DNA of 64,000 bases from Chloroflexota bacterium (GTDB lineage: Bacteria > Chloroflexota > Dehalococcoidia > CAUJGQ01), in contig DAINSK010000013.1 in NCBI GenBank assembly GCA_036741355.1, positions 2,349-66,348 of the forward strand. Reading direction: 5' to 3'. Made by a program: the position numbers and the translations under genes. Positions 1 through 64,000 of this stretch are shown one piece after another. Positions within the stretch are counted from its first letter, which is position 1. Every line of letters starts with the position of its first letter. The notes beneath the pieces were generated by a model, which was not told the origin of the DNA, ran no database searches, and worked only from the letters and a program-made list of their open reading frames with translations.

Positions 1-72
1 CGTCACCTGGTGTCTGGTCCAGATATGTTCTTCCCGTTCAGCTGAAATCAGCACCTCCCGAATACGTACCAC
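1..72 (-). CDS. BrnT-like (DUF497-type) toxin, N-terminal part, runs off window edge
   Basis: Manual translation from GTG at 72: MVRIREVLISAEREEHIWTRHQVT, with AAAGGA RBS upstream. It resembles the 'I..L.W...EHI..H.V' start of BrnT-type toxins. Not in the ORF track. Confidence 0.5.
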   Translation of the reverse strand, partial: MVRIREVLISAEREEHIWTRHQVT

Positions 73-133
73 TATGACATCCTTTGGAGGATATTGTATT
101 ACTGCGTTGATGAAACAAGCAAACGAATAATAC

Positions 134-162
134 CTGACATGTAGTAGTACTCATGTTATATT
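134..162 (+). promoter_or_regulatory. sigma70-type promoter with an inverted-repeat operator for the abrB-vapC operon
   Basis: CTGACA(134-139)-17 nt-TATATT(157-162) with TG at 154-155. Inverted repeat ACATG(137-141)/CATGT(152-156) overlaps the -35 and spacer. ATG is at 173 with no SD. Confidence 0.55.
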
Positions 163-172
163 GGGTCGTACC

Positions 173-463
173 ATGCCATCGATAGAACTACCACACTACG
201 TATACACCTCGAACCTGACCCGCAAGGGCCAGGTGACGATACCGGTCTCTATCCGCCGTCAGCTGGGACTCAAGCGCGGCGATAAGGTCGCCTTCGTTCA
301 GGAGGGTGAAACCGTCACGCTCAAGCCGGCCCAGAGTGTGACCGACCGGACCGCCGGAGCACTAAGGCAGTACCGGCGCGTACCAAGCCCAACGCCCCAG
401 GAAGAGCGCGAGGCCTTTGCTCAAGCTGTAGCCGATGAGGTGGCTGAAACACTTGGAGGCTAA
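173..463 (+). CDS. vapB: AbrB/MazE/SpoVT-family antitoxin
   Basis: LTRKGQVTIPVSIRRQLGLKRGDKVAF is the SpoVT-AbrB signature; its TAA abuts the ATG of a PIN gene. Confidence 0.9.
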   Translation: MPSIELPHYVYTSNLTRKGQVTIPVSIRRQLGLKRGDKVAFVQEGETVTLKPAQSVTDRTAGALRQYRRVPSPTPQEEREAFAQAVADEVAETLGG

Positions 464-877
464 ATGGCCGGTCTCCCGTTGCTGGACACCAACCCTATCC
501 TGCGCCATGCGCTCGACGACCATCTGGATCATTCACCGCGTTCCCATGCGCTTTTTGCCCGCGTCGAACAGGGCCAGGAACGGCTGCGCCTGACCGACAC
601 CGTTGTCTTCGAAGCCGCTTTCACGCTCGAACGGTTCTATAAAGTCCCCCGGGTCGCCATCCGCACCACGCTGCTTGATATCATCCTAATCCCCGGACTC
701 GCGCTGCCCGGCAAACAAGCATACCGACAGGTGTTTGACCTCTGGGTCAGCCAACCCAAGCTGTCGTTTGCCGACTGTTACCATGTGGTCTTTGTCCAGC
801 GGCACAACTTGCCGGCCATCGTCACATTCGACCAAGATTTCGACCCGGTACCCGGGCTCACCCGCCGCGAGCCGTAA
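464..877 (+). CDS. vapC: PIN-domain toxin
   Basis: LLDTNPILR...E...SFADC...TFDQDF acidic PIN motifs. Confidence 0.9.
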   Translation: MAGLPLLDTNPILRHALDDHLDHSPRSHALFARVEQGQERLRLTDTVVFEAAFTLERFYKVPRVAIRTTLLDIILIPGLALPGKQAYRQVFDLWVSQPKLSFADCYHVVFVQRHNLPAIVTFDQDFDPVPGLTRREP

Positions 878-1167
878 CCATTCGGGTCGCAGTTCGGCCA
901 CAAGGCTCTGTTCATGGCGGACGCCGGCGCGCATTGAGTTGGGTCAACTCGTCGCAAACGATGGGTTCTACGACATCGAGCCTTCGCGGGGAGCGGAAGC
1001 AACGGAGGGAAGCTCCTGCCGCTGTCTGCGCCGCTGCTTCAGTAACGCAGCGACGCGCTCTGGCGTGTGAATAGGGAGCACGTGCAGCGGTACCTGCCCC
1101 CCAACCGCTCGGTCTGGACCGAGAACGTCGGTTGATTCGAGCTCAGGCGGATCTGTGGCGCCGGCCC

Positions 1168-1203
1168 GAAGAGTTTGAGCTGATTGCGGCGGATTTGCGG
1201 TGA
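1168..1203 (+). repeat. Remnant copy of an hsdM 3' end (EEFELIAADLR*), inverted relative to hsdM 24291-24320
   Basis: GAAGAGTTTGAGCTGATTGCGGCGGATTTG matches the reverse complement of 24291-24320 at 28/30; both differences are at synonymous third positions. Confidence 0.75.
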
Positions 1204-1291
1204 GTGATGGCGCCTAACGAGGATTCCGCTTAATGATGAGACCGGTGTAAGTTTCGAACAGTTAGTCAGTCGCAGAAGCGGGTGCAAATCA

Positions 1292-2188
1292 ATGCAGGGA
1301 ACACGGACACCGCCAAGAGACCGATGGAAGATATCACGACTAATCGCGTATATCGCTGCGTCACTGTTGCTCTCGTTCATCGGGATGGTAGCGGCCGGTC
1401 TGCCCGGCTCCAGTTCGATTCTCCCGGCCAGAGCTCATGGCGCGGTGCAGGCCGATGCTTGCAGCAATGCCAGCCTGAAAGGCAACTACGCCTTTGTCCT
1501 GCGCGGAGGGCCGGTACTCGGCGTCGACGGCACGCCACTGAGCGTTCCGCAGCCGCAAGCCGTGCTGGAGATGCTCTTATACGACGGCGCCGGCAACTTC
1601 ACCGCGTCCGATACAGCAAACCGCAATGGTGAGATAGGACGGGAAGCCATTAGCGGCACATACTCTGTGAGTCCCGACTGCACCTTCACCGAAATCGAAT
1701 ACACGAGTGATGGCACGGCGTATCACTCCGCCGGCGTCCTCGTAGATGGTGGCAACGAGTATCACTTCATCGACACGGACCCGGGAGCAGTGTTCAGCGC
1801 GACCGGTTACCGGTATTCGTCGGGCGCTTGCAGCAATGCGAGCTTGAATGGCGTCTATGGAAGCCTGGCCACCGGGTTTGTGATCCTGAATCCGGACGGA
1901 ACGCGCCTGGCAACGCCGCTGCCGGTCGCCGTTATTGCGAGCTTCTCGTACGACGGCGCCGGTGCCGTGACCGCGAGCAGCATCGCGAGTTACGGCGCCG
2001 GTGGTACGTCCTATACCGGCGTCGGAACCTACACGGTGAATCCGGATTGCCAGGGCACCGCCACGATCACCACCTCCGATGGCGAGACCGGCAATACAGC
2101 CTTCGTTGTCGTGGACGGGGGCAGGGCCGTGTACTTCGTTGGGCTGGACAACGACGACGTCTTTACGGGTTCGAGTGTGCGTCAATAG
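1292..2188 (+). CDS. Secreted protein with two tandem ~125-aa beta-rich repeats
   Basis: Signal-like N-terminus. Repeats read ACSNASLKGNY...YDGAG...GTYSVSPDC and ACSNASLNGVY...YDGAG...GTYTVNPDC. Confidence 0.75.
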   Translation: MQGTRTPPRDRWKISRLIAYIAASLLLSFIGMVAAGLPGSSSILPARAHGAVQADACSNASLKGNYAFVLRGGPVLGVDGTPLSVPQPQAVLEMLLYDGAGNFTASDTANRNGEIGREAISGTYSVSPDCTFTEIEYTSDGTAYHSAGVLVDGGNEYHFIDTDPGAVFSATGYRYSSGACSNASLNGVYGSLATGFVILNPDGTRLATPLPVAVIASFSYDGAGAVTASSIASYGAGGTSYTGVGTYTVNPDCQGTATITTSDGETGNTAFVVVDGGRAVYFVGLDNDDVFTGSSVRQ

Positions 2189-2202
2189 CCGGTACGGCCG
2201 TC

Positions 2203-2636
2203 CTATAGCTGCTGGGCCAGGTCAATGAAGCCATACTGGTGAAAATCCTCGTCGAAGGTGAAGGCAGTACCGATGCCGAGACGCTCCATGATCGCGAAGC
2301 TTGTGGCGTCCGTATAGCTAAAGTCCTTGTCACCGTATTGCTGCAAGATTGCTCGAGCGCGGCGCTCGTCGGCTGGCCTCACCCGAATCACTCGCATCTC
2401 GCCATCGACGAGTTCCTGGATGACCTGCAAGGCTGCAGCGCGTCCCAGGTGCGACAGGGTCAGAGCGTGCGTCTCAGCCACGATGAAGTTGCTGGTGTAC
2501 GTGCGCCCCGCTCCTCGGCCAGCCGTCTCGCAACGCGCAATGCGTCAGCATGGACAGTATCGGCTGGATCAACAAGGCCGTAGTGGGCTGACGTGTCGAC
2601 AAAAACTTGGCGGGATGGAAACGGCGCCAGCGTCAT
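2203..2636 (-). pseudogene. vapC: PIN/VapC toxin with a 1-nt frameshift near 2505-2510
   Basis: ATG 2636 gives MTLAPFPSRQVFVDTSAHYGLVDPAD...LAEER. It continues in a shifted frame as RTYTSNFIVAETHAL...FSYTDATSF...FTFDEDF. Confidence 0.8.
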
Positions 2637-2959
2637 CGCTTGGTTTGGTGGCGCGAATCGGTACCGTAAGCCTCGGCGAGATACTTGTGCTTGTTGCGGG
2701 CGACATCGACGGGTCCCTGGGGGCGATCGGTAATACTATCGCCGATAGCAGCCAGGCCAAGTAGGGTGCTTCGCCGATTGCCAGTTCTTCGTCCTGCTCT
2801 TGCCGGCAGTTCGGGTTCTTGCATCGCTGGCCTCAGGTACGCAAGCGTCTCGCCGTCGCGCTTGAGGGCACGGGGTTTGCGGTCGCGTTGCACCTGCTCG
2901 GCCAAGGCGGCAAGGCCGGGAATCCTATCGACATCGAATGGAATCTGTTCGCTTGCCAT
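2633..2959 (-). CDS. Antitoxin partner of the downstream PIN gene
   Basis: 108 aa with ATGA overlap onto the PIN start; C-terminal DVARNKHKYLAEAY is typical of VapB-type antitoxins. Confidence 0.7.
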   Translation of the reverse strand: MASEQIPFDVDRIPGLAALAEQVQRDRKPRALKRDGETLAYLRPAMQEPELPARAGRRTGNRRSTLLGLAAIGDSITDRPQGPVDVARNKHKYLAEAYGTDSRHQTKR

Positions 2960-3002
2960 GATGGTCTTCTTCCGGCTTTCGGACCTATTATTGCACGGGC
3001 CA

Positions 3003-4382
3003 CTACCCAATCATCCAGTCGCCGCGCTGCGCCCGTTGGAGGCCCAGGTTCTCGCGCAGGGTTGCGCCCGCGTACTCGCGCTGATGAAGGCCTCGCCGTT
3101 GTAGTTCGGGCACCACGAGCCGTACAAAGTCCTCGTATGCTCCCGGCATGTGCGTCGCCGCGAGCACGAACCCGTCGCACGCCTCCGTGACGAACCACTC
3201 CTCGAGCTCGTCCGCCACGTCCTTCGGTGTACCGATAAAGTGCGGGTGCTCCGCCAGCGTTCCGCGCCCGCTATATTTGATGAAGTCGCGCGCCGTTGGG
3301 TTCGCCTTGCCGGAGTCGCGGATCACGCGGTCGCGAAGCGCCTGCAACCCGCTGATCGACGCCAGGTCCTCGTCGGAGAACGGGTCGTCCAGGCCTCGTC
3401 GCGAAAAGTCGTAGTTCAGCACTTCAGATAACAGCACCAGCGCGTCAATCGGCTCCGCCAGACCCTCGATGTAGGCTGCTTTGTCAGCGGCCATGCTTCT
3501 CGTCTCGGCGACGACGCAGTACACCGCGGGCAGGATTTTGACCCGGTCCGGGTCTCGCCCGAGGCGCGCGACCTCATGCTTGAACTCCCGGTAGCCTTTC
3601 TGTGCGAGCTCGCGATTCGGGTCGATGATGAACACGAGCTCAGCCCATCGGGCGGCAAATTGGCGGCCTCTCCCGCTCTGGCCGGCCTGGATGATGATCG
3701 GGCGCCCCTGGGGCGTCCGCGGTACCGTGAACGGCCCGCGGGTTCGGATCGACGCTCCCTCGTGGTCCAGGCGATGCACTTTGGCGGGATCGGCGAAGAT
3801 GCCCCGCTCCCGGTCGTAGATGATCGCGTCATCCTCCCAGGTGTCCCAGTGGCCGAGGACCGCTTCCATGAACTCGTCCGCGTGGTCGTAGCGGGCGTCG
3901 TGGCCGAGCTGGGTCGCGCGGCCAAAATTCGCCGCTTCGGAATCATTTAACGAGGTGACGACGTTCCACGCCGCCCGACCGCCGAGCATGTGGTCGAGCG
4001 TAGCGAAGACACGCGCGACGTGAAACGGCTCGTAATACGTCGTCGAATACGTCCCGCCGATGCCCAGGTGGCGCGTCGCCAGCCCCATCGCCGTCATCAG
4101 CGGGATCAGGTCCAGCTTCACGGTTCGAATCCCGTGCCGGACCGCCTCCGAGAAGTCATCCCCGTAGCGGTCGGGCATGGCGAGACGATCGTCGAAGAAA
4201 GCTAGGTGGAACTTCCCGGCCTCGAGTGTGCGCGAGATGCGCTGGTAGTACTCGGCGGTTAGGAAGTCCGACGCGGTTGCCTCATGCCGCCACGAAGCCG
4301 GGTAATTGGAGCAGTTTTGGCCCTGGAGGAAGCCGACCAGCGTCATCTGGCGGCGCGGAACCGCTTCAGTTACGGAACTCAT
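3003..4382 (-). CDS. NtaA/SnaA/DszA-family FMN-dependent monooxygenase (LLM class)
   Basis: GKFHLAFFDD, STTYYEPFHVAR, GRAAWNVVTS and QAGQSGRG motifs. Confidence 0.92.
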   Translation of the reverse strand: MSSVTEAVPRRQMTLVGFLQGQNCSNYPASWRHEATASDFLTAEYYQRISRTLEAGKFHLAFFDDRLAMPDRYGDDFSEAVRHGIRTVKLDLIPLMTAMGLATRHLGIGGTYSTTYYEPFHVARVFATLDHMLGGRAAWNVVTSLNDSEAANFGRATQLGHDARYDHADEFMEAVLGHWDTWEDDAIIYDRERGIFADPAKVHRLDHEGASIRTRGPFTVPRTPQGRPIIIQAGQSGRGRQFAARWAELVFIIDPNRELAQKGYREFKHEVARLGRDPDRVKILPAVYCVVAETRSMAADKAAYIEGLAEPIDALVLLSEVLNYDFSRRGLDDPFSDEDLASISGLQALRDRVIRDSGKANPTARDFIKYSGRGTLAEHPHFIGTPKDVADELEEWFVTEACDGFVLAATHMPGAYEDFVRLVVPELQRRGLHQREYAGATLRENLGLQRAQRGDWMIG

Positions 4383-4396
4383 CTCGCGATGCACGC

Positions 4397-5479
4397 CTAC
4401 AGGAGCCGCCCGCCGGGCATGTTGACCCACGCGCTCATCTCGTGGGCGGGCGTCACCGGCTCCGCCGCGCACACGTAGTTTGCGTTGATCTGGTCGATGC
4501 ACGTCACACCGAGGAGCCCCATGGCCACCGTCATCTCGTGTTCCAGAAGCTCGAGCACCCGAACGAGTCCGTCTTTGCCGGCAGCGGCCAGCCCCCAGCC
4601 ATGCAACTTGCCGATGGCCACGGCACGGGCGCCGAGCGCAATCGCCTTAACAACGTCCGTTCCGCGCAGGATGCCGCCGTCCAGCACGATCTCCGCCCTG
4701 CCCGCGACGGCCTGCACGATTTCCGGCAGTGTGTCGATTGTGCCCCGTGCGTGGTCGAGTTGCCGGCCGCCGTGATTCGATACCCAGATCACGTCGACGC
4801 CGTGTTCGACGGCAAGCAGCGCGTCCTCGGCGGTCTGCACCCCCTTGACCATAAACGGTCCGCCCCACAGCTCCTTGATCAGGTCCAGCGTCTCCCATGT
4901 CAGAGCGGCGAGGTACGATCGCTGGACAGTGCTCCTGTTGCGCTGGGTGGGGGTCATCCAGCGAGACAGCATCGGCCGTTCCCGCCGGCTGTACATGGCG
5001 ACATCGACCGTGAGGCAGAGGGCCGCGTAGCCGGCCGATTTCACACGCGCGACGATGTCTCGCACCCAGTCCATGTCGCCGTGAACATAGAGCTGAAACA
5101 TCCTGGTTCCGTCACTGGCCGCAGCGGTCTCTTCGAGGCTCGGCTGCGTGGCAGAGCTAATAACAGGTATCGTGCCAAACTCCGCCGCCGCCCTCGCGGA
5201 AGCGACGGCCCCTTCCGGTGTAAAAGCCTGCAGCGAGCCGATCGGGGCAAGCAATACGGGGATGCGCAATCGATGGCCCAGGAACGACGTTGACGGGTCA
5301 ATACTGGAGACGTCGACGAGCACGCGCGGCCGGAACCCCAGGCGGTCGAAGCCGAGCCGGTTGCGGCGCATGGTGGTCTCGGACTCGGACGCGCCGACAA
5401 GATAATCCCACGGCCCCTGGAGGAGGTTGCGGCGCGCCGCGAGCACGATCTCTTCGTTGCTGAGGAATTCCGGGTTCAT
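4397..5479 (-). CDS. FMN-dependent alpha-hydroxy-acid oxidase/dehydrogenase
   Basis: VSNHGGRQLD, DGGILRGTDVVKAIALGA and FQLY motifs. Confidence 0.93.
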   Translation of the reverse strand: MNPEFLSNEEIVLAARRNLLQGPWDYLVGASESETTMRRNRLGFDRLGFRPRVLVDVSSIDPSTSFLGHRLRIPVLLAPIGSLQAFTPEGAVASARAAAEFGTIPVISSATQPSLEETAAASDGTRMFQLYVHGDMDWVRDIVARVKSAGYAALCLTVDVAMYSRRERPMLSRWMTPTQRNRSTVQRSYLAALTWETLDLIKELWGGPFMVKGVQTAEDALLAVEHGVDVIWVSNHGGRQLDHARGTIDTLPEIVQAVAGRAEIVLDGGILRGTDVVKAIALGARAVAIGKLHGWGLAAAGKDGLVRVLELLEHEMTVAMGLLGVTCIDQINANYVCAAEPVTPAHEMSAWVNMPGGRLL

Positions 5480-5507
5480 GTCGTTGCCCCGTCTATCACG
5501 CTTATCG

Positions 5508-6413
5508 TCATACGGCCGCCGGACGAAACTCCGTGGCCACCTCGTCGATAAATCGGGAGTAGATCTGCTTCTTCTGGTCCATTTCAATTTCGGCAGCCTG
5601 GATGATGATCTCGTCCACCCCGGCGCTGATGTAGTCGCTGATCTGCTGCTTCACTTCACCGGGGTTTCCGGCGATCACGGCCCGCGCCGTGCCCCGGGCG
5701 CGCTCTACGACCGAGGCGTCATCGGAAAGGGCAAGCAATGCCATCGCAGACCGCGATATCTCCGCCGGATTGCGACCAATCTCGGCGCAGTGCCGGTCGA
5801 GGATCGCCCCTTTGTGTCGCATCACCTCCGGTGTGCCCCAGACGTTCCATTCGTTGGCATACCGGGCGGCGATCCGCAGTGTCTTCTGTTCACCGCCGCC
5901 GCCGATGAGGAGTGGCAGCGGTCGCTGGACCGGCTTGGGCTCAAGCGGCGCTTCGGTTAACTGGTAATACCGTCCGGCGAACGTCGTGCGTTCATTCTCA
6001 AACAGCCCCTTGATTACCTGGCACGCCTCTTCGAGGCGCCGCAACCGCCCGCCGACGGTGTAGAAGGGGATGCCGTACGCCTTGTGCTCGTTCTCCTGCC
6101 AGCCCGCGCCGAGGCCGAGCACGAAGCGGCCGCCGCTGATCTGATCGATGCCCGCGGCCATCTTGGCCAGCACCGCGGGATGGCGGAAGGTGTTGCCGCA
6201 TACGAGCGTACCAATCCGCACCCTCGGCACTGCCGCGGCGAGTGCTGCGACCATCGTCCAGCCCTCATTCATAGGTCCATTCGCGGCGGCGGTGTTGGGC
6301 ATGAAGTGGTCCGAAAACCAGATGCCATCCCAGCCGATCGATTCGGTGTAGCGGCATTCGTCGAGGATGTCTCGCCAGGTGCTGGCCGCTTCGATCGAGA
6401 TCGCAAAACGCAT
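5508..6413 (-). CDS. LLM-class, probably F420-dependent oxidoreductase
   Basis: SDHF, GTLVCGNTFRHPAVLAK, LGLGAGWQENEH and IGGGGEQKTLRIAARYANEWN; GGGAGG RBS. Confidence 0.9.
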   Translation of the reverse strand: MRFAISIEAASTWRDILDECRYTESIGWDGIWFSDHFMPNTAAANGPMNEGWTMVAALAAAVPRVRIGTLVCGNTFRHPAVLAKMAAGIDQISGGRFVLGLGAGWQENEHKAYGIPFYTVGGRLRRLEEACQVIKGLFENERTTFAGRYYQLTEAPLEPKPVQRPLPLLIGGGGEQKTLRIAARYANEWNVWGTPEVMRHKGAILDRHCAEIGRNPAEISRSAMALLALSDDASVVERARGTARAVIAGNPGEVKQQISDYISAGVDEIIIQAAEIEMDQKKQIYSRFIDEVATEFRPAAV

Positions 6414-6460
6414 CAAATCCTCCCTTGTGAATGGAGCACACGCGGGGGTACACCTGCGCC

Positions 6461-6484
6461 GAGAATACTGAACCGGGTATTCTC
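6461..6484. promoter_or_regulatory. Inverted repeat GAGAATAC-N8-GTATTCTC, candidate operator
   Basis: Perfect 8-bp arms upstream of the LLM gene; one arm recurs at 10021-10028 upstream of another LLM gene. Confidence 0.35.
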
Positions 6485-6559
6485 ACGCGGTACCCGGGCC
6501 GTCGCTGCGACCCAGCGTACCGTAGCGGTGGCGTACCGTCATCGTTGCAGGCGGTCCCG

Positions 6560-6710
6560 GCGACTAAAGTCGCAGGCTCATGTAGCAAAGTCCGTCTGAC
6601 CGGACTACTGGTTAGCATCCCCGCCGGCGAGCGCCGCAACCGGCGTAAGCCGGTTTTGTCATCTGAGCCTGCAGTTTCAACCGCCGGGCGATCCCCGGGT
6701 GTGTTGAATC
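6560..6710 (+). ncRNA. Candidate structured RNA of unknown class
   Basis: 9-bp closing stem GCAGGCTCA(6572-6580)/TGAGCCTGC(6664-6672). It encloses AGTCCG/CGGACT and AACCGGC-GTAA-GCCGGTT hairpins; a TTCAAC/GTTGAA stem follows. Confidence 0.35.
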
Positions 6711-6982
6711 CACCGGGCGACCGGGCGATCAGCCGCGTACGCGGGCCGGACAAAACTTTGATGTGCAACCGGCAGGCCCACCGAAGGTCAACGCTTTATC
6801 GCGCTCATCGAGCATACGCCGGAGGACATCGTATGCTGCAGTGTACAGACCAGAGGCGCGACACCGGTCGCTGCGGCGGGAATTCAGGCTCGACCCCGGC
6901 TGGGTGTTCCTTAGCCACAACTCGTGTGGCGCCCGATCGCCATCGCAATATAGCCATATAGATGAATAGAGGGGATATTCAG

Positions 6983-7900
6983 ATGTCCATGCCTGAGCGC
7001 AAACCACCAACGCTGGAAGAGGTTGTGGATTACCTGCACGGCGCGCGTAGCAACTGGGGGCGCTGGGGCCCTGACGACCAGCGCGGCGCCGTGAACCTGA
7101 TCACGCCGGCAAAGAGGGTTGCGGCGGCGTCGCTCGTGCGCAGCGGGCGCAGCGTCTCGCTCAGCCGGGTGTGGCCGCGCACCCCCGGACCGGACAATCC
7201 AACCCCCGCCCAACACTACATGACCATGAACCAACGCGGCAGCGGCGGTTGGGCAGCGGACTACTACGGCATCTCCTACCACGGCTATGCGACGACCCAT
7301 ATCGACGCCCTCTGCCATGTATGGGACGAGCACGGCATGTGGAACGGCCGCAACCCGCAGCAAGAGATCACCATGGGCGGCGCCCGCTTCGGCGACATCG
7401 ATCAATGGCGCGACGGAATCATCACCCGTGGCGTGCTTCTGGACGTGCCGAAGCACCGCGGCGTACCGTATGTCACCGATGACAGCCCTGTACATGGCTG
7501 GGAACTGGAGGAGATCGCCGCCGCACAGGGGGTGAAGCTGGAAGCCGGCGACGCGCTCTTCGTGTACAGCGGCCGCGAAGAGTTTCACCGGGCCAACCCG
7601 AACCGGTCCATCGGTCTGCGTCCGGGTTTGCACAGCTCCTGCCTGCCATTCATTCGTGATCACGACGTCGCCGTTCTCGGTTGGGACCTCATGGACGCCG
7701 CGAACGGCGAGTATGCGATCCCATGGACGGTACATGGCGCCCTCTTCGCCTACGGCGTGGCCCTCGTCGATAACTGCCTGCTGCAGCCGCTGGCAGATGC
7801 ATGCGTGGAAGAGGGACGATGCGACTTCATGCTGACGGTGGCGCCGTTGCGCGTCGTTGGCGGCACGGGCTCGCCCGCCAACCCGCTCGCGCTGTTTTAG
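6983..7900 (+). CDS. Cyclase-family (kynurenine formamidase-like) metal hydrolase
   Basis: NWGRWGPDDQRGAVNLIT, HGYATTHIDALCH, RGVLLDV and GGTGSPANPLA. Confidence 0.9.
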   Translation: MSMPERKPPTLEEVVDYLHGARSNWGRWGPDDQRGAVNLITPAKRVAAASLVRSGRSVSLSRVWPRTPGPDNPTPAQHYMTMNQRGSGGWAADYYGISYHGYATTHIDALCHVWDEHGMWNGRNPQQEITMGGARFGDIDQWRDGIITRGVLLDVPKHRGVPYVTDDSPVHGWELEEIAAAQGVKLEAGDALFVYSGREEFHRANPNRSIGLRPGLHSSCLPFIRDHDVAVLGWDLMDAANGEYAIPWTVHGALFAYGVALVDNCLLQPLADACVEEGRCDFMLTVAPLRVVGGTGSPANPLALF

Positions 7901-7989
7901 GTCCTTCAGCCGGGACCGTCGCCGGCGTCTTCACGGCCCGCGGCCGTGTGGCTCGCTAGATCACCCGGCGCGAAGTAAGGAATAATGGA

Positions 7990-9015
7990 ATGCGGTTCGG
8001 TCTCGCTTATGACTTTCGCAACCCCGAGCAGTGGCGGTTGCCGTGGCCGCAATTCTACGGCGCCGTACTCGATCAGATTGTCTACGCGGAGCAGCTAGGG
8101 TTCGATTCGGTCTGGCTGACCGAACATCATTTCGTTGCGGACGGCTACCTGCCGGCATCACTGGCGATCGCCGCCGCTATCGCCGCCCGCACGTCTCGGA
8201 TACGGATCGGCACCTTCATCCTGGAACTACCGCTGTATCACGCCGCGCAGGTAGCTGAACAGGTTGCGGTCATTGATCAGCTTTCGGGCGGTCGAATCGA
8301 GCTCGGGCTTGGTATGGGATATCGCGAGGAAGAGTTCCGGGCGTTTGGCGTGCCGCGCAAGCAGCGGGTAGGACGCTTTGTGGAAGGGATTCACGTACTC
8401 AGGGCGCTGTTCGGCGGCGGACCGGTCACACACCGCGGCCGCTACTACGAATTGGACGGCGTACAACTCGGCCCCCCGCCAGCGCAGCTGGGTGGACCGC
8501 CCATGTGGCTGGGGGCGATGAGCGTGCCGCAGGCTCAGAGGGCGGCGGCGCTACGCGCCAACCTGATGCCACAAGGCGATCGACGCGAAACCTACGATCC
8601 GTGGCACGAAGCGCTCGCGGCTTCCGGTGAGGATCCGACCGACTACCGGGTGCTGGTCAACCGCCCATTCATGGTCACCGATGATCCCGGCCGTGCGTGG
8701 CAGCGGTTGCGACCGGGCGAGGCGTACCGCGCCGGATTATATGCCGAGTGGTTAAACGCGGGCGGCCAGCCGCCCGTGCGACCCACGCAGCCGGAGGGCA
8801 GCGCGGTAGTGCCGGTGCTCGAAGGCCGCTACCTGCTGGGCACGCCGCAGCATATCGTCGCGGAAATCCGTACATACCGCGAGCGCGTACCGGTCACCGA
8901 CTTGATCGCGTGGGGTGTCCCGCTTGGTCTGAGACCCGATGACCCGGAGTTAATGCTCTCGCTGGAGCAGTTTTCCCAAGAGGTCATTCCAACGCTTGCG
9001 CCACGGCCTGGTTGA
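7990..9015 (+). CDS. LLM-class flavin-dependent oxidoreductase
   Basis: GFDSVWLTEHHF...GY, RIRIGT and LSGGRIELGLGMGYREEEF. Confidence 0.9.
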   Translation: MRFGLAYDFRNPEQWRLPWPQFYGAVLDQIVYAEQLGFDSVWLTEHHFVADGYLPASLAIAAAIAARTSRIRIGTFILELPLYHAAQVAEQVAVIDQLSGGRIELGLGMGYREEEFRAFGVPRKQRVGRFVEGIHVLRALFGGGPVTHRGRYYELDGVQLGPPPAQLGGPPMWLGAMSVPQAQRAAALRANLMPQGDRRETYDPWHEALAASGEDPTDYRVLVNRPFMVTDDPGRAWQRLRPGEAYRAGLYAEWLNAGGQPPVRPTQPEGSAVVPVLEGRYLLGTPQHIVAEIRTYRERVPVTDLIAWGVPLGLRPDDPELMLSLEQFSQEVIPTLAPRPG

Positions 9016-9060
9016 ACCGTTATTGGCACCACACAACGCGATTTCCGACGAAGTGGCGCC

Positions 9061-10002
9061 TCAGGAAGCGGCGGGGGTAAGGGCGCGCTGCTTGCGGGCG
9101 AGCGCAGCCAAGAATTCAATTGTGCGCTCGGAGCCCGCGCCGGGAGCAGTAAATACGCCCGCGTTGAAGTCCGTAACGCCGAGCGTAGCGAGCTCGCGCA
9201 GACGCGCCGCGATTTCGTCTTCCGCGCCTATCAGGGCAACGTCCTCGGGGTTCTCGACGCCGCCCCGGTCGAGCGTGGCCCGGTAAGACGGCCACTGCCC
9301 GTACTGGACGAAGAGCCGCTTGGCCGATTCGCGCGCGGCCGTAACGTCATCGGTAACGCAGACGGGCAGCCCCGCCACAATGCGAGGCGCTGGCCGGCCG
9401 GCAGCCGCGGCGGCGGCGGTGATCGTCGGGATCGCCACGTCGCGCAAATAAACCGGACCGCCCATCCAGGTCACCGTCCCCTCGGCGAGCCGGCCGCACA
9501 GGCGCAGCATGGCGGGTCCGAGGGCCGCGACCAGCACCGGCGGGCGTGTCGCGCCCGCCACCTGGATCTGCGCCGCGACCCTGTACAGCTCGCCGCTGAA
9601 CCGGGTGGGCTCCTGCGCCAGCAGGCCGTTGAGCACCGTCAGATACTCCCGCGTGTGCGGGATCGGCCGGCTGTAATCGAGCCCGAGCGCGTCCTCCATC
9701 ATATCGCGGTGGCTCAGGCCGATACCGAGCGTGAGCCGGTTGCCGCTCGCGGCCTGGGTGGTCAGCGCCTGTTGCGCGAGCGCCGCCGGGTGACGAGGGT
9801 AGGTGGGAACGACGGCCGTCCCCAGTTCAATCCGGTCAGTCTCACGTCCGGCGATGGCCAGCACCGTCAGCGCTTCGAAGCCAAACGCATGCGAGAGCCA
9901 CGCGGTGGCAAACCCATCCCGCTCGGCGCGTTGAGCCGCCGCGACGAGCGTCTCCAGTGTCTGTGTCGCGACCGCTCGTGCCAGCCCGATTCCGATGCGC
10001 AT
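9061..10002 (-). CDS. LLM-class F420-dependent oxidoreductase (MSMEG_4879-like)
   Basis: IELGTAVVPTYPRHP, LGIGLSH and AALGPAMLRLCG; GAGGAGG RBS. Confidence 0.88.
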   Translation of the reverse strand: MRIGIGLARAVATQTLETLVAAAQRAERDGFATAWLSHAFGFEALTVLAIAGRETDRIELGTAVVPTYPRHPAALAQQALTTQAASGNRLTLGIGLSHRDMMEDALGLDYSRPIPHTREYLTVLNGLLAQEPTRFSGELYRVAAQIQVAGATRPPVLVAALGPAMLRLCGRLAEGTVTWMGGPVYLRDVAIPTITAAAAAAGRPAPRIVAGLPVCVTDDVTAARESAKRLFVQYGQWPSYRATLDRGGVENPEDVALIGAEDEIAARLRELATLGVTDFNAGVFTAPGAGSERTIEFLAALARKQRALTPAAS

Positions 10003-10162
10003 TAGCTTCCTCCTCGTCTGGTATTCTCTACAGTAACCCGTCCCTTGCAAGACTCACCGCTGGACCGGGGTGCTCGGGCGGAGACATCGCGATTGCCGGA
10101 ACGTGCGTAAAAGCAAGCTCCGAGCAATAGGTTCCAGGCGGAAACGCGGCCGGCCCTGATTG

Positions 10163-10606
10163 CTAGGTTTCGCGGTAGATGGGCTTCCGGAGCCGGACTT
10201 GGTCGAGCAGGCGCAGGTTGAGCGGCTCCATCTCATGGCCGCGCGGCTGCGGTGGCCGTGGATCAAGCCCCAGCAGGCCGATCACGCTCGGATCACTGTA
10301 GTAGCCGGCGTATGCAGAGACCACGAGCGCCTCGAAGGACGCGGCGTGCGACGCTTCGATCTCTTTCATCACGCTGTCTCGTGGGGCGTCTGAAAGGTAG
10401 GTGAATCCGGCGTTACCATGGCGCAGGCTACTTTGCTCAATCTCCGAAAAGAGCGGAGCGGCGACACCGCCCGATGCTACGACGCGGGCTACGTAGTCGC
10501 TCGCGATTTCGCCGGCACTGGGGAAGCCGTCGCCGGCCGGGATGATGCGATCGAGCACGGCCACGAGCAGGTCGCGCCCTATGGCTACTGCGTCACTTTG
10601 GGTCAT
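10163..10606 (-). CDS. Gluconate 2-dehydrogenase subunit-3-like protein
   Basis: LDRIIPAGDGFPSAG...GYYSDP.V pattern; its start overlaps the stop of the GMC C-terminal fragment. Confidence 0.7.
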   Translation of the reverse strand: MTQSDAVAIGRDLLVAVLDRIIPAGDGFPSAGEIASDYVARVVASGGVAAPLFSEIEQSSLRHGNAGFTYLSDAPRDSVMKEIEASHAASFEALVVSAYAGYYSDPSVIGLLGLDPRPPQPRGHEMEPLNLRLLDQVRLRKPIYRET

Positions 10607-10754
10607 CGCTGCCTCGCATCGTGGATGAAACGGTCCGCCATGCGGAGCGCCACGGCCTGGATCGTGGAAGTAGGGTTCACTCCGCCGCAGGTTGGCATGA
10701 CGCTGCCGTCGATGACGTAGAGGTTGGGCACGTCGTGGCTCTGACCGTCGCTGT

Positions 10755-10898
10755 TCACGACCGCGCACCTATACGATGAAATAGTCGACGGGGTATCCGT
10801 AGTCCGCAGAGAGTCTGGTGGCTCTCTTTCGGACCGGAGAAGAAGTCCCAGACGTGAGTTACATTAGCAGCTCCGCTATATAGACGGTAACGCTTCAT
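10755..10898 (-). CDS. Small phage-like ORF truncated at the junction
   Basis: GAGG RBS; MKRYRLYSGAANVTHVWDFFSGPKESHQTLCGLRIPRRLFHRIG then runs into host GMC sequence. Confidence 0.45.
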   Translation of the reverse strand: MKRYRLYSGAANVTHVWDFFSGPKESHQTLCGLRIPRRLFHRIGARS

Positions 10899-11450
10899 TC
10901 AGTACCTCTTCATGGAAGTGGAAAGTGGTAACTGAGGCATGTATTCCGTACCCACTTCTCTGGATCACTAGAGCTTCCCTGGCTAAGGATCCCCGCGTCT
11001 CGACAATCTGCAGCAATCTTAGTCAGTGAGTCTAGTGCACCTTGTTGGTTACCTACTCTAGCGTTGTCAACATAGCTCTGTAGGTGACCGTACATCTGGT
11101 TCTCCATACCGAGCCATTGCGCATCAGCCGTCGAGCCGCTACACCCGCTTATCAGTACTAGTGAGATTGGCAGTAGCAGATACCGTACTAACTTCATTAT
11201 TGTACCTCGATCCACTCGTAGGGTCCGAGTCCATAGTTGATGCTCGTGTCGATCCATGGGTACGGGTATCCGGATCCTAATCCTCCACCTCTGTCGTAGA
11301 TGACGAACCGGAGACCGCGGTTGTAGACCACCGAGTATGCTGGGATGTCCCAACTAGCTGCAGCTACATCCTCTCCAGGCGCTGAGTGGTCCCATCCTCC
11401 ATAGTACGTAGGTCCTTGTACGTTACTGTACTCGGTTACGCGAGCACATA
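10765..11450 (-). mobile_element. ~686-bp foreign, phage-like DNA fragment
   Basis: GC is about 45-60% per line counted by eye, versus about 65% in the flanks. It has many A-ending codons and three tightly packed co-oriented ORFs; the outer two are cut at the junctions. Confidence 0.7.
10910..11197 (-). CDS. 95-aa lipoprotein inside the foreign fragment
   Basis: MKLVRYLLLPISLVLISGC has a lipobox-type Cys19; GAGG RBS; TAATG overlap with the upstream ORF. Confidence 0.75.
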   Translation of the reverse strand: MKLVRYLLLPISLVLISGCSGSTADAQWLGMENQMYGHLQSYVDNARVGNQQGALDSLTKIAADCRDAGILSQGSSSDPEKWVRNTCLSYHFPLP

Positions 11451-11451
11451 C
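11197..11451 (-). pseudogene. C-terminal fragment of a 3D/DPBB-domain cell-wall protein
   Basis: Manual translation VCARVTEYS...VAAASWDIPAYSVVYNRGLRFVIYDRGGGLGSGYPYPWID resembles the 3D motif; no start codon inside the insert. Confidence 0.55.
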
Positions 11452-12454
11452 GGCGTACCCACACCGTTACAGGCGACGACCACCACCCGCGCTGTCTGCT
11501 CGACGACCTGTCCGTCGGCGTCATAGTAGACCGCGCCGCCGGCCAGCCCATCTTTCGTGACCGTGATCTCGCGCACCCGGGCGCCGGTCTCCAGTGTGGC
11601 CCCAAGAGCCAGCGCCTTCGGCCAATAGGTGACATCGGTACTGGCCTTCGCGCCGATGGGGCAGCCGAGGTCGCATGGGCCGCAGTTATTGCAGGCGTGC
11701 CGGCCGTCGTAATCGCGCGTGATGATAGCGCTGTCCGACGGCCACCAGTGCCAGCCAAGCCGCTCGAAGCCGGCGACGATCGTCTCGCCCAGCTTGCCCA
11801 ACGGAATCGGCGGCGTCTGCCGTGGCGGCTTGGGTGGATAGGCCGGGTCGCCGGTGACGCCGGATACGCCCATCATGCGGTCGTTGAGGTCGAAGTAGGG
11901 CTCGAGCTCCGCGTAGCTCAGAGGCCAATCGTCGGCGACGCCGTCAAGCGTCTTGACCCGGAAGTCGGAGGGATGCAGGCGGGGGAAGTGCGCGCTCCAG
12001 TGAATCGTGCTTCCGCCGACGGCGTTGTACATGAGCGGGATGATGGGGGTAGCGTCGTTGTTCAGTGGATAGTCGGCGGGCAACTCGCGAACGTTCGGAT
12101 CGGGATGCATGTCGGTGAAGCGGTGGAGCTCCCAGGCGTCACGCGTGTGCGCGAAGGTCCTGGGATCAACCCACGGACCCTGCTCCAGGCAGTGGACCTT
12201 GATGCCGGCGCGGCTCAGGCTCCAGGTGAAGGCGGCGCCCGACGCGCCCGCGCCGATCACCAGCACGTCCACCGGTTCACGGTCAGCGATCATGCCCGAC
12301 CTCCTGGTGCTCGATCAAGCAACGCCTGCAGGCGCTCGTTCATTATCTTCGCGGTTACCAGCACACCTTCCTATCTGAACCGGTATCATCGCAATCGGCT
12401 CACACTATACACTCCCTGCCAAGGCGCCGCTTACGACGCCTGAAGGGAGCCGCG

Positions 12455-13348
12455 ATGCCCTCGAACACCGCCGGCCTACGTATCGTCGCCTATACCGTGC
12501 GGCCGCAGGCGCATCAGGTCATCACCGATTGGTGCGACCGCGGCGGTCACAAGCTGCTGCTCTTGATCACCACACCCGGGCCGAAGAGCCGGCCGTCGCC
12601 AACTTACCGCGAGGTATTGAACGCAGCGCCGCGCACGCAGGAGGTCCTGATCACTACCCGCATGCAGCGTCCGGTGTCCTTGATCCGCGATCTGCAGCCG
12701 GACCTCGTCATTTCGTTCACCTTTCCCTACCGTGTGCCTCCCGAGGTCGTGGCTATTCCAAAGTACGGCGCGGTGAACCTGCACCCGGCGCCGCTGCCGC
12801 TCTACCGTGGCCCGAATCCGCTGCGCAGCATCTATGATGGCCACCCCGAACTCGGCTCGACGCTCCACTGGATCGCGCCGGAGTACGACACGGGCAACAT
12901 CCTCGCCCGGGTCTGCCGCCCGCTGCCTGAGGACCGCAGTCTCCAGAGCGTGTTTGGAACCTGGGCTGGCACGATGCAGTCCGCGCTCGAACAGGGGGTC
13001 GCCCGCGCCCTGGCCGGCGATCCCGGCACCCCGCAGGATGAGAGCCTGGCCAGCTATGGAAGCATCTTCACCACCGGGGAGCGGTGGCTCGACTGGAGTC
13101 TGCCCGCCGCTTTACTGCAGGGGCGGGCAACCGTGCTCGCCGTCAACACCGAAGGCCTCGAAGACCACAACGCCCCGGGCTGCCTGGCGTCGATCGGCGG
13201 CTCGGCCTATGCCGTTCAACGGGTCACTCCGTTGCGCGGTGTGCCGCCGCCAGCGGCGCCCGGAACGGTTATTGCCACAATGGACGGTACCATCACGCTC
13301 TGCTGCGGCGACGGCGTTCTGCAGGTGCATGCGACGCCGATAGGTTAG
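12455..13348 (+). CDS. Formyltransferase family protein (Fmt-like)
   Basis: AVNLHPAPLPLYRGPNP and TLHWIAPEYDTGNIL. Confidence 0.85.
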   Translation: MPSNTAGLRIVAYTVRPQAHQVITDWCDRGGHKLLLLITTPGPKSRPSPTYREVLNAAPRTQEVLITTRMQRPVSLIRDLQPDLVISFTFPYRVPPEVVAIPKYGAVNLHPAPLPLYRGPNPLRSIYDGHPELGSTLHWIAPEYDTGNILARVCRPLPEDRSLQSVFGTWAGTMQSALEQGVARALAGDPGTPQDESLASYGSIFTTGERWLDWSLPAALLQGRATVLAVNTEGLEDHNAPGCLASIGGSAYAVQRVTPLRGVPPPAAPGTVIATMDGTITLCCGDGVLQVHATPIG

Positions 13349-13414
13349 GGATTCCGTACCGCGTTCGAGGGAGTGCTAGGATGCGATGAGGGCGCACCAA
13401 ACGCCCGGAGGGGA

Positions 13415-14572
13415 ATGATGAGAGCAGGCGTTCATTTCAACTATCAGAACTACGGGGACTGGGATCGCTTCGAAGGCCATCACGCCGGCCCCCCCGTCGT
13501 GTCAGACCAGCAAGTGTACGAAGAAGAGTTGCACCTGGGCGGTCTCGTCGAGCGGCTCGGGTTCGATTCCTACTGGGCGATCGACCACCACTTCGCCCCG
13601 TACATCATGACCGCTGGAGCGATTCAACACCTGACCTATTTCGCTGGGAAGACCAGTCGCATCGACTTTGGCACCATGGTGGTTGTGCTGCCCTGGTACG
13701 ACCCGGTCGTGGTCGCCGAGCAAGTTAGCGTGCTCGACAACCTGCTGCAGGGGCGCCGCCTCACGCTTGGCCTCGGCCGCGGTGCCGCAAAGCGCGAATT
13801 CGATGCCTTCAGGATTCCCATGGATGAATCGCGCGACCGTTTCGCGGAGTCGCTCGAGATCGTTCGCAAGGCGTTAACGCAGGAGTGGTTCTCCCACGAG
13901 GGCCAGTTCTACAGCATTCCCGAAACGACCATTCGCCCGCGTCCGCGGAACCCGCAGGAGCTGGTGGGGCGTATGCGCGTGGCGTGGACCAGTACCGAAA
14001 CCCTGCCCATCGCGGCGAACGCGGGGTTGGGCATGCTGATGACCAACCAAAAGAGCTGGGAAGAGTACCGCGAGGACGTTCGCGGCTTCAACGCCGTACG
14101 CGCCGATAAAGGCTGGTCGCCGATCCAGCCGAGCGTCGTGGTACACGTCTCCTGCTTCGATACGGAAGCAGAGGCCTGGGACACCATCCTGCGCCACACC
14201 ATCGAGGCGCAGAACAGCGTCCAGCGGCACTATGGGTGGAAGGACGCCGACCGCTTCCGCCAGACCAAGGGCTACGAGCAGTACGCCAAATTCGGCGAGC
14301 TGCTGCAGCGAAAAACCGCGGAGGAGGTCGGGGAGCACAACGCACGCCCGCAGGCGTGGGGCACACCCGACCAGGTGCTGGAAAAGCTACAGCACGTCCA
14401 GCGAATGACCAGCGCCGAAGAGCTGATCCTGAACTTCCGCTTCGGCGGAATGCCCGCCGGCACCGCGGAACGCTCGATGCGCCTCTTCGCCGCCGAAGTC
14501 CTGCCAAAGCTCCACGAACTCGACGCCCCGCTCCACTCCGACATGGTCGGCGCCGCCACCGCGACCCCATAA
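13415..14572 (+). CDS. LLM-class flavin-dependent oxidoreductase
   Basis: GFDSYWAIDHHF, LGLGRGAAKREF and AWGTPDQV. Confidence 0.9.
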   Translation: MMRAGVHFNYQNYGDWDRFEGHHAGPPVVSDQQVYEEELHLGGLVERLGFDSYWAIDHHFAPYIMTAGAIQHLTYFAGKTSRIDFGTMVVVLPWYDPVVVAEQVSVLDNLLQGRRLTLGLGRGAAKREFDAFRIPMDESRDRFAESLEIVRKALTQEWFSHEGQFYSIPETTIRPRPRNPQELVGRMRVAWTSTETLPIAANAGLGMLMTNQKSWEEYREDVRGFNAVRADKGWSPIQPSVVVHVSCFDTEAEAWDTILRHTIEAQNSVQRHYGWKDADRFRQTKGYEQYAKFGELLQRKTAEEVGEHNARPQAWGTPDQVLEKLQHVQRMTSAEELILNFRFGGMPAGTAERSMRLFAAEVLPKLHELDAPLHSDMVGAATATP

Positions 14573-14579
14573 CGGAGCA

Positions 14580-15269
14580 GTGAGGAGCGCCCGCCCGGCG
14601 GTCGAATCCGCGGCATTCATCCAGTCGCTGCGCTCCGAGCCATCACTGAACCCGGCGCTCGTGCCGGTGAACGGTGCTCAGGGTGGCGTGACCGCGGCCA
14701 TAGCCCGCGATGGCGAGGACGGCGGACAAGGGGCCGGCTACTGGAATTACGTCGACACGCGCCTTGCCCAGGCCCGGCTGTCACGCAACCAGGTGCAGGT
14801 CGTGTGGCTGAAGGAAGCCGATGCAGGTCCCAGGGGATCCGACGTCGTTTACGCCCGGCAGCTCGCCGCGGAGCTCGAAGACATCGTCGGCGTGCTGACC
14901 GCCCGCTTCCCCAAACTCAAGCTGGTCTACCTTTCGAGCCGCATCTACGGCGGCTACGCTTCCTCGCCGCTCAACCCCGAGCCGTACGCTTATGCCTCCG
15001 GATTTGCGGTCAAATGGGCCATTGAGCCGTTTATTCAGTCAGCCGCGGTCGGGAAACAAAACGGTCCATGGGTAGGCTGGGGCCCGTACTTCTGGGCCGA
15101 CGGCACCACGCCGCGCGGCGATGGACTAACATGGTTCTGCTCGGATTTCACCCCGGCCGATGGCACCCACCCATCGGTCATCGGAGCCTTTAAGGTGGCG
15201 GCGCAACTCATCTCGTTTTTCGAGGCCAACCCGACGGCGGCACCCTGGATCCAAAACGCGACTAGCTAA
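14580..15269 (+). pseudogene. SGNH/GDSL-like hydrolase, apparently N-terminally truncated
   Basis: NGAQGG, VWLKEA, YLSSRIYGGY and DGTHPS are present. The signal peptide and block-I Ser motif are absent, and the GTG start has a poorly spaced RBS. Confidence 0.55.
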
Positions 15270-15337
15270 ACTGCGCAAGCCGCCGCAATCCGAGCCCAGG
15301 CGAAGCTGACTGGCATCACTATGAAGGAGTCAAACTC

Positions 15338-16114
15338 ATGTGCTATGCGATCGACGCACTACCGCCGCTGCCGCCCATCGCGGGCGGCGCCGCAGACAGC
15401 GAAGACCTGGTCCTGACCGCCGCTGACGGCACGAAGGTCGCCGCTTTTGCCGCCCGTACAGCCGGCCCAAGCGGCGCCGGCATCGTTGTCCTGCCCGATG
15501 TGCGAGGCCTGTTCCATTTCTACGAAGAACTGGCGTTTCATTTCGCCCAACAGGGCGTTACCTCCGTGGCGATCGACTATTTCGGCCGCACGGCCGGCGC
15601 CGCCAAGCGCGATGCCGAGTTCCCATTCATGGAGCACATCCCCAAGACGCGGCCGGCGACCATCGCTCAGGACGTTGCCGCGGCGGCGGCCTACTTGCGC
15701 TCCCCGGCTGGAGGGTCATGCCGGTCGGTGTTTACAGTAGGGTTCTGCTTCGGCGGCTCCAACTCCTGGATGCAGACGGCCGAGGGGCATGGACTGGCCG
15801 GCGCGATCGGCTTCTATGGGAACCCCGGCCCCAACATGGCCGACCGTTCGCCCGGACCGCTGGCTAGGGTTGGCGACTTCAAGGCGCCGATTCTGGCGCT
15901 CATCGCCGGTGCCGACGCCCATATCAAATCGGAAGTCAATGAGGAGTTCCGCCGAGCGGTGGAGGTGGCCAATCCGGAAAACGAGGTGGTCGTGTATCCC
16001 GGGGCGCCGCACAGCTTCTTTGACCGAAGCTCTGAACAATACAAGGACGAGTGCGCAGACGCCTGGCGACGCATGCTGGCCTTCATCCATAAGCACACGA
16101 GCGCGGCCCGGTAG
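15338..16114 (+). CDS. Dienelactone hydrolase family protein
   Basis: GFCFGG nucleophile elbow and YPGAPHSFF; AAGGAG RBS. Confidence 0.92.
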   Translation: MCYAIDALPPLPPIAGGAADSEDLVLTAADGTKVAAFAARTAGPSGAGIVVLPDVRGLFHFYEELAFHFAQQGVTSVAIDYFGRTAGAAKRDAEFPFMEHIPKTRPATIAQDVAAAAAYLRSPAGGSCRSVFTVGFCFGGSNSWMQTAEGHGLAGAIGFYGNPGPNMADRSPGPLARVGDFKAPILALIAGADAHIKSEVNEEFRRAVEVANPENEVVVYPGAPHSFFDRSSEQYKDECADAWRRMLAFIHKHTSAAR

Positions 16115-16126
16115 CGGATCTGCGCG

Positions 16127-17492
16127 TTACAGCTCCGGCCAGCGGTCATTCCACGGGTGAGCCTGCTCGTAGGCGTACGCCGCCTGCAGCACCAGCGCGT
16201 CGGCGTGGTGCCGCGCCGCGATCTGCAGGCCAACCGGCAAACCCGCATCGGTAAAACCGGCGCGGACGCTCGCAGCCGGCGTGCCGGCTACATTAAAGAT
16301 GGCCGTGAACGGAACCGGGTTCCCGCCGAGGCTCACGCCTTCGATCTCGGTCGGATACGGCCCCTCGGCCGCGAAAGCCTCATACGGCATCGTCGGCGTC
16401 AACAGCAGGTCGTAGCGCTCGAATAGCTGCGCGAGCCACTGCGCCAGCTCCGCCCGCACCCGGTAGAACTTGCCGAAGTCGCGGGCGCCGATCTCCTCGA
16501 CGCCGCGGAACCCGGCGGCATAGCCAGCGGAGAAGCGGTCGCGGTGATTGAGAACGATGTCCTCCATCTGCGCCAGCGCCTGAAAACGCCCCATCCGTTG
16601 CCACCAATAGCCTAACGGCTCAGGGAAAGCGGCGTCGGTCTCTTCCACCTCGTGCCCGAGTTCGGAGAACACGTTGGCCGCGTTGCGGACCTCGCGGGCG
16701 ACGTCGCTCTGCACCCGCGGGCAGCCGAAGTTCGGGCTGAAGCCGATGCGCAGTCTCGGCAACGGCTCCTCCAGCCTCGCCAGGAACGAATACGAGGGCT
16801 TGGGCAGGGAGGTCGGGTCGGCGGGATGGTAGCCGGACACCTGGTCCAGGTAGATCGCCGCGTCGCGCACTGTGCGGGTTAACGGGCCGTAGACGCTGGT
16901 GTCCATCCAGCCCAGCATCTGCCGCGGTCCGATCGGCACCAGACCGAAGGTCGGCTTGAGGCCGAATGCGCCGGTGAAGCAGGCGGGAATGCGCACCGAG
17001 CCGGCCCCGTCCGAGGCGGTCGCGACGGCGACCATGCCCGAAGCGATCGCCGCGGAGGCGCCGCCGCTGGATCCGCCGGGCGTACGCTCCGGATTCCAGG
17101 GATTGCGCGTCGTACCGAACACGTCGTTGGTGGTGAAGCCGGCGTAGCCAAACTCCGGCGAGTTGGTCTTGCCGATGCAGATGGCGCCCGCCTGACGCAG
17201 CCGTTCGACGTGAATGTCGTCGCCCGGAGCCCAGGTGTCCGCGAAGGCACGCGAGCCCTGCGTCGTGCGGAACCCCTCGGCGTTCTCGAGCTCCTTCACC
17301 CCGAACGGCAAACCGCCGAGCGGCGTCGAGCTGGATGAATGCGTTGATTGTCGGGTTGACTGCCTGGATGCGCTCCAGCGTCGCCTCCATCAGCTCGGTG
17401 GGCGACAGCTCTTTGCGCCGGACCATGCCGGCGATCGTCTCGGCCGGCGCGAAGTACAGGTCTCGCTTCGACGCTGGTTCCACGGTCGTCAT
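16127..17492 (-). pseudogene. Amidase-signature enzyme with a frameshifting internal deletion near 17321-17324
   Basis: Frame 1 is MTTVEP...NPTINAFIQLDA. Frame 2 resumes at PLGGLPFGVKE and contains GGSSGG and SDGAGSVR. The usual linker of about 20 aa is missing. Confidence 0.85.
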
Positions 17493-17589
17493 CAGCTTGA
17501 CTCCGATGTACCGCCGGCCGGCCGGACGTGCCCGGCTCTCGCCTGGACTGTAGCGTGTCCGATGGGTTTCCGCTTCGTGCGGCGACCCC

Positions 17590-18054
17590 TTACTGCACAG
17601 TGAACACCGCGTGCATGTGCAGGGCGTAGTGCACCATCGTCTGTGAGCCGATGGTCGAAGTGATGAAGCAGGCCATCTCGTACGTCCCGGGGGCGAGCGT
17701 GGCATCGAAGGCCGCCCGCTTCCCAGGCGCGACATCTTCCATGTGGCCCGCGAGATTCTGCAATAGCGTGGCTTCGTCTACTTCCTGGCCGGCCGCTTTT
17801 GCCGCGAGCAGCGTGGGCAACTGTGGCTGGTTCTGGGGATAGACCCACAGCTCGTGGTTGTAGTCCTTGCTGTCGTTGACCAGCACGAAGCGCACGTGCC
17901 CAGCAGCCACCGTTTGCGGCACACCCTGGAAGTTGAAGTCCGTGGCGTGGAGCGTGACCGTGGCGGTGCTCGACTTGCCACCACACGCGGCGAGGACCAG
18001 GAACAGTGGGGCGAGTATGAGGTACGCTGCTCTGCGCAGTCCGTGATTTTGCAT
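17590..18054 (-). CDS. Cupredoxin-fold lipoprotein
   Basis: LAAC lipobox; NHE...ACFITS...VHYALHM provides H/C/H/M copper ligands. A second in-frame start lies at 18111. Confidence 0.8.
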   Translation of the reverse strand: MQNHGLRRAAYLILAPLFLVLAACGGKSSTATVTLHATDFNFQGVPQTVAAGHVRFVLVNDSKDYNHELWVYPQNQPQLPTLLAAKAAGQEVDEATLLQNLAGHMEDVAPGKRAAFDATLAPGTYEMACFITSTIGSQTMVHYALHMHAVFTVQ

Positions 18055-18125
18055 TACTACCCTCCTTGCGCTGCCTAAGCGACATTCTGAAGTAAGTCCG
18101 TGATTTTGCATTTGTCCCCTCCTTG
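18038..18125. repeat. 31-bp direct repeat duplicating RBS, ATG and first codons
   Basis: 18038-18068 vs 18095-18125 are 28/31 identical, with a 57-bp (in-frame) period. Confidence 0.85.
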
Positions 18126-18379
18126 AAGTAACCATGAGGGGTCGCAGAACGCCCGTCTGTCAGGCAGCCCGAGACTGTTCTGTGGGGTAATACCCGCTGC
18201 GACGCAACACTGGACAAGCTGAGTGAGGAGCTGGTTCAGAAACGGTATGGAACCGTTTTAGGCGTAGGGTTTTGATACACGCCGGGGATGATGAACAAAC
18301 GGAGGGTTTTCTTTACCGGCCTTTCGTGAGGTGAATCGCGGGCCTTAACGGCCGCGTACATTGCCTGACAGGTGAGGCG

Positions 18380-18670
18380 TTAGAGTCGCTTTACTTCTCG
18401 GTAGCGCTGCGTCAGGTCGGCCACGATAGCGCCGACGTCTTCGCTCAGCTGGCTGCGCCGCCGAGCTGAGGTGCCGAGCGCCAGGACGCCGCGTCGGCAC
18501 CCCAAGGGGAGCCACTCGCTTACCTTAACGGTGCCCTTCATCACATCACGGTGGATGAGGCAGACGTACTGGTAGGCGCCGGCCGGCGCGTCGATGGTCA
18601 GGGCATACGCGGCTCCCGGCCGTAGGCCGCTCTTGGCGTAGCCCCACCCTGGTGATCGGGACCAGTAGGC
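18380..18670 (-). pseudogene. Start-less plastocyanin-like C-terminal remnant
   Basis: Manual translation ...YALTIDAPAGAYQYVCLIHRDVMKGTVKV; bounded upstream by an in-frame TAG with no start codon. Confidence 0.65.
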
Positions 18671-18700
18671 CTATCTGTGCAGCACCGGCCCGGCTGAATA

Positions 18701-19009
18701 CTATTGCTGCGGGGAGACCAGGACCTCTAACAACTCCATTCGTGGTACGTCGTTGAGCAACGGTTGCAACTTGGCTTGATACGCGGCAAAGTCGGGATCT
18801 TTTTGATTGGCGTGCCGGAACTTCTCGAAGTCAGCCAGATTCTCGTGGAAAATTGTCACAACGAAGCTGGGCCGATCGCCGACGACTGAGGTGGCCAGGG
18901 CAATCCGCTGACCCCGTGCCTGACGCTTCTTAGCCTGCTCCGTCAGCAACTGTTGGATCGCCGCTTGTTTGCCGGCAGCCGGGTAGAGGGTAATGCGCTG
19001 GGTGTACAT
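18701..19009 (-). CDS. Small NIPSNAP/ABM-like alpha+beta barrel protein
   Basis: 102 aa, AAGGAG RBS, pattern ...HENLADFEKFRHANQKDPDF. Confidence 0.6.
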   Translation of the reverse strand: MYTQRITLYPAAGKQAAIQQLLTEQAKKRQARGQRIALATSVVGDRPSFVVTIFHENLADFEKFRHANQKDPDFAAYQAKLQPLLNDVPRMELLEVLVSPQQ

Positions 19010-19076
19010 GTAGGCTCCTTAGAACGCACATCATGCCAGTACGGCCGTACGGCAAGATAGCCGCACGGGGCAGTGT

Positions 19077-19411
19077 ATGGGCCTGCCAATTACGCCGTCA
19101 AGCGGCGTCGCCTACGCGCAGGCCAATCAGATGACGGTGTACGTGGAAACCTTGCTCTATGACGCGTCACCCGGCGCGCTGCCAGATTGGCTCATTAATG
19201 GCGGCGTGAACGCCGACCAGGTGCGTTCCGCAGTCCATGACTACATCGCTAAGGTCGGGATCGCTACTCAAATTACCGCCAGCCGGCCTCCGCCTGCCCA
19301 AACCCCGGCTTTACGTACGGCCGACCCTGGGAGCAGGCGCTCCTGTTCGACGAGAGCTTCCAGCCCAAACCGGCCTACGACACCGTGCTGGGCGTCCTTG
19401 CCGGCCGCTGA
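19077..19411 (+). pseudogene. Collapsed GH10 xylanase remnant
   Basis: AYAQANQMTVYVETL...LPDWL resembles the GH10 N-half. In another frame EQALLFDESFQPKPAYDTV* matches the GH10 C-terminus. Confidence 0.65.
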
Positions 19412-19555
19412 TCGAACTTCGGCGGGCCGCTGCCTCCAGCGCACGATCGCCGCGGGAAGTGTACCACCGCTGCAACGCTGGTTGTCCAAGCGCTCAGCGA
19501 ATAGTTCAATTCAGCATTTCCGACCACTGGACGGTACGATGCGGACCTGGAGCGG

Positions 19556-20224
19556 CTAGCAGGGGTTGGCGTCAGTCCGGATCGCCTCGCTATGGAGCGC
19601 AGCGAAGCGCGCCGTGATCGCCGCCTCCAGGTCGCGCTCGACCTGCCGGCGGGTGACGCCGGCGGCCGTGCAGCCTGGAACAAGCGGCGCGTGGCCCGTC
19701 CAGCCATCCCGCCCCTCTTCAAGGACGACAACCAGGGCGGGATGGATGACCGACTGGATCGTCGCCGGCCGGTTCGCTTGTGAGAGCGCTTCGATGCTCT
19801 TCATATCGAGATCCCGATGAACGACGGTCCAGCCGGTATCTCCAGCGGGCAGGAGGGCGAAATCAGTCGCCGCCGGCAACGGTAACCGTCGCCGGCGAGG
19901 AATGAACTCCTGCGCGTCGTCCGCCATTTGGCCCCATGATGGGGGCTCACCGCCATAGCGACAATGCACCGCCCATGCCCGATCGCCTTCGAACAATACG
20001 GCAAACGAGCGCCCCTCTCTTGCCTGATACTGCTCGAAGATTCGGCGGCCGATGTGCCCGGACATGATGGGCAGCCCGAACGCCTCAACGAACTGTTGAA
20101 GCGATTCGCCAATACGAGGTATGTCCACGGCGTGGCCAGCAAGCATTCCCGCCGCCTCCTTCGCGATACCGTCCAGAATGCAATTCAAACGCTTTAGAGA
20201 TGCGGGCTTTAGGAGTGGATTCAC
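19556..20224 (-). CDS. Unknown N-terminal domain fused to a C-terminal HicB-like domain
   Basis: C-terminal LVVVLEEGRDGWTGHAPLVPGCTAAGVTRRQVERDLEAAI is the HicB fold pattern. Confidence 0.6.
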   Translation of the reverse strand: MNPLLKPASLKRLNCILDGIAKEAAGMLAGHAVDIPRIGESLQQFVEAFGLPIMSGHIGRRIFEQYQAREGRSFAVLFEGDRAWAVHCRYGGEPPSWGQMADDAQEFIPRRRRLPLPAATDFALLPAGDTGWTVVHRDLDMKSIEALSQANRPATIQSVIHPALVVVLEEGRDGWTGHAPLVPGCTAAGVTRRQVERDLEAAITARFAALHSEAIRTDANPC

Positions 20225-20554
20225 TTAACCAGTTATTGACAAGCCTGACGAAAACGTAATCTACGGGATACCCATCGTCAAGACCTATTTTTGTTCCGCC
20301 GTGAACTATCTCGGGCATCCAGGACTTATCCACTGGCTATCCACAGGCTATGTGGAACGTTCGTTACAGGATTGAAATAGTGCTCGGGATGTGTGCTAGC
20401 CAGTAATGCTCGCCGTTATGGCAGCCAGCTAGTTTTTCCTCACGATAAATCGTCGACCTAGGCCCGGCGCTACGTTGCCGCGCTATACGGTTTGCTGCTA
20501 CCTCTTAACTGCCGGTCCTAGTGCAGCAGTCACCCGGCAGGGAGGGCCACTACT

Positions 20555-21484
20555 ATGCCTCGACCGATCTGGAAGGGCGTCATCGCCTTCGGTATGGTGT
20601 CCATTCCCGTGCGGCTCTCAAAAGCGACGGAAGAGCAGGATTTACGCTTCCATCTGCTGCACGCGCCGGACCACGCCCGTTTGAAACAGCTCCGGGTCTG
20701 TAGCGAAGACGGTCAGCAGGTGGCGATGAATGAGACCGTCAAGGCTTACGAGGTGTCGCCGGACGAATACGTCGTGATGGAGCCGGCGGACTTCGAGCAG
20801 GTGCAGGTCGAGAGCGCCCGCACGATCGAAATTAATGAGTTTGTGCCGCTGGACGCCATCGACCCGATTTACTTCGAACGCTCGTACTTTCTGGAGCCCG
20901 AGACGACCGGCAGGAAGCCGTTTGCCCTGCTTCGCCGAGCGCTGGAAGACGGACGGCGGATCGGCATCGCCAATCTCACCATGGCGCAGAAGGAGTACCT
21001 CTGCGCCATCCGGCTCTACCGCGGTACGCTCCTGCTCAACACCCTGCACTATGCCGACGAGATCCGGGCCGTGCCGGAAGGCGTCGACACTGACGAGGTC
21101 AAAATCAGTGACAAGGAAGTCGCCTTGGCGGCGTCGCTGGTGGAGGCGCTGAGCGAGGAGTTTGAACCCGAAAAATACCACGACCGTTACCGCGAGGCGC
21201 TACTGGCCATTGTCACGAAGAAGCAGGAAGGGCAGCAGATCGAACCCAAGCGCATGGCTACGAGCCGCATGGCCGCCACCGACCTGATGTCGGCGCTGCG
21301 CGAGAGCGTGGAGGCCGTACGCAAAAACAAGGCGCCCGCGTCCGCGGCTTCGCGAGCGAACACGGCGGGAAGGAAAGCGGCCACGCAACCGCCCGCGACG
21401 ACAGCGCGGCGCGGTAAGCCCGCGAAGACTGCGCCGATCATCGAAACCGTGGCGGCCAAGCGGCGGGTCCGCAAGGCGAGCTAA
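20555..21484 (+). CDS. ku: Ku NHEJ DNA end-binding protein
   Basis: MPRPIWKGVIAFGMVSIPVRL, IDPIYFERSYFLEP and a basic C-terminal tail. Confidence 0.97.
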   Translation: MPRPIWKGVIAFGMVSIPVRLSKATEEQDLRFHLLHAPDHARLKQLRVCSEDGQQVAMNETVKAYEVSPDEYVVMEPADFEQVQVESARTIEINEFVPLDAIDPIYFERSYFLEPETTGRKPFALLRRALEDGRRIGIANLTMAQKEYLCAIRLYRGTLLLNTLHYADEIRAVPEGVDTDEVKISDKEVALAASLVEALSEEFEPEKYHDRYREALLAIVTKKQEGQQIEPKRMATSRMAATDLMSALRESVEAVRKNKAPASAASRANTAGRKAATQPPATTARRGKPAKTAPIIETVAAKRRVRKAS

Positions 21485-21503
21485 CACGGGGGCCCGAACC
21501 ATC

Positions 21504-22517
21504 ATGGCGCAAGCCTACCCGCTGACTGTCCGTCCAATGATGGCGACGCTCGTTGCCGAGCCGTTCGACTCCAGCGAGCACCTATTCGAAGTCAAATGGG
21601 ATGGGATGCGCGTAATCGCCTTCATTGATAACGGCAACGTGCGCCTCCAATCACGAAACCTGCGCGACGTCACGTCGTACTTCCCCGAGCTGGCCACGCT
21701 GCCCCGACACGTTGCCGGCCGGCGCGCGGTGCTCGACGGCGAGGTGGTTAGTTTTCGCGACGGCAAGCCCTCGTTTGCGCAGCTCCAGTACCGTCTGGGC
21801 ATGCGCGATGGCCTGGCGTCCTCATCCCGCGCGGTGCGGGCCGATGTAAGCTACGAGGCGTTCGACCTGCTCTACCTCGATGACCGCGAGCTGTTGCGGT
21901 TGCCGCTTGACGACCGTAAAGAGCTGCTGACACAGCACTTTACGGTCGGCGATTACGGCCAGCCGTGTGAGTTTCTGCGCGAGCGCGGCCGCGACTACAT
22001 GCAGGCGATCGAGCTGCAGGGTCTGGAAGGGATGGTTGCCAAGCTGCGATCCAGCCCATATCTGCCGGGAAAGCGCTCGCCCGCGTGGCAAAAGGTGAAG
22101 ATGCGCCGTTCCGGGGAGTTTGTCATCGGAGGCTACACCTTCGGCGCCGGCTACCGCAGTCGCTATTTCGGCGCGCTCATGCTTGGCCTCTACGACGCCG
22201 CGGGCAGGCTGCACTTCGCGGGCATGGTCGGAGGCGGCTTCACCGAGACGCTGATGCGCCAGCTCAAACCGGTCCTGGAGCAGGTGCAAGCAGCAGAGTG
22301 CCCCTTCGTCGACCCGCCCGACATCGAGCGATTCTCCTACTGGTGCTGGCCGCGCCTCGTGTGCAAGGTGAAGTACGCCGAGCTCACCGACCACCAGCGC
22401 CTGCGCTTTCCCATATTCGAGTCGCTGCGTCCCGACTGCGAACCGGACGATTGTACTTTTGCTGCCCTTTCTGCGGATGTGTCGCGCCCACCGGAGCCGG
22501 TGGACGCGCTCGGCTAA
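21504..22517 (+). CDS. ligD: ATP-dependent DNA ligase, stand-alone LigD ligase domain
   Basis: FEVKWDGMR, LDGEVV, FDLLYLD, EGMVAK, WQKVK and an OB domain. Confidence 0.93.
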   Translation: MAQAYPLTVRPMMATLVAEPFDSSEHLFEVKWDGMRVIAFIDNGNVRLQSRNLRDVTSYFPELATLPRHVAGRRAVLDGEVVSFRDGKPSFAQLQYRLGMRDGLASSSRAVRADVSYEAFDLLYLDDRELLRLPLDDRKELLTQHFTVGDYGQPCEFLRERGRDYMQAIELQGLEGMVAKLRSSPYLPGKRSPAWQKVKMRRSGEFVIGGYTFGAGYRSRYFGALMLGLYDAAGRLHFAGMVGGGFTETLMRQLKPVLEQVQAAECPFVDPPDIERFSYWCWPRLVCKVKYAELTDHQRLRFPIFESLRPDCEPDDCTFAALSADVSRPPEPVDALG

Positions 22518-22518
22518 C

Positions 22519-24201
22519 TCAGACGCCGAGGATGGTCGCCAGGTCGCACTTGGCGGCGTGAATGCCGAGCCACAGGTCGCCTCGCTCCGTTAAGAGATCG
22601 GGTACCGTTCTGAGCGTAAAGTCGGTCGGATAGATATGGGGCAGCTCTGCCCAGGATACCGGCATCGATACCGGTGCGCCCGGTGCCGGACGCGGGGCGT
22701 AGATTGCAGCCATATTCTTGCCGCGTACGTTCTGGTTCTTGTCGAGAAAGATGCGTCCCCGTCGCCGCTGTACCTGCCACTCGGTCGTGAAGCGGTCGGG
22801 ATGCTGTGTCGCAAGCCGCTCTACCAGTGTCTCGACGATGGCGCGCACCTCGGGAAACGTGAACTGGCGCCGAATCGGTACGTGCAGATGCAGGCCTGTT
22901 TTGCCCGACGTTTTGACGTAAACAGGGAGGCGGAGGCCGTCGAGCAGCTCTTTAATAGCGAACGCTGCTTCGATTCCGCGCTCGAAGCCGGCGCGATGGA
23001 GCGCCGGCTCGTCACCGGGCGCTTCGCTGCCGCTGTAAACGTACGGGTCAACGTCAAAGAGCAGCACGTCCGGATAGTTGAGGGCGCTCGCGTCGAGCGC
23101 CGGCTCACTGCGAGCGGTGTCGGTCGTAAAGGCGGTATCACCCGGCTCGGGCGGCGTCAGGCGGGAAAGCCAGGGGTGCAGCTCGATCGCTCCCATCTGG
23201 CCGAGCCAGACCAGCGTCGCGAGGTTGTGGGCCAGGACGTAGTGAAGGTCGCCATCACGGGTGCCCGAATAGACCGGCACGCTTTCGACAAAACCCGGGG
23301 CACGCTCGGGGCGCTCTTTCTGATAGAAACCGGGCGCCAGTGCACCGCTCGGATAGCGGGTAAGCGTGAGCGGCCGGTCGGCGAGGTGGCGGAGCAGGTG
23401 CGGCGCCATGCGTAGCAGGTACGTCAGGTACTCACGCTTGGTAATCGCACGTTTTCTGCCGGCGCTGGGCCAGTACTCTTTATCAAGATTGGTGAGCCGA
23501 ACCGTCCCGGATGCCAGCTCCAGGGTCACTGCGTCGCGCTTCGCCCCGACTGCGGCAACCGCCGTTTCAATTTCGGCAGCGTCGGTCCGCGATGGCGCGG
23601 GATGTACGACGTCGTCTAACGTGCGACCGGACAGTACCGAGTGATCATCGCCGGGTGTACCGGACTGATCCGCGGCAAAGGCATCGCGGTCCTTGATCAG
23701 CAGCCAGGCGCGCTCGCCCTGACGGCCGCCAATCTTGACCAGCGCCCAGCGCCCGCGCAGCTTGTGACCGTATAGCTCGACCTTTATCTGACCGCGTTCC
23801 AGTTGCTCGCGAATGAGTGCGCGGGCGGCGCGCTTTGCCGTCACCGGCGGTGAGCCTTTTGGTTCCGGCACCGGCGCATACTCGCCGGTGTCCCAGACGA
23901 TCACGCGGCCGGCGCCGTAATTCTCCGCGGGGATGACGCCTTCGAAGCTGCCGTAGTCAAGCGGGTGATCTTCGACCTGGGCTGCCAGCCGCTTGTCGCG
24001 GGGGAGCGCGGAGGGCCCTTTTGGCACCGCCCACGAGGCAAGTACGCCGCCGATCTCCAATCGAAAGTCGAAGTGGAGACGGCTCGCCGCGTGCTGTTGC
24101 ACGACGAATAGCGGTAGGCCGGTGGCAGAATTGAGGCCGCGTCCGGCGGGCTCCGGCGTGTCCGCAAAGCGTCGCTTGCCGCGGTAGGCATCAAGCGGCA
24201 T
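22519..24201 (-). CDS. ligD: LigD phosphoesterase plus primase-polymerase fusion without a ligase domain
   Basis: PE: FVVQQHAASRLHFDFRLE, SWAVPKGPS, EDHPLDY. Pol: FDVDP, KTSGKTGLH, DKNQN. Confidence 0.93.
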   Translation of the reverse strand: MPLDAYRGKRRFADTPEPAGRGLNSATGLPLFVVQQHAASRLHFDFRLEIGGVLASWAVPKGPSALPRDKRLAAQVEDHPLDYGSFEGVIPAENYGAGRVIVWDTGEYAPVPEPKGSPPVTAKRAARALIREQLERGQIKVELYGHKLRGRWALVKIGGRQGERAWLLIKDRDAFAADQSGTPGDDHSVLSGRTLDDVVHPAPSRTDAAEIETAVAAVGAKRDAVTLELASGTVRLTNLDKEYWPSAGRKRAITKREYLTYLLRMAPHLLRHLADRPLTLTRYPSGALAPGFYQKERPERAPGFVESVPVYSGTRDGDLHYVLAHNLATLVWLGQMGAIELHPWLSRLTPPEPGDTAFTTDTARSEPALDASALNYPDVLLFDVDPYVYSGSEAPGDEPALHRAGFERGIEAAFAIKELLDGLRLPVYVKTSGKTGLHLHVPIRRQFTFPEVRAIVETLVERLATQHPDRFTTEWQVQRRRGRIFLDKNQNVRGKNMAAIYAPRPAPGAPVSMPVSWAELPHIYPTDFTLRTVPDLLTERGDLWLGIHAAKCDLATILGV

Positions 24202-24260
24202 CGACTGTCGCTCCGTTTGGGCGCCTCAACAAGCGCGAGATAAGAGCCTCGCCCAGAGCA

Positions 24261-25781
24261 TCATCCCAGCTTCCCTGTGATAACGCATCCCAAGTCCGCC
24301 GCAATAAGCTCAAACTCTTCCAGCGCCGCGCGTAGGTCCTCCACGATCTCGGTGGCGATAATGTCCGGATCGGCGAGGCCGGCGGCGTCTTCCAGGCTGT
24401 CGTCCCGCAACCAGAAGATGTCCAGGCTGACCTTGTCGCGGCGAAGCAATTCGTCGTAATCGAACGCTCGCCAGCGGCCGTTCGGGTCCGTCTCCGACCA
24501 GGTGGGCGTGCGTTCGCGCCGGTTCCGCGGATTGAAGCAGGCGACGAAATCGTCGAGGTCAGAACGGGTCAGCGGGTTGTTCTTTAGCGTGATGTGGACG
24601 TTGGTGCGCAGGTCGAAGATCCACAGCTGCCGCGTCCATGGTTCCGGGTTGGCCGGCTTGCGGTCGAAGAAGAGCACGTTCGCTTTGACACCCTGTGCGT
24701 AGAAGATTCCGGTTGGCAGCCGCAAGAGGGTGTGCACGTCGCACTCTTGCAGCAGCTTCCGGCGGATCGTCTCACCGGCGCCGCCCTCGAACAACACGTT
24801 GTCCGGCACGACCACGGCCGCGCGGCCGTTGATTTTCAGCAGCGTCTTCACGTGCTGGACGAAGTTGAGCTGCTTATTGCTGGTGGAGGCCCAGAAGTCG
24901 TCGCGCACGACCGTCAAGGCCTGTCGCTCCTGATCGCCCTCTTCGTTCAGTACCATCACGCTCGACTTGCGTCCGAAGGGCGGATTGGTCAGGACGAGCT
25001 CATAACGGTCGCCGCGGTCCGACCTCAAACTGTCGTCGGTGAGGATCGGAGGCGCGCCGATTGCATCGGTCGGCCCGACGCCGTGCAAAAAGAGGTTCAT
25101 AGCGCAGAGCCGCGTGACGCCGTCCACGATCTCGACGCCGTGCAGCGCCTCCAGGCGAAGGTGGCGCTTCTGGTCGCCGTCGAGGTACGGGTTAGAATTA
25201 GCCACGTAATCGTATGCCGCGAGTAGGAATCCGCCTGTACCGCAGGCCGGGTCGCAGATCTGCTCTCCCGGCTGCGGCCGCATCACGTCCACGATGGCGC
25301 GGATCAGCGGGCGGGGCGTGAAGTACTGGCCGGCGCCGCCCTTGGTGTCCTGGGCGTTCTTCTCCAGCAACCCCTCGTAGGCGTCGCCCTTCACGTCCAC
25401 GTCGAGGGCGGTCCACTGCTCGCGGTCGATCAGGTCGACGATCAGCCGCCGCAGCTTGGCCGGGTCCTGGATCTTGTTCTGCGCCTTGCGAAAGATGATG
25501 CCGAGCATCCCCGGCTCGCGACCCAATGACTCCAGCACGTGCCGGTAGTGCGTTTCCAGCTCATCGCCGTCGCGGGCCAGAAGGCTCGGCCAGTCGAGAT
25601 CCGTCGGGATGGCGGATTCCTGGTCCCAGGGTGGTTGAGTGCGCTCGTGCGCCATCTTGAGGAAGAGCAGGAAGGTAAGCTGCTCCAGGTAGTCGCCGTA
25701 CGACAGCCCGTCGTCGCGCAGCACGTTGCAGTAATTCCACAGCTTCTGGACGATCTGTTGCGAGTGGTTCGCGGTGGTCAT
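24261..25781 (-). CDS. hsdM: Type I RM methyltransferase subunit M
   Basis: GQYFTPR, DPACGTGGFL and NPPF motifs. Confidence 0.96.
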   Translation of the reverse strand: MTTANHSQQIVQKLWNYCNVLRDDGLSYGDYLEQLTFLLFLKMAHERTQPPWDQESAIPTDLDWPSLLARDGDELETHYRHVLESLGREPGMLGIIFRKAQNKIQDPAKLRRLIVDLIDREQWTALDVDVKGDAYEGLLEKNAQDTKGGAGQYFTPRPLIRAIVDVMRPQPGEQICDPACGTGGFLLAAYDYVANSNPYLDGDQKRHLRLEALHGVEIVDGVTRLCAMNLFLHGVGPTDAIGAPPILTDDSLRSDRGDRYELVLTNPPFGRKSSVMVLNEEGDQERQALTVVRDDFWASTSNKQLNFVQHVKTLLKINGRAAVVVPDNVLFEGGAGETIRRKLLQECDVHTLLRLPTGIFYAQGVKANVLFFDRKPANPEPWTRQLWIFDLRTNVHITLKNNPLTRSDLDDFVACFNPRNRRERTPTWSETDPNGRWRAFDYDELLRRDKVSLDIFWLRDDSLEDAAGLADPDIIATEIVEDLRAALEEFELIAADLGCVITGKLG

Positions 25782-25818
25782 ATCGGCGCCGCTTTCAATG
25801 TCCTGCTCGCCTTCTCAT

Positions 25819-25893
25819 TCATACCAGGCCGCTGACGAACAGATTGGTGTCGATCACCGCCCGCAGATTACCCGCCGGGATGTTCGCGCTCAT
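25819..25893 (-). pseudogene. 24-aa stub of a PIN toxin
   Basis: MSANIPAGNLRAVIDTNLFVSGLV* overlaps the end of the Phd antitoxin; the rest of the gene is missing. Confidence 0.75.
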
Positions 25894-26155
25894 ACTGCTC
25901 GCGGCGGACCTCCTCGACCACGGCCGTCACGTCGCGGAGCACGACCTCCGGGTCCTTATCCTCGTTACGTCGCTGCAGCTCATTTCGGGCTTCGCGGAAC
26001 CGTTCCATGACGAACTCCCGGTAGCCATCGTACTGCTCGGAGCTAATAACGACGGCCATCGGCCGGCCGCGGCGTTCGACGATGACGGGCTCCTTGGTGT
26101 AGTAGACGCTACCTACGAGGTCGGAGAAGTTAGCCTGAGCGTCTTTGCTCCTCAT
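25868..26155 (-). CDS. Phd/YefM-family antitoxin
   Basis: DAQANFSDLVGSVYYTKEPVIVERRGRPMAVVIS signature. Confidence 0.9.
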   Translation of the reverse strand: MRSKDAQANFSDLVGSVYYTKEPVIVERRGRPMAVVISSEQYDGYREFVMERFREARNELQRRNEDKDPEVVLRDVTAVVEEVRREQYEREHPGG

Positions 26156-26361
26156 TACCAGGAACAATCCGCGTGTGCGATCGTGTGGCTGCTACTCCGG
26201 GGTGTTAATGGGCGGTGCGGTTGATTGTCGGAACTGGGCGAGGACGGTATGGAGGTCGGTGACACCTAACGCCTAAGCGCGCAGCCGGGTGCTGGTACCC
26301 CTACGCCTAGCAGGACGTACTGGTCCGACAGTGGCGCTGCCATCTGGCTTCTCCCGATGCT

Positions 26362-26428
26362 GGGCGAAGGAGGTGATCCTGAGGCACAGAGTTCGGGCCC
26401 GAGAGTGAACGCGTAACCGCCTTCGCCT
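26362..26428 (+). other. Stem-loop sequestering an extended SD (AAGGAGGTGATCC)
   Basis: 26362-26374 pairs with 26416-26428 (13 bp, one mismatch, one GU); the loop contains the palindrome TCGGGCCCGA. Confidence 0.4.
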
Positions 26429-26498
26429 CTGATAGCCTCCGGGCTGCAAGTCCGGCCATGCAAGACGGTGGCACGCCCGCGCCTGTGGCACGGCGGCC

Positions 26499-26762
26499 TC
26501 ACGGTGTGAGGTCGAGCGCCTCCACGACCCGCGTGTACGGGATCTGCGCCCGGTCGTTTACGTCCTGCACGGCCTGCGAGTCGCCCGCCTCGAACAGGCA
26601 CGTACAGCGGGATTCCTCGGGTATGAACGTGCTGCGGATATAGCGGACCGGCCGGCCTTCGGCGGTCATTTGCTCGCTCGTCTTGATGGCCGCCTTCTGC
26701 GCTCCAGCGAGCTGGTCCATGGTGATGCCGGGGAGGCTGCGCTCGACGGCGTACACTGCCAT
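26499..26762 (-). CDS. DUF4242 (SCO4226-like) small protein
   Basis: YAVERSLPG...VRYIRSTF...CTCLFEA...VN pattern. Confidence 0.8.
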   Translation of the reverse strand: MAVYAVERSLPGITMDQLAGAQKAAIKTSEQMTAEGRPVRYIRSTFIPEESRCTCLFEAGDSQAVQDVNDRAQIPYTRVVEALDLTP

Positions 26763-26943
26763 AATATTCCCCTATTCACTCTCATAGCGTCCGACGCCAC
26801 GAATCATACCATGCGTGGTAATCGCTCGCCCACGCCACGGTCAACGATCAGTGGCGTGGGTGATATGGCGCACGTTTTGGTTCTTATGCCGCACAGTGTG
26901 CAGCCCGCGTACTATAACAGGCAAGCCTGCCACGGCCGGTCGG

Positions 26944-27636
26944 CTAGCCTCGGATGTTCCAGAACGCCCCGGTCAGTCCGACGGCGGCAAAAATCGCCTC
27001 GGCCTCGTCCGGCGTCCTCCGGCGCCAGTCGGGACTCAACCTATCCCCGGACCAGGCTTTGGCCAGCTGCCAGCACTGCTGCGTGGACATCGTGCCACCC
27101 GGCGGCAAGCCCCGGAACGAGCGCCACCGCTCGACATGTGCTTCCGACCGGAAGATCAGCATGGTGGATCAGGTGAAGCCAATATTCTCCCACCACTTGG
27201 CCGCCGGGACGCCAAAATGCACGGTGCCGTCGCCCGTAGCCAGCTGACCGCCTTTGATCTCCAGAACGATCTCGTCGTTGCAATCGCCACACAGGGCGGC
27301 GACTGTCGCATCCGCATCCAGCGCGGCAGGGATACCAAGCGCGTCCAAGATGCAGATGCCCCAGTAGGTGTGTCCCAGTGCCTCTACGCGAAAGTTGGTC
27401 GGAACGGCGCAAAATGGATTTGCTGCCCAGATATTGAGCGAGTTCGGCGCGAAAGTCAGCACCCGTCCCGCTGCGAGCCGTCGAAGTGACTCCTCGACTT
27501 CGGTCTGCGACCGCCCGAGTCCCGCGGCGATCTCGGTCGGAATAGGGATCCGGGCGGTGTCCGCGGCCTGGCCGAAGACGAAGAGGCGCACATCCCGATC
27601 CAGTGCATCGGCGTCCGCTACCGGCTGATTTGCCAT
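26944..27636 (-). CDS. merB: MerB-like organometallic lyase, probable selenoprotein (Sec156, TGA 27169-27171)
   Basis: The two ORF-track halves are in the same frame, separated by TGA-TCC-ACC. CILD matches MerB C96-x-x-D99, and FT-U-STMLIFRS aligns with MerB SF-C159-CHVHFFAS. Confidence 0.8.
27135..27163 (-). promoter_or_regulatory. Bacterial SECIS-like hairpin
   Basis: After TGA: CATG-CTGAT-CTTCC-GGTC-GGAAG-CA-CATG. The apical loop starts with G, 19 nt after the UGA. Confidence 0.7.
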
Positions 27637-27999
27637 GATGTGATCTCCATTCCCCCACGCACAGGATGCACCCGCTTTGCCATAACCGGCAAGCTGGCGG
27701 TGCGGACTATTAGCTGCTAAGTGCGTGCCGTCCGTTGCCATCGCCGCTTCTTGACGTCCCCGTCCGCCGCTCGTCCCGCCCGCCCACAAAATCAAGTACC
27801 GAGAGCGCGACAAGATGCTATCGAGCGAACGTAGAGCAATCGGCTCTGGCGCCGGGAGCGGGAGGACGCCCAGCCGAAGACTTCAGATCCTGAATGACGG
27901 TTCGACACCCGGAGTATGAAGCTGGCGTAACGGATAACGCCGCCCGTCATTGTCGACATTTTGCAGGGTGGTGCATACTAGGTTAATAAGGAGCCCGCA

Positions 28000-37398: not shown

Positions 37399-38055
37399 AT
37401 GCCGGAGCCCTGCCCGCGCTGCGGCGCGGAGCATGAAGGAGACTGTCCCCCGGCGACGGCGGATGAAGCCGCTTCCGCTTCCTCAAACGAAGCCTGTGCG
37501 TTTTGCGGCGAGGTCCACCCTCGTCACATGAGTTGTGGCCAGTGGGCCGTGACCAGCGGCGGAGTGACGGCCGCGCCCTGGGGCAGCACCGGTTCGCCGG
37601 CGCTGCCCCCGCGACCGACGATGCCATTCAACCTGGACGACCCGAGCAAGCGGATAAAGCGACCGCCCGCCGCGGCCATCCGGGTTGTCGTCCTCTGTCT
37701 CGCCCTCGTCGGGGTGATCTCGTTGGCGCGGATCGTCGGCGGTCACTTCATCGGTAATCAGAGCGGTTCAGTCGCGGCGCTGCCGGCCTGTACCCACGAC
37801 CGGATTCGGCAAAATCTCGTTACCGCAACCAGCATCGAGGCCCAAAGTACTTCGGCGCTGGACCGACGGATCGATGCCACGAACAGCCTCCTGCTGAGCT
37901 CGAGCGACGGCTGCTCCGAGCAGGTTCTGAAACTGTATACCGCGTTCATCGAATACCAGGCGCTCTGCCTGGTGTCACCCGCAACGGACGCCTGCAAAAA
38001 CCGCGACAGCGCTCACGCCTCGATAAATCAAGTTGTGAACGATCCACAGTTTTGA
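37399..38055 (+). CDS. Single-pass membrane protein with two N-terminal CxxC-x3-H-C motifs
   Basis: CPRCGAEHEGDC, CAFCGEVHPRHMSC, one TM segment and a Cys-rich C-terminus. Confidence 0.6.
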   Translation: MPEPCPRCGAEHEGDCPPATADEAASASSNEACAFCGEVHPRHMSCGQWAVTSGGVTAAPWGSTGSPALPPRPTMPFNLDDPSKRIKRPPAAAIRVVVLCLALVGVISLARIVGGHFIGNQSGSVAALPACTHDRIRQNLVTATSIEAQSTSALDRRIDATNSLLLSSSDGCSEQVLKLYTAFIEYQALCLVSPATDACKNRDSAHASINQVVNDPQF

Positions 38056-38180
38056 CGAATGGCTGTAGTCCGGCGGTTCCTGCCAGCCGTGCCAGAATCG
38101 CCCCTGTTGATTTACAAGATCCACCGTTTACCGATTTGAGCGGCCCGCTGGGATATTGGGGTCCAAGCGCGTCCTGCTAG

Positions 38181-38522
38181 TCAGAGCCTGACTGCCACGA
38201 TGCAGTCCGAGACGTACTCGTAGAAGGTTATCGCCTCCGGGTTGCTAAAGGCGCGGCGCTCGAATATAGCCTCCGGTGAATCGGTCCCCATACCTTTCAG
38301 CGTCACGCCCAACTGCGGGAAGGCGCGCCGGTTATTGCCCGCGAACGGGCCAGACGAGAGAAAGTCCGGCTGACGGCGCAATAGCTCCATAAATGCCTGC
38401 AGGCTCTTTTCCACCGACTCCACGTTGCGATCGTCGAGGTACCCTTCGCGCGCCGCTTCGACCAGCCCGCGAAGGTCCGGGTCCTGTATCTGGCTTGGCT
38501 TGGCCACGGTTGTAATCCCCAA
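38181..38522 (-). CDS. Hypothetical protein (start may be GTG 38507)
   Basis: Host-like codon usage; directly follows the MDR gene; no family recognised. Confidence 0.6.
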   Translation of the reverse strand: MGITTVAKPSQIQDPDLRGLVEAAREGYLDDRNVESVEKSLQAFMELLRRQPDFLSSGPFAGNNRRAFPQLGVTLKGMGTDSPEAIFERRAFSNPEAITFYEYVSDCIVAVRL

Positions 38523-38529
38523 TTCTGCG

Positions 38530-39489
38530 CTACGGGATCAACAGCACTTTGCCCATATTGCCGCGGGATGCCACGTAGCGGTGCGCCTCCGCCGCGTCTC
38601 GCAGCGGAAAGCTGCGGTCGAGCACGGCCTCGATTGTGCCGGCCGCGACCATGTCCAACAGTTCGGCCAGTGCCTTGGGAACTCCGTGTTCCGCGCCCAG
38701 GTAGAACCCGAACAGGCTGATGCGCTTGCCCAATAGCTGCGCCAGGTCCGTTGGCGCCGGTGAGCGGGAGCTGTTGCCAACGCTCACCAGCCGGCCGAAC
38801 TGCGCCAGGGCCGTCACGCTCCGCATCAGTACGTCGCCGCCGACCGATTCGAGTACGACGTCCACGCCACGGCCGTCCGTTTCCCGCTGCACTACTTCCA
38901 CGAAATCGGTGGTCGTGTAGTTGATCGCCACGTCGGCGCCGAGGCGGCGCCCCAACTCCAGCTTCTTTTCGGTGCTCGCGGTCGTCAATACGCGGGCGCC
39001 CATCGCTTTGGCGATCTGAATGCCGGCGACGCCGACGCCGCTGGCCGCGGCCTGCACTAGGCAGGTCTCTCCTGGCTGCAAAGCTCCCTGGTGTTTGAGC
39101 GCGAACCACGACGTAAGGTACGCGACGGGCAGCGCGGCGGCCTGTTCGAACGAGACGCCAGCGGGGATCTTGACCGTCTGGTGCGCGGGCGCAGCGGCCA
39201 GTTCCGCGTATCCGCCCTGCGGGACGCGCGCCACCACGCGGTCGCCGGGACGGAACCCCGTGACATCCTGGCCGGCGGACGCGACCGTGCCCGCGATATC
39301 CCAGCCAATGATGAACGGCAGCGCCACGGCGGCCGCATAGGTGCCCATCCGCCGTCCCAGGTCGCCGCGGTTGATACCGGCGGCGCGGACGCGGATCAGA
39401 ACCTCGTCGGGGGCCGGCGTCGGGTCGCTTACGTCTTCGTAACGGAGCACCTCTTCGGCGCCAAATTCGTGGACGACGGCTGCTTTCAC
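38530..39489 (-). CDS. MDR-family NADPH:quinone oxidoreductase
   Basis: AAGINRGD, QAAASGVG and GNMGKVLL; AGGAGG RBS. Confidence 0.92.
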   Translation of the reverse strand: MKAAVVHEFGAEEVLRYEDVSDPTPAPDEVLIRVRAAGINRGDLGRRMGTYAAAVALPFIIGWDIAGTVASAGQDVTGFRPGDRVVARVPQGGYAELAAAPAHQTVKIPAGVSFEQAAALPVAYLTSWFALKHQGALQPGETCLVQAAASGVGVAGIQIAKAMGARVLTTASTEKKLELGRRLGADVAINYTTTDFVEVVQRETDGRGVDVVLESVGGDVLMRSVTALAQFGRLVSVGNSSRSPAPTDLAQLLGKRISLFGFYLGAEHGVPKALAELLDMVAAGTIEAVLDRSFPLRDAAEAHRYVASRGNMGKVLLIP

Positions 39490-39685
39490 CTGCTGGCCTC
39501 CTGTTCCGATCTGCCATTGACGGCGGCATCGTACCACGCGCCGCCTGCAGCGTGGCCGCGGGAACGATCCGGAAACGATTAAGCAACGATTCATCCAAAC
39601 ACGAGGTAAATGCTGTACGCTGGCGAGGCGCCAGCACCGCTACGTAGAGCTGCGTCGCAATGAATGACCGAAGAGGATCAGCTGT

Positions 39686-40432
39686 ATGACAACACGACGG
39701 CAGTTTCTTGCCCTGGCAGGCGGCGCAACGGCGAGCGCGATCGCGCCTGGACTGCTCGGACTCCGTGCGCGCACGGCGCATGCCCAGGCGATCCCCGGCG
39801 CTCCTTCGTTCAGAGGAGCAGCAGGTAAGAGTATCCAGGGACCGCTCACGCTTTCGGCGGGCATGGCGGTGTTCCGCGCTCTACACAATGGCACCGCCAA
39901 TTTCGGCGTCACGCTCTTCCTGCCCAACCCCGGCGAGGCGATCCAGCAGAGCTACGACGAGGTCAATTACACCGACTCCTCGCTCGTGTACAACGAAATC
40001 GGCATATACAAGGGCGGCGCCGTCGCGATGGCCGGCACCCCGGGCGACCATTATCTCGGGATAACGGCGAGCGGCGCGTATCAGATGAGCATCGAGCAAC
40101 CCGTACCCGGGAATGTGACAACTGTTCAGCAGACCACCTTTTCCGGGAGAGGCAAGGACATCACGCCGTACTTCATGCTGCCGGACGGGTTGTCGTCACT
40201 CAGCGTCCAGACCTCGAACACCAATTACTTCCGCGGTTGGCTCTACCATATCGACGACCTCGGCGGTGAGCCGTTGCCTGATGGCATCAACGTTTATGAC
40301 GGCCGGTTTTTCGACTTCTCTTTTCCGGGCAACCAGCCGTCCTATCCCGTGTACCTGCCCGACAGCGGGCCCTATCTGCTGTCTACCGACAACATCGGCC
40401 CGACCGATAGCTGGACCTTCACCTTCCAGTAG
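39686..40432 (+). CDS. Tat-exported hypothetical protein
   Basis: TRRQFL twin-arginine signal; two F-x-G-x-G-like beta repeats. Confidence 0.75.
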   Translation: MTTRRQFLALAGGATASAIAPGLLGLRARTAHAQAIPGAPSFRGAAGKSIQGPLTLSAGMAVFRALHNGTANFGVTLFLPNPGEAIQQSYDEVNYTDSSLVYNEIGIYKGGAVAMAGTPGDHYLGITASGAYQMSIEQPVPGNVTTVQQTTFSGRGKDITPYFMLPDGLSSLSVQTSNTNYFRGWLYHIDDLGGEPLPDGINVYDGRFFDFSFPGNQPSYPVYLPDSGPYLLSTDNIGPTDSWTFTFQ

Positions 40433-40449
40433 CCGGGGTCAGCGCTAAA

Positions 40450-40974
40450 GTGGTGACGACCTGCAAAATGAAGAGCGCCATGAAGACACGGGTTATGCGT
40501 TTTATGGGGCGGCTGCTTCAACTGTTCTGGACTAAAGGGGCGAGCACCCCCTTCGTTGTGCGTCTTATCGGGCGGCTGACGGGTCGGCTGCACATCCGCC
40601 TCTATCGCACCACAAAGGGGCGCATCGGTGGGCGGTTCCTCGGTGGCCCCGTGGTCCTGCTCACGGTCACCGGACGGAAGTCGGGGCAGAAGCGGACCAC
40701 GCCCTTGCTCTACCTGCGCGATGGCAACGACATCGTCGTGGTGGCGTCAAGCGGCGGACTCAGGCTGCCCGAATGGTGGCGGAATCTGCAAGCCGATCCC
40801 CTGGCCGAAGTCGAGGTTGGGGATCGACGAGTACAGGTTTGTGCTGAGGAGGCGAGCGCGCAGGAGCGCGAGCGCCTGTGGCCATTACTGAACCGCATGT
40901 ACGCCGGCTACGAAGGGTACCAGCGAAAGGCTGGATGGCAGATCCCGGTGGTCAAGTTGCATCCGCAGGGCTAG
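40450..40974 (+). CDS. Deazaflavin (F420)-dependent nitroreductase family (Ddn-like); start uncertain
   Basis: LLTVTGRKSGQKRTTPL, VASSGG...WWRNL and YQRKAGWQIPVVKL. Confidence 0.9.
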   Translation: MVTTCKMKSAMKTRVMRFMGRLLQLFWTKGASTPFVVRLIGRLTGRLHIRLYRTTKGRIGGRFLGGPVVLLTVTGRKSGQKRTTPLLYLRDGNDIVVVASSGGLRLPEWWRNLQADPLAEVEVGDRRVQVCAEEASAQERERLWPLLNRMYAGYEGYQRKAGWQIPVVKLHPQG

Positions 40975-41329
40975 CGTGTCCTTCTTCGACCCCTGCTAGC
41001 GGTTGGCGTATCGACTTGGGCGCCGGTCACCGGGCTCCCTGTAGCCGGTCCGGCGCCCCAGTCCTTAGCAATGCGTACGGTCGCATCAATGTCTGCCTGT
41101 CACAGGTCGACATCGCCTGGAACGGACAGTCGCACCGCTGATGCAGGACCTGGAGCTTGCCGCATCAGCGGCCGGGCATGGTCGCCTCCCAGGACGGACG
41201 CCGGTGACCGTCGGAACCGCGACCCGTTCGTCCGCCCTTCTTGTGGCGACGCGTCTGTTTCTGCTTCCGCTATTACCGTGGCGTCAGGCTCCTGGCGACG
41301 TACGCCGCGGTTATGCGAGAATGTGCCGC

Positions 41330-43129
41330 ATGCAGGAACATCGAACATCTTTCTTCGATGGGCTCGAAGCGGACCAACTTTCCGAAGTCCTCGACCAGCT
41401 CGAGGAGCGCCGCTTTCCGGCCGGAGCCGTCGTGCTGGCAGAGGGAGACGCTCCCCGCGAGCTGTACATCGTACGCTCCGGTTTCGCCGATATCTATCTG
41501 AGCGACCGCAGCGACGGCGAGCGCCTTATTGGCCGTGTGGGTCCGGGCGCGTCCCTGGGCGAAGTTTCGCTGTTCACGGGCCAGCCGGTATCAGCGACGG
41601 TCCGCGCGGTCGAGGACCTCGACGTCCTGGCGATCAGCGAGCGCGAATTCCACCGCATCGCCGATCGCTTTCCGCGTGTGTACCGCAACCTCGGCACGAT
41701 CCTGTCGGAGCGCCTTGTGCGCTCCGATCAGCGCTCGCGGCAGAGCCGGCCCACGCGCCTAGCCACGCTAATCGACGAGGGGGCGCCGCCGCTGGTCGGC
41801 TACGCGCTCGCCTGCAGCCTTGCGTGGCATCTGCGTGCCCCAGTTGCTCTGCTGGTCGTTACCGACGGCGAACCCCCCGAGGATCTCGCCGCGTTGGCGA
41901 GCCGCAGTGGCGACGGCGTCGTTCCCGCAGGCGATCGCCGCGCCCGTGCCTATCTCGCGATCATCCCACGGTCAGGGATCGAGCCGCACGGCGGAGTCGC
42001 GGGGCTAGTCGATCGCCTCGTCGCCCGCCACGAGCACGTCCTCGTGCAGGTGCCGGCCCGCGGATCGAACGGCGATCTGGGTGGGCGGACGGTATATCTC
42101 TCCGGTGCTGAAGGTACCGGTGACGACCAGTTCGCACGGTCAGGCACCAGGCTGCACGCCTGGAAGGCAGGCACCGGGCCGCGTCCCGAGCGTAGCGGTG
42201 TGCTCTGTGTGCCGAATCTGATTCCGGCCGACGAGAAACGGCTGCAGAACGGGTTGTTGCCGCCTGCGACTGCCGCGGGGCGAGCGCTTGGTTGGCTGGC
42301 GCGCGACCTTGCGGGGCTGAAGGTTGGACTGGCGCTGGGCGCCGGCAGCTTCAAAGGCTACGCCCACATTGGCGTGGTGGACGTGCTCCGGCGCGCCGGT
42401 ATTCCCATCGATTACATCGCCGGCACGAGCATCGGTGGGGCGGTGGCGGCGCTCTACGCGGCCGGTTACGGAACCCAGGCCTCGATCCAGATCCTGGATC
42501 GGATTGGCGCCAGCGCCTTCCGGCCGACGGTGCCGATCAGGAGCCTGATGTCAAGCAACGGACTTCGGGCGAGTGTGAGGAGCATGACTGGTGAACGCCG
42601 CATCGAAGACCTGCCGGTGCCGCTGTCCGTGGTCGCGACGGACATCGCCACGCAACGAGAGGTGGTATTTAAGCGCGGGCTGCTCTGGCCGGCACTGCTG
42701 GCCAGTGTCTCGATCCCGGGTATCTATCCCGCGCAACGGATGGGAAGATACATCCTGGTCGACGGCGGGATCTGCAACCCGGTGCCCAGCAACGTCGCCG
42801 CGGACATGGGCGCCGACGTGGTGATCGCCGTTCGGCTGATCAGCCGGCCTGTTCCGCGGGCGCCCGAGCTGGAAGCGGCACCGGCCACTGGCAAGGTGCC
42901 ATCGGTCTTGCAGGCGATCATGCGTTCGATCGAGGTCATGCAGAGCAAGATTTCGGCCGATACCGCTTCGGCGGCGACAATCGTGATCGAGCCGATGACG
43001 GCGGACGTATCATATGGGTGGGGGCTGCGCAACTTCAGTGAGGGCAAGCGTTACGTCTCCGCCGGCGAAGTTGCAGCCCGCGAGGCACTGCCACGGATTG
43101 CTTCAGCCCTGCCCTGGCTGCGCGGTTGA
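41330..43129 (+). CDS. cNMP-binding domain plus patatin-like phospholipase
   Basis: RFPAGAVVLAEGD...GEVSL in the cNMP domain; GAGSFKG, GTSIG and DGG in the patatin domain. Confidence 0.92.
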   Translation: MQEHRTSFFDGLEADQLSEVLDQLEERRFPAGAVVLAEGDAPRELYIVRSGFADIYLSDRSDGERLIGRVGPGASLGEVSLFTGQPVSATVRAVEDLDVLAISEREFHRIADRFPRVYRNLGTILSERLVRSDQRSRQSRPTRLATLIDEGAPPLVGYALACSLAWHLRAPVALLVVTDGEPPEDLAALASRSGDGVVPAGDRRARAYLAIIPRSGIEPHGGVAGLVDRLVARHEHVLVQVPARGSNGDLGGRTVYLSGAEGTGDDQFARSGTRLHAWKAGTGPRPERSGVLCVPNLIPADEKRLQNGLLPPATAAGRALGWLARDLAGLKVGLALGAGSFKGYAHIGVVDVLRRAGIPIDYIAGTSIGGAVAALYAAGYGTQASIQILDRIGASAFRPTVPIRSLMSSNGLRASVRSMTGERRIEDLPVPLSVVATDIATQREVVFKRGLLWPALLASVSIPGIYPAQRMGRYILVDGGICNPVPSNVAADMGADVVIAVRLISRPVPRAPELEAAPATGKVPSVLQAIMRSIEVMQSKISADTASAATIVIEPMTADVSYGWGLRNFSEGKRYVSAGEVAAREALPRIASALPWLRG

Positions 43130-43417
43130 TAGGTTCGTCGGCCAGAACCCATCGCGACGTTCGGTGGCGAGCAGTATAGCCGTCGCCACCGGCTCGACCG
43201 CCGTGATCGCCCGCCTCGAGCTAGCACGCCGGCCGGCGTATGGGAAGGCGAAGCGGCTGAGCCGCGTGCAATTCTCTCGTTGACAGGCTCGGGCGCAGAA
43301 CCGATGCTGAAGGCGGCGCCGCGGCGCCGGCACTCAGCGTGGCCCCGCGGTGGCTGTGTACCTTCAAGGCACACGCCGACGGCTGCACGGATCGTTGAAA
43401 GTAGCAGGTGCCCCGCC

Positions 43418-45064
43418 ATGATGCCCGGTCCGGTTCGGCCCCGTATCCGCCGGTTTCTGTCTGTAGCGCTCGTAGTCGCTGTCGGTGCCGTCGCCATTTT
43501 CTCACCCGGCGACTCACACCAGGCAGCCGAGCCGGTGGCAGCGCAGACCGCGACGACCGTGCAGGTATACGGTCGCGGGCTGATTAATCCGAAGGAGATG
43601 GCTTTCACCGCCGACGGCACACTGTACATCGCCGAGTCGGGCAAACCCGGCGATGTCACGGTGCCGCTGCCGGTCGGTTTTGGCGGCAAGGGCCCTATCG
43701 GTAGGAACGGCCGCGTATCGCGGGTGCGGCCAGGCGCAGAGCGCGAGGATTTCGTCACCGGCCTGCCCAACATCGGCCTGTACAACGGCGTCGAGATGCT
43801 CGGCGCGACCGGTATCGCGGTGCTTGATGGCCAGCTCTACGAGGTTGCTGCAGGGCACCTGACAGTTTCGCCGGCGCTGTCGCGAGTTTCATCCGATGGC
43901 AGCATGACCGCGGTGGCCGATGTTGGCGAGTTCAATAAGAACGATCCCGCCCCGAAGGAGAACGGCGACGCGGTACTGCACGGCAACCCGTTCGGCATGG
44001 CGGCACTGCAGGGCAACCTCTACATCACCGATGGAAACTACAACCGTATTATCAAAGCTACTCCTGCGGGCAAGCTATCGTTACTGACCCAGTGGATAAG
44101 CGATCTCACAACGACGGGGATTGCGGCGGGACCTGATGGCAATCTGTACGTGGCGCAGTTCGGCCAGGCGCCATACGCGCACGGCTCGGGGCGCATCGAC
44201 CGCGTCACCCCCGCCGGGCAGCTCAATGAGGGCGTGGTGACGAACCTCACCACGCCCATCGGCGTGGCGTTCGCGCCCGATGGAACGATGTACGTGCTGC
44301 AGTATGCGGCCGAATTTTCAGCCGAAAAGCTGCGATATGTCGCCTTCGGCGGCGAGGTGCAACGGGTGAAACCGGACGGTACAACACAGCCAGTCGTTAC
44401 GGGACTGGTCTTCCCGACGGCGCTGATCTTTGGTCCCGACGGCGCACTCTATGTCACGAACTACGGCAATGAGGCGAACGACGGGCAGGGGCAGGTATTG
44501 CGAATCGTGCCGGGTCAGGCGTCCGTCCAGGGCCCAGCGGTGCCCGCACCCGATGAAGGCGCACAGTACGTCAGTGCCCAACCAACACCGCGTTCGGACG
44601 CGGGTGCCGTGACGACCGCGTCTGTGACCATTGTCGAACCGTCGGACCCCCAGCAATGGGGTTATGAGCCCAGGGAAACTACGATCGACGTCGGTCAGGC
44701 GGTGATGATTACCAACAGCGGGCGCACCAGCCACACCGCCTCGGCCAGTTCCGGCGAGTTTGACACCGGACTGATCACCGGCGGCGCCTCCGCTACGATC
44801 CGCTTCGATACGCCCGGCACGTACACCTACTTCTGCCAGCCGCATCCGTGGATGAAGGGGACGATCATCGTCCGCGGTCAAGGGGGAGCCGCCGCCGCCC
44901 CGGTTCAAACGAAAGCCACTCCATCGCTATCATCACCCAGCATCAACCCGTTCTGGGCGGTCGGGTTTGTTGGAATAATAATTGGCCTGGTGTATCTTGC
45001 CGGATTTGCGATCCGCCGGCGCTCGCACGAGCCGCGACCGGAGCCACCGGGTACATCGGGTTAG
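43418..45064 (+). CDS. ScyD/ScyE-type beta-propeller fused to cupredoxin, with C-terminal TM anchor
   Basis: Signal peptide, repeated P.GIA.GPDG.LYV blades, SHT...YFCQPHPWMKG, and a C-terminal TM followed by RRR. Confidence 0.85.
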   Translation: MMPGPVRPRIRRFLSVALVVAVGAVAIFSPGDSHQAAEPVAAQTATTVQVYGRGLINPKEMAFTADGTLYIAESGKPGDVTVPLPVGFGGKGPIGRNGRVSRVRPGAEREDFVTGLPNIGLYNGVEMLGATGIAVLDGQLYEVAAGHLTVSPALSRVSSDGSMTAVADVGEFNKNDPAPKENGDAVLHGNPFGMAALQGNLYITDGNYNRIIKATPAGKLSLLTQWISDLTTTGIAAGPDGNLYVAQFGQAPYAHGSGRIDRVTPAGQLNEGVVTNLTTPIGVAFAPDGTMYVLQYAAEFSAEKLRYVAFGGEVQRVKPDGTTQPVVTGLVFPTALIFGPDGALYVTNYGNEANDGQGQVLRIVPGQASVQGPAVPAPDEGAQYVSAQPTPRSDAGAVTTASVTIVEPSDPQQWGYEPRETTIDVGQAVMITNSGRTSHTASASSGEFDTGLITGGASATIRFDTPGTYTYFCQPHPWMKGTIIVRGQGGAAAAPVQTKATPSLSSPSINPFWAVGFVGIIIGLVYLAGFAIRRRSHEPRPEPPGTSG

Positions 45065-45126
45065 GCCGCGTCTGTCTGAACATACGCTGGTGCATTGAAC
45101 AAGTGACCCGGCCAGGGAGCGCAATC

Positions 45127-46575
45127 ATGACTTCGGAGTCCGCCGCGGAAACACAGACCAATCCTGAAGTCGAAGCGTTCGTCAACAGTCTGATCGAGAA
45201 TGCCGCGCACGCTCGCCTGACTCAGCTCTTTGCAGACGGCCATAGTCGCGCGCTGTACCACGTCGCGGATCGCGACGGCGTCGGCGTGATTGCCTTGCGC
45301 ACGCCGCAACTCACGCACGACGAGTTGGTCACCCTGATGAAGTTCCGGTTGGCGCAATACGTCGCCGTGAATTTTATCGACCCAGAGATGGTCTACGAGG
45401 CACGCATGGAACACGAGCCGCTGACGGGCGTTGCAGATGGTGACGTTCATGTGATCGCTGGGTCCGTAGCGACCGGGGAGATCCTCTGTTACGCCGCAAT
45501 CAAGGCATCCCCGGAGGCACCCGCCGGCACCACCCTGCGCACCCGCGACCGCCCGCTGTTCGCCGTCGAAAAGACGCATGGCTGGGGTATCTATAACCGG
45601 CTGCGCGTGTTGCCCGACCTGCCTCTTGGCAAGCTGCGTGAGCTCGGTCGGTTCGTCAAAAACCAGCGGCTGCACGCGTTCGACGCGCTCGGCCTTCGGG
45701 CGCCGGTGGAGGTGGGTCTGGCCGTCTTCCGCGCTCTCTCCGGTCCGTTGCGCCTGGAAGTAGACGGTCTGATCGGCGACCTGGAAGAGGGAGTCGCCAA
45801 ACGCAATCTCGAGTATTTCCACGTGCCGCTGGTCGTGATCCACGGCACCGTGCCCTACGAACACGAGGAGTCCTATTTTTTTCCGCGCTACCAGTACAAG
45901 ACGGTTTATCCATTCGCCACTCTCTCGCTTGACATCACCAGCGCCATGTTGGCACGGCTCGATGCGATCGAGGCGGGACTAGCCAAGCCTGGCAAGGAGG
46001 GGCTGATGGCGTTGCTGGCGTTGAAGCGCGATGTCCTCAGCCCCGTGAGTACGGCGATGCCACCGGAAGGGCTGGCGCCGCTCACCAACGCCGATCTGCC
46101 CCAGCTCGGCGTGCCGATGCAGGCTCGACGTCAGATGCTGAACCTGGCCGAACGGCTGCGATCGATCAACCTCTTTAGCGGTCTATCTGTAGCCGAGGCG
46201 ACGGTGCTAGGCACGTTCATTGAACGCGAAGCAGTTCCGTCCGGAACGGTCATCGTGCGTGAAGGCGACGTTGGCGACGATCTCTACCTGATAGAAGCGG
46301 GCGAGGCGGAGGCGCACATCAACAGCCGTGGCGGGGTGCCGCTGATTCTGGCGACGTTCGGCCCCGGCGAGTATTTCGGCGAGATCGCGCTGCTCACCGG
46401 CTCCGAGCGCACAGCCGACGTGGTCGCAACGACGCCGATGACCTTGCTGCGGCTGACGAAGGATGCCTACACCCGCTACCTGATGCACGCGATTGAGGTC
46501 GAGCAACAGATTACGCGCACGGCGATGCATAGCAGTCAGCAGAACGCTAAGAAACGGGTCTCGATGGATACGTAA
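45127..46575 (+). CDS. FeeM/LuxI-like (GNAT-fold) acyltransferase fused to a C-terminal cNMP-binding domain
   Basis: N-domain has KFRLAQY...HVIA...LFAVE...LRELGRFV. C-domain has GEYFGEIALLTGSERTADV. The cNMP call is firm; the GNAT call is moderate. Confidence 0.65.
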   Translation: MTSESAAETQTNPEVEAFVNSLIENAAHARLTQLFADGHSRALYHVADRDGVGVIALRTPQLTHDELVTLMKFRLAQYVAVNFIDPEMVYEARMEHEPLTGVADGDVHVIAGSVATGEILCYAAIKASPEAPAGTTLRTRDRPLFAVEKTHGWGIYNRLRVLPDLPLGKLRELGRFVKNQRLHAFDALGLRAPVEVGLAVFRALSGPLRLEVDGLIGDLEEGVAKRNLEYFHVPLVVIHGTVPYEHEESYFFPRYQYKTVYPFATLSLDITSAMLARLDAIEAGLAKPGKEGLMALLALKRDVLSPVSTAMPPEGLAPLTNADLPQLGVPMQARRQMLNLAERLRSINLFSGLSVAEATVLGTFIEREAVPSGTVIVREGDVGDDLYLIEAGEAEAHINSRGGVPLILATFGPGEYFGEIALLTGSERTADVVATTPMTLLRLTKDAYTRYLMHAIEVEQQITRTAMHSSQQNAKKRVSMDT

Positions 46576-46684
46576 GCGTCCGTCGTAAATTCCCTTTGCA
46601 TCGATGCGCGCGCGCTGGACAGGGCAGACGCTGTGGCAATGACGGAGGTCAATTACGAGCGCGTTTTATGCATGGCTGGCACGT

Positions 46685-48964
46685 ATGTCCGTTCACCACA
46701 AATGGTGGCTGATCGGCGCATGGGTAGTCCTGCTCGCCGTGTCGGCGGTCGGCGCCTCCAAGCTGGAACGTGCGTTGAAAGTCGGCGGGTTTAGCCTGCC
46801 CGGCACCGAGTTCAACACGACCTCGAAAGTCCTCTCCAACGACCTCAACATATCGTCAGATAAATCTGCGGACGTGGTCTTCCATTCGAATCGGTACCTC
46901 GTTACGGACCGGGTCTTCTATGACGCTGTTGATGGAGTCGTCAAGAAGCTCCAACAGGTCCCGTATGTGACCAAAATCGACACGCTGTATAGTACTGGAA
47001 TCCCGGATTTCGTCAGCCGCGACAACCGAACCACTTATGCGTTGGTCACGCTTACGGGCAGCGAAGAGCAACTGGAGCGCGCGACACCTGATCTGCGCCG
47101 GCTAGTGCAGTCGAAAGACATCACCGTCTATCTGATCGGCCAGGCGGCGGCCAACTACGACATCCAATCCGCGAGCGTCAGCGACCTGGTGGCTGTCGAA
47201 CGGTTCACGTTTCCGGTCATCTTCCTGCTACTGGTGCTCGTTTTTGGCTCCGTAGTGGCAGCCGGCATCCCGCTCGTTCTCGGTGCTGCCGGTGTATCCG
47301 CCTCGCTGGCAGTCTTGTTCATCATCGCCCAATTCACCGACCTATCGATCTTCGCGCTCAATACGGCCTCGATGATCGGTCTGGGCTTGGCGGTCGACTT
47401 TTCGCTGATCATGGTCAGCCGCTTCCGTGAAGAGCTGGCACACGCGCCGGTGCCCGAGGCGTTGGAGCGCACACTGCAAACCGCGGGACGTTCAATCACG
47501 TTCTCGGGGGTCACGCTAATCCTGACGATGTCGGTGCTGACCCTCTTCCCCATCACCGTGATCCGCTCCATCGCGCTGGCGATCATGGTGGTCGGGGCAA
47601 TTGCCGTACTCACCGGCTTGCTGCTGCTCCCACCGCTGCTCGCTGCGCTTGGTACGCACGTGAACAGCCTCAACGTGCGCCGCCTCCTGCCGGGGCTCAA
47701 TCGTAACCGCGACGGAATGTGGCGGAGCTGGGCGCACGCAGTCATGCGCAGGCCGTGGGTCAGTATCATCGCGGCGCTGCTCGTGCTTGGGTTGTTGGCG
47801 CTTCCCGCCGGCTGGATGCGGCGCACGGGCGTGACCGTCCAGGTGCTGCCGAAGGATAGCGAGTCCCGCCTGGCGTACGAGCTGATACAACGCCAGTTTG
47901 GTCTGGGTGAGCCGGGGCCGCTGTTCGTGGTTGTTCAAGCGAACCGGCAAAACGGAATCTGGACGCCGAGCGTCCTGAAAGGGATTTACGACCTCCATAC
48001 CCACCTGGAGGCGGATCCACGGGTCGCGCATGTGCAGTCCTTGGCGAGCCTCGTCCCGAATCCGTCGTCCGACTGGATCCAGTCGCTTTCGCCGGCCACG
48101 ATCAACTCCAATACGGACCGCAAGCGGATCGCAGAGCGTCTGGTGAACTTGGCCGGTGCGAACACAACCACGACATTGATCGTCTATCCCCGCTACCGTG
48201 AGACCGACCCCAAGACCGTGGATTTAATGAAGGATCTACGGGCGCATGCGACAACGTGGGCACCGGGTTTGAAGGGCGCGCGAGTGCTTGTGGGAGGTTC
48301 TCCGGCGCAGCACTACGATTTCGACAAGGTAGTGTACGACCAGTTTCCGCTGCTTCTTGGGCTCAGCCTGGTGGTGACGTTCGCCATCCTGATGCTGTTC
48401 TTCCATTCATTAATCCTGCCGGTCAAGGCGATCTTGTTGAACCTCGCCTCGATCGTCGCCAGCTACGGTGTCCTCGTGCTGGTCTTCCAGTTCGGCGTTG
48501 GTGACTCCCTCCTCCGCTTTCACTCGATTGGAGCTGTGCTCTCGTACACGCCGGTGCTACTCTTCTCGATCCTGTTTGGCCTCAGCACCGACTATGAGGT
48601 CTTCTTGCTAACCCGTGTGCGCGAGAGCTACCTACAAGGCAGCACGAATGAGGAGGCGGTCGCGCACGGGCTGGAGCGGACCGCCGGCGTGATCACCGCG
48701 GCCGGCCTGATCATGATCGCGGTCTTCGGGTCATTCGCGCTGACTGGAGTGCTGGTAATCAAGGAGATCGGCTTCGGCCTCGCCGTCGCGGTCCTGATCG
48801 ATACGACGCTGGTCCGGATTGTGCTCGTGCCGGCCGCGATGAAGCTCATGGGCGACTGGAACTGGTGGATGCCGAAAGCGCTCGGTCGCCTTGTACCTGA
48901 AATCGAAGAGGGTGAGATTCGCCCGCCAACCAAGCCTGCCGGGGCACCGGTGGGCGGCTCATGA
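46685..48964 (+). CDS. MmpL-family RND transporter
   Basis: Two TM bundles; GLGLAVDFSL, GLSTDYEVF and DWNWWMP. Confidence 0.94.
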   Translation: MSVHHKWWLIGAWVVLLAVSAVGASKLERALKVGGFSLPGTEFNTTSKVLSNDLNISSDKSADVVFHSNRYLVTDRVFYDAVDGVVKKLQQVPYVTKIDTLYSTGIPDFVSRDNRTTYALVTLTGSEEQLERATPDLRRLVQSKDITVYLIGQAAANYDIQSASVSDLVAVERFTFPVIFLLLVLVFGSVVAAGIPLVLGAAGVSASLAVLFIIAQFTDLSIFALNTASMIGLGLAVDFSLIMVSRFREELAHAPVPEALERTLQTAGRSITFSGVTLILTMSVLTLFPITVIRSIALAIMVVGAIAVLTGLLLLPPLLAALGTHVNSLNVRRLLPGLNRNRDGMWRSWAHAVMRRPWVSIIAALLVLGLLALPAGWMRRTGVTVQVLPKDSESRLAYELIQRQFGLGEPGPLFVVVQANRQNGIWTPSVLKGIYDLHTHLEADPRVAHVQSLASLVPNPSSDWIQSLSPATINSNTDRKRIAERLVNLAGANTTTTLIVYPRYRETDPKTVDLMKDLRAHATTWAPGLKGARVLVGGSPAQHYDFDKVVYDQFPLLLGLSLVVTFAILMLFFHSLILPVKAILLNLASIVASYGVLVLVFQFGVGDSLLRFHSIGAVLSYTPVLLFSILFGLSTDYEVFLLTRVRESYLQGSTNEEAVAHGLERTAGVITAAGLIMIAVFGSFALTGVLVIKEIGFGLAVAVLIDTTLVRIVLVPAAMKLMGDWNWWMPKALGRLVPEIEEGEIRPPTKPAGAPVGGS

Positions 48965-49552
48965 GATCAGCGCCGCCGCAGCTGCCGCAGGACGAGCCCC
49001 GCGAGGCCCGCAACGGCCAGGCCGGGGGCGACCCGGCTCCGGCGCAGCTCGTTGTTGAGATGATACGGGCCGCGCAGGCGCGCAACCGCCACGCGCACCC
49101 GTTGGCGAGCACGATCATATTCTTTTTTCGACCACGAAGGTAGTACGAACAAGTGTCAATAATCGACGGAGGTTTTGTGCCCACCCGAAGCGGGGCCCGG
49201 CTGTTGACAACCTTCCGAAGACGCCGGATGCTGTGAGGAACAGCCGCACAACGAGGGGCACGATGCTCACATCAATCGCGTCGGCGCCGGCACCAGGCTG
49301 GGCGACATCTTGTTGATTACCGGACGGGGTGCGACGGCAACCGTCCGCGTTGCCACGGACATCGACTTGCTCGTGTGCAGCGATGCCGAGTTCGAGCGCA
49401 GCGCCGCTGATTTCCCGATCCTTTACCACAACTTGGGCGCGATACTTGCCGAGCGACTGGCACGCTCGAGCCGGCATACGGTTCGCGACACGCTGCCGCA
49501 CCGTCCTGCGTTTGTCCGGGAGGTCCCGGTTGGAGAACGAAAACATGGCTAG
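48961..49552 (+). pseudogene. Frameshifted stand-alone cNMP-binding-domain gene
   Basis: ATGA-coupled to mmpL. Pieces in different frames read HPLASTIIF, VSIIDGGFV and INRVGAGTRLGDILLITG...FPILYHNLGAILAERLARS, similar to the patatin cNMP domain. Confidence 0.65.
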
Positions 49553-50045
49553 CAATTCGCACCCGGAGCCGCCGGCAGGTTCGATCAGGCGTCTGGAGTT
49601 CCCTACTCTGCTGCCGGCCCCGATAGCGGACGTCTGGCGTATCACGACCGACTTCGACTTTGTCGTGTATCTGATGAAGCCCTGGTTTACCATCACCTAC
49701 GACAAGAGCGGCGGTGGTCACCTGCTCGCAGGTGGTTGGACCCGAGATACCGATTGGAAGTTGTTCGGAATCATTCCCTACGGCCGGTGGCACGAGCAGA
49801 TCATCGAGTGGAACCCGCCCCATCGGTTCGTCGATCTGATCGGCGGCTCACCATTCAAATTCTGGCGACATTCCCACATCTATGAGGAGCGTGGAACAAG
49901 TACTCTGTATACCGATAGCATGGAGATCGACCCCGGATGGATGGGCGCCACCGCTATTTGGTGCACAAGACTGCTCTGGATCCCGCGCAGGCGCAAGCTT
50001 CGCCAATACTTCGAGAAGCGCCACCTGGCGTCACAGTCGAAATAG
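49545..50045 (+). CDS. SRPBCC/START-fold protein
   Basis: LPAPIADVW...WHEQI...PHRFVD...PFKFWRHSH pattern. Confidence 0.8.
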   Translation: MASNSHPEPPAGSIRRLEFPTLLPAPIADVWRITTDFDFVVYLMKPWFTITYDKSGGGHLLAGGWTRDTDWKLFGIIPYGRWHEQIIEWNPPHRFVDLIGGSPFKFWRHSHIYEERGTSTLYTDSMEIDPGWMGATAIWCTRLLWIPRRRKLRQYFEKRHLASQSK

Positions 50046-50083
50046 ACTCTGCCGCAGTAGGCACGTAGAAGGGAGAATCAGAA

Positions 50084-51352
50084 GTGTCGCTTGCAACCAT
50101 CACGCGCAAGATTGGTGCACCGATCCTGCTCACTCGAGAACGGCTGGAATCTGGCGTGAGCTACAACCTGCTCTCCAAGGAGCAACGCGCTAATCCCTAT
50201 CCCACGTATCGCCAGCTTCGGACCAAGGATCCGGTTCACTGGAGCGAGCTCGCGCAGGCATGGTTCCTCTCGCGTTACAGCGACGTTGTGAAGGTGATGA
50301 GCGATCCACGATTCTCGGTGGTAGGCGCACTTGAGAAGTCGAATAAGCGGATGGGAGTGAATTGGGACTCGAAGAGCCCGTTCATTCGTGTGAGCTCGCG
50401 CTGGATGTTGATGGTGGATCCGCCGGACCACACGAGACTGCGAGGCCTGATCAATAAGGCGCTGACGCCGCGTGCGGTAGAGCGGATGCGGCAGCGCATC
50501 ACCGAAGTAACCAATAGCCTCCTCGACGTTGTCCAGGACAATGGGCGCATGGATGCAGTCGGTGCCTTCGGCGATCCAATGCCGGTGATCGTCTTTGCGA
50601 GCTTCTTCGGTCTGCCGCCGGAGGACCATCAACAGCTCAAACTCTGGGCCAACACTATTGGCAAGGCAATCGATCCGGTCTTCGGGCCCGAGTTGCTGCA
50701 GCGCATCGATCAGGCTGTGGGCGAGGCGATCCAGTACTTCCAGGACCGGATTGAGGAACGCAGGCGGGATCCGCATGACGACCTGCTGAGCGCGCTCGTG
50801 GCCGCGGAGGACGCGGGCGAAAAGCTCAGCCAAGAAGAGCTGATGTCGACCTGCATCTTGCTGCTGGTTGCCGGCACCGAGACCACCACCAATCTCATCG
50901 GTAACAGCATCTACGCGCTGCTGCGCAATCCGGGCCAGATGCGGCGGCTGCGAGAGGATCCGTCGTTGATCGAGACGGCGGTGGAGGAATTTTTGCGCTA
51001 CGAGACGCCCGTGCAACTCACCGGGCGCGTGGCCGGCGAGGACGTGGAGATCCGCGGTAAGCGGATCCGCCAAGGCCAGCCGGTGGGCCTGCTCATGGGC
51101 GCCGCGAATCGCGACCCGGACGAATTCAAGCACCCCGACCAACTGGATATAGGCCGCACTCCAGATCGCCATTCGGCGTTCAGCTTCGGCCCGCACTACT
51201 GCGTCGGGTCACCGCTCGCCCGCCTGGAAGCGCAAGTCGCGATTACCACGCTGCTGGAGCGCATGCCGAAGCTGCAATTACGCACCAGCGACTTTGAGTG
51301 GCGCGATACGCTTAATAACCGCGGCTTGAAGACGTTGCCGGTTGTGTTTTAG
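50084..51352 (+). CDS. Cytochrome P450
   Basis: DPPDHTRLR, AGTETT, EFLR and FSFGPHYCVG. Confidence 0.96.
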   Translation: MSLATITRKIGAPILLTRERLESGVSYNLLSKEQRANPYPTYRQLRTKDPVHWSELAQAWFLSRYSDVVKVMSDPRFSVVGALEKSNKRMGVNWDSKSPFIRVSSRWMLMVDPPDHTRLRGLINKALTPRAVERMRQRITEVTNSLLDVVQDNGRMDAVGAFGDPMPVIVFASFFGLPPEDHQQLKLWANTIGKAIDPVFGPELLQRIDQAVGEAIQYFQDRIEERRRDPHDDLLSALVAAEDAGEKLSQEELMSTCILLLVAGTETTTNLIGNSIYALLRNPGQMRRLREDPSLIETAVEEFLRYETPVQLTGRVAGEDVEIRGKRIRQGQPVGLLMGAANRDPDEFKHPDQLDIGRTPDRHSAFSFGPHYCVGSPLARLEAQVAITTLLERMPKLQLRTSDFEWRDTLNNRGLKTLPVVF

Positions 51353-51460
51353 CCACATGCGGGAATCACGGTCTCAAGGCGCTGACTGTTAGCGCTCATT
51401 CGGTTACCGTTCGTGCTCGTGTCGCTGCGCGCCGGCGCGGCTTCCAATGGGAGGCTTGTC

Positions 51461-52258
51461 GTGAACCTGCAGGGGAAGGTCGTGATGGTTACGGGCGCGT
51501 CACGCGGCATCGGGCGGCTGGTTTCCATGCGGCTCGCCCAGAAGGGTGCGCTGCTGGCCCTCGTGGCACGCAACAAAGCGGCGCTCGAGTCCGTGGCGAG
51601 TGAGGCGCAGCAGCTACGGAAGACGGAGATCCTCACAGTGGGCGCCGATCTCACCGCGCTGGCAGAGGCTCGCGGCGCCGTCGATGCCACGATTGCACGG
51701 TTCGGCCGGATCGACGTGCTGGTGAATAACGCCGGCATGACCAACGGCCATGACTTCTTGCACTCCACGCCGGAAGCGCTGGCCCAGACGTGCGATGTCA
51801 ACGTTCGCGCGGTCGTGCTCATGACCCGGCTGGTGGCTGATCACATGGTGGAACAGCGGTTCGGCCATATCCTGAACATGTCGTCGCTCGCGGGCGTCGC
51901 CGGCATGCCCGGCGAGGCGACCTACTCGGGCACCAAGGCGGCGGTGCGGCTGTTCACCGCGTCGCTGCGTAAGGAGCTTGCACCGCACGGTATTCGGCTG
52001 ACGGACATGACCCTCGGCCCCACCAGCACCGAGCTGCTCGAATCGCTCGAATCCAATCGTTATACCCACGGTATGCTGGAAGGCGGGCGCAGGCTCGGCG
52101 CGTTCGCCAACCTGAAACCGGAGCGGGTGGCAGATGCCGTGGTGAAGGCGATCGAGCAGCAAAAGTCGCTTGTGATCCTGCCAACGCGCGCCTGGTTCGT
52201 CTTTATGCCCTTCCAGGGTCTCACCCGCGCGGTGTCGCAGCTCCTCACACCATCCTGA
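51461..52258 (+). CDS. Short-chain dehydrogenase/reductase
   Basis: TGASRGIG, NNAG and YSGTK. Confidence 0.94.
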   Translation: MNLQGKVVMVTGASRGIGRLVSMRLAQKGALLALVARNKAALESVASEAQQLRKTEILTVGADLTALAEARGAVDATIARFGRIDVLVNNAGMTNGHDFLHSTPEALAQTCDVNVRAVVLMTRLVADHMVEQRFGHILNMSSLAGVAGMPGEATYSGTKAAVRLFTASLRKELAPHGIRLTDMTLGPTSTELLESLESNRYTHGMLEGGRRLGAFANLKPERVADAVVKAIEQQKSLVILPTRAWFVFMPFQGLTRAVSQLLTPS

Positions 52259-52347
52259 ATTCCTGAATGTGGTACTCTGAGGGCGCACTGCCCGAGGAGC
52301 AAACCGCCTAAAACGGTCGCACAGAGGGCGAATTGCGAGGTCTACCT

Positions 52348-52860
52348 GTGACCGACCGCCGAGACCGATGCACCGAACGCCCCTCCGATGGACCGCGGGC
52401 ATCCCTATGGTATTGGGGCAGGCACACAGGCTTCGTCCGCTCGATGGGGCGCTTCCTTGTCATCTGGGCCGCGCGGCGGATGCCCCTCTTCCGGCTCAAG
52501 AATTGGATGTATCGTGTGCTCCTCGGGGCGAACGTCCACGAACACGCGACGATAGGCCTCGAGGCAACGCTCGATTGGTTCTACCCGAGCCTTATCACGA
52601 TTGGCGAGGACGCAGTGGTCGGCTACAACACTACCATTCTCTGTCACGAATACCTGACCGACCGCTACCGCACGGGTCCCGTCGTCATTGAACGGCGCGC
52701 AACCATTGGCGCGAACTGCATGCTCCTCCCAGGCGTCGTCGTGGGCGAGGGCGCGATCGTAAGCGCGATGAGCCTCGTGAACCACGATGTACCTCCGGGC
52801 GAGTTCTGGGGTGGCGTGCCGGCCCGGCTACTGAGGAAGATGGAGCTCGGCGTCCAGTAG
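52348..52860 (+). CDS. Hexapeptide-repeat acyltransferase (YvoF-like)
   Basis: ITIGEDAVVGYNTTILCHE, ATIGANCMLLPGV and GGVPA. Confidence 0.9.
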   Translation: MTDRRDRCTERPSDGPRASLWYWGRHTGFVRSMGRFLVIWAARRMPLFRLKNWMYRVLLGANVHEHATIGLEATLDWFYPSLITIGEDAVVGYNTTILCHEYLTDRYRTGPVVIERRATIGANCMLLPGVVVGEGAIVSAMSLVNHDVPPGEFWGGVPARLLRKMELGVQ

Positions 52861-53040
52861 GCAGACCTCTCCGATCCCACTGTCCCTCTCTTCCCCAGGT
52901 TTCTGCCAGAGGTCGCGCGGCCGCTGAGCGAGCAGGAATGGAGCACGCGGCACCGTTGTTGAATCGCCGGCCGGCTGTACCGGCCAGATGCAGGTAGCGT
53001 TGGTCTGGCGATCGCTCCCTCGAGCACTGGAGGTTGCGGC

Positions 53041-53592
53041 ATGTCGATAGAAACCAACAAGCTCGCGGTCCGCCGGTACTTCGATGAGATCTGGAACGAG
53101 GGGCACCTCGAGCTGATTGACACCCTCTTCACTGACGATTACCGCGGCAACATATCGATCTATGCAGACAAGCCGGTTGTCGGACGAGAGGGTATGCGCG
53201 AGCTGGTTGCGATGTTCCTCTCCGGCTTCCCTGACTTCCGTGCGACCGTACTCGAACAGGTGGGTGAGGGGGATACGGTCGTTACCCAATGGACAGGCCA
53301 AGGGACGCACGAGGGCGATATAATGGGCGTCCCCCTTACGCACAAAGTGGCGACCATCCAAGGGGTGATGATCGCGCACTTTGCCAACGGCCAGATGGTC
53401 CGTGTTCGTTGCACGTTTGACGTCCTGAGCCTGGTACAACAGCTCGGCTTTGCGCCTTCTCTCGACCTGGCTCAGACGCCGGTGGGCCGCGCGGCATTCT
53501 GGCTGCTCGCGCGGCGCAGGCAGGTGGTGATCGCGGGTGCCGCGACCGCCGGGCTGGTTGCCTTAAAGCTGCGCCTGGGGCGCACGCGTTGA
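53041..53592 (+). CDS. SnoaL-like ester cyclase with C-terminal membrane tail
   Basis: FPDFRAT...EGDTV...GTHEG plus a hydrophobic/basic tail. Confidence 0.88.
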   Translation: MSIETNKLAVRRYFDEIWNEGHLELIDTLFTDDYRGNISIYADKPVVGREGMRELVAMFLSGFPDFRATVLEQVGEGDTVVTQWTGQGTHEGDIMGVPLTHKVATIQGVMIAHFANGQMVRVRCTFDVLSLVQQLGFAPSLDLAQTPVGRAAFWLLARRRQVVIAGAATAGLVALKLRLGRTR

Positions 53593-53672
53593 ACACTCCC
53601 GTCGTGAATAGGCTTTGCCCTCCGCGCGGACCGCGCCATGGGCAGTATCGCGGAGCTGCGCGGCCACCGGCT

Positions 53673-54287
53673 CTAGGTGCTGTCCGCGGATGATCGGGAG
53701 CGCGCGCGGCGCAGCAGCCGGGTAAGCACAAGGCCCAGGACGGCCACACCACCGGCGATACCCGCCACACGCGCCCGCTTGACCGCCATCCAGAGGGCAA
53801 GTTTGCCTACGCTCGTGGATGCCAACGCAAGCGGCGGCAACAGGCCGACCTGCCGCAGGACAATGCCCGAGTCAAAATAGAAGTTGTCACGGGCGAATTT
53901 ACCGTCCCGCATCTCGACCATGCTCATGCCCGCGATCTCCACTGCGCGCCCGGTAGGCGGTACACCCATGAACGGACCAAGGTGCGTGCCTTGCATGATC
54001 CAACGCTCTGCGACGGTGTTTCCGCGCACGATCTTGTCCGTTACGCTGAACCGCAGGTCTGGAAAGGCGGTGAAGAGCCGAACGAGAAACTCCTCAACCT
54101 GCTCCTTTCCTTCATAGATCTCCTCCAACGCCACGTTACGCCAGGTAATGTCGTCATTGTAGTATGCGAGTACACCAGCAACGTTCTGCGTGTTCCAGAA
54201 GGCGAGAACGTCGGTCACGGCTTCGAGATTGCGTTGCTCAGTGTCCGTGAGTGCTGCGCTCTCCACGTGTGCGTCCGCCAGCGTCAT
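53673..54287 (-). CDS. SnoaL-like ester cyclase with C-terminal membrane tail
   Basis: FPDLRF...GNTV...GTHLGPFMG...YFD plus a hydrophobic/basic tail. Confidence 0.88.
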   Translation of the reverse strand: MTLADAHVESAALTDTEQRNLEAVTDVLAFWNTQNVAGVLAYYNDDITWRNVALEEIYEGKEQVEEFLVRLFTAFPDLRFSVTDKIVRGNTVAERWIMQGTHLGPFMGVPPTGRAVEIAGMSMVEMRDGKFARDNFYFDSGIVLRQVGLLPPLALASTSVGKLALWMAVKRARVAGIAGGVAVLGLVLTRLLRRARSRSSADST

Positions 54288-54396
54288 CTCAGAATTCCTC
54301 ACTCCCGTTGTTGAGCACAATCGACCAGCAGGATACCGCGTTTCTTGCAGGCTGCGAACAATACTGCATGGGTGTCTCCCACGGTACCGCCTCTGC

Positions 54397-54990
54397 CTAC
54401 TTTGCCAATGCCTTCCGGAGACGTGAAAGCGACACCGCGGTAATTACAGCGCCGGCGATCGCAGGGAGAAACCGTTTCCCCTTAACAGCCACCCAGAGGG
54501 CAGCGCGACCTGGAGGAGAAAAGGTCGCGGTTAGGGAAGGCATGAGTCCCAACTGGCGAAGAATCATGCTGTTATCAAAGTAGCACCAATCACTCAAAAC
54601 TTTGCCGTTCCGCATCACGATCGCCGTATGACAGGGAATCTCGGCGGTTCTTTTGGTAGCGGGCAGGCCATAGAAGGTATTGCTATGTGTACCGTACATG
54701 CGAAATTCGACCGAAACGTTATCACCCCGCACGATGATACTGCTCGGATCATAGAGAAGGTCGGGGAAAGCGGCAAAGAGATCCCCAAGGAATGGACGGA
54801 TCTCATCCTTCCCCCGGTATGGCTCCTCCATCGGGATGTCGAACCACTCCATGTCCTCGTCCATACAGGACAGCATCCCGTCGATGTCCTGGGCATTAAG
54901 TGCCTCGATCATCTGAAGGACGGTGCGCAAGTTATGCTGCTCTGTCTCAGTGAGTTCAGACGCAACCGATATCATAGCCGTGGACACCAT
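54397..54990 (-). CDS. SnoaL-like ester cyclase with C-terminal membrane tail
   Basis: FPDLLY...GDNV...GTHS...YFD plus a hydrophobic/basic tail. Confidence 0.88.
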   Translation of the reverse strand: MVSTAMISVASELTETEQHNLRTVLQMIEALNAQDIDGMLSCMDEDMEWFDIPMEEPYRGKDEIRPFLGDLFAAFPDLLYDPSSIIVRGDNVSVEFRMYGTHSNTFYGLPATKRTAEIPCHTAIVMRNGKVLSDWCYFDNSMILRQLGLMPSLTATFSPPGRAALWVAVKGKRFLPAIAGAVITAVSLSRLRKALAK

Positions 54991-55414
54991 GTCTGCTCCT
55001 TATAGTCAACGATTCGCAGCCGAGGGCGCAGTGCAATGCCATGGATTCCCGGCATGAAGTTAAACCCCGCTCGTGTCTGCGGCAAGGCGGCGCAGCATAG
55101 GATCGTGCTTCATGCGGCGGAGGCTGTACCCCTTCCCGGGGATAGTACCATGGGGCGCCAGCGACTCCCGGCCTGGCCCGAGCCACGGCTGTGGGTTTCC
55201 CGTACCCTCCAGTCGTGTCGCTCTGCCTCGAATCCGCATTCTACAGCGCAGCGGGCAGACGATGTCCAGCGAAAGGCCGGCAATCGAGTAAACTGCGGTG
55301 TGCCCATGCATCAAGCTGATTGCGCCGGTGCTGGTGCGTCTATAGTATTGTCGGAAGTAGCATTGTCTCTCCAGCAACTGTCGGCTGCCATGAAATGCCG
55401 AGGGTACCTCTACC

Positions 55415-56095
55415 ATGTCTTCCACCGTTCGAACGGTCACGCTGAGGACTCTGCTTTTCGCGCTCGTGCATACTGTCCTCGCCAGCAATTGGTCGAAGCG
55501 GCGCGTTGAGAGAACCTTTGGCCGTCGGGATCGTAATGGACTATATCGCTTCGGCTATAACAATATATCCATCGTGTCGGCCGTCGTACTGTTCTGGAGC
55601 TTCACGAAACTACCCGATAAGGTCGTCTACCGAGTGCCAGGCCCATGGTCCTTATTGATGCGCCTCGGACAGCTGTTTGGCGTAGGGCTGATGCTCGACA
55701 CCAACCGCCGCGTCGGGGTCGGCCGATTCTCGGGGATGAGTGGTGTGCTGGACCTCATCAAGGGACGCGACCCGTCGCCGGAGCCACCGGCACAGGGGCC
55801 GCGTCTGGACGGCGGCCCTTCTGCCACCGGCGGCGCCTTCCGTGTTTCTCGCCATCCCAACAACCTAGGGCCTACGCTGATCGCGTGCCTGCAACCGACG
55901 ATGACCGAGACCCGGCTGACCTTCGCCGTGGTTGGCTCGCTGTACGCGGTGTTTGGCTCGATCCTCGAGGAGCGACGAGCGCGCGCAGCGTACGGCGCCG
56001 CGTACGACGCCTACCGCTCGCAGACACCCTATTTCTTCCCGTTGCCGCATCTCCTGAAGCGCGGAGCCTCGCAGCCTCTTAGCCCCTCGCGCTGA
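55415..56095 (+). CDS. ICMT/NnrU/nurim-like membrane methyltransferase family protein
   Basis: FALVHTVLAS, SRHP, EERR and YDAYRSQTPYFFP. Confidence 0.75.
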   Translation: MSSTVRTVTLRTLLFALVHTVLASNWSKRRVERTFGRRDRNGLYRFGYNNISIVSAVVLFWSFTKLPDKVVYRVPGPWSLLMRLGQLFGVGLMLDTNRRVGVGRFSGMSGVLDLIKGRDPSPEPPAQGPRLDGGPSATGGAFRVSRHPNNLGPTLIACLQPTMTETRLTFAVVGSLYAVFGSILEERRARAAYGAAYDAYRSQTPYFFPLPHLLKRGASQPLSPSR

Positions 56096-56411
56096 ACCAT
56101 CGCTGCCCGCAAGCGCCGTAGGAGCTAATTAGCCCCAAGCCGCCTGATGCCTTGCCGCACTCCGTGCTATACGGAGGCTGCCCGTCCGTAATCGGCACGA
56201 GAAGATCCAGGGGCCGCACTACGTCGATCACCGCGCTCCAACCTGCTACCATGTGCTCCGCTTGGGACTGGACATGAGCCCAGCCGGCAGAGCTGATGCG
56301 TAGGCTGGTAGCGGTGTACCAGTCGAATCAGTTCAGTTTCGCGACCGGTGCTTATGGGAGAGGCAGTTCGCCGCCGGGGCATTGTGCACGGCCAGCAGAA
56401 AGGTGCGAACC

Positions 56412-58022
56412 ATGACGCTGAGAAACGAGGCGCCCGACGACGCGCGGTACGACGCGATCGTCATCGGCTCGGGCGCCGGTGGACTTACCTGCGCGACGCG
56501 TTTGGCGCAATCCGGCCTGCGGGTGCTCCTCGCCGAGAAGAACTCCTGGCTCGGCGGTTACTCCCACGGCTTCGCCAAGGATGGGTTCTACTGGGATCAC
56601 GGCGGACACATCTTTCTGGCCTACGCGCTCGGCGGCCAGGCCCGCGAAGTCTTTCAGCGGCTCAAGCTGGACCAGCGGCTCGAGATGGTGCCGGACCAAC
56701 ACGACTACCAATGCATCTTTCCGGATGAGTCGTTGGCGCTCCCTGCGGAGATGAGCACCGCCGCGGACATCATGGCGCGGCGGTTTCCGGCAGAGCGCGA
56801 TGGGATCACCAAAGTACTGCTGACCATGGAGCGCCTGATCCAGGAAGTGGATCGCGTCGTGCCGTCGTTCCGGGTGGGGGTAAAGCCCGGCGAGCGCAAA
56901 CTCCTGGACCCGGTACTGGAGCAGTTTCAGCGCCCGTTGCTGGGCAAACTGACGTGGCCGATCGCCCGGGCCGCGCGGATTCCCGGCGCCACGCTGCTCA
57001 AGTATCAAACTCGCACCCTGAAGGATCTGCTGGACGAGCATCTCCATGACCCGCGCCTCAAGGGCTACTTCTCGATGCTGTCGGCGGGCATCAGCACCGG
57101 GCCGGGGAAGCTCTCAGCCGTCATTGCCGGCGTCTTTTTCGTGCACGCGCTCCGGACGATGTGGATGCCGAAGGGCGGCTTCAGCAAACTCGCCGAGGCG
57201 CTCGCCGAACTGTTTCAAGAGTACGGCGGTACGGTGGCAACGAACGCCGAGGTGAGCCGCATTATCGTCGAGAATGGGCGCGCAGCCGGCGTCGAGACCA
57301 TGGACGGCCGGCGCTTCCTCGCCGACGCTGTGGTCTCGAACGCCGACGCCCGGCGGACCTTGCTGGAGATGATTGATCCGCGACTGGTACCCGCAGCGCT
57401 CCGGAAACGGCTGCCGCACATGGAAGTGACCCCATCGATCTTTCAGGTGCACCTCGGCATCGACCTGGACCTGCACCCCTATCGTGAGCAGATCAAGCGG
57501 CTCAACTTCTTTTATCCTTACGACGATATCGACCGGTCCATGGCGAACTTTCCCAACGGCAACGTGGAGGACGCTGCCTTTTTCCTCTACGTTGCCACCT
57601 TCCACCAACCCGAAATGGCGCCGCCCGGCCGGCACTCGCTCAAGCTGGAGGCCTACACAGCGCTGCACTCCAGGGGCATAGACTGGGAGCGCGACAAGGA
57701 TGCGATCGCCGATGTGTTCATCCGCCGCGCGGAGCGGCTGATCCCCGACCTCGGCAAACACGTCGTGGCGCGAGAGCTGCGCACGCCGCTCGATCTCCAA
57801 CGCGACACCGGCAATTCCGACGGCGCCTTTGCCGGCTGGGCGTTCACGCCGCAGATGCTGTCCCGCGCGCGCCCCCCGCAGCGAGCTGCCCTACCGGGGC
57901 TGTATCTCGCCGGACATTGGACCACGCCGACGGCCGGTGTCCCCTGGGTCATGGTTGGCGGCTATAATACGGCTGGAATGGTACTTGCCCAAAGAACGAA
58001 GGGCGCGACAGCGGCCAAGTGA
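56412..58022 (+). CDS. CrtI/phytoene-desaturase-family FAD oxidoreductase
   Basis: IGSGAGG, EKNSWLGG, PKGG, TPLD and GLYLAGHW. Confidence 0.9.
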   Translation: MTLRNEAPDDARYDAIVIGSGAGGLTCATRLAQSGLRVLLAEKNSWLGGYSHGFAKDGFYWDHGGHIFLAYALGGQAREVFQRLKLDQRLEMVPDQHDYQCIFPDESLALPAEMSTAADIMARRFPAERDGITKVLLTMERLIQEVDRVVPSFRVGVKPGERKLLDPVLEQFQRPLLGKLTWPIARAARIPGATLLKYQTRTLKDLLDEHLHDPRLKGYFSMLSAGISTGPGKLSAVIAGVFFVHALRTMWMPKGGFSKLAEALAELFQEYGGTVATNAEVSRIIVENGRAAGVETMDGRRFLADAVVSNADARRTLLEMIDPRLVPAALRKRLPHMEVTPSIFQVHLGIDLDLHPYREQIKRLNFFYPYDDIDRSMANFPNGNVEDAAFFLYVATFHQPEMAPPGRHSLKLEAYTALHSRGIDWERDKDAIADVFIRRAERLIPDLGKHVVARELRTPLDLQRDTGNSDGAFAGWAFTPQMLSRARPPQRAALPGLYLAGHWTTPTAGVPWVMVGGYNTAGMVLAQRTKGATAAK

Positions 58023-58312
58023 GCTTGTCACTCCGCTGCCGCGAGAAATTGACGAGGGTCTACGTGGACAACGAGCAAGGGGCGGCGAAAGGCAATCCTA
58101 GCGCCCGGGTCGGAGCGGTCCATGTCACCGCTGACGAAGCGGACGGCCAGCTCGGGGCGAGTAGCACTGGTCCCCTGGAATGGCGGCGCGGGAGCTGGCC
58201 GATGATCGCGATCGCCGTGCTCGTCATCCTAGCTATGGTCGGTCTGCTTGCCTTCATGCTATGGGGCACATTTCATCAAGTGGCCACGGCCACGCTCCCG
58301 CTCCACCACTAG
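58019..58312 (+). CDS. Small single-pass membrane protein
   Basis: GTGA overlap with the crtI-like gene; TM segment MIAIAVLVILAMVGLLAFMLW. Confidence 0.55.
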   Translation: MSLSLRCREKLTRVYVDNEQGAAKGNPSARVGAVHVTADEADGQLGASSTGPLEWRRGSWPMIAIAVLVILAMVGLLAFMLWGTFHQVATATLPLHH

Positions 58313-58353
58313 GGGGCACTGCTTCTCGCACGCGGCCCAAGGAGTTGACCGCT

Positions 58354-61098
58354 ATGGGTGATCCGTTCGCTCGCTTTGGAGGACTGATCGTACGGCTACG
58401 ATGGGCCGTGCTGATCATCTGGTTGGTGCTACTCGCGACGTTCGGCGTCCTCTTCGCGCCCAAAGCCGCCAAGGCGCTTAAGGGCGGCGGCTATAGCGAC
58501 CCTAACTCCCAATCGGCCAAGGCCGCGATGGCGCTCGATCAACAGTTCGGCGCCTCTGACGCTCGCACGGTAGCCGTTGTCTTCCGCTCGACGTCCCAAA
58601 CCGCGGAAGATCCGAGCTTTAAAGCCGCGGTGACCGGCGCCGCAGATCGCCTGGCTCACGTCGGGCACGTTCGTAGCGTTGCGAGTTTCTACAGCAGCGG
58701 CAACCCGCTGCTCCTGAGCGACGACCACCATCTCACCCTTGTCAACGTTACTCTCGATGGCGACGATTCGACGATGCAGGCCACCGTTCCCGCACTGCGG
58801 GATGCTGTGAAGGGTGTACCGCTCGAGCACTATGTCACCGGCGTGCCTGCCCTCAATAAGGACATCGAGGTGACGAGCGACCAAGATTTGCAACGCGCGG
58901 AACTGTTTACCATTCCGATCGTCGTGATCCTACTCGTGCTCGTCTTCCGCACGATTGTTGCGGCCGCCATGCCACTCGTCGTCGGTGCGGCGTCGGTCGT
59001 TGTCGCGGTAACGGTTCTCTACGGCATTGCTCTCCAAACTGACTTATCTATTTTCGCGCTGAACGTCGCTTCTATGATCGGCCTCGGCCTCGGCATCGAC
59101 TTCTCCTTGATTATGGTCACGCGCTTCAGAGAGCAGTTAGCAGCGGGACTACGTCCCGCCGATGCCGCCGTTGTCACCGTGATGACAGCGGGTCGCTCGA
59201 TCACGTACTCCGGCGTCACGGTGCTCCTCGGCATGTTCGTCCTCACCGCCCTCTTCAACTTGACGGTCGTTCGCTCCATTAGCCTGGCCGTTATGGTGGT
59301 GGCAGCGACCGCACTGCTCGCTGGCCTGACCCTGCTGCCCGCGGTGCTGGCCATAATCGGCCACCGAGTCGAGTGGCTACGGGTAATACCGCGAGCGAAG
59401 CCACCTCAACCGGGCCAAGTTGGTTTCTGGTATCGATTCAGCCATGCTGTCATGCGCCACCCCGCGGTGTGGCTGGCCGCGAGTCTGATCATCCTCGTCG
59501 TGATCGCGTCGCCGGCGCGGGAGCTCAAGCTGGTGGGCATTACCCCCAAGGGCCTACCGGGCGGCGCTGAATCGGTGAAAGGTGCGAACGCGATCAACGG
59601 CGCCTTTGGCGGCGACCGGCTGGCTCCGATGGAGGTCGTCATTCGTACAGATCAAAACGGCGTGTGGAAGCCTGAGTTCCTCAGTGCGCTGCAAGCCTTG
59701 TCGGATCGCGCGGCGGCGGACCCACGCAATCAGCAGGTCATCTCGCTCACGACTATCGCGCAGGCCGCCGGGCTACCGCCTGCGCAGATTCAGTCGCTTA
59801 CGCCTGAGCGTGTGAGGGCGACCCCAGGCGGATCGCAATTTGCGCCCCTCGTGGTCAACCTCAATGGGGACAACAGCACTGCCCTGGTCACGATCTTTTC
59901 TAAGTATGATCAGCTCGATAACAGACACGAAGATTTCGTGCTCGATCTTCGGCACAAGATCATCCCCAGCATTCGTCAGCTCGGCGTCTACAATGTGCTC
60001 GTTGGCGGCAACGTCGCCAGTTCCATCGACTTTCGCAATGCGCTGTACCAGCGTTTCCCGTACCTCGTGCTTGGGGTGATGGTCGTAACCTTCATCATGC
60101 TGATGATGTTCTTTCAATCGGTGTTCTTACCACTGAAAGCAATTTTGCTGAACCTCGTCTCTATCGTTGCGACCTATGGAGTGCTTGTAGCGTTATTTCA
60201 GTATGCCTGGGGCGAAAAGGTACTCGGCTTTACACCAGTGCATAAATTGGGTGAATTTACACCGGCAATCGTTTTTGCGATCCTCTTTGGTCTCTCCACC
60301 GACTATGAAGTCTTTATGCTTTCGCGGGTCAAGGAATACTACCACAAACTCGGTAATAACGAGGAGGCGGTTGCGGCCGGCCTCGAACAGACCGCAGGGA
60401 TGATCACGGCGGCCGGTCTGATCCTGATTGGGACCTTTGGCTCTTTCGGCGTGTCGCGCACGCTGGTGATCAAAGAGATCGGCATCGGCCTGGCGATTGG
60501 CGTGCTGATCGATTCGACGATCGTGCGCGTGATTATGGTGCCTGCGACGATGCGCTTGATGGGGCACTGGAACTGGTGGATGCCGAGCTGGCTCAAACGC
60601 ATCGTCCCCGAGATTCGCGAGGCGCCACTGCCTGCCTTCGCGGCGGCCGCGCCGGCGCCGGTGCTGGGCTCGCAGCCCTCATCCGCCGGCTCGTATGCTG
60701 CCACCGCGGCCCCGACTTTAGGGACCTGGCGGGTTCCAGCCACGGGTCTGCTGCGGCCCTTCGGCAGTTCGGTGGGCACCGACGTCATCCATCTTCCGCG
60801 CTCGCGGCCGCTTCGTATCGGCAGGAGCGAGGATAACGATCTCCAGCTCTTCGATCGTCGCATCTCGCGGCACCATGCGGAGATCTCCTACCAACAGGAA
60901 ACGTTCATTCTTTCGGACCTCGGCAGCAGTAACGGGCTGTCAATCAACGATCGCCTCATAGAAGTGCCAACCGCGTTGCAGGACGGCGATCAGGTCCAGA
61001 TCGGCAATATGCGCAGCGTGCTGTTTTCCGTGGAGATTCGCGCGAGTCGACAGGGTGCGACGGCGTCGACCGATGACCATCCGCTAAGTTCGCCGTAG
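58354..61098 (+). CDS. MmpL-family RND transporter with a C-terminal FHA domain
   Basis: MmpL motifs as in the 46685 paralog; C-terminal IGRSEDND...ISRHHA...DLGSSNG is the FHA signature. Confidence 0.92.
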   Translation: MGDPFARFGGLIVRLRWAVLIIWLVLLATFGVLFAPKAAKALKGGGYSDPNSQSAKAAMALDQQFGASDARTVAVVFRSTSQTAEDPSFKAAVTGAADRLAHVGHVRSVASFYSSGNPLLLSDDHHLTLVNVTLDGDDSTMQATVPALRDAVKGVPLEHYVTGVPALNKDIEVTSDQDLQRAELFTIPIVVILLVLVFRTIVAAAMPLVVGAASVVVAVTVLYGIALQTDLSIFALNVASMIGLGLGIDFSLIMVTRFREQLAAGLRPADAAVVTVMTAGRSITYSGVTVLLGMFVLTALFNLTVVRSISLAVMVVAATALLAGLTLLPAVLAIIGHRVEWLRVIPRAKPPQPGQVGFWYRFSHAVMRHPAVWLAASLIILVVIASPARELKLVGITPKGLPGGAESVKGANAINGAFGGDRLAPMEVVIRTDQNGVWKPEFLSALQALSDRAAADPRNQQVISLTTIAQAAGLPPAQIQSLTPERVRATPGGSQFAPLVVNLNGDNSTALVTIFSKYDQLDNRHEDFVLDLRHKIIPSIRQLGVYNVLVGGNVASSIDFRNALYQRFPYLVLGVMVVTFIMLMMFFQSVFLPLKAILLNLVSIVATYGVLVALFQYAWGEKVLGFTPVHKLGEFTPAIVFAILFGLSTDYEVFMLSRVKEYYHKLGNNEEAVAAGLEQTAGMITAAGLILIGTFGSFGVSRTLVIKEIGIGLAIGVLIDSTIVRVIMVPATMRLMGHWNWWMPSWLKRIVPEIREAPLPAFAAAAPAPVLGSQPSSAGSYAATAAPTLGTWRVPATGLLRPFGSSVGTDVIHLPRSRPLRIGRSEDNDLQLFDRRISRHHAEISYQQETFILSDLGSSNGLSINDRLIEVPTALQDGDQVQIGNMRSVLFSVEIRASRQGATASTDDHPLSSP

Positions 61099-61116
61099 CG
61101 GCAATCAGGTAAGGAC

Positions 61117-62157
61117 ATGGCTGAGGTGGTCAGCAGAGGTGGTCAGCAGATGAACGAAGCCACTCCCTTGCGGGACGCCGGCCTGGCTGACGATCATTGG
61201 AAGCGCTTCTACACGCCGGCCGAGGTCGAAGAGATCGCGTCGACCGCGAGCACTACCATGCTCGTATCGGGCAATTACCCCATTCACCTGCGACTCTTCT
61301 CGCGCTCGCCGGCGCTGCCGACCGTGATCATGGCCCACCCGATGTTGCCCTACGGGCTGCTGTTGGCACGGCTGCAGCTACCCTTTTATCGAGCCGGGTT
61401 CAACGTCGTGCAATGGGATCTGCCGGGCTGGGGGCAGAGCGGTGGTCCGCGGGCCGGCTGCCCGATCGCCGACTTTATTCGCGCCTGGCACGACGTGATC
61501 AGCTTCTGTGAGCAACGCTTCAGCGGCCTGCTGTACGGCATGGGCCTGGCCGAGGACAGCGTAACCTGCTACTACGTGGGGGCAAACAACCCGAAGCTGC
61601 GGGCGATCTCGTTGCACACGCTGCACGAGTACGGCGACCCGGATGGTGTGCACTGGCAGGGGCCGCCCTGGTTAGTGCGGCTGAAGTCTGTCGGTGTGGC
61701 GCTGGGCGTCAAGCTCCGACCCACCGCTTCGGTGCCGGCAGATAAAGCGTTGCCCTGGCGCTCGATCTTCTCCGGGCCCGACGATGGTCCGTTGCTGCAG
61801 GCGTTCCGGCTCGATCCGTTGCGCGTCCGTCGCTTCGAGTTCGTGCTGGCGGCATCGATGACCCGACGCATGCCGGCACCGGTGCCGCTGGAAGCCTGCC
61901 GGACGCCGGTTCAGGTGATCGCGTCGGAACTGAGCAGCCTCTGGCCGTACGCAATGAATGTGCGCTACTTTCAACGGCTCGGCGGACCAAAGGAGTTGGT
62001 CACGCTGGCGGGCGTGGACCAGTGGGTCTACACACTGGCCTTTTTCGAGACCTATGCGGCACATGTTATTCGCTGGTTCAAGGCCAACGGTGCGGAGGTC
62101 CACGAGCCCGCCGCCGCTGTTCCTGCGGCGGCTCACCGATCGGAAGGGGACGCCTGA
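61117..62157 (+). CDS. Alpha/beta-hydrolase-fold protein lacking the canonical nucleophile
   Basis: WDLPGWGQSGGPR is present, but the elbow reads GMGLA and no C-terminal catalytic His is apparent. Confidence 0.7.
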   Translation: MAEVVSRGGQQMNEATPLRDAGLADDHWKRFYTPAEVEEIASTASTTMLVSGNYPIHLRLFSRSPALPTVIMAHPMLPYGLLLARLQLPFYRAGFNVVQWDLPGWGQSGGPRAGCPIADFIRAWHDVISFCEQRFSGLLYGMGLAEDSVTCYYVGANNPKLRAISLHTLHEYGDPDGVHWQGPPWLVRLKSVGVALGVKLRPTASVPADKALPWRSIFSGPDDGPLLQAFRLDPLRVRRFEFVLAASMTRRMPAPVPLEACRTPVQVIASELSSLWPYAMNVRYFQRLGGPKELVTLAGVDQWVYTLAFFETYAAHVIRWFKANGAEVHEPAAAVPAAAHRSEGDA

Positions 62158-63140
62158 TGCCACTCGGCGATGCCGGCCTGGCAAACAATTATTGGCAACA
62201 GTACTACACGCCGCAGGAGGTCGAGGAGGTCCTCGCCAGTACGGTCACCACCACGATTGCGTCGGGCGAGTACCCGGTGCACGTGCGCCTCTGGCAACAG
62301 CCGGGACCGGCGCCCACGGTACTGATCGGTAGTTCCATCCTCAGCTATGGCCTGCACCTGGTACGCGTGCAGGCGCCTTTCTACCGCGCCGGCTTCAATG
62401 TGATGCAGTTCGATTTCCCGGGCCTCGGCCAGAGCGGTGGGCCGCGCGGAGGCTGCACCGTGGCAGACTTCATTCGGTGCTGGAGAGATGCATTCGGTTA
62501 CGCACATATACAGTTCGGCGAGGCGCTGTACGGCATGGGCGTGGGCGAGGATGGCGTCACGCTCTACTATGCGATGGCCAACCGTCCCAATATTCGCGCC
62601 ATGTCGGTGCACAATCTCTTTGAGTACGGTGAACGCGACGCCGTTCAGGGACAGGGACCGTACTGGCTGGTACGGCTGAAGGCGGCGGGGGCAGGCCTGG
62701 CCGCCAGACTGCGCCCGTCGGCCGCCATGGCAGGCACCAAGAGCGTGCCCTGGGAGTGGATCTTTGCCGGCCCCGGCGACGACCGCATGATCCAACTGCT
62801 GGAACGCGATCCGCTGAGCCTGCAGCGGATCGAGCTGCGGATGGTCAGCTCCATCCTCCAACGTCGGCCGCTGCCGGTGGCCTTTGAGCGCTGTTCGACG
62901 CCGGTACAGGTGATCGCCTCGGACCAAAATCGTGTCTGCCCCTATGAGCTCGTGCGCCGCAACTATCAGCGGCTGGGTGGACCCAAGGAGTTTGTGACCC
63001 TGCACGGGCGGCCACAGTGGGAACTCAACCGCGAATTCAGCGAGACCTACTGCGAGCAGGTCATTCGCTGGTTCCGCGCCAACGGGGCCGAGACTGCAGC
63101 CACGGGCGCCGGAAAGGCACCCCGGACTGGCCTGGGCTGA
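62157..63140 (+). CDS. Paralogous alpha/beta-hydrolase-fold protein lacking the canonical nucleophile
   Basis: TGATG coupling; FDFPGLGQSGGPR; the elbow reads GMGVG. Confidence 0.7.
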   Translation: MPLGDAGLANNYWQQYYTPQEVEEVLASTVTTTIASGEYPVHVRLWQQPGPAPTVLIGSSILSYGLHLVRVQAPFYRAGFNVMQFDFPGLGQSGGPRGGCTVADFIRCWRDAFGYAHIQFGEALYGMGVGEDGVTLYYAMANRPNIRAMSVHNLFEYGERDAVQGQGPYWLVRLKAAGAGLAARLRPSAAMAGTKSVPWEWIFAGPGDDRMIQLLERDPLSLQRIELRMVSSILQRRPLPVAFERCSTPVQVIASDQNRVCPYELVRRNYQRLGGPKEFVTLHGRPQWELNREFSETYCEQVIRWFRANGAETAATGAGKAPRTGLG

Positions 63141-63168
63141 GAACCGGCTGCGACGCTTGAGGTGGCAC

Positions 63169-63741
63169 ATGACTGCATCCGATCGACAGCGGGGTAGCTT
63201 TCAGCCGGCAGGCAAGCAGTCCACGCAAGCGGCCGGCCTGACGATGGTTCAGGCCTATGCGCGCTTCATGATCGCCTTCATCTTTGTTGTGGGGATACTC
63301 TGTGTCATCAGGCCGCTGACCGATGCACCGGGCACCGGCCTGTTCTTCTGGCCCCAACCAGCCAGGAGTTTTGGCCTATTCTTAATCAATTGGTTTCACT
63401 TTGTATTACATATGGTGCTTTGTGTCTGGGCAGCCCTGGCGATTCGACGCACCAGCCTCTCCCGCGTCTTTGCGCGATGGGTGTGCGGGATTTGCGCTGT
63501 CCTCGTCCTGATCGGCCTGTTCACTCCCGACGGCGTCTGGCTGATTCCCGCGCATTGGCCCCAGGACGCCCGCAACGGCCAGATCGCACTGATTTCCAAC
63601 GCGTCGTGGTACGGCTACATCCCCGCCAATCTCGGCGACGACGTGATCAATGGCCTGGTGGCGCTCTCCGGGCTCGTCTTCGGCTGCCTGGCGTTTGGGC
63701 TACGGCCCTGGGGCTACTGGCGCCGGCGGGCGATCGCCTGA
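63169..63741 (+). CDS. Multi-pass membrane protein (DUF4383-like)
   Basis: Four TM segments; FGLFLINWFHFVLH and NLGDDVIN patterns. Confidence 0.6.
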   Translation: MTASDRQRGSFQPAGKQSTQAAGLTMVQAYARFMIAFIFVVGILCVIRPLTDAPGTGLFFWPQPARSFGLFLINWFHFVLHMVLCVWAALAIRRTSLSRVFARWVCGICAVLVLIGLFTPDGVWLIPAHWPQDARNGQIALISNASWYGYIPANLGDDVINGLVALSGLVFGCLAFGLRPWGYWRRRAIA

Positions 63742-63758
63742 TCTCCGGCGCGGAGATC
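63740..63758. terminator. Hairpin between convergent genes
   Basis: GATCTCCG-GCG-CGGAGATC lies between the two stop codons; no U-tract. Confidence 0.4.
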
Positions 63759-64000
63759 CTACCGATCAGCGGGTGGCGTCACCGGTGATACCGCTGACCG
63801 GTGCCGTTGCCAGCGCATACGCATGCCGCCCTTTGGGCGCAAGGCGATCAGCGGCCGGAATCCCAACGGTTGATCGGGAACCAGGTGCAGCCGTCCTCGT
63901 TGCGCCAACGTGGCGACCAGCAGTACGAGCTCGGTCAAGGCAAGGTGTTCGCCCAGGCAGCTCCGCGGGCCGCCGGAAAACGGGAAGTACGAGAACGGTG
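63759..64000 (-). CDS. Cytochrome P450, C-terminal part (runs off window edge)
   Basis: Manual translation YFPFSGGPRSCLGEHLALTE contains the heme-Cys motif. Confidence 0.92.
   Translation of the reverse strand, partial: PFSYFPFSGGPRSCLGEHLALTELVLLVATLAQRGRLHLVPDQPLGFRPLIALRPKGGMRMRWQRHRSAVSPVTPPADR

Follow-up and report, generated by a model that had tools for sequence, protein, structure and literature searches.

The question raised by this locus is how a GMC flavoprotein oxidoreductase gene came to have its middle third swapped for approximately 683 bp of DNA with a lower GC content in an uncultivated soil-type bacterium. The locus is included in a 64,000-nucleotide stretch of DNA, which is designated here as the window. 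The first-pass annotation described it as a patch of phage-like DNA captured in the core of the gene. The features of the patch, its surroundings and the end-joining genes of the window are listed in Table 1.

Table 1. Features of the disrupted GMC locus and the end-joining genes, in window positions
Feature	Position	Strand	Description
Small-subunit gene, 147 aa	10163..10606	-	Gluconate_2-dh3-like, intact; ATGA-coupled to GMC remnant
GMC C-terminal remnant	10603..10767	-	Ortholog residues ~483-534 (Pfam and tblastn); frame differs from N-terminal remnant
Third small ORF, 47 aa	10755..10898	-	Starts 12 nt past the lipoprotein stop behind AGAGG; crosses the downstream junction; stop codon in GMC sequence
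Downstream junction, insert/GMC	10764..10770		GMC homology back at GCG GTC GTG, from 10764
Imperfect hairpin, 11-13 bp	10797..10836		~30 nt inside the downstream insert end
Orphan lipoprotein gene, 95 aa	10910..11197	-	Intact; lipobox LISGC; ATG overlaps upstream stop (TAATG); GAGG 7 nt 5' of ATG
3' fragment (~82 codons) of small secreted 3D/DPBB-like protein gene	11197..11450	-	Start and signal peptide lost; stop TAA at 11199-11197
Upstream junction, GMC/insert	11446..11451		GMC homology ends at Pro codon 11453-11451
GMC N-terminal remnant	11451..12293	-	Ortholog residues 1-~281/284; GMC_oxred_N and FAD-binding motifs
Ku	20555..21484	+	Pfam Ku, 8e-47
ATP-dependent ligase	21504..22517	+	Pfam DNA_ligase_A_M/C
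LigD phosphoesterase and primase-polymerase	22519..24201	-	Pfam LigD_Prim-Pol, 1e-71; LigD_N, 1e-40

The breakpoints in the GMC gene were determined by comparison with intact orthologs of 537 aa, which come from Dehalococcoidia and Rokubacteria MAGs. In tblastn, residues 1-284 of the ortholog were aligned to 12293..11442 and residues 483-534 to 10764..10609, in differing frames and with no match between them. Residues 285-482, corresponding to 198 codons or 594 bp, are gone. The alignment confirms that the GMC sequence stops and resumes after unrelated DNA, and it replaces the initial estimate of about 190 missing codons with a measured value close to it. The N-terminal ORF (11436..12293, minus strand, 285 aa) terminates at a TAA at 11436, four codons past the junction into the insert. 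It is 73-76% identical to residues 1-284 of the orthologs, has a GC3 of 0.85, and matches the Pfam families GMC_oxred_N (5e-13), DAO and NAD_binding_8; the GxGxxG motif of the FAD-binding Rossmann fold is present as GAGASG. The ORF at 10603..10758 (minus strand) matches only the last 39 positions (101-139 of 139) of the GMC_oxred_C profile. No continuous ORF of ~530-540 aa with a complete GMC_oxred_C domain is present at the locus, and the gene has become a pseudogene.

The gene order, with an FAD-binding N-terminus, a GMC C-terminal tail and a coupled small-subunit gene, is the same as in two-subunit GMC dehydrogenases of the gluconate 2-dehydrogenase type. Compared with intact members of this group, the copy in the window has lost the middle part that binds the substrate, along with most of the catalytic C-terminal domain. 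The small subunit shows a weak match to Pfam Gluconate_2-dh3 (22.1 bits against a cut-off of 23.4 bits), and its position next to the GMC gene is shared with two orthologous loci (L001 and L002). The gene disrupted by the patch encodes its flavoprotein partner.

The insert does not derive from an inversion or scrambling of the GMC core, since tblastn detected no GMC similarity on either of its strands. No second GMC copy was found within the window. Scans of genomes and metagenomes revealed no closely related intact allele, the best match having 76% amino acid identity, and the 90%-identity cluster of the 285-aa product includes 285-aa proteins only, with no member of intact length.

The GC content is 0.517 in the insert (10768..11450) and averages 0.633 over the window (sd 0.030 in 683-bp bins; z = -3.9), in which the insert is the lowest-GC stretch. 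The same difference is seen at third codon positions, where GC3 is 0.47-0.57 in the insert ORFs and 0.75-0.85 in the flanking genes; the lower GC noticed at first reading is thus substantiated. At the upstream junction, homology to the family of the cut ORF (C-A-R-V-T-x-Y) starts by 11448-11445. From there the insert contains a gene for a small secreted protein reduced to its 3' two-thirds, an intact lipoprotein gene, and ~130 bp with a possible gene start and a hairpin. Neither a promoter-like site nor an informative terminator was found in the region, and the window includes no other copy of the insert. With high confidence, the patch is considered to be real and of foreign origin. Another low-GC stretch of the window (60001-60600) lies in-frame inside an MMPL-FHA ORF; it was examined as a candidate second patch, and from this position it was read instead as probably the ordinary composition of a membrane protein.

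An assembly chimera, in which the assembler joined reads from two organisms, was initially named as the main alternative. The GC content changes abruptly at both junctions as such a chimera would predict, and the window is probably derived from a metagenome, as an NCBI contig of 77.9 kb carries its products and many metagenome contigs match its DNA. Against this, both junctions are crossed at 99.6-100% identity by ten distinct contigs from ten sample/assembly accessions (six JGI and four ENA). They stem from JGI assemblies and from ENA k119 assemblies, two different pipelines, and include contigs of 72.9 kb and 39 kb. The contigs carrying the patch represent at least two SNP haplotypes, and no SNP is seen at 9875-11726 in any contig. 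The patch is present in all assembled haplotypes of the natural population, and no intact allele was observed among the assembled genomes and metagenomes scanned. The allele is found in many samples, apparently from one environment. The chimera is refuted as the main alternative by these contigs, and it now deserves hardly any credence.

The upstream end of the insert, judged from alignment with full-length homologs, is located inside a gene and removes exactly its signal peptide. Three homologs (P0004, P0003 and P0008) are 115-127 aa long, have signal peptides and are 47-53% identical to the cut ORF, which begins at the junction and lacks their N-terminal 25-50 residues. The earlier description of this ORF as cut is therefore correct. 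The relatives came from an exhaustive HMMER search alone; with a word-indexed search of 5.8 billion protein clusters, the cut ORF retrieved only itself. The contigs carrying its closest homologs end too soon to display the genes that follow. An identity as arginine decarboxylase, indicated by a weak match (E = 0.5), was abandoned when the true homologs emerged.

The cut ORF had also been called a 3D-domain protein. It contains the motif AAASWD...DRGGGLG...WID, and the three aspartates D33, D51 and D66 are invariant across the alignment of the 11 sequences of the family. One of its relatives is named a 3D-domain protein by JGI. The AlphaFold model of the cut ORF (pLDDT 77.5) matches phage proteins annotated as "3D domain-containing" in BFVD with a probability of 0.9-1.0, weak E-values of 7e-3 to 0.07 and TM scores of 0.45-0.56; matches in PDB to YuiC, aspartate decarboxylase and expansin are weak, with E-values near 1 or above. 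These SWD, DRGGG and WID motifs and the predicted small beta-barrel resemble those of 3D/double-psi beta-barrel proteins (PF06725; B. subtilis YuiC, PDB 4wjt; the 3D domain of MltA). Unlike PF06725 proteins, the cut ORF belongs to a rare family of 10 proteins without a Pfam match (scans at E-value limits of 1 to 10 covered the fragment and nine of its ten database relatives), and its fold E-values are weak even at best. The 3D-domain call is tentatively backed by the three-aspartate motif, the JGI name and the fold matches, and the expected Pfam match to PF06725 is absent. Members of the family are stand-alone secreted proteins of 107-127 aa, whereas the copy in the window is a truncated fragment.

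The second gene of the insert is complete. The lipobox pattern [LVI][ASTVI][GAS]C is satisfied by MKLVRYLLLPISLVLISGC, read straight from the sequence, and together with the overlapping stop and start codons and the GAGG motif it corroborates the description of an intact, TAATG-coupled lipoprotein gene. The gene is co-oriented with the old operon and has its own ribosome-binding site. Its product retrieved only itself among the 5.8 billion clusters (word-indexed search) and matched nothing in Pfam, PHROG or the phage collections. The single-sequence model is a three-helix bundle with a pLDDT of 69.5, for which the fold search was uninformative.

The foreign portion of the third small ORF is limited to 10768-10898, and this ORF has no homologs and no Pfam or PHROG match. 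Its ribosome-binding site, ATG and frame open to the downstream junction suggest that the downstream end of the insert is also arbitrary. The hairpin near this end is marginal, with folding z values of -1.8 and -2.2 and 11 and 7 of 200 shuffles folding equally well. The donor may have used it as a terminator-like element, an assignment made weak by the lack of a T-run.

Signatures of mobile elements were sought in the insert and beside it. No inverted-repeat pair joins the insert ends and no direct repeats flank them; the two junctions are no more alike than expected by chance (P ~0.10), and the target sequence was deleted, not duplicated. No transposase was recognized in the insert with Pfam or PHROG, and no second copy is present in the window. 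Integrases, recombinases, att sites, and phage structural or replication genes are absent in and beside the patch. The initial statement that target site duplication, inverted repeats, transposase and att site are all missing is upheld. As far as the footprint at the two junctions can be read, they show an exchange that used no homology and left no mobile-element signature. The patch has a single identical context in all public contigs found.

The ends of two contigs introduce a further possibility. Contig L087 consists of a 38-nt Nextera adapter followed by 11451..10768 of the window, which is exactly the insert, and contig L182, from a different sample, starts at 10768, where L087 ends, so that the two overlap by 1 nt. 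In de Bruijn assembly, contigs end exactly where a sequence shared by two contexts ends. The breaks at the downstream junction in two assemblies hint at a second arrangement in those samples, and the 683 bp could accordingly be a discrete unit with defined ends, such as a small unrecognised mobile cassette or a polymorphic allele present in more than one context, rather than a one-off scar. A chance coincidence of the contig ends was roughly estimated at 1e-3 or less. Against a discrete unit, no second context was found, the lipoprotein occurring in one arrangement only (7 contigs found); the window contains no further copy; terminal repeats are absent, the marginal subterminal hairpin lying near the downstream end only; the upstream end of L087 is an adapter, not a branch; and no contig from the N-terminal GMC side ends at 11451. 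The discrete unit is therefore regarded as very improbable. The contig breaks at 10768 are nevertheless left unexplained by a capture event alone.

The donor sequence was not found in phage, plasmid, IMG/VR and protein-cluster searches. The insert DNA showed no match to phage and plasmid collections, the cut ORF and the lipoprotein showed none to phage genomes in protein-mode searches, IMG/VR scans with both proteins gave no relatives, and the three ORFs of the insert gave nothing usable when scanned against Pfam and PHROG. The label "phage-like" is supported only weakly: the patch itself matches no phage collection, while relatives of the cut ORF show weak matches to phrog_6631 and two distant ones (P0010 and P0013) lie in arrays with a tyrosine integrase, an XRE repressor and an excisionase-like HTH_17 protein, or with a large serine recombinase, a methyltransferase and VRR_NUC.

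These neighbourhoods count against a direct capture and bring in a history of two steps. A prophage or integrative element would have integrated near GMC codon 482, for example through an ORF-targeting serine recombinase whose insertions lack repeats, and a later single deletion would have taken most of the element together with codons 285-482. The ~683 bp left would be the terminal stretch of the element, from an incomplete 3D gene of cell-wall type through a lipoprotein "moron" to a terminator hairpin and the end itself. Elements with integrases or serine recombinases can enter genes without repeats, and a repeat-free insertion is therefore a point in favor of this history. Element integration and later deletion are both common events, and lipoproteins are accessory genes often carried by prophages. 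A cut within a gene is demonstrable at the upstream end only, and the downstream ~130 bp holds a hairpin and no verified gene. The fold matches to phage 3D-domain proteins and the weak phrog_6631 matches of the relatives are in agreement, and the contigs that end or start at 10768 in two samples could reflect the coexistence of a longer or alternative form at this boundary. The patch also resembles cryptic prophage or genomic-island remnants in being short and not yet ameliorated in composition, in its small, densely spaced genes of one orientation, in its location within a disrupted host gene, in carrying a lipoprotein, and in that integrase or recombinase elements harbor relatives of the cut gene.

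Unlike such remnants, the patch is accompanied by no integrase, att site or att core, tRNA or other element gene, and matches no phage or viral collection. In two neighbourhoods (L169 and L173), the homolog of the cut ORF belongs to the early region and lies several kb away from the recombinase end, rather than at the terminus of the element, and another family member has a plainly chromosomal neighbourhood. The third ORF, with its ribosome-binding site and ATG, resembles a gene cut at the downstream end; if so, a second deletion would be needed. The 1-nt overlap of L087 and L182 is too short for the core of a tyrosine recombinase. The two-step history is rated as rather unlikely when taken by itself, and it fits the observations about as well as a capture in one step.

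The one-step capture of foreign DNA by end joining is tentatively preferred. A break of the chromosome inside the GMC gene would have been followed by resection of a few hundred bases at the ends, and the Ku/LigD system of the host would then have closed the gap by ligating in random double-stranded DNA from a co-resident phage or mobile element, a piece with one end cut within the gene for the secreted 3D-like protein. The points in its favor are the gene-internal upstream end, the absence of repeats and of a recombinase, the full end-joining set, the laboratory precedent and the fresh remnants. The insertion looks recent because the GMC remnants are undecayed, with 284 and 52 codons free of stops and frameshifts, and the GC content of the insert has not shifted toward the host value.

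Several observations weigh against this capture. The loss of 594 bp is large for end joining, and the third ORF at the downstream end has no homologs and contains the hairpin. Neither a donor nor an ancestral allele closer than 76% amino acid identity was found in these searches, so that the traces by which end joining would be recognized, namely microhomology, filled-in bases and the precise breakpoints, cannot be read.

The genes for Ku, the ligase and the LigD protein (20555..24201) are separate from the patch and constitute a candidate trans-acting machinery. They had been proposed as a plausible mechanism by virtue of lying 9 kb away. The full set is indeed present in the window; since the enzymes act in trans, its nearness is no more informative than a location elsewhere in the genome would be. 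Their presence is not specific evidence of their action at the GMC locus. In Sinorhizobium meliloti, heterologous DNA was reported to be captured at a chromosomal break in a Ku/LigD-dependent manner (Dupuy et al., Nucleic Acids Res 2019, PMC6379672), and in Streptomyces ambofaciens, repair scars were found to carry deletions along with insertions of between 30 bp and 18.8 kb (Hoff et al., Sci Rep 2018, PMC5869714). The locus resembles these captures in the entry of unrelated DNA, the loss of target sequence, the absence of homology, repeats and a recombinase, and a host equipped with Ku, ligase, phosphoesterase and primase-polymerase. It differs from them in that the published events involved engineered I-SceI breaks and selected cassettes or the cell's own DNA, whereas the allele in the window is natural and unselected.

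Transduced or transformed DNA may also have been joined by illegitimate recombination without Ku/LigD, through microhomology-mediated joining, template switching or topoisomerase-type errors. The expected footprint is identical (no repeats, arbitrary ends and target loss), so nothing in the sequence requires Ku/LigD, and telling this route from capture by Ku/LigD needs the donor and the ancestor. The host, in contrast, has a complete dedicated system that is shown experimentally to perform such joining in other bacteria, and illegitimate recombination without it is considered improbable.

In its broadest form, the preferred reading of one-step capture describes a natural, population-wide footprint of Ku/LigD, in which a random fragment of a phage or mobile element was stitched into a break, the lipoprotein is driven by a dead operon, and the donor, the unbroken allele or both coexist in the same samples. 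This broad form is held as a possibility, slightly more guardedly than the capture itself. End-joining capture is proven in the laboratory and has been proposed as a route of gene transfer from distant donors. To our knowledge, clean natural examples are scarce. The value of the locus hinges on the donor or the ancestral allele, as it would otherwise be an ordinary gene-disrupting deletion-insertion in an uncultivated bacterium. With sharp junctions, fresh remnants, one intact imported gene and end-joining genes in the same window, it is a well-delimited candidate. If the donor or the unbroken allele still coexists with it, the event could be reconstructed base by base, and if the capture is true, it would represent horizontal gene transfer without homology or the machinery of mobile elements.

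The GMC oxidoreductase gene is interrupted and its core replaced, as proposed in the first-pass annotation. In tblastn searches with four orthologs, ortholog residues 1-284 and 483-534 map onto the two remnants in different frames, and no GMC similarity is left between the remnants on either strand. Thus, 198 codons (594 bp) are gone, and ~683 bp stand in their place. The nearest orthologs (532-539 aa, at most 76% identity) belong to MAGs of Dehalococcoidia and Rokubacteria and to metagenomes of soil and marine origin. An intact 147-aa gene is ATGA-coupled to the C-terminal remnant ORF and shows a weak match, slightly under the threshold, to the gluconate-2-dehydrogenase small subunit family. 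The small-subunit gene lies downstream of the GMC ortholog in the intact loci L001 and L002, as in the window. The GMC flavoprotein is presumably dead and the small subunit left orphan. The stretch 3003-16114, in which the disrupted gene lies, also encodes several luciferase-like monooxygenases, an FMN-dependent dehydrogenase, a cyclase, a formyltransferase-like protein, a dienelactone hydrolase, and an amidase; this neighbourhood is therefore rich in redox and catabolic genes.

Features of the disrupted locus and of other regions of the window
Feature	Position	Strand	Remarks
GMC-N ORF	12293..11436	-	285 aa; FAD-binding motif and GMC_oxred_N match
Cut ORF	junction to TAA at 11199-11197	-	open frame from the junction
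GMC-C remnant ORF	10758..10603	-	matches the final 39 GMC_oxred_C positions only
PIN-domain gene	464-877
End-joining genes and HsdM	20555-25781		Ku and stand-alone ATP-dependent ligase on one strand; phosphoesterase and primase-polymerase fusion on the other
HsdM	24261-25781		type I restriction-modification methylase, directly after the end-joining genes
MerB-like gene	27169-27813
MMPL-FHA gene	58180-61098		one 972-aa ORF; MMPL transporter fused to a C-terminal FHA domain

The lower GC content noticed earlier was confirmed: at 0.517 against the window mean of 0.633 (z = -3.9 in equal-size bins), the insert is the lowest-GC stretch of the window. GC3 is 0.47-0.57 in the insert ORFs, compared with 0.75-0.85 for both GMC remnants and the small-subunit gene. 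Foreign origin of the insert is supported by composition. The second-lowest GC, in the second membrane half of the MMPL-FHA gene (about 59860-60540), is in-frame and probably reflects membrane-protein composition, not a patch.

At the upstream junction, the last GMC codon is Pro (11453-11451) and homology to the cut-ORF family begins by 11448-11445; therefore, the join lies inside 11451-11446. At the downstream junction, GMC homology restarts at 10764, and the AT-rich insert stops at about 10770-10768. The likeness between the two junctions is weak and at chance level (P about 0.10). The replacement was independent of homology. Searches for terminal inverted repeats and flanking direct repeats at the insert, and for a transposase, integrase, or att-like feature in or beside it, were empty, in agreement with the initial reading. 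That the insert is a discrete mobile cassette is very improbable.

The cut ORF starts at C-A-R-V-T-E-Y; the first 25-50 residues present in its homologs are therefore missing, and the ORF is truly cut at the junction, as first described. An exhaustive HMMER search recognized three true homologs, P0004, P0003, and P0008 (E-values 5e-13 to 4.5e-4), and a profile search revealed only ten family proteins among 5.8 billion clusters, so the family is rare. Eight of the ten are stand-alone proteins 107-127 aa in length that carry a hydrophobic, signal-like segment at the N terminus; P0009 (83 aa) does not have this segment, and P0003 is doubtful. The family motif is T.Y..G.T..G...AAASWD.P...DRGGGLG...WID, within which three aspartates are invariant. 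The AlphaFold model from the family alignment (pLDDT 77.5, pTM 0.67) is a small beta-barrel. Its top matches in the viral library are phage "3D domain-containing" proteins, whose fold is similar, and lytic transglycosylases, while in the PDB the model matches double-psi beta-barrels, YuiC among them. The initial 3D-domain call is favored by the conserved aspartates, these fold matches, and the JGI label of one family member as a 3D-domain protein. In contrast, Pfam gave no score for the window fragment or for any of the nine relatives scanned. Because the E-values of the fold matches are all weak, the predicted identity as a 3D-like protein is reasonable but not proven.

The intact, TAATG-coupled lipoprotein gene was likewise verified: it encodes 95 aa including the lipobox LISGC, the ATG overlaps the preceding stop, and GAGG lies 7 nt upstream. 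The imported gene, which brings a predicted ribosome-binding site, would be positioned for transcription from the old operon. No homologs of the lipoprotein were found in Pfam, PHROG, phage, IMG/VR, or protein-cluster searches, and its single-sequence model is a three-helix bundle and nothing further. The third ORF begins 12 nt past the lipoprotein stop and is preceded by AGAGG; its frame extends through the downstream junction. No homologs of it were found, and a marginal hairpin lies within it at 10797-10836; it may be a truncated gene or donor sequence that does not code for protein.

The insert was described as phage-like; the evidence for this is weak and indirect. No phage match of the insert was obtained by DNA, protein, PHROG, or IMG/VR search. 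However, several relatives of the cut ORF show weak matches to phrog_6631, and arrays of overlapping small ORFs typical of temperate elements surround two distant family members: a tyrosine integrase, an XRE-type repressor, and an excisionase-like HTH_17 in the first case, and a large serine recombinase with a methyltransferase and VRR_NUC in the second. The insert is also a tight array of small overlapping genes. Against phage origin, another member adjoins succinate dehydrogenase genes in an ordinary chromosomal setting. A donor derived from a mobile element or phage is plausible. The contig nearest to the donor in composition is L194 (ENA ERZ27257062, 807 bp; 54% GC versus 52% in the insert), where a partial membrane protein precedes P0008.

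A chimeric assembly had been regarded as the main alternative. Through exact-protein look-ups with the lipoprotein, the small subunit, and the upstream formyltransferase, ten distinct public contigs were found to cross both junctions at 99.6-100% identity, two of them with lengths of 72.9 kb and 39 kb. Their sources are JGI samples 3300001535, 3300001536, 3300013772, 3300014827, 3300039109, and 3300039210 and ENA assemblies ERZ27248592, 593, 627, and 663; some ENA assemblies may re-assemble JGI data, with a different pipeline all the same. The patch is present in at least two haplotypes, set apart by a SNP cluster at 11727-11921, and no intact GMC allele was found in any collection searched. 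The agreement of these contigs, of two pipelines, and of both haplotypes virtually rules out a chimera. The cluster, in the GMC N-terminal remnant, packs ten SNP positions into about 195 bp (L082, L180/L186, L191; seven of the eight SNPs of L082 at third codon positions) and looks like a recombination tract or strain mixture. Many contigs from the upstream side stop there. Contig L179/L187 (JGI 3300014827, Ga0120171_1005975; 6.3 kb) matches only window 9486..14880 and continues into other genes (PNP_phzG_C, S-methyl_trans), so that either the neighbourhood varies in structure or this contig is chimeric.

Two ENA contigs from different samples end at the same base, 10768. L087 (ERZ27248665) holds, after a 38-nt Nextera adapter, only window 11451..10768, the insert alone, and L182 (ERZ27248633) begins at 10768 without adapter. 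The chance of this coincidence is roughly estimated as at most 1e-3. No further contigs end at a junction; those that run in from the GMC-N side break off within the SNP-rich zone. In de Bruijn assembly, a contig is expected to end precisely where sequence common to two contexts stops. The breaks most simply suggest that these samples also contain the insert, the downstream flank, or both joined to another partner, which could be the donor, a longer insert form, or the unbroken gene. This second arrangement, however, fits poorly with the adapter at the upstream end of L087. Untrimmed Nextera read-1 and read-2 adapters open L086 (positions 1-33) and L087 (positions 1-38), which is adapter contamination of the deposited assemblies.

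The replacement looks recent, because the remnants (284 and 52 codons) are free of stops and frameshifts, the insert has kept its own GC rather than approaching that of the host, and 9875-11726 contains no SNP in any contig. One-step capture, in which a random DNA fragment would be joined by Ku/LigD into a double-strand break with resected ends, is the favoured but tentative reading, a little short of an even chance. It fits the arbitrary upstream end, the probably arbitrary downstream end, the absent element signatures, and the complete host end-joining genes, and such capture has laboratory precedent (PMC6379672; PMC5869714). The Ku/LigD genes invoked earlier are present as a full set, but their location 9 kb away is uninformative beyond presence in the genome because the enzymes act in trans. 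Just upstream of Ku, 17400-20500 (GC 0.56-0.60; three ORFs of 181, 160, and 222 aa without Pfam match) may be a second acquired block. An alternative, somewhat unlikely, is that an element integrated near codon 482 and that one deletion then removed most of it together with codons 285-482. This two-step route needs only common events, agrees with the recombinase-element contexts of the cut-ORF relatives, and could explain a polymorphic boundary at 10768. Other illegitimate recombination routes, leaving the same footprint as one-step Ku/LigD capture, are improbable.

The first-pass observation was therefore accurate in almost all details; the capture mechanism and the phage label are hypotheses. 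This type of event is already known, and the locus adds another instance; the donor or the ancestral allele from the two samples with breaks at 10768 would raise its value.

Follow-up and report, generated by a model that had tools for sequence, protein, structure and literature searches.

A recurrent bacterial gene cluster around a predicted acyltransferase carrying a cyclic-nucleotide-binding domain

Gene content of the region

The window analysed here, a 64,000-nt stretch of a Chloroflexota contig, harbors 19–20 ORFs between 41.3 and 64.0 kb, 16 of them on the plus strand (coordinates below are plus-strand unless given as minus). Pfam and NCBIfam profiles recovered nearly all of the families that an earlier note, made from the sequence alone, had named for a set of ~19 mostly co-oriented genes. 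As that note had stated, no HTH or other transcription-factor domain was found at 41–64 kb in a domain search. Neither an ACP, an acyl-activating enzyme, a cyclase nor a Ser/Thr kinase is encoded within the window, which stops within the cluster, so an extra enzyme could sit past 64 kb.

The first gene (41330..43129) combines a cyclic-nucleotide-binding (CNB)-like domain with a patatin phospholipase in an NTE-like architecture (Pfam cNMP_binding 78.5 bits, Patatin 88.6 bits). The patatin catalytic motifs GTSIG and DGG are visible; a cassette alignment revealed the CNB domain to lack the phosphate-binding Arg. In-cluster orthologs occur in Gemmataceae (L004, 47% identity) and Gaiellaceae (L020 and L024, 41–43%), and patatin is present in two of 35 genome loci. 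A type I restriction–modification (R-M) system lies at 24.2–33.3 kb, ~8 kb upstream of this gene.

Downstream follows a fusion of a ScyD/ScyE-family beta-propeller with a type-1 copper cupredoxin (43418..45064; NF033206 177 bits vs. a cut-off of 80; Copper-bind/Cupredoxin_1). The protein is extracytoplasmic, with a signal anchor at its N terminus and a transmembrane anchor at its C terminus (residues 13–31 and 514–532), and its copper ligands, H...C-x-P-H-P-W-M, are invariant in all nine orthologs. In most Chloroflexota loci this gene is located directly 5′ of the gene we refer to as X-cNMP, or X (45127..46575). An MmpL-family RND transporter with ~12 transmembrane segments (46685..48964; Pfam MMPL 277 bits) has orthologs of 59–89% identity directly 3′ of X. 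The second MmpL-family transporter (58354..61098; MMPL 294 bits) ends in a cytoplasmic FHA domain (73 bits) that passes the Pfam threshold, bearing out the claim of an FHA domain within a transporter, and its orthologs (48–57%) contain the same fusion. Transmembrane segment counts are normal in both, and weak MmpL similarity to the HpnN and BstA models was noted in NCBIfam. Between the CrtI-like gene described below and the MmpL-FHA gene sits an ORF for a small single-pass membrane protein of at most 97 aa (58019..58312; transmembrane residues 63–81); small ORFs of 72–88 aa with a like layout are positionally conserved in four related loci (L006, L007, L009, L016).

The 581-nt spacer between the first MmpL gene and the SRPBCC gene contains a partial CNB domain of the patatin type, of which the C-terminal half is present (49271..49405; tblastn, 49% identical to the corresponding domain of the patatin gene). 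Three-frame translation showed it to occupy its own frame, different from that of SRPBCC, and to lack both a plausible start and the N-terminal half. Descent from the ThiF–cNMP gene that occupies this position in L008 and L009 was ruled out by comparison. Thus, two of the three cyclic-nucleotide-binding domains reported earlier are intact, and the third is a start-less remnant or pseudogene fragment rather than part of an enzyme.

Tailoring enzymes and lipid-binding folds

The next three genes encode an SRPBCC/START-like protein (49545..50045; weak Polyketide_cyc2 match; JGI call of 166 aa, DUF8410), a cytochrome P450 (50084..51352; Pfam p450 126 bits) and a short-chain dehydrogenase/reductase (SDR; 51413..52258; adh_short 186 bits). 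Orthologs of all three join the cluster on two other contigs, L044 and L045 (SRPBCC 66–67%, SDR-paired P450 59–67%, and SDR, positioned after the P450, 61–62%). Some homologs of the P450 are labelled BioI-like pimeloyl-ACP synthase by JGI. The second of the two P450s reported earlier is a convergent fragment of ~80 C-terminal codons (63759..64000, minus strand), which matches P450 in the heme loop, runs off the window, and shares 62% identity with the second P450 encoded on L044.

A hexapeptide-repeat acyltransferase (52444..52860; Hexapep 39 bits; ORF open from 52333, JGI call of 138 aa) and the first of three SnoaL/NTF2-like proteins (53041..53592; SnoaL 104 bits), which carries a hydrophobic C-terminal tail (transmembrane residues 162–180), were found, among the loci compared, in this organism's version only. 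The second, tail-anchored SnoaL protein (53673..54320, minus strand; 95.5 bits) is a conserved member, with orthologs of 48–64% in most loci including that of Geodermatophilus (48%), and the third (54397..54990, minus strand; 78.6 bits) has orthologs of 50–60% in six loci (L001, L011, L013, L025, L045, L046).

An ICMT/MddA/NnrU-like membrane protein (55415..56095) matched the MddA model NF045656 (E = 2e-11) and NnrU (21.4 bits), both below cut-off. Judged from its sequence, with a visible RHPxx...LEERR...Y..Y...P tail, it is a probable SAM-dependent methyltransferase; orthologs of 52–63% exist in L001, L008, L038, L045 and L046. The adjacent CrtI-superfamily FAD oxidoreductase (56382..58022; Amino_oxidase 113 bits) is among the most conserved proteins of the cluster (61–73%) and belongs to a tight subfamily (165 matches at E ≤ 1e-30). 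It scores 186 bits against TIGR02734 (crtI_fam), under the curated cut-off of 238, and also matches carotenoid isomerase models.

Towards the window edge lie two paralogous, atypical alpha/beta-fold proteins, 52% identical to each other and both without GxSxG. The first (61117..62157; weak Hydrolase_4 match) reads GMGLAEDS where that motif is expected and has tblastn matches of ~45% in Gaiellaceae and L026; the second (62157..63140) has orthologs of 59–60% in Nitrolancea (L013, L025). A four-transmembrane DUF4383 protein (63157..63741; 44 bits) had no counterpart in the related loci examined and is a doubtful cluster member.

X-cNMP, a predicted acyltransferase

X consists of a 335-aa N-domain without a sequence match in Pfam, NCBIfam or PDB and a C-terminal CNB domain. 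In an AlphaFold2 model (pLDDT 88.6), the N-domain adopts a fold of the GNAT/AHL-synthase type, and the best Foldseek matches were the AHL synthases TofI (E = 1.5e-5), LasI, MesI and BjaI, with Rv0998 also among the matches. As generic N-acetyltransferases and other GNATs scored nearly as high, the acyl-donor and acceptor classes of X are guesses. At the sequence level, no link to LuxI, FeeM or any GNAT family was found, and hhalign against six AHL synthases returned a probability of 0.04%; the earlier designation of this enzyme as 'FeeM-like' therefore holds for the fold and not for family membership. A family-wide E-x-x-R-[FLV] motif, which parallels the E-x-S-R-F of LuxI, is located on the strand preceding the long helix. 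In the CNB domain, the phosphate-binding cassette is canonical (G418 and E419 invariant, R428 in 57 of 60 aligned sequences), the sole such case among the three domains of this region. Homologs number at least 353, and grouping the family at 50% identity gives 394 clusters. X is the signature enzyme of the cluster and, from its modelled fold, is predicted to represent a new acyltransferase family with a cyclic-nucleotide sensor.

Conservation of the cluster and partners of X

A shared set of genes, namely ScyE-cupredoxin, X-cNMP, MmpL, SnoaL, the CrtI-like oxidoreductase, MmpL-FHA, an alpha/beta hydrolase and cNMP-patatin, recurs together in Chloroflexota, Gaiellaceae and one Gemmataceae metagenome-assembled genome. 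The recurring order is ScyE-cupredoxin, X-cNMP, MmpL; in Gaiellaceae, gene order is shuffled. Across phyla, the conserved lipid-enzyme neighborhood spans 8–12 genes. Searching the other way round, from the tight CrtI-like subfamily, eight contigs matched X contigs exactly in length. Given synteny in many other loci, the grouping exceeds chance: the cluster is real and present in several bacterial phyla. NCBIfam, PADLOC and the literature yielded no match to a characterised biosynthetic gene cluster, defence system or catabolic locus, so the cluster is, as the earlier note had proposed, apparently undescribed.

Every version contains X, and no other gene is shared by all, which makes X the best candidate for the core enzyme, a role that had been suggested for it; PKS, NRPS and terpene cyclase genes, reported missing here, are likewise absent from all ~50 related loci. 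Elsewhere, X is fused to FAD_binding_4, an LCM carboxyl methyltransferase or ThiF, is followed by KAS III in one setting and by acyl-CoA dehydrogenase and MMPL in another, and adjoins an AMP-forming ligase in L019. A stand-alone X domain without the cNMP part occurs in the cultured Geodermatophilus marinus (E = 3e-37), together with acyl-CoA dehydrogenase, ThiF, MmpL, SnoaL and a CrtI-like protein (61%). The distribution of the cluster is patchy and accessory, and roughly half the genome loci, largely from other phyla, contain X without MmpL, ScyE or CrtI-like genes.

Signalling domains (cNMP, FHA, GAF, ABC-cNMP) occur on many components across loci, and two class III cyclases lie within the cluster on one of the two related contigs that carry P450, SDR and SRPBCC. 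The Geodermatophilus version has no regulatory domains and instead encodes a sigma-70 region-2 (sigma factor-like) gene; such domains are lineage-specific add-ons.

Interpretation

Our preferred reading, to which we give about an even chance, is that the region is a version of a widespread cluster for making, tailoring and exporting a fatty-acyl-derived lipid. The company that X keeps (MMPL, KAS III, acyl-CoA dehydrogenase, AMP-ligase) points to a hydrophobic, exported acyl product. Two unrelated carboxyl-methyltransferase families (LCM, fused; ICMT-like, adjacent) and adenylating enzymes (ThiF, GH3, AMP-binding) accompany X and argue for a product bearing a carboxylate. The likeliest product is an N-acyl amide, or a compound of the aminolipid type, whose carboxylate is free. 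Overall, the earlier observations were confirmed in part and their interpretation partly supported: of the proposed lipid or terpenoid pathway a hydrophobic acyl product is supported, and nothing specific speaks for a terpenoid.

Unlikely, in our estimate, is envelope-lipid remodelling with no dedicated metabolite, triggered by a second messenger or phosphorylation. The NTE-like patatin would deacylate phospholipids, X would re-acylate lysolipids or aminolipid head groups in an OlsB-like manner, the MmpLs would redistribute membrane lipids, and the oxidoreductases would adjust acyl-chain saturation. Intact patatin motifs, two MmpLs and the lipid-binding folds of tail-anchored SnoaL and SRPBCC would fit such a role, as would the acyl-CoA dehydrogenase and KAS III partners, the many signalling domains, and cyclases in related loci. 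However, patatin belongs to a minority of loci, the extracytoplasmic ScyE-cupredoxin, ThiF/GH3 and the carboxyl methyltransferases and FAD oxidases found in fusions resemble small-molecule tailoring, and the patchy distribution is that of specialised-metabolite clusters.

Improbable, too, is the tailoring and export of a carotenoid or terpenoid, in which a polyene synthesised by genes elsewhere in this genome would be modified by the CrtI-like enzyme and an NnrU/Z-ISO-like protein, bound by SnoaL and SRPBCC proteins, acylated by X and exported by an HpnN-like MmpL. The high conservation of the CrtI-like protein and its crtI_fam and isomerase matches suggest such chemistry, together with the weak NnrU, HpnN and BstA similarities, but the crtI_fam score is sub-threshold and the membrane protein is closer to the MddA/ICMT methyltransferase model than to NnrU. 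Moreover, no phytoene or squalene synthase, prenyltransferase or terpene cyclase was found in the window or in related loci with listed neighbors, and the remaining partners of X are fatty-acyl enzymes.

Lower still we rate the probability that X is a cNMP-regulated protein acyl- or acetyltransferase of the Pat/Rv0998 kind acting on neighboring enzymes or transporters, the locus then being a regulatory neighborhood instead of an X-centred pathway. A GNAT fold and a CNB domain on one polypeptide, and Rv0998 among the structural matches, are consistent with this, as is the ligase adjoining X in L019; AMP-forming ligases are a classic Pat substrate class. Yet the GNAT-like part is 335 aa long without an Acetyltransf Pfam match, the domain order is reversed, the NCBIfam Pat model covers the CNB part only (42.8 bits vs. 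a cut-off of 460), and a metabolic role is suggested by forms of X that stand alone or are fused to ThiF, an FAD oxidase or a methyltransferase. An anti-phage system with cyclic-nucleotide-activated, Pycsar/CBASS-like effectors is very improbable: PADLOC matches to Pycsar TIR and phospholipase effectors, which with the R-M system speak for it, are domain-level hits via CNB and patatin with no model for the X N-domain, ScyE, MmpL, SnoaL or alpha/beta-fold proteins, the patatin CNB domain lacks its phosphate-binding Arg, and the cross-phylum lipid-enzyme neighborhood is unlike known defence systems.

Under the fatty-acyl lipid reading, X would be the committed enzyme, taking an acyl chain from a thioester donor and passing it to an amine; acyl chains may be supplied or bound by the NTE-like patatin together with the pair of serine-less alpha/beta-fold proteins. 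Tailoring would take place in the cytoplasm in association with the membrane, where the CrtI-like enzyme may desaturate or oxidise the product; further candidates are the tail-anchored SnoaL/NTF2 proteins, the ICMT-like putative carboxyl methyltransferase and, in this genome, the P450, SDR, SRPBCC and hexapeptide acyltransferase. The two MmpLs may carry the product, or product and precursor, over the membrane, with phospho-threonine signals tuning one of them via the FHA tail, and the anchored ScyE-propeller/blue-copper protein might oxidise or process the product outside. Synthesis and export are probably triggered by a second-messenger signal. Of the control by cAMP/cGMP and Ser/Thr phosphorylation proposed earlier, the window itself provides no cyclase or kinase; the related contig with two cyclases and the canonical cassette of X agree with a cyclic-nucleotide input. 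The activity of X would then depend on cAMP or cGMP via its C-terminal domain, by analogy with cAMP-gated GNATs like Rv0998.

Gene content of the cluster

Open reading frames (ORFs) between 41.3 and 64.0 kb of the window (G+C ~63%) were chosen by length and third-position GC and then scanned against Pfam and NCBIfam, which reproduced nearly all of the gene list read earlier from the sequence alone. On the forward strand, these scans (Pfam/NCBIfam) place first a cNMP-binding (CNB) domain fused to a patatin (41330–43129), followed by a ScyD/ScyE-family propeller joined to a cupredoxin domain (43418–45064), the signature protein X, in which a 335-aa domain lacking a family match precedes a CNB domain (45127–46575), an MmpL transporter (46685–48964), an SRPBCC protein (49545–50045), a P450 (50084–51352), an SDR (51413–52258) and a hexapeptide acyltransferase (52444–52860). 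Three SnoaL genes come next, the first on the forward strand (53041–53592), the second and third on the reverse strand (53673–54320 and 54397–54990). The forward strand then carries an ICMT/MddA-like membrane protein (55415–56095), a CrtI-like FAD oxidoreductase (56382–58022), a small transmembrane (TM) ORF (58019–58312), an MmpL with an FHA domain (58354–61098), two paralogous, serine-less alpha/beta-fold proteins (61117–62157 and 62157–63140) and a DUF4383 protein (63157–63741). The assigned starts of the SRPBCC, hexapeptide and SnoaL 2 genes are backed by a sequence-identical JGI metagenome contig (L047). Between 54000 and 56000 the G+C content drops locally to 58.5%, and SnoaL 3 has a low third-position GC (0.64); the divergent spacer at 54990–55415 (425 nt) holds a sole ORF (55036–55509) that looks non-coding.

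Of the two P450s claimed previously, the first is a complete forward-strand gene, and the second is an edge fragment only, comprising the last ~80 codons of a convergent gene on the reverse strand (63759–64000). This fragment shares 62% identity with the second P450 on L044, a contig carrying a related cluster, so the cluster probably extends past 64 kb and is cut short by the window. A 50-mer from the window end had no exact match in JGI metagenomes.

HTH domains are absent at 41.3–64.0 kb, which bears out the claim that the cluster holds no transcription factor. The scanned ORFs of the whole 64 kb include neither a nucleotide cyclase nor a Ser/Thr kinase; Rfam RNA elements or riboswitches had no match within the window, and a promoter and terminator scan of the window was no richer than that of shuffled sequence.

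The earlier note also counted a third cNMP domain built into an enzyme or transporter. A tblastn search of the window with the cluster's own domains resolved this to the C-terminal half of a CNB domain (49271–49405; 49% identity to the patatin CNB) in the 581-nt spacer between the MmpL and SRPBCC genes. It lies in its own frame, which ends at 49544, lacks a start codon and an N-terminal half, and does not show the features of the phosphate-binding cassette (PBC). As a startless half domain in a separate frame, it is not a sensor within an enzyme, and it points to an earlier rearrangement or insertion at the border of the SRPBCC–P450–SDR block. A relic of the ThiF–cNMP gene found at that position in loci L008 and L009 was considered and rejected, the remnant being closest to the patatin-type CNB instead.

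Elsewhere, the window carries a type I restriction-modification system (24261–33290; HsdM 24261–25781, HsdS 28732–30264 and HsdR with an EcoEI C-terminal domain 30261–33290, all on the reverse strand) and an NHEJ module (20555–24201) of Ku (20555–21484), an ATP-dependent ligase (21504–22517) and a LigD phosphoesterase plus primase-polymerase (22519–24201, reverse strand). Six luciferase-like monooxygenases, an FMN-dependent dehydrogenase and a Ddn-like F420H2-dependent quinone reductase occur within 3003–14572 and 40450–40974. The Ddn-like gene sits just upstream of the cluster, and another lies beside the related cluster on L044; the organism looks F420-rich.

X is a sequence-orphan family with a predicted acyltransferase fold

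Residues 1–335 of X matched nothing in Pfam, NCBIfam or the PDB sequences in single-sequence, profile or member-wise searches (E ≤ 10), and 26 members tried against Pfam at that threshold gave zero matches for the N-domain. More than 353 homologs at 40–82% identity were retrieved, nearly all from MAGs or metagenomes, and among 1.84 billion representative proteins a profile search returned only 394 X clusters (about 400 at 50% identity). Some family members are stand-alone (about 300–340 aa), others have one or two CNB domains or form longer fusions. In the CNB domain of X (PF00027) the PBC is canonical (G-E...R-[TS]-A), with G418 and E419 present in 60/60 sequences and R428 in 57/60. The NCBIfam Pat model NF058543 scored 42.8 bits on X (cut-off 460) and aligned to the CNB region only.

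A full-length model of X gave only CNB matches in Foldseek, and the N-domain was therefore modelled separately. The AlphaFold model (pLDDT 88.6, pTM 0.87) predicts a GNAT-type fold, whose best Foldseek matches in the PDB were the AHL synthases TofI (3p2h, E = 1.5e-5) and LasI (1ro5, 1.4e-4), along with MesI and BjaI, at target TM scores of 0.51–0.64 (TofI 0.62–0.64); generic GNAT N-acetyltransferases and Rv0998 ranked close behind. The E172-x-x-R175-[FLV] motif, on a strand before a long helix, is among the deepest-conserved residues of the family and may occupy the topological place of the LuxI E-x-S-R-F motif, with the strand equivalence drawn from secondary-structure order only and the Ser position varying (G/K/E/R/A).

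At the sequence level, TraI of pTiC58 was combined with LasI, EsaI, TofI, MesI and BjaI, taken from TraI's PDB alignments, and hhalign of this six-member AHL synthase alignment against that of X returned a probability of 0.04%. Together with the missing Pfam match, this argues against X as a LuxI-family member by sequence, and membership of the FeeM family by sequence was likewise rejected, given no Pfam or NCBIfam match for the N-domain. The earlier label "FeeM-like" thus holds only in the sense of an acyltransferase of GNAT/AHL-synthase fold, and fails as a family assignment. In full-text literature searches, neither this cluster nor an AHL-synthase-fold enzyme with a fused CNB domain turned up; a candidate paper, Lipocone, proved irrelevant.

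Conservation of the cluster across genomes

A scan for X in one genome per GTDB species yielded 37 loci, in Chloroflexota (Thermomicrobiales, Chloroflexia, Nitrolancea, Dehalococcoidia) and Actinomycetota (Gaiellaceae, Thermoleophilaceae and others), but also in Acidobacteriota, Gemmatimonadota, several proteobacterial classes, Binatia and a Spirochaetales bin. Neighbour listings and tblastn of all window proteins against the X loci revealed shared gene sets in Chloroflexota, Gaiellaceae and Gemmataceae, so that the genes are indeed co-conserved elsewhere. The run ScyE-cupredoxin, X, MmpL recurs in Chloroflexota loci and a Gemmataceae MAG, alongside SnoaL, CrtI-like (64–73% identity), MmpL-FHA and atypical alpha/beta genes; the cNMP-patatin and the ICMT-like protein join only in some loci. 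Two Gaiellaceae genomes hold the same set in shuffled order, which argues for a functional linkage rather than a merely inherited one. Only the hexapeptide acyltransferase, SnoaL 1 and the DUF4383 protein lacked a counterpart in other loci.

The SRPBCC–P450–SDR block was missing from the scanned X loci. On two further contigs, reached via P450 homologs, it shares a cluster with X (P450 59–67%, SDR 61–62% and SRPBCC 66–67% identity), and the block is therefore no accident of this genome. On one of these contigs (49 kb) lie, in addition, genes for two class III nucleotide cyclases (a CHASE2 sensor is present in one) and for a Ddn-like F420 reductase. The class III cyclases in or beside related clusters map to L044 8484–9968 and 15611–17800 and, in the Gemmataceae MAG, at L004 81–1907; the Gemmataceae MacB-type ABC exporter has a CNB domain on its ATPase.

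A search with the CrtI-like protein recovered a tight subfamily (165 matches at E ≤ 1e-30), and in a reciprocal check eight CrtI-like contigs of at least 10 kb equalled exactly in size contigs bearing X homologs. As noted for the window, no PKS, NRPS or terpene-synthase core was present, here in any locus examined. A 1026-aa unannotated protein on L044 was considered as a hidden core enzyme and discarded, being secreted, Pro/Thr-rich and lacking a window counterpart.

Partners of X in other lineages

Fusions of X in other genomes involve a FAD_binding_4 oxidase (loci L021 and L022 and protein P0122), an LCM-family carboxyl methyltransferase (P0180) and a ThiF-type adenylating enzyme (P0269). 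Elsewhere X is followed by a FabH-like KAS III, or by an acyl-CoA dehydrogenase and then an MMPL transporter, or adjoins an AMP-forming ligase or class I methyltransferases. Recurrent neighbours in Chloroflexota are ThiF-cNMP, GAF and S8-peptidase genes as well as MacB-type ABC systems that carry CNB or GAF domains; one Gaiellaceae locus has, in addition, a stand-alone CNB protein and a GH3-type amido synthetase. The ThiF/E1-like enzymes near X are CNB-fused, X-fused or alone; instances are L008 13924–15291, L009 13854–15242, L004 17766–18728, P0269 and L053 5679–6569. Together with the recurrent pair of GAF and S8-peptidase genes, they hint at a peptide- or carboxylate-activation step without a counterpart in the window version.

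The cultured actinomycete Geodermatophilus marinus (GCA_003428645.1) carries, at locus L053 (QVQH01000003.1, 40566–62206), genes in the order acyl-CoA dehydrogenase, stand-alone X (family-profile E = 3e-37), ThiF, MmpL, a sigma factor-like gene (sigma-70 region 2), CrtI-like (61% identity) and SnoaL (48%), in a version without cNMP or FHA domains. A CrtI-like ortholog is also encoded in Miniimonas arenae and another Geodermatophilus. From the partners of X in G. marinus and the other lineages, we take the invariant core, as read from gene content, to be X, MmpL, CrtI-like and SnoaL, often plus ThiF and acyl-CoA dehydrogenase, with CNB and FHA as regulatory additions of particular lineages.

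Features of the other cluster proteins

The propeller of the ScyE-cupredoxin protein passes the NF033206 cut-off (177.3 vs. 80 bits), as does its cupredoxin domain that of Copper-bind (36 vs. 21 bits). The type-1 copper site, H...C-x-P-H-P-W-M, with its His, Cys, His, Met set, is invariant in 9/9 orthologs, and the protein has a signal anchor and a C-terminal TM helix; it is predicted to be an extracytoplasmic redox protein. SnoaL 1 and SnoaL 2 end in hydrophobic tails. The patatin keeps the GTSIG and DGG motifs of a Ser-Asp dyad, and the CNB of the cluster-type patatins (window, Gemmataceae, Gaiellaceae) reads GQP[VA]SA, without the phosphate-binding Arg, whereas a proteobacterial relative keeps it.

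Both MmpL proteins match MMPL (PF03176; 277 and 294 bits, in two stretches each) and have 11–12 hydrophobic segments; the FHA domain on the second (PF00498, 73 vs. 20.7 bits) has IGRS, SRHH and SSNG in the translation, which supply the GR, SxxH and NG residues typical of FHA domains. The small TM ORF (70–97 aa, a single C-terminal TM helix, a weak RVG.V motif) lies between CrtI-like and MmpL-FHA in five loci (window 58019–58312, L006 3478–3696, L007 9495–9749, L009 17932–18198 and L016 3264–3485), has no Pfam match and is unlike MmpS. The tandem alpha/beta paralogs (61117–63140) and their Nitrolancea orthologs (L013/L025) have G-[MV]-G-[LV]-[AG]-E-D-[SG] in place of the GxSxG elbow, and may use an Asp/Glu nucleophile or be non-catalytic lipid binders.

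The CrtI-like protein did not pass TIGR02734 (186.4 vs. 238.1 bits) and stayed far under the cut-offs of the CrtD, CrtO, CrtISO and HpnE equivalog models; by these scores it is a member of the superfamily only. Nor did the ICMT-like protein pass MddA NF045656 (43.6 vs. 270 bits) or NnrU (21.4 vs. 24.7 bits); its visible RHP...EE...Y..Y...P tail we take to be the ICMT/MddA methyltransferase motif.

A putative pathway for an acyl-amide lipid

The best-supported reading is a pathway for a fatty-acyl-derived amide lipid, probably bearing a carboxylate. X would make the acyl–amine bond and be turned on by cNMP binding; the CrtI-like, SnoaL and ICMT-like methyltransferase proteins, here also P450, SDR and SRPBCC, would tailor the product at the membrane; the MmpLs would export it, one of them under phospho-threonine control; and the ScyE-blue-copper protein would act on it outside the membrane. 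The carboxylate is inferred from the independent association of X with carboxyl methyltransferases of two unrelated families, LCM and ICMT-like, and likewise with carboxylate-adenylating enzymes of three types (ThiF, GH3 and AMP-binding).

The foremost rival is membrane-lipid remodelling. X might also, with low probability, be a Pat-like protein acyltransferase: Rv0998/MSMEG_5458 (Pat), itself among the Foldseek matches, likewise combines a CNB and a GNAT-fold catalytic domain in one polypeptide and sets a precedent for cAMP allosteric gating of an acyltransferase, but its domain order is reversed, its catalytic sequence unrelated and its genomic context different. Carotenoid or terpenoid tailoring, which the CrtI-like gene would call to mind, is weakened, as that protein falls under the curated family cut-off and no isoprenoid-backbone enzyme occurs in any locus with neighbours listed. 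Anti-phage defence is weakened too, PADLOC having matched only at the level of the CNB and patatin domains.

We consider it improbable, if worth stating, that X founds a class of second-messenger-gated signal synthases, in which a cAMP/cGMP-activated enzyme of AHL-synthase fold would produce a diffusible acyl-amide or AHL-like signal, exported by MmpL and matured oxidatively outside by the ScyE-blue-copper protein, in Chloroflexota, Actinomycetota, Planctomycetota and other soil phyla. Intercellular signalling would then be wired directly to intracellular cNMP and Ser/Thr phosphorylation, without a transcription factor.

If the acyl-amide pathway is borne out, X would be a new acyltransferase family without a Pfam model, known almost only from uncultured soil bacteria, and the cluster a type without a PKS, NRPS or terpene-synthase core in the loci examined, which core-based genome mining would probably miss. 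It would also clearly exemplify a pathway controlled through sensor domains within enzymes and transporters rather than by transcription factors (CNB on the synthase and FHA on the exporter; ThiF-cNMP, ABC-cNMP/GAF and cyclases in relatives), and would widen the range of MmpL-type lipid export and of ScyE-type periplasmic chemistry to take in Chloroflexota and further groups. The cNMP-less cluster of the cultured G. marinus makes the question experimentally tractable.

Comparison with known systems

The LuxI-type AHL synthases (Pfam Autoind_synth; LasI, TofI, EsaI, BjaI, MesI), the best structural matches to the X N-domain, have the GNAT-like fold and perhaps the E-x-x-R-F-type motif on the strand before a long helix in common with X, and it is by analogy that X is likened to them in acyl transfer onto an amine. 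X differs in lacking a profile relationship, in being about 130 residues larger, in not keeping the Ser of E-x-S-R-F, and in having a fused CNB domain and no LuxR partner; LuxI-type enzymes are mainly proteobacterial, whereas X occurs in Chloroflexota, Actinomycetota and other phyla.

FeeM/N-acyl amino acid synthases and OlsB (Acetyltransf_5) join an acyl thioester to an amino acid, and their N-acyl amino acid product keeps a free carboxylate; the same would be expected of X. Such a carboxylate would agree with the presence of carboxyl methyltransferases and adenylating enzymes around X, and the KAS III, acyl-CoA dehydrogenase, AMP-ligase and carboxyl methyltransferase partners speak indirectly for N-acylation of an amino acid. 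Unlike these enzymes, X has no Pfam match (E ≤ 10, 26 members) and no adjacent ACP, and FeeM is outside the top 50 Foldseek matches.

The cluster patatin shares its architecture and intact dyad motifs with NTE-like cNMP-patatin phospholipases and RssA, but the cluster-type CNB lacks the PBC Arg and the RssA equivalog score is far under the cut-off. Compared with scytonemin ScyD/ScyE, the propeller passes the family cut-off and is predicted to be extracytoplasmic, as ScyE is thought to be; the cluster protein differs in its fusion to a type-1 copper cupredoxin and its anchoring at both ends, and is accompanied by no other scy genes.

The mycobacterial mbtK-N module combines an N-acyltransferase, an acyl-(CoA/ACP) dehydrogenase and an acyl-AMP ligase with export by MmpL4/5. 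Compared with those lipid-export loci, the cluster appears to follow the same logic, with a different acyltransferase family, no siderophore NRPS/PKS, no MmpS and an FHA domain on one MmpL; the cluster MmpLs fall far under the cut-off of the MmpL3 equivalog model. The families of the parts and the logic of acyltransferase, tailoring and MmpL export are already known, and what appears to be new is the X acyltransferase family, its conserved partnership and the density of built-in sensor domains.
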